63,671 nt of DNA, filler included, from Reclinomonas americana ATCC 50394 (GCA_048213135.1; 12 parts of 6 records of this genome joined end to end with filler, not necessarily neighbours in it); one strand, 5' to 3'. Positions 1-63,671 are shown, numbered from the whole stretch's first letter. Program-made: numbers and translations. Notes: generated by a model not told the origin, from the letters alone.

Positions 1-58
<58 letters not shown>
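1..58. repeat. (GA)n microsatellite, probably in the intron of the minus-strand gene at 254-478
   Basis: Uninterrupted GA dinucleotide run at the window start. Confidence 0.95.
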
Positions 59-61
<3 letters not shown>

Positions 62-253
62 GAGAAACAAATAGGAAGAGGAGGGGGGAGGAGAGAGAGA
101 GAGAGTCTGAGAAGGAAGGAAAGGGCGGTGGAGAGACTCACACAGGGCAAGTGAGAAAAGGAAGAGTTACGAAATGATCAATCAATCACAAATGCACACT
201 CACTCTCTCTCACACACACTTTCCCTCTCCCTCTCTCCCTCTCTCTTCCTCAC

Positions 254-478
254 CAACACCAACACCATAGAAGCAGTCACCAAATTCCTCTCACTGGTCA
301 GCAAATCCACTGTCGACGTGGTCACAAAGAACGAGTCAGTGGCGTTTCTCTGCGTCCACCATGCATCGTTGAAGTTGTAGTTGTCATTGTTGTTCGTGTG
401 ATAGAAGGCGTCAAAGGAAGAGCTGGAGGAGTCGGTGCTGAAGTCGTGAAACTCCCAGGAGGAGTCACCTGTGCTCAT
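254..478 (-). CDS. Probable first coding exon of a membrane protein; the gene runs off the left edge
   Basis: ATG at 478 gives 75 codons MSTGDSSWEFHDF...QRNATDSFF...NLVTASMVLVL. The exon ends in a hydrophobic stretch at a G|GTGAGG donor followed by a microsatellite-rich intron. It contains an N-A-T sequon. Confidence 0.45.
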
Positions 479-1136
479 TGTAGAGAAAGAGGGGAAAGAT
501 CGCAGCGTGTCCTGTTGAGTTGTTTTTTGGGAGTGAAGTGAGCAGAGGAGAGGATGGTGATGAGGACTGAAGCTGATACGAAAGAGTTCGCAAGCGTGTT
601 CAAGCAGGCTGAGAAAATGGTCTGTGTCCGCAAAGATCAAAATTGCTATTGATGCATGCTCATGCGCACTTCCTCTCCACGGTCCCATGACTTGTTCTTG
701 AGCAGAGGAGAGTGTGGCTTCGAGTGGTGCAGTTCGTGTGGGTGATGCACCGAAGGAACTCGCAAACGCATTCAAAGAAAGCAAAGAAAGATGTCATGTC
801 CGGATTTTGTCCCGGTTCGGTTTGGTACTAGTGTGACCGAGGGCATCAAAGGAACCATGGGAGGAGTCAGTGCCGAGGTCGTGAAACTCCCACGAGGAGT
901 CGATTGCGCTCACGGCGGACGTCGACGTTGTGATTGATTGATCATGACGACGTCGACGTTCATACTGTACCGCGCGCCGACTGCAACACATCACGTGGCA
1001 CATAACAGTGTGCAGCACGTCGCTGGGTCTACCATCTTCGTAAGCCCCAGCCTTCAATGTTCCTTTACTTGGCGACGTATCGGAGAAACACATGAAATTT
1101 TGTACACCAAAACTTGACTTTGCACTTTGCGCGCAC

Positions 1137-4041
1137 ATGTCGTCATCAATGGAAGAACGGTGCCGCGAGCGCCTGGCAATGGTTGATGTCTACCACAGGT
1201 TCCTCTTGGAGCAGTCGACGCTGAGATTGTTCGAGCATAAAGAGAAGTTGGAGGACGGTGTGTACCGTGCATACGCAATCTTGGACGACGCTATCGAAGG
1301 TGTCGTGTCGGTGCGTTCGTGGGCGGAGCGAGAACTGCATCTCTCTCATCTCTCTTCCTCTCTCACACGCACACGCACACGCACATTCGCATTCTCACCA
1401 CTGCAAGCTGTTTTCTCCGCTGCTTGCTTCGTTCTTCTCATTTTTTCTCCTCCTCTTCCGCACTCACTCCTTGCGTCTCCCTCTCACCATGTCTCTCACT
1501 CTCTCTCTCTCTCTCACACTCACCTCTCCCGGCGACCCTTCCAAATGTCGCCTTTCCTCTCCGACTCTGGCGCTCTTCTCTTCTTCCTCACTTTCTGACA
1601 CCTAGGCCTTGCTCTGTTATTGCTGTCTCGCAAGCCGTGTCCTTCTGCTGTCTTCCTCTTTCTTATCATCTCTTTCCTTCTCTCTCCCCTCTCTGCCTCA
1701 CCCTTCCTTTCCCTTCCCCGCTTCCCTCACCCTATCTCATCCTTCCTTTCACTTTCCACAGAAAGCCCGCACCTTTGCGCAGATGCTACACCACGCCCTC
1801 CACGGCCGCGTGCAGGAGATGCTTGAAGAATACAGCCGCAAGTCTTCAGAACTGCTCGCGAGTGGAACAGACATTCGCAAGTGCCATCGGATCATGGCCA
1901 ACGCGGTCGCTGATTGCATCCTGGTGGGCACCGATGGCGCCGTGGTCAGCATCTTCCGCGGTGTACAACGAGACGTCGTTGAGTACATGTGCGAGTGGTG
2001 GCCATTCGTCGCACTGGCCGTCGGTCGACTGCGGATGCTGGTCGACGAGGTGCGGCGGCGCGGAGGACCCGCGCTGCTACACTCTGCGGTTAGTGCAAAC
2101 TCGTTTGTGGAGGTGCTGCGTGCGGCCGTCGTCATGTCGGACGCAGACTCGGTGCGGCTGGTGAGCGAGCTTGGACTGGTGAACCGCGATTCTTCGTCGA
2201 CGCAGTACGTGCTTGCCGGCGTGACGAGGCATTGTATCGTGACGGGGAAAACGGCCGTCCTCCATGCTCTCTGCTCATCGTGGTCACTGAACGGAATGGT
2301 GGAGTCGGTGAGGCTCGAGGTGGCCGCCACGACTGGCAATGTGGCGGCGGTGCAGGAGCTCCTGGCCGCAGGCGTGGCAGATCCGGCATTCGGCTATTAC
2401 TGGGCACTGCGGCAGGCAGCGTCTCGTGGCCACACGCAGATTGTGACGGCGCTGCTTGGCGATGCACGCGTGAATGTGGGAGTTATTGGCAATTTTGCAC
2501 TGTCGCTCGCCTGCAAGCACGGACACGAGGATATTGTTTCGCTCCTGTTGTCGTACGAGGAAGTCGATTTCGGCACTAATCCACGAAATGGTACTGAGAA
2601 TGACGGTGTATCATGTGCACTCGTGGACGCTGACGGCACCCATCTCGATGTGGATCCGCATTCAAACTCTGGTATGGATGGTTTTAGCCCGGAGGCCTTG
2701 GCAGCTGCTGTTCGCGGAAACCACATTTCCATTGTGCGACTGTTATTGGAGGTGGACCGTGCTCGCCGTCCCGACAGCGTGTGGTGGCTCAGCTGCCTCA
2801 ACGACTTCAGCGATATGCGTGTGGATGTGCTGGAGATGTTGCTCGACGAGCCGCGCCTTGTTGCAGGCGTCGAGAGTCCAGATATCGTCCTTCTTGAAGC
2901 GTTGGATACTGAACGGTTCTATGTCACGGTGCCAGTGCTCCTGGCGCGTGAGCGGTATCGTCCGCACGTGGAGACGATAGACCTCGCGAAGTGCCTTGGC
3001 GAACTTGTTTGTTGCCCCTGCGATGTGCGTGTCGTGGACGGTGTGCTCGACACAGCAATTCGAGCTGTGCTTGCTGAGGCTGATCGACGTGGCGAGCTCG
3101 ACGTCGTCCTTACGGAGGCGTTCACGTACTGCTCGCGCGAGCTGCAACACGAATACCAGCATGTGCGCTTCTTCTTGAGTTTGCCGTTTGTCAGTCCGCT
3201 GGTCGGCAGTGCTGCTCTCGTGCGCTGTTCGAGGAGAGACGTTGCTGCGCTGTACAATGTTGTTCAAGAGGGCGTAAACCCAATGGATTTCGATCGCGAT
3301 CCACAGAATACTCGGGAGAGTTACCTGTGCCGCCTGGAAGCCGCCAAGTACCGCATGGTGGCATTTTGGTGCCTGGCTGGAGTGCTGCCGGAGGTTTGAC
3401 TCTGTTTCTCTGTCTTGAGTTTCGTCTTACGTAACTCACTGCAAATTGTTGGCCTGTGGCAGTGGTTCGAGATTCAGCATCCATTCCGCATGTCGGCCGT
3501 GGAGAGCGCTGTTGCGTCATGGACGAATCAATGCCAGCAGCTTCTTGCCTCCGACGAAGTCTTGCTGGATTGCACGGCTCCATTCCCACTTGTGCAACTC
3601 AGCTGTGCCATTGCGCCGTCGGGGAAACAAGTCGTGCAATCGTCGAGTGAGGTTGGGTGCGAGTACAAGGCATCGGTACCCTCGGCCACTGTGTTGCGCC
3701 GTCTTGTAGACGCCCTCGTGGTCGGGGATGCCGAACGGTCGTACCGTCGCGTGGGATTGTGCCGTTCCACGTCACCTCTGGTGCACGCACTCTCGCCGGG
3801 TGGAGTGCTGCGCGATCTGTCGCGTGACACGCTGCATCGAGTGCTCCTGTACGAGATCTACCACGTGCTTCTGGCCGACAAGCTGCAGAGGGGCGTCGGC
3901 GTGGTGCTGCCGTCCGATGTGTGGATGCACATTGTGCTCTACGTCAGGCCAGCGCCGCCGCGATTACTCCTGCCACCGTCGCCAGACGGATGGTTGAATG
4001 GTCTGCTAGATTCACCTTCAGAGAGCGAAGATGAGGATTGA
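1137..4041 (+). CDS. Ankyrin-repeat protein with a C-terminal F-box-like motif (exons about 1137-1310, 1762-3393, 3463-4041)
   Basis: Ankyrin motifs LEVAATTGNVAAVQELL, ALRQAASRGHTQIVTALLGDARVN, ALSLACKHGHEDIVSLLL and ALAAAVRGNHISIVRLLL. Phase-0 GT-AG introns join the three ORFs in frame. The C-terminus has LPSDVWMHIVLYV. Confidence 0.8.
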
Positions 4042-4528
4042 GTTAATGTGAGAGAGCTCTCGCTGGGATGCATGACTTCTGTTGAATGTCGTCTTCTGCA
4101 TATGGGAGCGTCCGCTCTTGTGGTCCGTGAGTTTCATGGTGCGTAGCTCGTTGGATGCCACACCGAGGCGAGCGACGTCCGCAACATCAGTACACGCTGA
4201 TAGTTCTGACGGCAGTCGCTGGGTTTACGCATGAGACGACAATGATGCACCAACAGGCGACACTCGAGAGTATATATGCGTTATGTGTATTGTTGGTGTG
4301 CCAAAGTCATTGTCGGCAAGGGATTTGTGGATAATTGTCGCACTAGTGGAATGTGGTGAATGAAGTGTTTTGTTGTCGACACAGTGCGGAATGCATGTTG
4401 TCGACGCTACAATGCACGGATCTGGAGGGATGTGCACAAGGAGACACGTCTTTCTGGTTTAGGGTGGCGATCTGCGTTGTCTGTCTGTCGTCCCGCGATT
4501 GTACTTCCGAACATACACACAATCAAAC

Positions 4529-7500
4529 ATGGATGTTGCGCGCTTATTATTTTTCCGTCATCTCTCTCTCCCCTCCCTCCCCCGCTCTCTCTGTCTCTTT
4601 ACGTTTGTCTGTCTCTCTCTCTCTCTCTGTCTCTCTGCCTGTGCAGTTTCTCCTCTTTTCTCTCTTGTGTCGTCTCCTTGACTTTCTCTCCCTCCCTTCC
4701 CTGCCTCCTTCACTCACTCACCCACACACTCACAGGAGGACTTCACCATCCACATCACCACTCAATGCCCACACTACGCCCCCTCCGTCTCACTGCACAC
4801 ACTGCACGCGCACTCTCCACTCTCCAACCTGATCAAGGCCGCTACAGCCGCTCTGCGTGAGAGCTCTGGCGATGCTGTCTTGCGCGTGGTGGCCATTCGA
4901 CGCCCATTGCAGTTTGCGCATTGGGAGATGGAGGAGGTGCCACTGGTGGGACTTGGCATTGGCAATGGAACGACAATGGAACTCAGTGTGGCGTCTGAGT
5001 TGCGGTCATGTCTCTGTCTCTGTCCCTCTCTCTCTCTCTCATTCTTTCTCTCTCTCCGATCCCATTGTGGCCAGTTTCCTGCAGCTCTGCCTCTTTGCCT
5101 GGCTTCATGCTGTCCCCCCACCCTCCTTTCCATCCTCCCTCCTCCCTGCTCCGTTGTTTGCCTTCTCTCTCTCTCTCTGTCCATTCTTGGAATCTAGCTC
5201 CGTCTCCCCTCTCTCCTGTGATGTTTCCGGCGCTTTCTCGCATCCTTTCTCTCCCTTCGTCTCCTTGTCTCTCTCCACTCCAGCGCTTCGCCTGTCACTC
5301 TTCCAGTTTTCTTCCCTCATGCTGTGTTCTCCCACGATGATCCTTCTCCCTCATTCTCTTCGCCTGTCTCTCTTCATGTTTCCTGGTCTGCGGATGTGCT
5401 CTTTGACTTTCACTTTGTCAGTCACCACACTGTTGTGTATCCTGCCTTCTCCTTCTCTCTCCCCGCTCAGTCTACATCGTCCTCCATTCATACTTGCAGT
5501 CGTCAGAGTCTCTCTTTCACCTTCTCCCGTCCCGTTGCTCTCTGAACTTGTGCTCAAAAACCTCCCTCTTGATCTCCGTCTGCTCCTTCCTGCTGTCTGT
5601 CTCTACCTCTCTCTCTTGTCTTCTTTCTGCCTTCGCTGTCTCTCATAATTGTGCTCCTTTGCTCTTCCTGCATCCTCACTTTTTCTCTTCCACCCTCCCC
5701 TTCTGATCCCCCCACAGCAAGGACTTTGATATCCCACCAGAGTCAGAGCGCATCACCACCTTCGACAGTGGTCTGTCTTTTCAAGCGCGTCCCCCTCCAT
5801 TAACGCTCACCTTCCCACGCTCACCATTGCCCCCTCGCCCACAGTGACCTCACTCATGGAAGAAATCACACGAGTGTTGGAACTGCCGCGCGGAGATGAG
5901 GTCGAGCGCGCCGTCTGGGCCATTAACGATTCACTGCATGCACGTTGCGTCGCTCATGGACCCGGAGCCTCCTCCCTCCGTCCCACTCTCATGACACATG
6001 TGCGCATGCAGACCGCCATTTGTGCCGCCCGTTTGTACAGCAAGGCGGCACTGCTGGCTTGCTGGACTTGCTGCGCTCCAATGTCGGACACAGCCAGTCA
6101 ACTGTGCTCGCGCTGTGTTGTACCCTCCGCAAAGTGGTGTGCGGTGAGCATGGTCGCCCGGTTGTTGTCTTCGCGTGTTATGTGGGCTGCTATTCATCCG
6201 GTCTTTCCTCAGAGGACGACGATATGGAGGAAGACAAGGCTGCTGATGATCTTCGCGAGGCATTTGTGGAGGCCGGTGGATTGTCTGTGCTGGCACAGGT
6301 GCTGCGGAACCATGGCGGCAATCCGATGGTCGTGTGCTGGGCGTTTGATGTGATTCGACTGTGTTGTCGTGGTGCGTGGGCTGAGCAGACTGGTCTTTTC
6401 ATCGCATCTGCCGTTATCTGTCGACTGTCTGTGCCCTGTCTCCCTGTCTCTCTGCGTCTCTGCGTTTCTGTCGTCTGCTTCGTCACTCTCTCACGTTCTG
6501 ACTCGCTGACTCTGTCTCTCTTTTTGCTACCTCTCTTGGCTTTCTCCCAATCTCTTTCTCTCCCTCACCTGTGTGTCTCCCGTAATGTCTCTCTTGTTTG
6601 GCCTCACTCACTTTCTGTGTCTCTCCTCTCGCTTTGTCCTTTATGACACCTATGTCGCTGTTACCCGATTTTCTCGCCCTCTCTCTCGTCTACTGTTCCT
6701 ATTCCCACCTTCTGCGTGTGTCTCCTCTCTTTGCAAGTTGCCGTGTGTCGCTTTGTCAGCTTCTTCTCTGCTCTCTCTCCCTCCACTTCCCCCTCCACCC
6801 TTTCCCCTCTTTCCCCTCTTTCCCCTCTTTCCCCTCTTTCCCCTCTTTCCCCCTCTCACTCTGCCCTCAGCTGAGACCGCGGGGATCGCATGCTGCGAAA
6901 ACGGACTGCTTTCCGTGGTGGTCGACTGCGCTCGCCAGCATTCCATGTTGACAACCGTAGTCTCTATGGCCAACTGGGCCATGTACAACGCCAGTGCGTA
7001 CACTCTTTTTTTCTCCCTCCCCTGCGTTCGGCCTTTTGTTTTCTCACGCTCGCGCACACCAGTTTTCCATGACGCCGGGCCGGCAGCGTTTCGTGCGGCG
7101 GGCGGTGTGGAACTGATTGTAGATCTCGTTCGCCAGCACGCCGACAGTGACGATACAATTAACGAGCTGTTTGACCTGCTTACGTTGATCTTGGATGGTG
7201 AGCTTGCTGTTTCGTTACTTTTGTCTCGCTCCGCCTCTCACTCCATATGGCCCGCAGGCTCCGTCGAAAACAAGAAGGCCTTTGTTGCCGCCAACGGCAT
7301 CGACATGCTGGCCGAGATTCTCTACGCGCACATGGCGGACTTCAGCGTCACAAGGCACACTCTGCGCCTGTTGTGGCTATTCCTTCCCGCAGGTTCTGTA
7401 GGGGGGCGAGGAAGAGGGAGGAGAGGAAAGAGTGAGACAGAGGGAAAGGGAAGTGACTGAAAGTGGGAGAGAATGGCGACAAGAAAGTTGATGAAAGAGA

Positions 7501-8148
7501 GGAAGATGAGGGAGAAGAGCAACGAGAAGAGACAGAGATAGAGCCCCCATGCTTGTCGCGTATCATCTCACACGGTGCACAGACGATCCGGAGGACACTG
7601 CGCACGCCTCCGCGCTCTTTGCCGTTGTAGATGGCATGGACCTCCTGGTCGAGGCACTGAAGGACCATTCCGACAGGAAATTATTCATCGCGCGGGCCTC
7701 GGAAGTGGTGTGCGCATGCCTTGAGCGTTTCGTATATTTCCCGTGTGTTTCCGTCCACTACAGTCACCCTCTCACTCGTCCGTGTGCACAGATGGCCCGA
7801 CAGCCGAGAATGCGAGCAGGTTTCTTGTGCTGGGCGGCTTGTCCTTACTGCTTGACTTGCTGAAGAAGCACCATGAGGACTCCAAGGCAGTGGAGCACAT
7901 TATTGCTGCCATTCAGCCGCTTTGCAAGGGTTCGTGCGTGGTGGAGGGAATGCTTGTCGTGTTTCAGTGCCGTCGCTCACCACGCGTACAGAGGCCGAAG
8001 TGTGCGAGGAGCTGATTGATGCAGGAGGTGCGCAGCTGTTTGTCGAGATGCTGCGGGAGCACATTGACAACAAGGATGTCGTACGAAACACGCTACGTAC
8101 CCTCAACAAGTCCAATAGCGGTGTGTGCTCTAGTGCGTGTGTGTGCTC

Positions 8149-8216
<68 letters not shown>

Positions 8217-8236
8217 NNNNNNNNNNNNNNNNNNNN

Positions 8237-8286
<50 letters not shown>

Positions 8287-10306
8287 TGTGTTAGCAAGCT
8301 GCCAGTACCGATGAATGCTCATCGTCTGATCAGGATCCGGAACAGGCGAAATCAAGGAGCATTACGTTCAATGTGGTATCATTGATGCGGCTGTCCAGGT
8401 GATCAAGCAGCACCCGGACGAGGCTCTCATTGTCGAATACGCGTGTGGAGCGCTGTGGAACTTTCTCAGTTGCGAGAAGGGAGAGGGTGACGGGGAAGTG
8501 GTTTTCTCTCTGAGTTGCTTCATTCTCCCTTGATGCGTGCTGTTCTGCGAATCTCTTGTTTGTGGCCGAGTGCTTGTGTCTTTGCGCATCTTGAGTATCT
8601 CGACGCCATTCAGGGTTGTCGTCTGTTTGTTTAATTTCCCACGGCAGAGTCACCAATTCTTAGCTATAGTGTTTGTGTGCTCCTGGTTGCTCTGCTTCCT
8701 TCCCCTCCTATCTGTGTTTTTCGGCACGGAGGAAGAGAAACAGGAAAGAAGTCCGAATGCCTGAAGGGGCGTGAGTGATGGAGGAAGACGCACAATCGGT
8801 GATTTGCAAACAGAAGTAGAAAGAAGCGAAGAGTGATTGTGGGCAGAGGACAACCGAACCCATTCAGAGCACTACGCGCAGGACTCTTTATCTCTCTCCT
8901 TCCCTCTCACCCCTCCTCAACACTCTCTCCTCGGGCAGACCGCGGGCAGCCGCAGGTGCGATTCGCCGACTCGGGCGGCTACGAGCTGCTGGCACAGGTC
9001 ATTCGCCAACACTCGGCAAACTCAAAAGTAGTCCAGACCGCGTTTGGCGCCCTCCGCCGCGCCATTGCTGGTGAGCTTCCTCCTTTCCTTTCATGATTTG
9101 GCGATGCCGGCTCACTCTTTCCCTGTCGCACAGATTCTGGCGATTTGAAACAGCGCTTTGGTGTCGCTGGTGGCATGCAACAGATTGTCGACGTGCTGCA
9201 GATGCACATGGACGACTGGCGCATCGTCGACAAGGTGCTGCCGGTGGCGCGCATTGCTGCAACAGGTGTGTGTGGGAGTGGAACGCGCTTCATGTGTCAA
9301 TCTTTCTCCCACTCACTGTCTCTCTCTTCACCGCAGGTGAAAACAAGAGATACTTTCGCGATGCCGGCGGTCTGCAGCTGGCCGTGGAGTGCCTACGGCG
9401 GCACATCAACGAGGCCTGTACGGTGGTGAAGGAGGCCAGCAATCTCATTGGAGAATTGTGCCAAGGTATGCAGCCCGTTTGTCCTTCCTGCTCCTTCCGT
9501 GTTGATCATGAGTGGCGCCACAGAGGATGAGAGTCGTGCGCCCGTCTTGGCGGCCGGTGGAGCAGAGCTGTTGCTGCAGGCGCTCCGCCTGCATGTGGCC
9601 TCGGAGAAGGCGGCCGGAAGTGTATGCGCCGCCTTGGTGATGGTGATTTGTGGTGCGTGGGCGCGGGGGAGGAACTCTGCCGGTCTATTTATTCCGGTCT
9701 TCTCACTTGGCCTTTGCAGATGAACCACAACACGAGCAGCAGTTTGTGGCGGGCGGCGGGGTGGAAATTGTGCTGGACGTGATTCGGGAGCATTCGCAGG
9801 ATCCGCGATTGGTCGGGTCGGCAGTGGCGTTGCTGACTACGGTGGTGAAGGGTGAGGCAATGAGGGAGTGAGGGAGGAAGGGAGTGTGTGTTTGTTGACT
9901 AGTCACGTGTGGATGCGCAGATGGCTCGGAGGGTCTGCAGCGATTTGCGGCCGCGCAGGGAGCCGACGTGATGATGATGAAGGTGGTGATGAACCCGATA
10001 CACTTTATGGTGGAGGGCGCAGCGAACCACCTGATGCGCCTGGCGATGCTGTCGTTGCTGACGGCGGCAAAGGCGCAAGTGGAGGCAAGAAGCAGGCGCC
10101 GGGGCAGCGACGACGACGACGGCGATGACGATGTCGACGTCGATGACGACGGCGCTGGTGACGATAGCGGCAGCGACGATGACGATGGTGGTGCGAAGAG
10201 TCGCAGTGCCGCTCGTCGTCGGCAGTTGGCGCGGCGCAAGAAGACGACTCGGCGGGTGCGCAAGCAGAGTAAGGGAGGGGGAGGGAGAGGTGATGGGTAT
10301 GATTGA
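4529..10306 (+). CDS. UBL-ARM paralog 1: ubiquitin-like domain plus about 15 armadillo repeats and an acidic/basic tail
   Basis: Micro-exon ATG GAT at 4529-4534. Exon 4736-4998 ends EEVPLVGLGIGNGTTMELSV, which is Ubl-like. Phase-1 exons follow, each encoding an ARM repeat (FVEAGGLSVLAQVLRNH, FRDAGGLQLAVECLRRH). Stop at 10306. Confidence 0.8.
8151..8290. repeat. Intronic (GT)n microsatellite interrupted by a short N gap
   Basis: Direct observation. Confidence 0.95.
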
Positions 10307-11005
10307 GCGCAAGAAGGCTGCCGTCAAAACTGGTGTTGGAGTTGGCCATCTGGTTGGTGCATGATCATGACTTGTCGACAGTTTTACTTGTTGAAGGATA
10401 GCATACTAGATTGCTGGCGATCACTGACAGCGAGCGAAACATGCACACCACTGATTCACCAACAACACGACAAGCTCTCATTTTTTCAACCTCACCACCA
10501 GTGACTGCTTTGCCGACTTGGCTTTGTTTGCCTGGCTTATGGCCTTTTCCCGAATTCGATGTGCCGTGTGTACGATCGCAGAAAACGCTGTGCGTCTATG
10601 CAAGTGCGTCAAAGCCACTGGTCAACCACGCTTATGCGGTGAAGATCGCAGTTCTCGACTTGTTCGGAGCTCCGAGAGCGAACACACACACACAAGGAAC
10701 CTGCTGCTGCCTCAAGATTGGTGTCTGTGTTGATGCTTTGGATACGGTTGAACTTGGTCATCAAGACAGCTGTTGCGTGCTTCTACGCGTGGCGAAGAAG
10801 ACAACGCGTGCGTTCGAATTCTGACGTTGCATGCATGATATCGATCAAAGTCCTCGCAACGCCAGTGATCAAATGCAAGGGCACAGAGATCGCATAATCC
10901 AGCATACGCTGCGAGACAAACAGGACCCACAGATTGCAAACAAGGCATAGCAAGCTGCAATGTTGTCCCTTCGTCGTCCCCTGTGTTGTCCAATCATCCG
11001 TCCTC

Positions 11006-13267
11006 ATGGCTGTTGCGCACACACCTCTCCCTCCACTTCACCCACCCACTCACTCACCCACTCACTCACTCACTCACCACAGGACGACGAGCACGCCACC
11101 ATCCTCGTCGACTGCACCTCACAACTGCGCGCAGAGCTCCCCGCAATCCCACTGCACACTCGTCTCTCCGCAGTCGCCGAAGCCGCCATAGGCGCACTCC
11201 TCCTCCTCCAACAACAGCATTTGCAGAGAGAAGACAACAGTCGTCGATTTGTGATTGTGCGACTGGTGACGGCGTTGAGTGAGGTGGTGATCGATGTGAG
11301 CGGCGATGAGAGAACGCTGCGGGAGATTGGTGTGAGTCATGGCAGTGTGTGTTTGATGGAGGCGAGGGTGGAGGGTGACGAGGTGGAGGAGGAGTTGCGT
11401 GGGAGAGGGAGAGGGAGGGGGAAAGGGATGAATGGGGAAGGGTGATAGAGAGGGAGAGAGAGACTGAGAGAGATTGTCTGTGTGTGTGTGTGAGTGTGTG
11501 AGAGAGAGAGAGAGAGAAAAAGAGAGAGCGTGTGTGTGTGAGAGAGGGGAGAGATGCGGAAGAATGCAGAGTTATTCAGAGTTCGGTTTCCTTCGCCCTT
11601 CCCTTCTCTTTCTCACACACACACACACACTCTCTCTGTCTGTCTGTCTCTCTCTCCGTCCTTCCTTCAAAACGTATACTCTTCATGCACATGAGGCAAT
11701 CTCTTCTCACGCCTCGCTTGGTTGTCTCCTGNNNNNNNNNNNNNNNNNNNNNNNNNNNNNNNNNNNNNNNNNNNNNNNNNNNNNNNNNNNNNNNNNNNNN
11801 NNNNNNNNNNNNNNNNNNNNNNNNNNNNNNNNNNNNNNNNNNNNNNNNNNNNNNNNNNNNNNNNNNNNNNNNNNNNNNNNNNNNNNNNNNNNNNNNNNNN
11901 NNNNNNNNNNNNNNNNNNNNNNNNNNNNNNNNNNNNNNNNNNNNNNNNNNNNNNNNNNNNNNNNNNNNNNNNNNNNNNNNNNNNNNNNNNNNNNNNNNNN
12001 NNNNNNNNNNNNNNNNNNNNNNNNNNNNNNNNNNNNNNNNNNNNNNNNNNNNNNNNNNNNNNNNNNNNNNNNNNNNNNNNNNNNNNNNNNNNNNNNNNNN
12101 NNNNNNNNNNNNNNNNNNNNNNNNNNNNNNNNNNNNNNNNNNNNNNNNNNNNNNNNNNNNNNNNNNNNNNNNNNNNNNNNNNNNNNNNNNNNNNNNNNNN
12201 NNNNNNNNNNNNNNNNNNNNNNNNNNNNNNNNNNNNNNNNNNNNNNNNNNNNNNNNNNNNNNNNNNNNNNNNNNNNNNNNNNNNNNNNNNNNNNNNNNNN
12301 NNNNNNNNNNNNNNNNNNNNNNNNNNNNNNNNNNNNNNNNNNNNNNNNNNNNNNNNNNNNNNNNNNNNNNNNNNNNNNNNNNNNNNNNNNNNNNNNNNNN
12401 NNNNNNNNNNNNNNNNNNNNNNNNNNNNNNNNNNNNNNNNNNNNNNNNNNNNNNNNNNNNNNNNNNNNNNNNNNNNNNNNNNNNNNNNNNNNNNNNNNNT
12501 CTCTCTCTTTCTCCTCCTCCTTCTCCCTCTCATCATCCCTTCACGCAGAGCTCCCGTCGACCCCTCCGCCGCATCCTCTTCAGCCGCCGCCGCTGTCGCC
12601 GCCGACGTACCAGGTATCATCAGCCTCCGCCCTTTCCCCATCCCCCCATCTCTTTTCCTCGCCTCACTCTGCCCGCGCACCCAGTGGAAGTCGACCCCGC
12701 CGTGCAACACGTAATCGATGAGCTGGTGCGCGCCGACACGCTGGACGCGACCGTCGACGCCGATGAGCTCGAACGCATTGGCAACGCAGCGCGCGATTTC
12801 TTGTTGGAGCGTTGCGTCACACCTGTCACGACGTGCTCGACATTTGCCCTCCTCTCTCATGATGAGGAGCAGACCCTTCACTGCGTGTTCAAGCGAGCTC
12901 CGTCAATTCGATTGCCCTGCTGGTTGGACTTGTGCGCAAGCATGTCGAGCATCCCAAGCTGGCGACGGCGTTTTGCTCGGCCCTGCGTTACGCAGTGTAT
13001 GGTACGCGTCGACTGGCGGATAATGCGAATTGTCTGTCCCTTCCCCTTATACGCGCACGCACATGCAGTTCAGGAAGAATGGGATGACGACAAGCAGTAT
13101 TCGGGACTGCGTGACAAGTATGCCGCGGCGCACGGGAATGAGCTGATGGCCGATTTGCTGCGACGATACGGCAGCGATGCTGCCATGGTGGAGCTGGTCG
13201 CGAATGCTGTGCGCTATGGAACTCGAGGTTCTCTCTCAGCGTAGTGCTCCTCCTCGGCAATCGATCT

Positions 13268-13300
<33 letters not shown>

Positions 13301-26313: not shown

Positions 26314-27105
26314 NNNNNNNNNNNNNNNNNNNNNNNNNNNNNNNNNNNNNNNNNNNNNNNNNNNNNNNNNNNNNNNNNNNNNNNNNNNNNNNNNNNNNNN
26401 NNNNNNNNNNNNNNNNNNNNNNNNNNNNNNNNNNNNNNNNNNNNNNNNNNNNNNNNNNNNNNNNNNNNNNNNNNNNNNNNNNNNNNNNNNNNNNNNNNNN
26501 NNNNNNNNNNNNNNNNNNNNNNNNNNNNNNNNNNNNNNNNNNNNNNNNNNNNNNNNNNNNNNNNNNNNNNNNNNNNNNNNNNNNNNNNNNNNNNNNNNNN
26601 NNNNNNNNNNNNNNNNNNNNNNNNNNNNNNNNNNNNNNNNNNNNNNNNNNNNNNNNNNNNNNNNNNNNNNNNNNNNNNNNNNNNNNNNNNNNNNNNNNNN
26701 NNNNNNNNNNNNNNNNNNNNNNNNNNNNNNNNNNNNNNNNNNNNNNNNNNNNNNNNNNNNNNNNNNNNNNNNNNNNNNNNNNNNNNNNNNNNNNNNNNNN
26801 NNNNNNNNNNNNNNNNNNNNNNNNNNNNNNNNNNNNNNNNNNNNNNNNNNNNNNNNNNNNNNNNNNNNNNNNNNNNNNNNNNNNNNNNNNNNNNNNNNNN
26901 NNNNNNNNNNNNNNNNNNNNNNNNNNNNNNNNNNNNNNNNNNNNNNNNNNNNNNNNNNNNNNNNNNNNNNNNNNNNNNNNNNNNNNNNNNNNNNNNNNNN
27001 NNNNNNNNNNNNNNNNNNNNNNNNNNNNNNNNNNNNNNNNNNNNNNNNNNNNNNNNNNNTGCGACGTACGTCTCTCGTCGTCGTCTATTATCTGTCTCTC
27101 TCTTT

Positions 27106-27144
<39 letters not shown>

Positions 27145-27213
27145 CTCCCTCACCTGTCTCTAAAGAGCATCGGAAAAACTCTTGCTCTCTGTCTCACACT
27201 CACCTTCCCCCAG

Positions 27214-30000
27214 ATACGTCGCCTACTACACCTCCACTCCACCGACCATCGACGGCCACATTGACGAGCGCGTGTGGGCCGAGGTTCCCTTCACGAATGA
27301 TTTCGTCGACATTGAAGGGTGCGCACCCTTCGTTGTCATCCTTCATTGCTTGCCTGTCTCAAACGCAATGCAGATCACCTCCGCGCCCGATCCCGCGCTT
27401 CCAGACACGCATCAAGATCCGCTACGATGCAACACATTTGTATGTGGCGGCGTACTTGCAGGAGGAGAATGTGTGGGCGTATCAGGCGCCCAACACTGTC
27501 ATTTATCACGATAATGGTGAGTGCAAGTTGTGGGGCGAAGATGGTGATGGAGGTAGGTGGCTGAACAGCGTGTGTGCTTCAAAAGATTTTGAGGTGTTTG
27601 CCAATCCGGATGGGACCACGCACTATTACAAGGTCAGAACGGGGAAGGAGGCAAGGAGAGAGAGAGAGAAAAAGGGAGAGTTAAAGAGAGAGAAAGAGAG
27701 TGCTATAGAGACAAGCAAGGAGAAAAGAGACGGGTAGAGACAGAAATCGACAGAGAAAGAAACGGAGGGAAAAGAGACAGAGAGACAGGGACAGACAAAG
27801 CCAGACAGATTGACAAATAGAAGGAGACATAAACAAAGACAGAGAAAGAGAGAGAGAGGGAGAGATAAAGAGGAACAGAGAGGAGCAAAGAGCAGTAGAG
27901 TGGAAAGAGAGAGACAGAGTACAGACAGAGATTGACAGAGAAAGACGGAGATTGACAGAGAAAGACGGAGACTGACAGAGGCAGAACAAAGAGAAGGAGA
28001 CTGAATTGGAGACAGAGAGAGAGGGAGAGATAAAGAGGAACAGAGAGGAACAGAGAGCAGTAGAGTGGAAAGGGAGAGACAGAGAAGAGACAATCAGAGT
28101 CAGAGACAGAGCGAGAGAGATAGAGAGAGCAAGAGAGAGAGAAGACGACGAGGAAGACTGAGACATTTCTTCTCTTCACCAGGAGTACGAAATCAATGCC
28201 ATCAACTCTGCGTGGACACTCTCGCTGAACAAGCCGTACTTGAATGGAGGTGACGCAGAATGGAGAGTCATAGCGAATTGCGCAGACGCTGACACTGCGC
28301 TACAGGGTACGAGAACAGCACACGCGTCTTCGGCGATCATGGCTGGTGCGTGGATTATTGTGTCTCTTCTCTCGCACTCTATGTCTATCTGTCTGTCTGT
28401 CTGTCTGTCTGGCTGGCTGGCTGACTGTCAGTCCATGGCACACGGTCTCGCTATGCCTGTCAGTCTATCTGCCTCTGCCTGTTCGGGTCTGTTGGCTGGC
28501 TGGCTCTTTATCTCTCTCTCGCGCGCGCTCTCGCTCTCTCTCTCTGTCTGCCTGCCTGACTGTCTGTTCTTGGCTAATAGCATGAATGCAGGACCATGCC
28601 TGTCAAGTCGGCCGTGTATGTCGACGGTCCGATCAACAATCCATCTGCTGGACTCGACAAGTTTTGGGTGCGTGTGTCTGCCTTTGTGTTGTTTTTTATC
28701 TCTCTCGCTCTTCGATGTAAGCACTTTTCTGGGCACATGCATGGAGTGCTTCTCTTTCTTTTTCTTTGGCGAAGTGCATTTGTTTATCCTTTTTTCTCTT
28801 CGTGGTGCGCGCTCTCATTGAGTCCTTGCTCGACATATGTTTGCCTCCCTTCCAATCTCTCTGTCTTTGTTGTTCAAGTGCTTCCTGCGCTTGCGTTATT
28901 CGCACCTTTGCGACGAATGCTTTGCGTGGGTGCTTCTGCTCCGTTGATGGACGATGCATTCTTGTTTCCGTCACCAGTCTTTGTGCAAGTACCTTTGAAT
29001 CCTTCGAAATTCTCCTTGCGATGGACGATACTTTTCATTTCTCCCTCCCTCCCTCCCTTTCCCCCTTTCCCCCTTTCCCCCTTTCCCCCTTTCCCCTTTT
29101 CCCCTTTCCCCCTTTCCCCTTTCCCCCTTCCTCAATACCCTTCCCCTCTCGCCAGTCCGTGGAGCTGGCCTTCCCACTCGCCTCCCTGGCCTACAACGAA
29201 ACCAGCGTGTCCCTGCCACCGCGCCACGGCCAGTACTGGCGCATGAACTTCTCCCGCGTGCAATACCGCGTCAAGGTGGTGAACGGGCGCTACGTGCCGC
29301 AGAACCCGAACTCGCCCGATAACTGGGTGTGGGCACCGACCGGCATTGTCAACATTCATCTGCCGGAGCGGTGGGGCTACGTTCAGTTCAGCACGGCGCC
29401 GGTGAACACGACGCAGCCGGTGCGCGACCCGCAGTGGACTGTGAGATCGGTGGCCATGTATTTGTACGAGGCGCAAGTTGCGGATGGTGGCGGCGGGGAG
29501 AAGGGGGAGAGGGAGGCGAAGGGGGTGGGGAGGGGGAGAAGGAGGGAAGAAGTTAAAGGAAAGGGTAGGTCTGTAGCGGTGTTAGTGGACTGCAGAATTC
29601 TGGTGAGCAGGATGGATGTGTGTGTATATGTGGAACGAGAGTGACGGAGACAATAGATAGGGGTAATCGCGCAAAAGATTCATTGCAGGCAGCCACATTC
29701 AACAGAAGATGCCGAGTGCTTGTTGACCTCAAAGCAGATTTCTTCAGACACTTCGACTCGAGCGCACAGCTTTACATCGAGACCTGTGTGCTGAGAACGC
29801 GAGGAAGAGAAGACATGCAGAGAAGGAATTTCATTCTGTGCTTTGCTGCTTCTGTGCTAGCTAAACTCTTTCTCAGTTTCTCTCAGCCTCTCTCTGTCTC
29901 ACGCAGCGTCTCTCAGTCTCTCTCTCTCTCTCAATCTCTCTCAGTCTCTCTCTTTCTCTCTCTCTCATTCTCTCTCTCATTCTCTCTCTGTCTCTCTCAG

Positions 30001-30031
<31 letters not shown>

Positions 30032-30420
30032 TTGACTCTCTCAATCTCTCTCACTCTGTGCCTCTTCCAGCACCCATCCACACTTTGCCCGTCTCTCCAT
30101 CACTGACCTTTGCCCTTGCCCTTTCCCCTTCTCTAGGTCTCGTACTTTGCCAAGCACTCACGTTACACGGACGACGTACACGAGCTGCAGGCGCTGGCTC
30201 CAGCTCACACACTCGACGGCACGTGCACTCAGTTGCGTGTGCATGCAGCGGTCGCCCTCTTCACTGCTGCTTTCTGTCTTTTACTCAAGCACGCACCAGA
30301 GTCCCCACCGTCACCCTCGCGGCCGACGCACAAGCATACCGAGGTGCTGTCAAATCACAAGATGGTCGCATGGTGGCCTCCATTGCCGACGACCGACTGC
30401 TGACGGTCCAGACAACATGA
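27214..30420 (+). CDS. Carbohydrate-binding family 9-like (DOMON-like) protein; 5' end in the gap
   Basis: Spliced product contains PPTIDGHIDERVW, FVDIEG, TRIKIRYDATHLYVAAYLQEENVWA, IYHDNDFEVFANPDG, YKEYEINA, WSVELAFP, WRMNFSRVQ and NWVWAPTGIVNIHLPERWGYVQF. All junctions are GT-AG and in frame. Confidence 0.85.
29053..29130. repeat. (CCCCTTT)n-like tandem repeat just upstream of a 3' splice site; a similar (CCCCTCTTT)n lies at about 6800-6855
   Basis: Direct observation. Confidence 0.85.
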
Positions 30421-30821
30421 TGTTGCTAGTGATGAAAAAGTACAGCCAGTGACCTCTCGTGCTCCTTGTTTGCCTGCTCTCTGTGGACTTCCCTGTTTGC
30501 TTTGCTGATTCGCCGTAATGTCCTCTCTCTCTCTCTCTCGCTCGCTCTCCTGCTTTATTCTCATCCGTCTTTCTACATTTATTCTTTCTGCGCTCTCTCT
30601 CTCTCTCTTTGTGCACTCTGCTTAATCTCTCATGTCGGAGCCATCGCGACATGTCGCTGCGGATATGCTGTTCTTGCTGTGGCTGACCAGCTTCGCGCCC
30701 ATCCCATAACCTCGCTTGCGTTTCAGTAAGGATCACCGCTGTGCCTCACTTCGAATTGTGTCACTTTCGTGACATACTTGCTGACTGCGATTTGATCGTT
30801 TTCCCCTTCATTTCCCCCTTT

Positions 30822-33040
30822 CTAATCCGGCACATTGCCCATGGCAAAGTCGCCCAGCTGACCGAGACGCGCAAACAGATGCCGCACGTGCTTCTCGGTG
30901 CACTGGCGATTGCCGCACGGCGCCGCCGGTGCGTACGTGGTGTTGCCGTTCACGTCCACGTGCAACACACTGCGATCGAGACGGTTGTCGGTCTCGCCCA
31001 CGCGGTACTCCATCAGCACGCTCATGTCGTTGTCCAGCTGCATGAGCGGCACCGAGCGCGGCGCCGGGCGGAATTGATCGTTGGGTGAGGGGATATCGAT
31101 GGGCGCAAACACCAACGTGAGTGCCTCCTTGGCGAGCTTCTTGGCGGCGTCCACGTTGAAGTTGTTGCCACCACAAAAGCCGGACACAAACGCCGTGGCG
31201 ACCGCGTCGCTGACCACACGTCGATTCGACCCAAACGAGGTGGTGGTGATGGCCTGCCAGTAGGCGCCGCCGACTTGAAAGGTGGACGGTAGCACGAGGA
31301 GGTTGTTGGCGCGGGCGGTGAAAATGTCGCGGAAGCGCATCTTGGGCAGCAGCTTCCAGGCCGGCTTGTAGTAGGCGCCTCCGAGTACGTCCTCGGCCTT
31401 CCACGTGTTGATCACATACTGGTTGTTGTTGGCGGCGCGCCGCACAATGCTGTGCGACAGACGACAGATGGTGGCGCCGAGAAGCACAAAGGCACCCTGC
31501 GCATTGGCGTCGGAGGCGTCGGAGATGGAGAGCACGGGTTCGGGCGCCCGCAGCAAACTCGTCCGGCGCGTCACGTGCTGACGGAGCCAGTCGCGGACAA
31601 CATTGGCGCGCAGTGTCGCCGCCTGCACCGTGTCGCCTCCCTGCACGGCACGCAGAGCCGTCGGCACCGTGCCCACCACGTGGTCGGGCTGGTTGGGCGG
31701 AGGGCGCAGAATCAAGTTGAGAATGGTGGCTTTGGTGACCACCAGCTTTAGCTTGACCGGAAAGTTGATCTGCGGCACCTTCGATCGGAAGGCGTTGGTG
31801 AGCTCTGCTCGGGCGCGGAGCACAACGGGGGCGTACATCACATTGCCATTGCGGCGCTCGTCAGTGTATGTGCTCGGCAGGAGGTTGAGTTGACGGGCAC
31901 CTCGACGACGCATCTCTCGTTGAATCGCTGGGGGGGTGGAGGTGAGAGACGCACGGAAGGCTGAAGGGCGAGAGAACAGAACGCACGATTAAAGCGCGCA
32001 ATGCGGACAGTCGGGTGCGTGTCGGCCTTGAGTGCGGTATGGCGGCGACGTTGAAATTGTTGACAAAATCTGCGNNNNNNNNNNNNNNNNNNNNNNNNNN
32101 NNNNNNNNNNNNNNNNNNTTAATTAATTAANNNNNNNNNNNNNNNNNNNNNNNNNNNNNNNNNNNNNNNNNNNNCCGCCGCCGCAGTGGAACTCCCATTC
32201 CTGGGGAGGGGGAAGGGGGGGGAAGGGGGATAAGGGGGAAGGTGAGGGGGGAAGGAGACAGAGAATTGCTGGAATCAGTGAGAAGAGAGTGTGCAAGCAA
32301 GCTTCGTAAGGTCAATAAACAGCCGCGGAGGAAAAAACAACGGCAGCTGCGATAACGACGATGGAGGTGGGTTGAGGAGGAGAAGAATGGTAAGTAACAG
32401 GAGAAGAAGAAACGCAGTAGAGAGAATGGAGAGTGTGCAAGCAAGTGGGGAACCGAAAGAGATGAGGTGGAAGCAACAGAAAGGCGAAGAAGAGGTGACA
32501 GCAGAACACGGAAACACGCGACAATGTTGGTCATGCAATCGGTCAGTACGCGCGTGCACATGTGTAAAAGAGTGTTGATGCTGTTGTTGTTCAGAGGATC
32601 GACGACTTGTCGACGGAGGCAACACGTAAGACCCCACAGAGAGAGAAGGACGAGACCCGTCGGAAAGAGACCAGAGACTGAGGCGAAGACAGTGGAAAGG
32701 AACCAGACGATTCTCTCCCTCTCTCTTGAGCCATCGCGCAACGTAGCCGAGAGTTGGCTTGCGAATCACTTCCATTTCCACCAGTGGTACATCGACGACC
32801 TCGTCTTCCGCATCATTAGCATCGTCACTGACACTGGTTTCTGTCAGAAGTTCGTCGAGAGTTGAGCTCAGATCGTCGGCGAGGTCGAGGTCGAGAGTGG
32901 CATGGGCGAGGATGACGCATGCGAGCAGAGAGAGGAGCTGTGAGGAGGAGAAGAGAGGAAGGGTGAGTGAGAGACAAGAGAGAGAGAGAGAGAGAGAGGA
33001 GGGACAGAGGACCGCGCGCTCTCGTGCTGCCTCTTCTCAT
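30822..33040 (-). CDS. Uncharacterised, probably secreted protein; exons on both sides of the gap at 32075-32174 are tentatively joined
   Basis: A 363-aa terminal ORF with coding-like composition is joined by a phase-1 GTGCGT..CAG intron (about 31929-31986) to an open upstream exon. A further upstream exon reads LLSLLACVILAHATLDLDLADD...KPTLGY|GTTGCG and looks like a signal peptide plus acidic region. The start codon and the join across the gap are uncertain. Confidence 0.55.
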
Positions 33041-34352
33041 TCTGACGACGTTTTCTCTGGTTGAGCAAGTGCACAGCTCGCACTTGCAATCAGCAATGGA
33101 CACTCAGACTGGAGGAACGCGAACAATAGTCACATAGACACTCAGTCAAAGTGTGCAGGGGTTCATCTCCGACTCACAGTGCAGTGGGAGGAGATGCAAC
33201 GAGGATGAGAGACACATTCTGACTCGCTCTCTCCTGCGCTCAGTCAATGGATGCAGTCTTCGTCTCTGATTCTCCTCGCAAAGAGAGAGGGCACAGATGA
33301 AGGGAGAGGAATGCACACACACAGACTCAGAGAGCGACAGGCCACACACGAACTCTCTTGCTCTCTCTCTCTCTCTCATGTTCTCTCTCTTCTCGTTTGA
33401 GTTCGCTCTCTCTCTGTGTGTGCTTGTGTGCGCAAGATAGTGTGACAACGCAACGACAGCTATTACACTGGCTCGCATGCTGCGTGAGAAACTATGAACA
33501 AACTTGAGAGATATCTACGATATCCGTGCTGCTCGCCATATTGGGGCTGTATTAGTCGTTCGGTCATTTGAAGGCGACAGAACTCAAGGCAGACACGAAC
33601 GCGACGAGGGGCTCTCTCTCGACCCTCGTTTCACCAGGCCACAGTTTTCAAGCCACAGAAGGGAAGCTGTTGCAGATAGAGAGCATGCATGTTCGATATC
33701 GGTTGTTGTCGCGAACAAGGCTCGAGATAGAGAGAAGCTGAACTCACCAAGCTTACGCACATTGGGAGGTGTGCTGGGATTGTAGCTGCATCTTGTTGTT
33801 GACAGCTGCAACACGACGTTCCCCAGCTGCATTTCCGAGCTCAACATTGATTTTCGCCGACGAAGATTTGTCGTGCATCTTCAACGAACTTTGACAGCAA
33901 ACGACACTGATTCAGACAATCGCGTCAAGGGGAAGCTGTGTAAGCTCACACAATAGTCCCGCGCGTCCCATAACCGGTTTCATCCCGTTTTGTAAACACT
34001 CGAGAGCAAAGACCATGCGTTGCGTCTCTTTGCCAACTTCTCGCACTCTTACACACACACACTGCCTTTCTCTCCTGTGCTTTCTTCTCTCTCACTCTCT
34101 CACGCTGTGTTTGACGAGGAAAAAGTGAGAGGAATCTTGCACTTTTTGTTGTGCAATTCCTCCGCTTTTTACTCCCTCTCTCTTTGTGTGTGTGAGCATC
34201 TCTCTCTCTCTCATACACACACTGGCATTGACTCTCATGTCTAGCACACAACTCTCATGTTGCATACACTCAGACAACAAACAACATTCTCACACGGAGG
34301 ATTGCTCTCAATCACGCATTCTCTTCTTTCTTTCTCTCTCTCTGTCTCTCTG

Positions 34353-34397
<45 letters not shown>

Positions 34398-34740
34398 GCG
34401 TGTAACTTTGTGAGAAGAATTTTTTGCGGAATAATTTTCCGTGCATTCCTCTCACTGCCTCTCTTGCTGTCTGCCTATCTTTCCCTCTTCTCATTTTCTC
34501 TCTCTCTCCCTCTCTTCCTCTTGTCCAGTCTGCCTCTCCTCGCTCTTTTATCCCTTTTTTTAACCTCTCCTTTACCCCCATTTCTCATTCCGCCACTCAC
34601 TCACTTCCCCTTCCTCTCTCTCTCTCTCTCTCTCTCNNNNNNNNNNNNNNNNNNNNNNNNNNNNNNNNNNNNNNNNNNNNTTAATTAATTAANNNNNNNN
34701 NNNNNNNNNNNNNNNNNNNNNNNNNNNNNNNNNNNNGTAG

Positions 34741-34835
<95 letters not shown>

Positions 34836-37355
34836 CGCGTGTATGTGAGGGAGAGAGGCGTGTACCCTGTGATTGATTGATTCTTTGCTCACTTTGCCAC
34901 CTGTCACTTGTCATCTCCGGTGCCCGACAACTCGTTCACTGTCAGAATGTCTTCCTCCCTCCCTCTCCTTCTCCTCCCTTCCTCTCCTTCTCTCTCTCTC
35001 TCTCTCTCTCTCTGTGACTCTGCACATTCTCGAGTTCCATCGTCCTCCGAAGTCTCTCCTCTCCTCTCCTCTGTGTCTCTCCCTTTTCTCCCTCTCATAC
35101 ACCCATGCTCAACGCGACCACTTATTCAGTGACAGTTCAATCATTCTGTCATTCTTCTCGCGACGCTCATTCGTTCCCGCCACCCTCACAACAGCGCACC
35201 GTGGACAAGGTCGGCAAGAAGTTCTTTGGCCCCTCTCGTGCGGAGCTGGTGCGTACCTCCTCTGCCACCTCCTTGTTTCCTCTCACCTCACAGCTCATGG
35301 TTGGTTATCGCTCTTGATTGCTTATCGATAGCCGGACGCGCCGCGCAAGGCCAGCTACCTGGTGAGTCCTCCTCCCCTCGTTCCGCTTCTATTCTCTTTG
35401 TGTATGGCCACTCGTGTCGTGTGTACCCACGTGCGCACACTCGGTGAACAGTGCATGCTCTCGATGGTCAATCCGTAGAGGGAGAGACTCACTTGAAGAA
35501 GCACGCACTTTTCTCGTCACAACTTGCGCACGCTCTTCATTCACTCGAAACGCATCTTTATCGTCTTCCTCCGCATCACATGGCACGTGAGACAGAAGAA
35601 TCTTGTCGTCTACACCTCCGTCGTTCCTCGCACCATGATGCACTTGCATGGTGTTGGTGTTGTCTCGTTTCTTTCTCAATTTCTGCTCGGTTACTCTCTG
35701 TTTCTTTCTTCACTCTCTCTCTCTTTTTGTTCTCTTCCTCAGCTCTCCTGCTGCACTATCTCTCTCTCCCTCCTCCTCTTCGTCCCTCTCTGCCTGTCTC
35801 CCTCTTGTCTCTCTCTCTCTCTCTCTGTTCAGGTTGCCTCTGCTGTTCGTTTTGTCTCTTTTCTTCCTNNNNNNNNNNNNNNNNNNNNNNNNNNNNNNNN
35901 NNNNNNNNNNNNTTAATTAATTAANNNNNNNNNNNNNNNNNNNNNNNNNNNNNNNNNNNNNNNNNNNNTTCGACTTCGCGGCGATGTTGATCGCGTGAGG
36001 AGAGGTGCGCAGTGGCAGAGGCACTGCGGCGAACCATGTTCTCTCACACTCTCACTGTGTGTGTTCGTGTCAGGTCAAACCGAGTGTGTCAATCAGAGCA
36101 ATGTCTTGTGTGTTTCCTGTGTTCGCGTGCGTGTGTGTGTCGTTTGCTCACCTCACAGACACCGCTCTCTTGTCTCACTCGTCGCTCCCTGCTCTCTCTG
36201 TGCGCGCGCGATTGGCGATGATGTGACCGTTTACAGTGGGATTGTGTAAATGCAGGTTTTTGTCGGTTTCTGTGTTTCTGAGAGTGGAATGTGTCGGCGA
36301 GCGATGGTGTAGCACTGGGAAGATGGATATGTAGTAAAGGAAAGAAGTTCTCGACGCGTAGCAAGTTTACGATGAGAAACTGAAAAGAAAAAGAGCAGGT
36401 GCTCGATGCAGAAACTCGTAGCGTGAGCAGTGGAGGTGAAAGTCAAAGGCACTTGCATTGAAGCTGGCGGTTGTGCAAGCGAAGCTGCGAGACAACTTGG
36501 AGAAATCGCATTTCTCCTCTTTTCATGCAAAAAATTGCAAGTGCCCGAAGCGCGCAGTTACCCGTGGCACCGGCAGCGAGCGGGGGAGTTGGAGTTCCAC
36601 GCGCTACTGCTCGGGGCTTTGCAGGAGGGACTGCAAGCTGGGGGAGGCAAGTGATCATGAATTGCAGTTGCAATTGCAAGAAAATGCAAAACTGGTGGCC
36701 AAAGCGGAAACATACGATGCACTGGAGATTATACGCGCGACCAGTAGCAGCCTGTGTCTCAAGCCTGGCCGTGTACAGCTGCAGCGCACTGCATTCTCTT
36801 GTCGAGAATTATTGATCGCGCGCGATAATATTCAAGCTGCAATAGCGCAGCGCTGCGTGTTTTCGAACACCCCCACGCAGCGTCGTGCATCAGCGTCACA
36901 GGAACGCCCACCCTCCTCGTCGTACAAACCCACCCTCTTGTGCTCGCTGCGAGGCAGCACAATGCGGAATACCACACATTGATGCATCACATGCATCACA
37001 TGCGCTGCGCGTGCTGCGCATGCACATACCAAGCACGTCGCACCACACTCTCCGCCTCCCACACACGCACACACCAATTCCCGCGCGCAAGCACAACAGC
37101 CGAGGCAGACAACGCAATAAAAAAGGGAGAGTCGTTGCATGCACACATGCACATGCAATATTCACAGCACCGCGCTCCTCTCCCTCCCTGCACACACACG
37201 CACACACACCACCACGTCTCCCTCACGCACACACACACCTACAAGCGCATCACATGACAAAAGTGACGTCCGCGGAGCTCCTTCCTTTTTCAGACGAGAC
37301 ACACACATTACTTTTTTTTCGTGTCTCTCTCACACGCACACTCTCTCCACACAAA

Positions 37356-39603
37356 ATGGCCTCTTCATCGCGATTCTTCAGTGGCGCTGCCAACGACGAG
37401 AACCTTCTCGAGCTGCAACTGCAGCGACAGCAGGGTGAGGTGCGCCGCGCCTTTGAGCGCATCGATTCCTCGGCAGTTGGTGAGTGCAAAGAGAGAGAGA
37501 GAGAGACGCGCGCGCGTGTGTGTGTGTGTACTCACGCATGCACGCGTGCGCTCTTGTGTGTACGTGTGTCTCTTTCTCTTAGGTGCGTCGCATGTGACGC
37601 GACGCGCGTTTGAGGAGCATGTGGCGTCGTATGGGCTCAACCCGCAGCGCACTGACATCAAGGTGCGTGTGAGAGAGAGAGAGAGAGAAGAGTGTGTGTG
37701 CGTGTGAGAGAGAGGATGCGATTTCACTTTTATGGTGCATTCGTATGTGTGTGTCTTATCGGACTTGCGCGTGTGTTTGTTTTGTTTGCGTGTGCATGTG
37801 TGTGTGGAGTCGTGCACTTTTTCTTAGTATGCCTCGCANNNNNNNNNNNNNNNNNNNNNNNNNNNNNNNNNNNNNNNNNNNNTTAATTAATTAANNNNNN
37901 NNNNNNNNNNNNNNNNNNNNNNNNNNNNNNNNNNNNNNTCCTCGATTCCCTCGCACTGACACGTGCGTCATTTCTCTTTGATTCAGCGATGTGGACATTG
38001 ATTTCACCATGCAATCCGTCTCCAAGGTCTTCACCTACTGCCTCGCCAGCGAGGAGTGCGGCCCCGATGAGGTTTGTTTGCTCTGTATGTGTGTGTGTGC
38101 GACACGCTTTCTCTGCTCGTGCTCATCGCACAACGTATTGCGCCACACAGGTGCACTCGCACATTGGTGTGGAGCCGTCAGGCCGCGCCTTCAACGAGTT
38201 TGTGCTCGACCGCAAGAACAAGCCGCACAACCCGATGATCAACGCCGGTGCCATTGCGTCGTGCTCGATGATCCGTCAGAAGGCGGCGTCGTCCACTCGC
38301 TTCGCCTACCTGCTGAAGCGCTTTGCCGATTTTGCCGGTGGCGCCCGTGTTGGTTTCGACCAGGCCACCTACCTGTCGGAGAAGGACACTGCCGACCGCA
38401 ACTACGCCCTGGCGTACTACATGGTGAGTTTGTGTGCGAGGTGCAGAGGGAGAGAAGGAAATGATTGTCGAAAAACTCATTCGTCGTCGTCATCGCACAG
38501 CACGAGAACGGCGTGTTCCCCGAGGGCACCAACATTCACGACACGCTGGAGTTCTACTTCCAGGTGTGCTCTGTCCTCATCACCACCCGCAAGATGTCGG
38601 TGATGGCTGCCACCCTGGCCAACGGCGGCGTGTGCCCGCTGACTGGAGAGTTGCGCATCAACTTGTTTGTTGTTGTTGTTGTTGCTTTGCACTTGTCGTC
38701 TCACACCAACGCAGGCGCGTGGTTTCGTCGGAGACCGTGAAGAACTCCCTGCAGATGATGCTGTGCGCCGGCATGTACGACTCGTCGGGCGAGTGGGCGT
38801 GCACGGTGGGTGTGCCGGCCAAGTCCGGTGTCTCGGGCGCCGTCATGGTGGTGATCCCAGGTTTGTCGTTTTTTGTTCGCGACACGCGCACACACACTGA
38901 ATCACTGACGTCCCGTTGTATGCACGCAGGCGTCATGGGCATCACTTTCTGGTCGCCGCCGCTGGACGAGCGCGGAAACTCGTTCCGTGCGTGCGAGTTC
39001 TACAAGCGTCTGACGGCCAAGTACGGCTTCTCTATCTTCGGTCAGCTGGTGCAGCAGGCCGTGAAGCGCACCGACCCGGGTGCCGATTTCTTCGCAATCC
39101 AGGCCACCTCCCTCGGTATGTGTGCCATTTTTTTCACTCGCCCTCGATTTCTGAGGTGCAAAACGCACTGACCACACTCGCACTCACACGCACAGGTCTG
39201 ACTGGTGGTGCTCCGTCAGGCTCCGGATCGGCCTCAGCAGCCGCTCCTGCCTCTTCCGCCGCCGCCGCCGCCGCCGCTGCGGCAGCAGCAGCTGCATCTG
39301 GTGCCTCGTCGTCGATGGCTCCTCCGGCAGCGACGCCGCGCTCAAGTCTCCCGGCGACTGCCTACTCGTCGCTGGACAGCTTTGACCGCTTCGGTGCCGG
39401 TGCTCGCACCAATGGTGCCGCCAGTGCCGTGTCCCCCATGTCCGAGGACATGGAGCAGCGCAAGGTACTTAAGAGAGAGAGAGAGGGAAGAAGAAGCAAG
39501 TGCGTGTTTTCTTACACTCTCTCTGCACGTTTCGCAGCGTGGCCGCGATGCCGAGGGCGACGCAGAGGCGCCAGTGATGAAGCGCCCACGCGCTCGCCAT
39601 TAA
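37356..39603 (+). CDS. GLS: Glutaminase (beta-lactamase-like fold); some internal exons fall in the gap
   Basis: [12 protein letters not shown] (catalytic SxxK), [78 protein letters not shown] and [11 protein letters not shown]. Confidence 0.95.
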
Positions 39604-39800
39604 GTGCCGATTGGCGACCTGCCTGCTACTTATGATCCCGCAGCGCGCATACCAATGCGCGTTGCCAGTGCTTATCTTTTTTTCTTACTTGGCGGGGAGA
39701 GAGGAGACCCCGAGTGAAGAGTGTGAGTGAAACGCGAGAGAACTAAACACACACGGGAGCTTCAATTCTACGACGATGAGGAGGGAACGGAGAACGCCGC

Positions 39801-40552
39801 TCACGTATCCGCGGAGAGCATCTTGACCTCGGGCGCCGGGGCTGCAAGCACAGCCGTCGGCTTGGTGGAGGTGACGACCATGCCAAAGTCGGGGGCCGAC
39901 AGACCGCTGGCGGCGTCGACCTGTGAGTGTGTATCACGACGAGAGTAAGCGCGGAGGGCCCCAGCAAGAGGAACGACGGGAGGGATATGCACCTCACGCT
40001 GCGTGACGGCGGGTACCTGAGCCGCCTTCACGCGCTTCTTGTGAGTCCGCGTCTGGTAGTGCTCGGCCAGCACCGAGTCCGTGATGAAGTGCCGATCGCA
40101 AATGATGCAGTAGCACTGGCCACCACCTAAGTGTGCGCGTGATGAGCAAGGAGGAGGAAGAGTGCGAGTGCATGTGAGAGAGGCGCGATCAAACCAGGGA
40201 GATCAGGGTCGAACTCGCGCTTCTTGCTCTCGCCGGTGAGGACCTGCGCAAACATGAGTGCGCGTTAGAGTGTGGGGAGAGAGAGAGAGAGGAGGGAGAG
40301 TGAGTGATGCACCTCTTTTTGGATGCTTTCCTGGATTTGATCCATGTCCAGTGTGCTGTGTGTGTGGGTGGAGGGAGGGAGGGGCGGGTGAGCAAAGGCA
40401 TCAGTGAATGTGGCAAGAGATGAGGGGGAGTGAGAGCGCATCGGATGCATTCGTGCACCACATTCCGATCTCTCTCTCACACGCACGCACACGCTCTTTT
40501 CTCACCGGTGCTTCGTCTTGCGAAGATATCTTCCCTGTCGTGCGCGTCCCAT
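39801..40552 (-). CDS. ZNF593: Zinc finger protein 593 / Bud20 (pre-60S export factor), 5 exons
   Basis: Spliced product MGRARQGRYLRKTKHRTLDMDQIQESI...FDPDLPGGGQCYCIICDRHFITDSVLAEHYQTRTHKKRVK...VTQREVDAASG matches the family pattern. Confidence 0.9.
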
Positions 40553-41144
40553 GGTGGTTGCTTGGCGATGAAGTGAGTGTGACGGAGTGGTCATGGTGAG
40601 AGGACACGATCACGACGTCGACTGCATCGACAGCGAGCTCTCGCTCAGCAGCAGCAGAAGCAAGTGCAGCAGGCAGTCGGCCACGAAGCTGTGTGCTAAA
40701 GAAGCATCAGGAGCACATAATCGCTGGAGCCGACGTCGACTGGCGAGAGAGTGCAAGAGAACAACGTCGACGAGCTTATGCTCTCACACGCACGTGTACA
40801 CTTGAGGTGCGCACTGGCAGCTTTGTGCATTCGGCTATCGTACCCTGCGCTTGGCTTTGCTTGCTGCTTGCGGTGGGATATCGATCCGGAGGAATATTGG
40901 ACTCGAGCTCGAACAAATGGTTGTCGTCGACGTCTTGCTATGCACACACAAATAGCTCGTCTCGCGTCTCAACACTGTCGTTCACATCATCGAACTACTC
41001 CCCCATCACACAAAGAACAGAAGTGGTGGACGCCCAGCGATATCNNNNNNNNNNNNNNNNNNNNNNNNNNNNNNNNNNNNNNNNNNNNTTAATTAATTAA
41101 NNNNNNNNNNNNNNNNNNNNNNNNNNNNNNNNNNNNNNNNNNNN

Positions 41145-42300
41145 CTTGCGTCTCGTAGTCCGTGAACTTGCGCTCGTCGGCCAGCCGCAGGCAGGTGCCC
41201 ACGAACATGTCGGTCACCGCCGAGAAGTCCGCCAGCTGCAGGTGTGTACCCGAGTTGTTGCGACTGATCGACGCAAACTCGCGGTAGAACGGCGTCGCGT
41301 GGTCGCGGTTCAGACACTGCACCGCGAACAGCATCACGCCGTCATCGGCCAGCGTGCGCGCCTCGCGGCGCCAGTCCAGTCGCAGCTTGTTGTCGGCATA
41401 GTCCACTGCGTGTGGCACGTCGTCACCAATCAGCACAAAGGCCTTGGTCTTGGCGTCGGACGACCACTTCAGGCTGCGCGCGTGGTACATGGCCAGCTCG
41501 TAGCACTCCTCGGCGTCGCCGCCGCCAGTCGGGCCACACTGGTTCTCCACGAAATCGCGCAGCTTGTCCATGTTGCGAGTAAAGTCGCGGTGGCGGATCA
41601 CGTAGCTCGAGGAGCTCGGCGACTTGCCGTCGCAGTAGTCGCCATGGGCGATGACGGCGACACGCACCTCCGGCACCTCCTGCAACAGGCGTGCGATGGT
41701 GTCGGTGAGGTTGCGCTTCACCTCGTCAATGGCCGGGCTCATGCTGCCGGTGGTGTCGAAGGAGAAGCACACGTCGATCGGACCGCCGGCAGGCTTGGCG
41801 CGCTTCTGGCGCTGCTGCTTGGCACCCTTCTCCGACGCTGTCGTGTCGCCGATCTGGTGGAGGAACTGGCACTCGGCACCCATGGCGCAGTGGCCGGCAC
41901 CACTGCGGAAATGCCAGCATGGGTTGTTGGCGTAGGCGTGCACGAACTTGCATGCGGCGCCGTGCTTGCAGCCAGCCGCCGAGTTGAAGTAGCGGCACAG
42001 AGCGCCGCGCGCATCGCGCGGCAGCGGAGCGTCGTGATCGGCCGCAGCTGAGCTGCTGCTGCCGGTGGTGGTGGTGGTCGGAGCGGCGGTAGCAGTTGTC
42101 TTCTGCTTCACTGCCTCGTGCAAGTACTTGCACTCCGCACCGGACCGACAGTGGCCCGCCCCACCACGGTAGTGGCGACAAGGGTTGTCGCCGTAGGCGT
42201 GCACAAAGTGGCAGCTGGTGCCGCGGGTGCAGCCGGTCGGCGAGTTGAAGTGGCGGCAGAGAGTGCCACGGATGTCGCGAGGGAGATGCTGGTCAGACAT
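41145..42300 (-). CDS. Four CCCH zinc fingers plus a von Willebrand factor A domain; 3' end in the gap; no introns in the visible part
   Basis: Two tandem pairs of C-x8/9-C-x5-C-x3-H fingers. The vWA domain has the MIDAS motif DVCFSFDTTGSM, plus GDYCD, GGGDAEECYELA and VLIGDDVPH. Confidence 0.88.
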
Positions 42301-43023
42301 GGTTGTTGTTGTTGTTGTTGTTGAGATAATAATAATAGTTGTAGAGGTTGTGTTGGCGCGCCGAGTGTGTTGAAAGTGTTGAGATTGCATGCACGTGACA
42401 GCATTCATCACGTTCGGTTGCCGGATTTGACGGGAATCGTCGAGATCGTGTCGAAGGCTGTTTTTGGTCAAGCGCGGGATATTTTCGACAGCGACTGGAG
42501 ATGGTGGCACACATGGGTAAGTGCAAGGCAAGCCGTCCGGCAGGCCTGCTGCTGTGATCGCGATTGCATTCGCTGCGCAGTGAATCGCGCTCGACTTCGA
42601 CGTCCAGATCTAGATCTGGATCCGTGACCAAAGAACGTCACCGTCGGCCGCACATACTTCCCTGCGATTGTGCTGTCGACAGAGAGTTGGAATGCATCTT
42701 GTGTCGTGAAACGCGCGACTTGCTTGGCAACTTCTGAGTCTCGACGTTGATTTCAAGCGGTCGCAATTCCTTCGCAATATTTCTCACCCTCGTACACACC
42801 TTTGCACACCCCGCTCACGCCCCACACTTGCAGGCGCACGCGCATCGCCGCCGCAGCCCGAAGTCACTCGCACAATGCAAATTCGTTCAAAAAAGTCCTG
42901 CAAACCGTTGCGCGGCCGGCCTANNNNNNNNNNNNNNNNNNNNNNNNNNNNNNNNNNNNNNNNNNNNTTAATTAATTAANNNNNNNNNNNNNNNNNNNNN
43001 NNNNNNNNNNNNNNNNNNNNNNN

Positions 43024-43894
43024 CGAGATGATGTGCTGGCCAGCCTGGAAAATGTGCTCGCCTCGGAGGAGTCGGAAGAGCAGACAAAGGAACAGCTGGC
43101 GGAGGCACTGAAGGAGCTCGAAACCGTCAAGGCCACCGCAGCTGCATACAAGAGTCTCGTTCAAAGCGTTCCACTTTGCCGCGTTTCCCCTCCCTCACTG
43201 ACGTGTGCCTCTGCAGAGCAACTGGATGCGGCTGCTGCCGCTGGATCGCCAGCAGGAAGCAGCAAGCCTGGCGAGAAAGCGCGTGTTGCTGGCACCAATC
43301 GGTCGCCAAGCTCATCCTCGTCTTCCTCGTCGTCCTCCATCGAGAGCCGCAGTTGCGCCTGCGTGTGTCAATATTTCGTCTTTGAATAACGGTGGCTCAC
43401 ACCACGCTTTTCACAGAGGCCGAAAGTCGCGTTCGTGCCCTGGAGGAGCAGACCGCCAACTTGGCGGCCGAGATTGCCGAACTACGCAGTTGCGCACGAC
43501 CGCTTACACCGTCGTCGCGTCTCTCTGGCTCACTGCGTTGTTATTCTCCCCTCGGCGCAGAGGCCAAGGAGGCTGCCGACCAGCGAGCTCGCTCGGCGGA
43601 GGCGGCACTGGAGGCCGCTCGCGACGAGACAGCCAAGGTGGAGACACCGGTGAAGGATCGCCAGCGCGAGGAGCTGGCCAGACAAGTGGAGCAGCTGTCG
43701 TCGCAACTCAGCGACTTGACGAGTTTCGTAAGAGAGAAGCGTCTTGTCGCAGACGTTGTGTCTCATGTTTCCACTGCAGAGGAACGCGACGAAATGGAGA
43801 GCGACCTCAGTGTGCTGCAGGACACGATTGAGAAGACCAAGGCCATGAATGAGAGTTGCGCCACTTGCAGTTCTCCCTCGTTGTTCGTGCGCTC

Positions 43895-43930
<36 letters not shown>

Positions 43931-46900
43931 ATCACGTAGAGGACAAGGTCAGGTTGACAGCAGCCGTCAAGACCGAGACCGACCGCGCCACGCAGTTGGA
44001 GGCCGATAACACCAGTTGCGTGTGCGCCAGCATGACACACTGTCAATCGTCGACAACTGTTTCTCACCAACAATCTGCGTTCCTCACAGAGTTGCGTGAC
44101 AACGTTGCGTCGTTGACGACTCAACTCGAGGCGTTGCGAGAGGAAGCAGCCAGTTGCGTGCACCACGATTGTGCACCCGTTCAACACGAGGCATCCACTG
44201 ACTTGCATATTGTGTGCAGAAAAGGACCAGTCGCTGCGTGCGGCCTCGGCCGAGCACTCGGAATTGGAGCAGCTGCAGGGTCTGTCAGCTCGTTTCGATT
44301 TTGTCGTGTACGTCAAGCAGCTCACGTGTGATCCTTGCAGAGGAAAAGTCGCGCCTGCAGTCCCGTCTGCAGTCACTCGAGGTGGCTCACGAGGAGGCAC
44401 AGAACGAGTTGGCGGCTGCCCAAGGTTCTCACTGCGCACTGTTCATTGTTTGCCTCTCCTTCTCTCAACTTGAGCCACGCAGAATTCAAGGGTGCACTGG
44501 CGAGCGAGCTGGAGGAGGCCATCGCCACTAGCGTGCAACTGGAAGCCGACAATGCCGTTCTCAAGGTCCAACTGGAGAACGCCGAGAACGAGAGCCGCAG
44601 CCGCCACGAGGCCTTGCAGAGTTGCTTCCAGCCACCCACTTGCGCACCCTCCCTCTTTTTTCACTAACTCTGCGTGTGTTTTTGCGTCGCACAGGAGACT
44701 TGGAGGCCGGCAAGAGCAGACTGGCCGACGCCGAGCGTGCTGCCGCAGAGAAGCTCGAATCCGCGCACCGTGAGGTTTGTTGCTCACACGCGCACAGTTG
44801 TGTCTCTCACACACGCATGCATTCCTCAACTCGTACGGTGCGCAGCGTGCCGCCGTGGAGCAGCAAAAGGCCGCCAACGAGGCGCAATTGCACGATGGTG
44901 AGAGTTTGTTGTCTCCATTGTTCCCTGGCCCCGTTGTCAATCCTCACCCCTTGTGAAAACAGCCAAGACGCGCATCGAGCAGCTGTCGTCGGAGAACGCG
45001 AATCTCGGCCAGCGAGTGACCGAAGCCCAGCAAGCACGTGCGCAAGTGGAGCAGCAACTGGCAGCCGCCCAGCAGAGCCTTGCCGAGAGTCGCCAGCGAG
45101 AGGCCGTGCTGTCCAAGCAGGTCAGCGAGTGGGAGCAGCGTTGCAAGGATGCCGAGGCCCGTGGTGCGTCGGCCGCGGCCACCATCCAGCAGCTGCAGGC
45201 GCAGTTGCAGCAGGCCGAGGCACAGCTGAAGGCCCAGATTGCCGACCTGCAGACGCGTCTTGGTGCTGCCGAGTCGCGCGGTGAGAAGCTGTCTACCCGC
45301 CTCGGTGGTTTGCGCAAGTCCATGCAGGTGCGTGTGCACGAGATTGCCACTTCTCTCTTTGGCTGTTCACCTCTCACGGCACACATTTGTTGCAGGCGGC
45401 CGCCGATGTCGCACAGCGTGAGTCGCGGCGCGTCAAGGCCGAACTCGTGCAACTGCGCACCTATGTCGGTGACAAGATGCGCACCAGCCTTGACGACATG
45501 TTGCGTGAGACCGCCGAGTCCGTGCTCAGCCGGTGCGGTGAGCTGGTCGAGGAGTACCGAGTGCGCTACCGCGACGAGTGGGTGCTTCGTCGCAAACTCT
45601 TCAACTTGGTGCAAGAGCTGCGTGGCAACATCCGCGTGTTCTGTCGTGTGCGCCCGCTGCTGTCGGACGAGGTGGCGGCTCGCGTCGAAGAGTGCTTCAC
45701 ATTCCCGGCCGAGGGCGAATGCGTGCTCAGCGATCCGCGTCGCGGTCGCTCCAGTCGCTTCGAGTTCGACACGGTCTTTGGTCCTGCATCCACGCAGGAG
45801 GAGGTGTTTGCCATGGTGGAGCCACTCGTGACCTCGGTGCTCGACGGCTACAACGTGTGCATCTTTGCGTATGGTGCGCCCACTTGTCCTGCCTGCACCA
45901 CTCCCTTCTTGCTCACTCACTCATCTCCAACGTATCAGGTCAAACTGGCTCCGGTAAGACGTACACCATGGAGGGCACGCCGTCGAATCAGGGTATTTCC
46001 TACCGCACGGTGCACGAGCTGTTCAAGGTGGTGGAGGCGCGCAAGCCCGACCTGAACTACGTGTTGGAGGTGTCGGTGTACGAGATCTACATGGAGCAGA
46101 TCTTTGACCTGCTGGTGGCCCCGGTGCCGCCTGGTCGCGGTGGTCGCCCGCCGGCCAATGCTCCGCGCCGCGACAAGTTGCGTCACGTCGCGCCAAGCAA
46201 AGGCTCCACAAGAATAGACGCTGACTGTATCCCTCTCTTTTCCCTTCAGGCTTGACGTGCGGCTCGGTGGCAAGGACGGCGTGTACGTGGAGGGCATGAC
46301 GCGCCGCGAGGTGCGCACACTCGACGAAGTGCTGTCGACTCTCGCCGAGGGACACTCGAATCGCTCGGTGGCCGAGACCAAGGCCAACGAGCACTCGTCT
46401 CGCTCGCACCTGCTGCTGTCGATTTACGTCAATGGCGGCAACCACGTGACGGGTGAGACGGTGCGCGGCAAGCTGCACCTGGTCGATCTGGCCGGCTCGG
46501 AGCGCATTTCGCAGACTAACGCCACTGGCGATCGTCTGGAGGAGGCTAAGAGCATCAACAAGAGTCTATCGGCACTGGGCGACACGATTCAGGCGCTCAT
46601 CAACAAGAGCCGTGCCACGGCAGCTGCGGGTGGTGACTCGACGGCCGCCGCCGGCGGCCACGTGCCCTACCGCAACTCCAAGCTGACCTTTTTGCTGCAC
46701 GACTCGCTGGGTGGCAACGCCAAGACGGTTATGATTGTGAACGCCAGTCCGACGCTCGAGGACTCGGCCGAGTCGCTCTCCTCGCTGCAGTTCGCCTCGC
46801 GCGTGCGCAAGGTCGAGCTCGGCAAGGCCAAGAAGAACGTCATGAAGGGCTCCGCGTCCACTCCGATCCTGGAGGATCTGCCGATTGGCGGAGCCAGCGG

Positions 46901-46979
46901 CAGCGGCAGCGGCTCCAACCCATCCAGCGCACGCGGATCGGCACCCAACAGTGCCCGCGGTCAGCCGCCTGCGCAATGA
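43024..46979 (+). CDS. Kinesin-14 (C-terminal motor, KIFC3/KCBP-like neck) with a long coiled-coil stalk; 5' end in the gap
   Basis: Neck RRKLFNLVQELRGNIRVFCRVRP, P-loop FAYGQTGSGKTYTM (spliced), switch I NEHSSRSH, switch II LVDLAGSER, and HVPYRNSKLTFLLHDSLGGNAKT. Confidence 0.95.
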
Positions 46980-47043
46980 ATGAACGTCGCCACTCAATGT
47001 TGTCCTTCGCGCTGCGTCTGTGTCGGTCGGTAACTCGTCGTCA

Positions 47044-48386
47044 ATGGCAGACAGAGAAGTGCGTGACACAGTATGGGAGGGCCACATTCCGGTGGAGTTC
47101 TCACTCGCGGGGCGTGAGCTCACCACCATGGACGTGCCTCCACGCGTCTTTGTTGCGGACATGTCGTCGTCTCTCACAGGAAAACACCTTCTGACAACAC
47201 ACATGCACAGAGGATGGTGCCCCGCACAGCCTACATGCCCATGTTGGCCGAGGAGCTGCTGGAGATCTTTGAGCGGTTCACACTGCGCAGCTCACCAGCG
47301 TGGTTTGACGTCGACTTTATCCCCCTCAAATGGTGCGCAGATTGATCACACACACACCCTCACTCTCTCTCTGTTGCTCTCACACTCACTCATCCTCGTA
47401 CACAGGCAACTTCCGGTCGGTGTCTTGTTCGACTGTCACGCAACAACGTCGCTGCTGCAAGGTGGGGGCGGAGGAGGCGAGGATGCTATCGATCGGCCGT
47501 GGCAGGTGACAGTACACTTCCAGAACTTTCCGCGCGACGAGCTCGTCGACATGCGCAGTGTCAAGCAGCCGACACCAGGCACAGCATCTCCGCCCGCCAC
47601 CTCCTCCTCTGCTGCGCCGAGTGCGAGTGAGCGAGCAAACTTGCATGCAGAGTCGATGGAGTGGTGCTTCTTCAACCTGCTCAAGGAGGTGAGGCAGAGA
47701 TAGAGGGAAGAGTGCGTGGAGGCGGAACGGGAAGAGTCACCACGACGCTGCTACAGAGCTTCCAGATGCGGTATCGATCGACAAGAGCGTTGCAGACGCT
47801 GTCCAAGCCCGACGAGACGCGTCTGTGGCAGGCCGTGCAGCAGAAGAACATGAGTGGGTACTTTGAGATTGTGGATCGCCTCTGCACCGAGGCCGACAAC
47901 CGTGCCAGTGCCGCCGACAAACAGTGGGCGTTTTTCCCGGTCAAGGCGGTCATCTTGTCGAGCACGGCGCGTGCGGATGGTCGTGGCGATATCAGGCTAC
48001 GAACTGTCGTGTGCCCTTACAGAGGTGCAGCCTGCAGCCTGCGTGCATTCGTGCACGACCTTTCTGGGTGTTCCCTCCATCGGCTGATCTGCGTACATGT
48101 GTGTGTGTGTGCAGCCGACTTGACGTTTGAGGAGTTTGCTCCGCTGGCGTGGGAGGTGCTGACGGAGGAGAGACCAGACCTGCGAGCCGTGGATGAGTCG
48201 GATGGTGTACCACTGGAACTGGCGCACGTGTTGCGTGTTGATTCACAACGTCACGCCTGGCAGCTGGTGGTGCACGGCGTGACGGTGGATCCCGACACGC
48301 CGCTCCGTTGGCTCTGCACCAACATGAGCAGCGCCGACGGCACGTTGTATGTCGTCGCACAACCGCGATCGCCTGTCGCCACCTGA
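47044..48386 (+). CDS. ATG5: Autophagy protein 5 (5 exons)
   Basis: VWEGHIPVEF, MVPRTAYMP, WFDVDFIPLKWQLPVGVLFD, PWQVTVHFQNFP, FFNLLKE (the ATG12-conjugation Lys region) and HGVTVDPDTPLRWLCTNMSSADGTLYVV. Confidence 0.93.
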
Positions 48387-48666
48387 GCAGCAGTGGACTG
48401 GTGCCGTGCCGGGTGTGTTTTGTGGAGTAAACCAAGGAGGTGGAGAAAACCAACCTGCCATGGTGCAATTCGTTTCACTTGTCAGACGCGACCGCGCTGT
48501 GCTTCTTCAGGACTCGCAGCAGATCCGTTCTACTCTAGTGTCGGTGTGTGCTTGAGTGGGAGATCAAGAAGTACACTTGTCGACATCGACGTCCTGCTGT
48601 CGAGTTGTCAGCTTTTCAATCGTTCAGTGAGCAGTCGCTCTCTCTCTCTCTTCTCTCACCATACAA

Positions 48667-51600
48667 ATGCAAGAGGATCCAGTGGGAGACGACACTGGGG
48701 GTGGCTCTGTGGGCTCAGGTCTCGGTGGGGGTGGATTGGGCGGTGGTGGCGGTGGTGGCGAAGCGCTGCTGGGTGGCTTCTCGCTGAGAGAGGTCGAGTC
48801 GTGGTGCGAGACGCTCTTCCAACATCACGACGACGATCGACGTGCGGAGGCCAGTGTGCGCCTGGCGCCTCTTGCACAGCCTGGAAAAGAGGCACTGTTG
48901 TCATTGCACGCCCTGTTGGATCGAAGTGCGGCGCCGTATGCGCAGTACTTTGCGGCGACCACGTTGCAGAGACTGGTCACTGCGCACTGGAACACACTGT
49001 CGACGCATGAGAGACTGGATCTGAGTTGCGTGGCCTTGCGTGCGTGTGTGTGTGAGAAAAAACGCGTGCAATGTCGTACTTGACACGCGCGCGCGCGAAC
49101 ACACAGCACGCCTGCTCTCTCTCTCTCTTTCTCCTCGTCTGTGTGTGGTGGTGTCGTACATGTGAGGCGTGCTGCGCTGTGAGCATCTGCGCAAGTTGTG
49201 CTTTCCGTACACATCGAGAGTTGTCCTCGTCGTCGTGGCTCTCAATCATCATCATCATCATCCAACGCGATCTTGTGTGTGTGTGTATGTGAATGCAGAG
49301 AACTACGTGGTGCAGTACTTGGCGCAACGCGGGCCGCATCTCGTGCAGTTCGTGGTCACCGCAGTCATCCTCCTGTTGTGCCGCATGGCCAAGGTGAGAG
49401 GCAGGCAGGCGCTCGAGTTGCATCACACATGTTTTCGTTGTGCAGTTCTGACTGTGTCGATGGTGATGATGGTGTGTGATAGTTTGGATGGAACGAGGCC
49501 GAGGAGTACAGGCAGCTGCCGGCGCAGATGAACGAGTTCATGGGTGTCTCGGTCGACCTCATGGTCATTGCGCTGCAGAGTTGCGCCGCAATTTGGGTAC
49601 TCTCATTCGCCCTCGCTCTTCCGCTCACCAGCCCATCTCGTCTCAGCGCTCTCCGAGCTTATTCGTGAGATGAACACGGTCAACACACGCCGAACGCTGA
49701 CGCAACATCGCAAGGTGGCCATCCACTTCCGTGACTCGGCACTGCTGCCGATCTTTGAGATGACGCTCGACACGCTGAAGCGCTGTGTGGCCGGCGTGCT
49801 GGGAGTGAACGGCGGTGCGTTTCACTCTCTTTGAAACACACATTCGCACGCACACGCACACCTCTGCCCGCTCACATGAATGGTGATTTTGTTGGGGGAC
49901 CAGACAAGGACGACCAAGTACGGGGAGCGGCGCTGGGACTGGCGCTGCAGTGTCTTTCGTTTGACTTTGTCGGCATCTTCCCGGACGACTCGTCGGAGGA
50001 CATTGGCACTGTGCAGATGCCGGTCACGTGGCGGCCCATCATTCAGGACCTATCGAATCTGCATCTGTTCTTCGACTTGTATCACACCTCGCGGCCGTCG
50101 CGCTGCCAACAAGCACTGCAGTGCGTGGTGCAACTGGCCAGCGTGCGACGCTCGCTATTCCAGACGGAGCCGGACCGCAAGAACTTCCTCAGCCAGCTGC
50201 TGCTGAAGACCAACCAGATCATGCAGAGCCGTGTTGGACTGGACGACGAGAACGTGTTTCACGAGCTGAGTCGTCTGCTGGCTCGCATCAAGGGCAACTT
50301 CCAATTGACTGGTTAGCACTGTCGTGCACTACCCCGCTGTCCGTGCCTTCCCAGTTGTGCCACGCATTGACTCTCCTCGCTCTGTCTCTCTGCAGAAATC
50401 GTCAGCACCGACGAGTACGATCAGTGGGCCAGCCTTGCGGCCGATCTCACCATCGAGTCGTTCCGCTCGTGGCAGTGGGGCGCCAACGCCGACTACTACT
50501 TGATGAACTTCTGGAGTCGCATGGTGGCCACGCTACCGTACCTGAAGGGCCAAAAGCCATCCATGCTTGATACATATGTGCCGGAGGTGGCGATGCTCGT
50601 TTTTCAGTCGTCTCCGTCATTGATGCACAACCTCACTCGTGCCGTCGTCGCACAGATTGTCAAAGCGTACGTGGAGTCACGATTGGACATGGCCCGCGCC
50701 GTGTGTCACGACGACCAGTTTGACAACATTTTGCGCGAGGAGGAGCGCCTGCTGACCCAGTTGGATGGCTTCCCGCAGCTTGTCCGCACGTTCTACGACA
50801 AGATTGCTCCGTACCTGGCCATGATCATGGATCCGCTGATTGAGAATTACTCGCGGGCCGTGCTCATGCTCCAGCAGGGCGACTTGTCGGTGGTGCCGGA
50901 CACGGAGATTTTCGAATCGCAGCTGGCGTGGATGGTGTGTGTGTGTGCACCCTGCACAAACAATGACTTGTGTGCATTCGCACTTGCTCACATGCTGCTG
51001 GTTTTGTTTTTATTGCGCAGGTGTACTTGGTGGGCTGTGTGATTGGCCACCGTCTGTCGGCGGCCACGTCGGAAGCGCTGGACCTGTATGACGGCGAGCT
51101 GGCCTCTCGTGTGATGCAATGCACACAGATTGTGCAGGCCCGCATTGAGTTTTGCGCGCAAATGGTTCGCTGATTGCATATGCGCGCGCGTGCCCGCATG
51201 GTTGACTAACGTGGTCTCTGACGGCAGACCGAGCGTGTGAACACGGAGCCGCTGGAGATGCTCGAGTGTGGATTCGTGTACTTTTTCCAGCAGTTCCGCC
51301 GCGTTTACATTGGCGAGCAAGCCATGACGTCGTCCAAGGTGTGCCTTTTTTGTGGCACGCGCGCGTGTTGCAGCTGTACCGCAGTTCTCACGCTTCATGT
51401 ACAGGTGTACTCCAAGCTGACGGAGTTGTTGGACCTGCAAGATCACCTGGCCGTTCTCAACATCATTGTCACCAAGCTGGCCAGCAACCTTAAGGTGTGG
51501 GCCGACAAAGACCGCATCATCAAGAACACGCTGGCACTGCTGCACGATCTGTCTATTGGCTACAGCAGCGGCAAGCTGTTGCTGAAGCTCGACGCCGTCC

Positions 51601-53170
51601 AATTCATGATCCAGAACCATGCAGTTGTGTCTCCAAGAGCCCCCTGACTGCTGCTGTTTCTTCCCCTCACGGTGTGCTGACTTCTTCTTTCTCCTCCTCC
51701 TCCTCCTCCTCCTCCTCCCTCGCACACAGAACGAAGCGCTTGGCTTTGTCAGCAGCGTGCGCAACATGAAGTATCGCATGACGTTCTACGCGGCCCTCAC
51801 CAAGCTGCTGGTCACCGAGCCGGATGCGGAGAACAAGTTCCAGGCCTTCCTGCAACCGCTACACGACGCCTCCATGGAGCTCCAGGACGCGCTGGCCAAT
51901 GGCAACCACATGGATCCGGCCGTGCGCATGGCGCTGGTGGGCTGGATGCGCGACACGCGAGGTGTGCTGTCGGCACTGCTCAACCGCCGCAACTACAACA
52001 TGTTTTTCGAGTGGATCTATCCGCAACACATGCCACTGCTGGAGGGTGCGGTGGAGCTGTGCTGCGATTCGGTGGAGGTCAGCATTGCACTGCTGAAGCT
52101 GCTGTCGGAGCTGGTGCACAATCGCTCCGACCGCATCCTCTTTGATTCGTCGTCGCCGAACGGCATCCTCCTGTTCAAGCACACCAGCAAGATCCTGGTC
52201 ACGTACGGCGACCGCACCTCCCGCCTGGCAGTCTACCAAGACGCCTACAAGGAGAAGTACCGAGGCATCTGTGCCTGCTTGGCCACCCTGTCGCGCTCGC
52301 TCAACGGCAACTACTGCAATTTTGGCGTCTTCCAGTTGTACAATGATCCGGCTCTGGTGGATGCACTGCACGTGTGCATTACGCTGGCGCTCTCGATTCC
52401 GCTGAATGATTTGATGGTGTGTGTGCTTGCGGGCGCTACGTGCAGTGCGTCTGGTTGACTGACTGCGCGCGGGATACAGTCGTACCCGAAAGTCTGCAAG
52501 GCCTACTTCCACGTGCTACAGACGCTGTTCCACAAGTACATGAACATCGTGGTCATGTTCGACACCAACATGTTCCTGCAGCTGCTGCAGTCGATTGAGG
52601 TGAGTGCGGCTGCTCTGCTGCCGTGTCGCGTGTGACTGCTGCTCACGTATTAAAAAAACAACGAGCAGGAGGGCATTCAGAGCATCGACACGAGTATCTC
52701 CAGCCAGAGCTGTGTGGCGCTCGACCACGTGGTCACCTTCTTCTGGAAGGAGAGCCTGAAGGGCAGCGAATACTTCCAGAAGATGCAGGCGCACCTGTCC
52801 ATGCAGCCGGATCTGATGCCGCGCATGCTGGCTGTGTTGCTCAACATGATTCTGTACGAGGAGAGCAACAACCAGTGGTCCCTGTCACGGCCGTTGCTCA
52901 CCCTCATTGTCACCTACACCGAGGTTGGTTGCGCGCCTTTAGTATCTTGGCAGTGTGCATTGGAAACAAATACTCATATCGTTGCTGCAGGACTTTGATC
53001 GTCTGAAGGCCGAGGTGGCGGCGACGCTGGATGGTGAGCGGCAAAATCTGCTCATGCAGGCGTTTGATACGCTGATGGACAAGGTGTTGCCGAACTTGGA
53101 CCCGAGAAACCGCGACGTGTTTACGCAAAACATGACCTTCTTCCGAACAACAGTCAAGGGCTTCTTGTAG
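48667..53170 (+). CDS. XPO7: Exportin-7 / RanBP16-17 family nuclear transport receptor
   Basis: PYAQYFAA, LTQHRKVAIHFRD, CLSFDFVGIFPDDSSEDIGTVQMPVTWR, QLASVRRSLF, FFQQFRRVYIGEQ, FDSSSPNGILLF, YCNFGVFQLYND, NQWSLSRPLL and RNRDVFTQN. All introns are GT-AG and in frame. Confidence 0.95.
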
Positions 53171-53527
53171 CTGTGGTGTCTCTCGTCTCGCATGTGCATG
53201 GTTGCTGGTGCAGTGAGATTTGCCCGCTACCATTGATTATTGAATGAAGAAGAAGAAAAACAAGCAAGTGTGAGTCTTGGTGGTGGTGGTGGAGAATGCG
53301 ATTGAAAAATGGACGCGATTAATCAACCACAGAAGCATCACGATTACCGCCAACATGTGTACAAGAGACAGAGAGGTCAAGGCAAAATAAGAGCCAAAAA
53401 ACAGGAAAAATAAGAAAGCTATCGCGCACCTGCACCCACGCACAGCGAATGCGAGGATGCGTTTCTTGGTCCTTCTCCCTCCACACCGCTCTTCCGATCG
53501 CCACAGACCGCGCCACCCAGTAACACG

Positions 53528-53558
<31 letters not shown>

Positions 53559-54035
53559 ACAGAGGAAAATATACGAAACACACGCATGCACACCACTCAA
53601 GGAGAGACATCAAGGAACAGGAAACACACACACACACACACACAAGCAAGACAAGACGAGTAGAAAACCAAGGCAAGAGAGAGAAAAGTAGCTGTAAGCT
53701 GTAGGAGAGGGGGAACCTCACATCCGACGCGGATGAACGGCCGCCCAGCATACATGCAAGGCAGCCATCACGCGCGGGGCTTGCCGCAGCGTCGACACCC
53801 TTCGCCAACCCGTCTCACCAAAATCCACGCGACAAGCGACACGGATGGAGAGAGACGAGGGGGAAAAGCGAGAGGCATAGACACAGGCACACACACATAC
53901 ACACTCTTGACGTGAGAGGGGGGGAGGCGCAACAACGTGGAAAAGAAGAGAGCGGGAGAGGGAGAGGGAGAGAGAGAGAGGGACGACTCCACAAGGAAAC
54001 GATGACTAATGTTGGTGCGGACGGCCTCCTCGCAC

Positions 54036-54277
54036 TCACTTGCCGTTCGAGTACTTTGAGGACTTGAGAATCTGTGACGAGCCTGGATGAGAACCGAGGA
54101 GTGCAACACGGGAAGAGATAGACAAGAGTCACGAGAACAGACCTGGAATGAGCACAGCAAATCCTCATTGACAGACATCATGGCCCCTGAGTTGTCGTAC
54201 TCGCCGGCGTAGTCCGGTGCTGAGAACACCGTGACCAGTTGCTTGTCGGCGAAGAACTCGTAGCCGTTTTCAAACAC
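54036..54277 (-). CDS. Last two exons of a PP1-like Ser/Thr phosphatase catalytic subunit (54277-54143, 54071-54036)
   Basis: [56 protein letters not shown] matches the PP1 C-terminal signature [32 protein letters not shown]...CSFQILK. Confidence 0.88.
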
Positions 54278-56248
54278 CTACACCAGACGAAGACGTGTAA
54301 GCCAANNNNNNNNNNNNNNNNNNNNNNNNNNNNNNNNNNNNNNNNNNNNTTAATTAATTAANNNNNNNNNNNNNNNNNNNNNNNNNNNNNNNNNNNNNNN
54401 NNNNNGCACTACTGACGCAGCCACAGAAAGAGCCACTCACGCACACAAACAAGTTGACACGACGGCCATGTGCAGTGCCATGTGCGCGCGCCCAACCCAC
54501 CGCGCACACAACACACGCACACCACCGCCTGCTCAGCCCACTCGCACACACACGCACACCACCACGCATCGACGCACAGAGAGCAAGGCGCGGGGCAGCG
54601 CAGTTGCACGGACATTTCGCCAGACGCGCGAAACACACACTGTAGAGCCTCCCCTCTTTCTTCGTCCACAATATGTCACTGCTCACACACACACTGCTCT
54701 CACACACAGAGAAGACTCTTTGCCCTCTCTCTCTCTCTCGCACACACAGCGGTGTGCACACCAGCTGACTGCATACTGCTGTGCGCATCGTATGATCAGT
54801 CACGCGCGTCGACAGACAACACGGACAACACCCCTCACATCGCGATCAAAGTGCCCACTCTCTGACTCGTCCTCACACGCACACACACACACACAGAGGC
54901 GTGCGCTGAGTGAGAGAGCAAACGGTCCATCATTGACGATTTCCTCTCATTTCGAGCAGACTGCTGAAATTCATCATGCACACAGCGACCGTGCGTGTGT
55001 GTGTGTGCGTGCGTGTGTGTGTGGGAAATGCCCAACCTCGCACTCACCGCACAGCGCGCGACTCTAATAAACAATCCAGCGGGTGTAAGGTGGAAGGCGG
55101 ATGGGGGTGCACACACAACCAGCAGAAAAAAACGTGTGCGTGTGTGTGGGTTGGAAGGGAGGAGGGATATACGAAAAAAATCAAGCGCGCGCGCTTGTGT
55201 GCGTGAGAGAGAAAGAGAGAGAGAGGAGGGTTGAGGGTGGGGTAGGCGAAACCGGGAAAAGGGAAAAGAGACACTGAGTGGCGAAGGGGGTGAGGAGCGA
55301 CACACTCACTCACACACACGAAGTGAGGTACGTTACACATATGACTCATCGCTGGCGATTTTTCCCCGCGCAAAATCGTACTTTGTTTTTTGTGTCGGTT
55401 TCCTTGCACATCTCAGCTGGAGCTGTGGAGGTGGACGTGTATCGCGAGACGAGCAGGTGGGCGATTCACCAAGGAGAAAACAAATAAACAACACCCACTG
55501 TGTAAAGACAAGAAACTGATCTCGAAATCTGCGCGATCTCGTCCCTTGCAANNNNNNNNNNNNNNNNNNNNNNNNNNNNNNNNNNNNNNNNNNNNNNNNN
55601 NNNNNNNNNNNNNNNNNNNNNNNNNNNNNNNNNNNNNNNNNNNNNNNNNNNNNNNNNNNNNNNNNNNNNNNNNNNNNNNNNNNNNNNNNNNNNNNNNNNN
55701 NNNNNNNNNNNNNNNNNNNNNNNNNNNNNNNNNNNNNNNNNNNNNNNNNNNNNNNNNNNNNNNNNNNNNNNNNNNNNNNNNNNNNNNNNNNNNNNNNNNN
55801 NNNNNNNNNNNNNNNNNNNNNNNNNNNNNNNNNNNNNNNNNNNNNNNNNNNNNNNNNNNNNNNNNNNNNNNNNNNNNNNNNNNNNNNNNNNNNNNNNNNN
55901 NNNNNNNNNNNNNNNNNNNNNNNNNNNNNNNNNNNNNNNNNNNNNNNNNNNNNNNNNNNNNNNNNNNNNNNNNNNNNNNNNNNNNNNNNNNNNNNNNNNN
56001 NNNNNNNNNNNNNNNNNNNNNNNNNNNNNNNNNNNNNNNNNNNNNNNNNNNNNNNNNNNNNNNNNNNNNNNNNNNNNNNNNNNNNNNNNNNNNNNNNNNN
56101 NNNNNNNNNNNNNNNNNNNNNNNNNNNNNNNNNNNNNNNNNNNNNNNNNNNNNNNNNNNNNNNNNNNNNNNNNNNNNNNNNNNNNNNNNNNNNNNNNNNN
56201 NNNNNNNNNNNNNNNNNNNNNNNNNNNNNNNNNNNNNNNNNNNNNNNN

Positions 56249-59003
56249 CCCGAACGTGCCTTGGTCGCCATGAGGCTCGCTCTCTGCCTCTCCCGAAGAT
56301 CACGCTCCGTGGGCACACCCGACAGCTGCAACACTCGCTCCTCTAATGCCTCCACGCGCGCAGTCAACAGGTTGATGGTGCGCACGCTGTTGGATAGGAG
56401 CTCATTCACATTGACCTCGAACTGGCGTTGTGACTGCGGCAGCGGGATTTCAGCACAAGAAGGCAGATTGAAAACGAAACACACACGCACAAACACACAC
56501 CTCAGCCATGCGTGTCACTTGCGAGACGATCTCCTCCAGTCGCTTCTCTAATCGCTCCGAGCGAATATCACTCACAGTGGGCGATCGAGCAGTGTCTTGT
56601 CCGCCCTCGTCGGTGGCCGTGATTTCCAGTGTGGCCAGCTGCTGCTGTCGTTGCTGTTGCTGTTGCTGCTGTTGCTGCAGCTGCTCAATGGCGCGCTTGC
56701 GAGCGGCGGACACTGCCTCCACCGACGGCACTCGGACAACGCGAGGGGCTTCGGCGGCACGCTTGGCGATCCGACGAGCCGAGATTCGCACGGCATCGAC
56801 GCTGCTCAGAATCGGTGTACCCGACAGACCCAGCACCACGCTCCGCGTGGCACCGTTGCCGCGGGGACTGTGGTTGCCGTTGGCAGCTGTCGGCGAATCG
56901 CGATCACTGCTGGGCGAGGTGTAGGTCGTCGAGCTGCTGGGTGAGTGGCCTCGTATCCTCATCACTTGTGGCTGGAACTTGGTCGCCTCGCTGGCCCGCG
57001 GCGACAACCGATGCGTCACAGAAGCGGCTGGAGGCGACTCAAGGTGCAGCGCTGGTAGCAGTGGCGAGACGGCAGCAGAAGCAGTACCATTCGACGACGA
57101 CGCCGATCCGACGCGAACCACCAGCGGACCACCGCCAGCACCACCACCGTCGGTCGGTGCCACGGCTTCACCTTCGCTGTCGGCTGCAGGTTACGAATAC
57201 AATTCGTTCAGTCAATCACCATGCAACGTAACCAGGAGAGCGCAGGCGGCGGCACGCGCAACTGTCTCCATTGGCATCAAACAACTCATTGTCGCCGTCG
57301 CTTCCGTCATCATCGTCGTCCTCAATGATACCAGCTGCGATTCGATCCTCGCGCGACATGAGCGGCGGCGGTGATCGAGCACTGGCGGCAGCCGAAGCGG
57401 ACGAAGCAGGTGATCCCGTGTCGGTGCGCGACGAAGGCGGCACACGCTTTGGCGAGCGTGGTGGTTTGGGAGATGGCCGATTCAGCGCGCGATCGACAGG
57501 CGACGGACACACCGACTCGAATGTCGACAGCGCCTCTTCGGCTTCCTCGCGCACCGGGCGCATCTTGTCGCGTTTGGCCACCGCCAGTGTGCCAATGGCC
57601 TCCGAGCGCAACGCAGTGGCCTGTGCCACCACCGTAGGCGGCACTGGGAAATTACCGTGAACCTCCACTCGTCGTTCGCGCCGAGCTGCACCATCGACGT
57701 TAGACAACAAGAGCAAGGAGACAGTGCTCGGCGATGAGCAGTGGTGACGCAACCGGCTCCACGAGGCGACGCCAACTCCTCAATGTCGGCCACACCTCGC
57801 ATCGGCGGCGCCAGATGGCGCGACGTCATGCCCAGGAAGCGAACGGCGGCCCGCCGTGATGTCCAACTGATGGACTTGCGCACCTCGGCCGACGCCAGCG
57901 AGATCCACTGCGTTGTCAACGCACACACACACACGTGCACACACACAAAAGTAAGTCGCACTGCGTCGCGACGGTGCACTACGTGATCAACCATGCACAC
58001 CTGCTGCAAATGCTGGAAAAACGGGTCGCGCCACGCGACAACGAGACCGTCTTGCTCGGCCACATGCAAGTGAGCGAGGGCGGCCTCAGAAAGAGCACGC
58101 GCGCTCTCAAAGAAGGGCGACTTGGTTTCGCCAGGTCGCATGGACTTGAGCAGCAGGCCAGACACCACCGAGAGAATCGAATAACGGGTGACGGCGTCGC
58201 TGTCGTCGGGATCGACTTCCTCATTGGTCTTCGAGTGGCGCAGCAGCAGTGACTTGCCGGCCGTGAACATGCGACCCATGCACATGGCTGCACTCAGACC
58301 CGTGCTCTCTCGCAACTGACTGCTGCGCATCAACTCCAGTAGCGATTCGACCAGCGACAGCAGCGGAATCGTGTTGTTCTCCACACAACAGTGATACACC
58401 ACGCGCTCGGCAGCATCCGCGCAGGCCATCTTCACCTCGCGTTCTGCATCCTTCATGCGCTCCTTCAGCAGGCGGAACAGGCGCTGCACGTGACCAATCG
58501 CCAGGTGCGCCCCGTATCGCTGACAGATCTCGCCGGCAATCTACAACGCACACGTCGTCAATCAACACTCTTTCAACTCGACTCACTCGCTCCCCTCTCA
58601 ACGCACCATCGCACACGACTGGCGGAACCACAGCGTCCCGCCTCCACCCATCAGATCCGACACTGCACCCGTGCCGCTTCCACCGCCTCCACCCGCACCT
58701 CCACTCAATCCGTGCCCACCCATGGCCGACACCAACGACGACAACGCCGACACACCACCTCCACTGTTGCCGAACTTGATCTCCGACGACAGCTGCTCCG
58801 CCAGCGCGTGTAACCGTCGCGGAAACATGTCATCGTCCTCGGGCCCTGATATGATAATGTATGTCAAAAAGTGTGTGAGCTTCGCATCGGATGGGAGCGG
58901 GCCCTGCTTGCGACAAACCTGCTTGTGCGAGAAGAGCACGTAGTTCACTGCGCCCGCGCTCCACAGTGTCTCGATTGTCGCACAGCAAAAGTGCCTTGGC
59001 CAC
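56249..59003 (-). CDS. TORTIFOLIA1/SPIRAL2-like HEAT (TOG-like) protein with a disordered linker, poly-Q and a coiled coil; both ends in gaps
   Basis: LLCDNRDTVERGRSEL, LKERMKDAEREVKMACADA, SAAMCMGRM, WTSRRAAVRFL, KRDKMRPVREEAEEAL and SVRTINLLTARVEALEERV occur in the same order as remembered TOR1/SPR2 motifs. Confidence 0.75.
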
Positions 59004-59325
59004 CTGCGACACACACACATGAACGAGAGTCGCTCAATACCTCGTACACACATCGATCGAGCACGCAGGCGTGTGCGTGCGTGTGGGNNNNNNNNNNNNN
59101 NNNNNNNNNNNNNNNNNNNNNNNNNNNNNNNTTAATTAATTAANNNNNNNNNNNNNNNNNNNNNNNNNNNNNNNNNNNNNNNNNNNNAGCTAAGAGGTTT
59201 ACGGTGATTCGAGGTCCAGTTTGGAAGACGATAAGGACTTGGAACGCAAGGACAGAGAGACAGGCAGTCGACACGTAGAGCGAGTATAGAGAGAGAGAGA
59301 GAGGGAGACAGAGAGAGAGACTCAC

Positions 59326-59626
59326 CGGCCTCTCGTGGACTCATTCCACCAAACATGACAGTGATGGTGTCGACTGGCTGCCCCGAGCTTGTGTAAAGCT
59401 GTACGGCAAAGTAGACTCCGCTGACGACTGCCGGTCGTCGCACTCGCCACTCCGCATCCAACGCGGCGTCCTCCTCCTGCTGAATGCGCAGCCATTCGTC
59501 GTCTTGAGGCGATGATGTGTTGTTGTCGGTGAGAGATGTGTCGGTGGCGAGGGCGTGGATGGTGAGCAGGAGGAGCAGGAGGAGCAGGAGAAGAGGGAGG
59601 GCGGTGAAGAGTCGCTTGCGTTTCAT
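59326..59626 (-). CDS. First exon of a secreted or surface protein, possibly Kelch-like; remainder in the gap
   Basis: Signal peptide MKRKRLFTALPLLLLLLLLLLTIHALA, an acidic spacer, then ITVMFGGMS and a G|GTGAGT donor. Confidence 0.55.
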
Positions 59627-60914
59627 TGTTTGTCTTGTCGGGGAATATTTCGTGTCCTGCGCTTGCTGGTGGTCGAGAGAAGCTTCTGCGCGGGGGAGAG
59701 TGGTTGGTGTGATGTAGTGCTGTGGTGGTGGCTTGTCGGAGGTGACGGATCCGCAGTTTGGCGACTTGGCTACGTCGACGTCGATGTGTTTGCCTCGAGC
59801 TCGTTTCGTGCGTGCGGAGTTGCAGGCTGGCACGTCGGAGACAAGGTAATGCGGGTAATGCTTCATGCTTCGCCGTCTCGTAATAGGCTTTGCGTGTGGG
59901 GGAAGGACCTGATCATGAGCTGTGCAAGTCAAAATTTCTTTCTGACGTTCTCAACTGCAAATCTCCACTTTCGTAGCGCAATCCAATAAGCAGCTGTCGG
60001 TAGTGATTATGCAGGTAACAGGCGAGTGCAGCGCTTGGCTGAACCCCAAAATCGATTTCTTCGCTTTGGTTTCTGTGTCCCACCGGACGCCAACGTCTCC
60101 GTGTTGTCCATCGGTGAGCGCCCTCGCCCTCCCTCCCTGCTCTCTCTCTCTCTTTCCATCTACTCCAGCCTAGCACAGAGATACTACCAGTTGTCTCGCT
60201 GGTTCACAGAGTGAGAGTGGCGTTGTGAGTGTGTACACGTAAGAGCGATCGACGCAAACAGCGTTCATCGGATTCCTCTCATGTGCTCGTTGAACACTTG
60301 CTCTGTCTGCCTCTATCACACGCGCATACACATACATACACGCGCACAGTCAGTCAGTCATTCGCACAGCGTTGAGGAGCAGTGGAGTGCGTCTTTTTCG
60401 TGTTGTAACTCCTCAATTGTCTCAAGCACACCATGACACTGTCGAGCGCACTCATGACACACCACCGTGCCGTTAGTGTGTATGAGTGGGCGTGCGTGTG
60501 TGTGTGCGAGAGAAGAGAGCGAGGGAGAGCGTGATTGTCGTTAGTTGTCGCGGAACTGAGATGTCCCATGTCCTCACAACTCTCTTCTCTCTCACCCGCA
60601 CGCAGGTGTGTGTGCGTGGGTGTGTGAGCGTGTGAGAAGAGTGAGTGCGTCTGCGCACCTTCAACTGCAACCATGGACGGCGCAGGGCAAGAGATTGTCA
60701 AGGTGCGCAAACAGAAGCAGTCTCTCTCACGCACACACTCTTACTCATCATATTNNNNNNNNNNNNNNNNNNNNNNNNNNNNNNNNNNNNNNNNNNNNTT
60801 AATTAATTAANNNNNNNNNNNNNNNNNNNNNNNNNNNNNNNNNNNNNNNNNNNNTTAAGCGAGCATCATGGAAGGGATTATTCGCTCACACTCTCTTCTT
60901 TTGCCTGCTTGCAG

Positions 60915-61920
60915 TGAACAACGCACCGGTGGATCTGCGAGTTTCCGCCTCCACATTCCCGTACGGCTGCACACCCGGAACGCAGCTGGCGGTACTTACG
61001 CCGGTGGATGACACAAATCCACCGTACGCCTTCTCAATTGTGAACCAGTTCCCCGCGGCTTCGGTGGCCATTGCGGGTTTGTCATCTACCCGCCTCTGCA
61101 TTGCCCCTCTGCCAGCACTCTATTGACTCGAGTCCATGTTCATGCAGGCAATGCCATTCAGTCGGCCGCGATGTTCCTTACTGGCACCGTCACACTTGTC
61201 GTGCGAGTGACGGACACCAGCAACCCCACTCTCTTCTTCGACAAGAATGTCGTGCTCACTGAGGGTACGCCCTCTCTCTGTCTGTGCCAATGGCAGCGAT
61301 TAACTGATTGACTGACGATCACTGATGCACAGGCCCCGTGACGCCGTCTACTCTGACTCTGACTTTGGGTTCGGCGACGTTGGCGCTGCCGGCTGCAGGT
61401 GCGTCACGGCTACACGGTGCATCGGTGTGGCTCCGAGATCATCTGCTGACCATTGTAATCATGCAGCTGCCACTGTTGTTGGTGCACTGTCGGCGAGTCC
61501 TGCCAACACCGGCGACAGCTTCACGTACACACTTGTGGCTGGACCGGGTTCTACAGACAATGCTCGGTTCGAGATCAGCATGCAGTCACTGGCGGTTAAC
61601 TCGATGGTCGCACTGTCGCCACCGCAGGCGCGCGTACTGCGAGTGCGGATCCGCGCCACAGCTGACGCGTCTGGGCTGTACACCGAAGAGAGCTTCGCCA
61701 TTCAGGGTACTCCAGCATTGTGACGCCAGCGTTTGTGTCGCGCATGAGTGGCTGTGTCTGACAAGTCTTCGTCACTCGCAGTAAACGCGGCTCCGACGGC
61801 CGTAACAATCTCCACCAACACCTACCTGCCTGGCTCGCCGGCGGGAACAGTTGTGGGTGTGCTCTCTGCCACCGACGCCGACACCATGGACTCGTGGACG
61901 TTCTCGTTGCCCGCTGGCCA
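60915..61920 (+). CDS. Internal exons of a protein with bacterial-type cadherin-like repeats
   Basis: NNAPVDL, VVGALSASPANTGDSFTYTLVAGPGSTDNARFEI...RVRIRAT...GLYTEESFAI and NAAPTAVTIS...AGTVVGVLSATDADTMDSWTFSL, separated by short GT-AG introns. Confidence 0.75.
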
Positions 61921-62128
61921 GTTTGTTCGTACACCGCGTCGTGTCATGCTGCTGTCTGTTGGCCTCTTCAGCTCACCNNNNNNNNNNNNNNNNNNNNNNN
62001 NNNNNNNNNNNNNNNNNNNNNTTAATTAATTAANNNNNNNNNNNNNNNNNNNNNNNNNNNNNNNNNNNNNNNNNNNNCAGAGAGAGAGAGAGAGAGAGCA
62101 GGAGGAGGTGTGAGAGATTGAGGCTCAC

Positions 62129-62335
62129 CCCCTGCTGCAGCTTGTCGGCCAAGTACATGCGACATGCAGTAAATTGCAACTTGTAGCCCCTGTGTGTCGC
62201 TCCGAGATACTCACTCCGCGCTCGGTTGCGGTCTTCCCGCGTTGGCGTGACAGGCCACACCACAGAAAACAGCTCTTGAATGGCATCAGAGTGCCACTTG
62301 GCAATGAATTCGGGCGAGTAACCGGCGCCTGACAT
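62129..62335 (-). CDS. First exon of a small uncharacterised protein sharing the LADKLQxG motif with the ankyrin protein
   Basis: MSGAGYSPEFIAKWH...CRMYLADKLQQG followed by a G|GTGAGC donor. Confidence 0.55.
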
Positions 62336-62801
62336 GGTGTGCGCTCGCGGGGTGAGAGAAAGAGTCGATGAACAGGACCCGCCCGCCTTCTGGCTTTTCG
62401 CCGGGTTGCAATCAGACCTGTCAGGCCCTGTCGGGAATGTTTCGCGGAGGGGTGTTGACGGAATCGTTCGCTGTCGTGTTGCTGCTTGACACCTTGCACA
62501 CGTACACAACACAGCACACGCGCACAACACACCGACACACCTGCACGCCACGACAAGTCGACATGGCCGTCGTCATGATCACTCCCCGACCACACTTTCC
62601 CGCAGCCGCGCCCTCGATAAACTCATTCCCTCTCTCTCTCACACACACACAAACGCACACACACATGCCTCAAAAAACCACGCACGGCCCGCACAAGAAA
62701 ACCAGTCCTCGCCATTCCACCACTCCGCCCAGCCAACCAACCACCCGGACGTTATTCACAATCACACTCACACACTCCCTCACGCTTTCTGAGAGAGAGA
62801 A

Positions 62802-63447
62802 ATGGCCGACGCAGTGAACATCGGCGACCTCGGTCCCGTCGAGGACCTGCCTCGCGAGCTGTTGAACCAGAAAAACAGAGAGTTGACAGACAAGGTAAAG
62901 AAACACACACACACACACTCTCTCACACACGCACACACACACGACTGTCACACTGCACCTGTGCGCCTTCTCTCATTCTCTATCTCTTTTCACACACACA
63001 CTTTGCACTTTGATGACACTCACTCACTCTTCGCTTTCTCTCACTCACACAGCTTCGAGCGGAGGAGGCCAAGATCGCGCAACTCGAGGTGCAAGCCGAC
63101 GAAGAAGACACGCGCGTGCGCATTCTGCGAGAGCACTTGAAGAATGTGCGCAGTGAGGTGGCCAACACACAGAGCATTGTGGAGGCCAAGAACCGCGAGT
63201 TGGAGTCGGAAGACCACCTGCGCACTCTGAAAGAGCGCGAGGTGGCACGCATTCGCAAGGATCTGGAGGCGCTGGATAAGGAGAACAGTGAGCTGCAGGA
63301 GCGACTGAATGCGACGCAAAACTCGATTTTTTTGGCCACGGAACGCCTCGATCAGTTCCGCGTGCAAATGAACTTCAATCAGGAGGAGTTGGAGCAGTGG
63401 GCGCTCGCGGAGAAGCAGAAGGATGATGATCAGATGGCGATTGAGCG
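62802..63447 (+). CDS. CCDC39: CCDC39/FAP59 axonemal 96-nm ruler protein, first two exons; the gene runs off the right edge
   Basis: REHLKNVRSEVANTQSIVEAKNRELESEDHL...REVARI...NSIFLATERLDQFRVQMNFNQEELEQWALAEKQKDDD is the typical CCDC39 N-terminal coiled coil. Confidence 0.9.
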
Positions 63448-63671
63448 GTGAGTTGAAAGGGAGGGAGGGAGGGAGGGAGGGGAGGGAGGGAGGGATGGGA
63501 GGGAGAAGGAAACGAAGTTGAGCTCTCTCTTTGTCTCTTGTTGAGTGCCTGACTGAGCGTTTCCTTTTTTGTTGGTGGCTTTCCTCTCCTGCTCTCCTGC
63601 TCTCCTTCTCTCTGTTGAGTCTCTGACAGTGCGTTTCCAAGTCTCTTAAGTGTCTTTCTCTCTCTCTCTCT

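Follow-up and report, generated by a model that had tools for sequence, protein, structure and literature searches.

A/GTTGCG, a common second type of 5′ splice site in predicted GT-AG introns of one window of Reclinomonas americana DNA

The analysis of gene models and homologs shows A/GTTGCG(Y) (the slash marks the exon–intron boundary) as a frequent predicted second class of 5′ splice site in ordinary U2-type GT-AG introns of Reclinomonas americana. The sample is one 64-kb window, the whole stretch of 63,671 nucleotides analysed here, which is draft sequence with 5375 N. Within it, roughly 1 in 5 to 1 in 10 of the predicted introns (10–20%) start with GTTGCG. The most likely mechanism, pairing of U1, or a U1-like RNA, with this site in a +1 shifted register, is a reading that we hold with about even confidence.

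Placement of GTTGCG in donor-blind gene models

An initial annotation had listed 22 GTTGCG donors as a common second class. In the window sequence, all 19 of the plus-strand coordinates carry the hexamer, and on the minus strand it lies at 32737–32742, 57257–57262 and 57748–57753, where positions near 32744, 57263 and 57754 had been given. Both strands of the window hold 60 copies, against an expected 47.9 ± 6.9. Since 6 of 100 shuffled sequences reach 60, over-representation of the word is not the signal; its placement is.

The gene finder used here admits only GT/GC..AG introns. It combines an acceptor matrix with self-trained Markov models of coding and intron sequence; a donor motif is absent. 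These donor-blind models miss or misplace some donors, 9–13 of the 13 XPO7 introns being exact according to the settings. Their commonest donor hexamer is GTTGCG (11/84 and 11/105 introns). It is again the top hexamer (10/49) among high-confidence introns, defined as those in which the donor is irreplaceable without losing at least 3 nats. Only 17 of 2446 unused sense-strand GT sites are GTTGCG, versus 11 of the 84 donors (odds ratio 21.5, p = 4e-10). In a forced-donor scan, each of the 2686 sense-strand GT sites within gene spans was made to serve as donor. GTTGCG ranked first, being near-optimal at 15 of 29 sites compared with 192 of 2686 overall (7.1%; p = 1.2e-10), and was followed by GTGCGT (15/47) and GTTTGT (9/26). 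The top rank in both analyses, together with four junctions that are exact by homology, bears out the proposal of a common second donor class.

Introns in XPO7, glutaminase, ATG5 and other genes

Half of the 22 claimed donors belong to the blind optimum (4535, 5944, 12811, 43489, 43855, 44015, 46177, 49025 and 49580 on the plus strand, 57262 and 57753 on the minus strand), and five more are at most 3 nats from it (4999, 8469, 30232, 38650 and 44153). The other six are weaker, falling short by 4.5 (29477), 6.3 (32742, minus strand), 6.7 (43352), 9.7 (11012), 10.3 (47152) and 16.6 nats (11394); among these, 47152 is rescued by Pfam. The junctions at 38650 (glutaminase), 47152 (ATG5), and 49025 and 49580 (XPO7) are exact by protein homology. 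In these three genes the introns start with GT and end with AG, and their removal restores the frame and the homologous protein. Green algae and Chara provide the nearest named homologs.

All 13 XPO7 introns have GT-AG ends in the homolog spliced alignment. Intron 1 (49025–49298, plus strand, phase 1, donor tga/GTTGCGTG) is placed by spliced alignment of the transcript-derived homolog P0001 and lies in the blind optimum; its profile junction score is 63.4, and the next candidate scores 56.0. Homolog spliced alignment also places intron 3 (49580–49646, plus strand, phase 1, donor aga/GTTGCGCC; junction score 70.6 versus 64.3) and intron 10 (51624–51729, plus strand; 219.1 versus 213.5), which has the variant donor gca/GTTGTGTC. 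If cleavage occurred one base later (AG/TTGCG ... AGN/), the introns would not begin with GT, and their acceptor would be shifted too. Intron 1 read as GT-AG yields K, whereas the later cut would encode R, as in 24 of the 25 aligned homologs, and this Lys/Arg comparison counts against the GT-AG reading. At intron 3, however, the later cut gives R where the homologs have I/V/L, to which the T of the GT-AG reading is closer, and at intron 10 it gives D versus N in the closest homolog. The glutaminase mRNA is identical under both readings. Moreover, the later cut would leave the four verified introns ending in A, C, G and A, without consensus, whereas each of them ends in YAG when read as GT-AG. 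We therefore regard later cleavage as very improbable.

The glutaminase intron (38650–38714, plus strand, phase 2, donor aga/GTTGCGCA) is flanked by exons aligned to 5w2j_A. They match residues 263–309 and 311–360, and the gap is exactly one residue, the split codon; the same one-residue gap is found with 5jyo_D and 3czd_A. The blind model put this donor at 38665, only 1.7 nats better than 38650; a model with a donor matrix also placed it at 38665. ATG5 intron 1 (47152–47210, plus strand, phase 0, donor ttt/GTTGCGGA) has a match to Pfam PF20638 on either side. Residues 10–34 of exon 1 correspond to profile positions 1–25 and residues 2–40 of exon 2 to positions 29–71, and the matches are contiguous by extrapolation. 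Mis-traced introns or sequencing errors of a gapped draft assembly could be suspected from the N content of the window and from the 6 of 22 weakly supported sites. Such an artefact is hardly credible, since four junctions are exact by homology, the donor-blind statistics reach p of about 1e-10, and a dropped G would break frames that homology confirms, as in glutaminase.

In the kinesin-14 gene (plus strand), the motor intron 46177–46249 (donor caa/GTTGCGTC) lies in the blind optimum with a ban cost of 4.3, and its acceptor has a pyrimidine tract and CAG. Ten of 12 homolog spliced alignments favour 46115–46217, probably from the linear gap cost, and the homology is ambiguous. Thus, among the conserved genes in which GTTGCG had been claimed, XPO7, glutaminase and ATG5 have exact junctions, and the kinesin motor intron is equivocal by homology. 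The coiled-coil intron 43489–43560 (gca/GTTGCGCA, phase 1), whose flanking exons are stop-free coiled coil, and the intron 43855–43939 (aga/GTTGCGCC, phase 1) are in the blind optimum. Two phase 1 introns share the donor cca/GTTGCGTG. The donor of 44015–44089 is in the blind optimum, with the acceptor at 44089 if the 63-base exon 44090–44152 is retained; that of 44153–44219, which follows a coiled-coil exon, has a forcing cost of 2.5 nats. The claimed intron 43352–43416 (gca/GTTGCGCC) is frame-consistent with 43154–43216 and is weak. The intron 44621–44694 of the blind optimum opens with the variant donor aga/GTTGCTTC, at a ban cost of 8.8.

Elsewhere on the plus strand, the blind optimum contains an intron of an ARM-like gene (5944–6011, cac/GTTGCGTC, ban cost 5.4), the intron 12811–12872 (agc/GTTGCGTC, ban cost 6.8) and one with the variant donor agc/GTTTCGTA (7727–7791, ban cost 6.6). 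On the minus strand it contains an intron of a TORTIFOLIA-like gene (57184–57262, aca/GTTGCGCG, ban cost 5.2) and the sole case after G (57686–57753, ccg/GTTGCGTC, ban cost 3.2). The claimed intron 4535–4837 (plus strand, gat/GTTGCGCG) is also in the optimum and is weak, with an upstream exon of only 6 bases (ATGGAT) and a poor acceptor. Small forcing costs were found on the plus strand for 4999–5717 (tga/GTTGCGGT, 1.9 nats), where the optimum is a GT 6 bases upstream, for 8469–8938 (tca/GTTGCGAG, 0.9 nats; optimum at 8445) and for 30232–30299 (tca/GTTGCGTG, 1.5 nats; optimum at 30223). The claimed intron 29477–29585 (plus strand, caa/GTTGCGGA) is weak, as is the minus-strand donor tac/GTTGCGCG at 32737–32742, whose intron enters an assembly gap at 32175. 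Two plus-strand claims are not supported: 11012–11082 (gct/GTTGCGCA), where the models call no gene, and 11394–11460 (gga/GTTGCGTG).

The base before the intron and the U1 register

According to the initial annotation, GTTGCG donors follow almost only non-G exon ends. The rule holds and is sharper than claimed, as the motif is A/GTTGCG. The base at −1 is A in 15, T in 3, C in 3 and G in 1 of the listed sites, whereas A precedes only 9 of the remaining 38 copies (Fisher p = 0.001). In the high-confidence set, −1 is G in 1 of 10 GTTGCG donors versus 32 of 39 other donors (p = 4.7e-5), and A in 6/10 versus 2/39. In the forced-donor scan, AGTTGCG is near-optimal in 11 of 15 copies, and GTTGCG after T in only 1 of 7; the word is thus tied to the −1 base within the window. 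The direction is opposite for GTTTGT (6/6 after G) and GTGCGT (11/20 after G). GTGCGT is also near-optimal in 4/27 copies after non-G, so that the rule is one-way, as had been proposed.

The donor repertoire of the window is diverse, with 87 distinct GT hexamers in frame at most 30 bases from predicted donors, and +3 is T in about one third of normal donors. GTTGCG might then be one tolerated word of a degenerate GTnnnn repertoire with no special register, and the −1 pattern a codon or context bias. Several cases in one gene would fit this, as 5 or 6 lie within a single coiled-coil region and may share ancestry. We consider it improbable, because GTTGCG is the most enriched hexamer of all in the forced-donor scan, because the −1 dependence is strong and runs opposite to that of every other common donor, and because exon and intron pairing are both weak, the reverse of the usual compensation.

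G/GTGCGY is among the commonest canonical donors of the window. AGTTGCGY lines up with AGGTGCGY, and, as the initial annotation had noticed, the intronic +1 G occupies the place of the exonic −1 G. In the shifted-register reading, AGTTGCGY would be the lineage's AG/GTGCGY donor with T replacing the first intronic G, and with T in that place the sole GT lies one base upstream. U1 or a U1-like RNA would pair with the 8-mer where normal sites pair, that is, in a +1 shifted register relative to cleavage, and the A at −1 would stand in for the −2 A of normal donors. The GU would be chosen later by the catalytic core, and cleavage would fall one base upstream of the position implied by the register. 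The flanks are moved by one base as well: the frequency of A at −1 (15/22) compares with that of −2 A in normal donors (15/33), and +7 is T or C, as is +6 of normal donors.

Pairing was calculated with the human U1 5′ end as printed in PMC4856993, which may not match the host's U1. With this end, from which the host's may differ, 17 of the 22 listed sites form more base pairs in register +1 than in any other, and 31 of the 39 other high-confidence donors pair best in register 0, a comparison that would speak for the shifted register. The fixed-register energy of the GTTGCG consensus, again subject to the host's own U1 end, is −0.8 kcal/mol in register +1 and +4.8 kcal/mol in register 0, and the former is weak compared with −7.4 kcal/mol for G/GTGCGT. 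With the standard U1 end GTTGAG is expected to outpair GTTGCG, yet it is near-optimal in 0 of 5 copies. The proposal of shifted U1 as the recognition mode is partly supported. Register +1 is best for most sites, whereas the pairing to the standard U1 end appears weak in any register and the class narrower than a shifted normal family.

The narrowness is seen in the counts. GCG occupies +4..+6 in 9 of 11 donors with non-G at −1 and T at +3, versus +3..+5 in 4 of 33 normal −1G donors (p = 2.5e-7), in which GAG (7) and TTG (5) are the other common triplets. Shifted forms of other common donors are hardly near-optimal in the forced-donor scan (GTTGAG 0/5, GTTTTG 1/6, GTTGTG 1/19). By the GCG counts and the scarce use of these shifted forms, the class is not a one-base displacement of the entire normal family. 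Such a narrow class, with weak pairing and a +5 C unable to pair with standard U1, would suit a reader of its own. AGUUGCG would then be recognised by a variant U1 snRNA, by a U1 whose 5′ end has changed in this lineage, or through contact with U6 or a protein, giving two parallel donor codes in the major spliceosome. We think this rather unlikely, as one U1 that pairs in the shifted register accounts for the AG/GTGCGY alignment and needs no new component. It is likewise doubtful that the G/GTnnG family and a dedicated 7-mer A/GUUGCG with its own reader (e.g. a U1 5′ end complementary to AGUUGCG) form two codes genome-wide, the latter in 10–20% of introns and in old housekeeping genes as well.

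U1 might also pair normally at +1/+2, with one U of +2/+3 bulged and +4..+7 pairing like the normal +3..+6. The G+1/U+2 pairs would be preserved, and one-nucleotide +2/+3 bulge registers are listed for human sites in PMC4856993. However, −1 would still pair with U1 C9 and G would be expected there, whereas G is depleted and A enriched; the A at −1, mirroring the normal −2 A, argues against the bulge. This register is quite improbable.

Comparison with known splice-site classes

The class-2 introns were compared with normal introns. The median length is 70 versus 69, G and C amount to 0.186 and 0.339 versus 0.224 and 0.299, and branch-like motifs are similar. These results show that the predicted class-2 introns resemble all others except at the donor, which points to the same spliceosome. 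U12-type introns have the donor RTATCCTT with a strict branch box, and the GTTGCG class is like them a second, highly specific donor word next to the main class. A U12 type was rejected, as the donor differs, no class-specific branch or 3′ motif is present, and length and composition are those of other introns. An introner or transposon-derived family was looked for by all-against-all blastn of 18 class-2 introns; among 30 of the 137 hit lines, nothing exceeds 17 bases and no E-value is below 0.03, and the only common stretches there are the first 10–11 bases.

Roca and Krainer reportedly described in 2009 the recognition of human 5′ splice sites by U1 in a +1 shifted register. In PMC4856993, this register is experimentally validated for some human sites, and noncanonical U1 registers combined amount to about 1.5–2.1% of sites. 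As in the shifted +1 sites given there, the GU of the GTTGCG class lies one base upstream of the U1-duplex position, with +1 G for −1 G and +3 U for +2 U, and the 'Shifted +1' test oligo has the same architecture. Unlike those human sites, the class here is a single word in about 10–20% of introns, its core is GCG and not AAG, and it is known from sequence alone. The bulge (+2/+3) and asymmetric-loop registers in that source also have U at +3 and G displaced to +6, but they retain the −1 G pairing that the GTTGCG class lacks in favour of A. For the tunicate Fritillaria, PMC13326754 describes mass non-canonical splice sites and raises a shifted U1 register as a possibility. The likeness is a lineage-wide departure from the standard donor; Fritillaria loses the GT/AG ends themselves, whereas the Reclinomonas window retains GT-AG and only the flanks differ.

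In humans, shifted U1 registers are known to rescue unusual splice sites, and only rarely. If 1/10 to 1/5 of introns rely on such a site and on one exact word, gene finders with a single donor matrix would misplace many exon ends here, as happened at the glutaminase donor. On the same condition, the U1 and U6 genes would be worth reading for co-evolved changes, and the lineage would be a natural system for the uncoupling of U1 binding from the choice of the cleaved bond.

GTTGCG as a donor and the base preceding it

The hexamer GTTGCG is present at all 22 positions where the initial annotation had listed it as a 5' splice site. The window contains 60 copies of GTTGCG against 47.9 ± 6.9 expected. 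The total number is unremarkable, and thus any signal must be positional. The last exon base (-1) of the 22 listed copies is A in 15, T in three, C in three and G in one, and A precedes 9 of the remaining 38 copies (p = 0.001).

Introns were predicted using a self-trained, purpose-written gene finder, in which a 3-periodic Markov model of coding sequence was combined with an intron model and an acceptor matrix. The sole donor rule was GT/GC..AG; the intron model was exposed to intron starts in training, which is a slight bias. GTTGCG was the commonest donor hexamer in these donor-blind models (11/84 and 11/105 in two runs). In the high-confidence set, i.e. the introns whose donor swap costs at least 3 nats, 10 of the 49 introns start with GTTGCG, in agreement with the previously estimated share of a fifth. 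The hexamer occupies only 17 of the 2446 unused sense GT sites (p = 4e-10). Each of the 2686 sense-strand GT sites within gene spans was then made a donor, and 192 sites (7.1%) cost 3 nats or less (near-optimal). GTTGCG ranked first in this forced-donor scan (15/29, p = 1.2e-10), followed by GTGCGT (15/47) and GTTTGT (9/26). The occurrence of GTTGCG in frame at most 30 bases from another predicted donor was non-significant (3/133, p = 0.089).

The gene finder recovers 9–13 of the 13 introns of the XPO7 gene depending on the intron penalty, and all 13 are recovered at a low penalty. Addition of a single donor matrix gave no gain in known junctions at the usual penalties. Two kinesin introns were merged, and exon 1 of ATG5 was missed.

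GTTGCG donors had been proposed to follow almost only non-G exon ends. This rule holds in the high-confidence set, where G is present at -1 in 1 of 10 GTTGCG donors versus 32 of 39 other donors (p = 4.7e-5), and A in 6 of 10 versus 2 of 39. According to the forced-donor scan, GTTGCG is near-optimal in 11/15 sites after A, 2/5 after C, 1/2 after G and 1/7 after T. The corresponding values are 3/8, 1/8, 11/20 and 0/11 for GTGCGT, and 1/4, 0/8, 6/6 and 2/8 for GTTTGT. The true motif is A|GTTGCG.

Genes of the window and homology at single junctions

The window is a gapped draft with 5375 N and many short introns. Pfam matches in stop-free segments correspond to an ankyrin gene, ARM-repeat genes, glutaminase, a C-terminal-motor kinesin, ATG5, XPO7, a TORTIFOLIA-like gene and CCDC39. 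The closest named homologs are from green algae and Chara (35–59% identity). Eleven identical gaps (44 N, 12 bases and 44 N) are located at 17634–17733, 32075–32174, 34637–34736, 35869–35968, 37839–37938, 41045–41144, 42924–43023, 54306–54405, 59088–59187, 60755–60854 and 61978–62077, and resemble masked linkers or marks from scaffolding rather than sized gaps. On the plus strand, 8334–24209 shows a long series of exons of about 129–135 bases with ARM-like repeats, whose acceptor is often CAG|ATG. The layout of this region suggests that each exon carries a single repeat, within one large gene or several. Microsatellites are present at 43855–43939, 38650–38714 and 26098–26313: (CTG)n and (GTT)n repeats within introns, plus a (TG)n tract that ends at a gap.

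XPO7 homologs were aligned protein-to-genome using a purpose-written aligner, in which introns were restricted to GT/GC..AG. The alignment of P0001, a transcript-derived XPO7 homolog, gives 13 introns. Three of them start as tga|GTTGCG, aga|GTTGCG and gca|GTTGTG, and G is at -1 in all the remaining ten. A profile of 34 homologs ranks these three junctions top (63.4 versus 56.0, 70.6 versus 64.3 and 219.1 versus 213.5). The XPO7 introns 50587–50655, 51339–51404, 52417–52479 and 52600–52668 (plus strand) have lengths that are multiples of three, and the first two have no in-frame stop and allow silent read-through; such introns are easily overlooked by frame-based tracers or gene finders.

In the glutaminase gene, the exons before 38650 and after 38714 match solved human chains, and the gap is one residue, the split codon. 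Three ATG5 exons match Pfam PF20638 at profile positions 1–25, 29–71 and 73–97, contiguous over 47152–47210. No ATG5 homolog was detected by word-based search, and the short exons used as queries matched no ATG5 chain in the PDB.

In the kinesin gene, the intron 45874–45938 is supported by 12 of 12 spliced homolog alignments. For the donor at 46177, homology is ambiguous, as 10 of 12 alignments favour another GT. All 12 alignments also call a 45-base GC-AG 'intron' at 46579–46623 (plus strand). This intron and the alternative GT for 46177 were read as artefacts that the aligner's linear gap cost produces where loops carry lineage-specific insertions, and rejected. The segment 46579–46623 of the motor is a 15-residue in-frame insertion relative to all 12 homologs tested. 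In the N-terminal coiled coil, the homolog alignment is inconsistent. Nine of the ten introns of this kinesin-14 region (43352–44962, plus strand; exons of 60–294 bases) are in phase 1, which suggests exon duplication or shuffling; its 5–6 GTTGCG donors may therefore be non-independent. If the initial kinesin model is right, the intron upstream of this region, 43154–43216 (plus strand), starts aaga|GTCTCG, a further non-G donor with CG at +5/+6.

Cleavage site and U1 register

Cleavage one base later (TT..N) would leave the last intron base without consensus. With this reading, XPO7 intron 1 gives Arg, the residue carried by 24 of the 25 homologs aligned there. Intron 3 also gives Arg, where the homologs carry Ile, Val or Leu, and intron 10 gives Asp, where P0001 carries Asn. 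Under GT-AG, introns 1 and 3 give Lys and Thr. Judging from the sequence, it is near certain that the GTTGCG introns are GT-AG introns.

U1 pairing was computed with the 5' end printed in PMC4856993, which is the human sequence and may differ from that of this organism. The GTTGCG donors had been described as the normal donor shifted by one base, possibly read by U1 in that register (register +1) or by a variant U1 or U6 snRNA. With this U1 end, register +1 gives the most pairs in 17 of the 22 listed sites, and the canonical register 0 in 31 of 39 other donors. The A at -1 would then pair with the U1 base normally facing -2, which fits the shifted register. The A at -1 disfavours a bulged-U register, and speaks against this alternative. 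The shifted pairing is, however, weak: the energy modelled with the same U1 end is -0.8 kcal/mol for GTTGCG in register +1 versus -7.4 kcal/mol for a normal GTGCGT site. GCG is present at +4 to +6 in 9 of 11 donors with a non-G at -1 and T at +3, versus at +3 to +5 in 4 of 33 normal donors; thus, the class is much narrower than the normal family shifted by one base. Shifted forms of other common donors are seldom near-optimal (GTTGAG 0/5, GTTTTG 1/6, GTTGTG 1/19). Standard U1 should favour A over C at +5, and GTTGAG is not used. These features leave room for a dedicated reader, i.e. a variant U1 or other factor that reads AGUUGCG.

No Rfam family reached its gathering score in the window, and no snRNA was detected there even at E<=1; only sub-threshold miRNA-like hairpin matches were found. 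Several plant miRNA-precursor models match both strands at 11494–11665 and 35–261 (best 39.6 bits, gathering score 80), which suggests inverted repeats, either long and hairpin-forming or of low complexity. The segment 11494–11665 lies shortly after a claimed but unsupported intron at 11394.

Relation to known donor classes

The median length of the GTTGCG introns is 70 bases versus 69 for normal introns. The base compositions are similar, with slightly more C and less G in the GTTGCG introns, and the branch-like motifs are also similar. These common features rule out a minor-spliceosome class. Among the first 30 of 137 matches between them, the GTTGCG introns are alike in the first 10–11 bases only, and copies of a mobile intron are thus ruled out.

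Among the top-ranked literature matches, whose coverage mostly excludes subscription journals, none described GTTGCG donors as a class, or a genome in which such sites are mainstream. GTTGCG donors may have been described in a genome paper. In human, a small share of sites is known to pair with U1 in shifted or bulged registers, and all noncanonical registers together account for about 1.5–2.1% of sites (PMC4856993). As far as this one window indicates, the GTTGCG class would be a new form of these known noncanonical-register donors.
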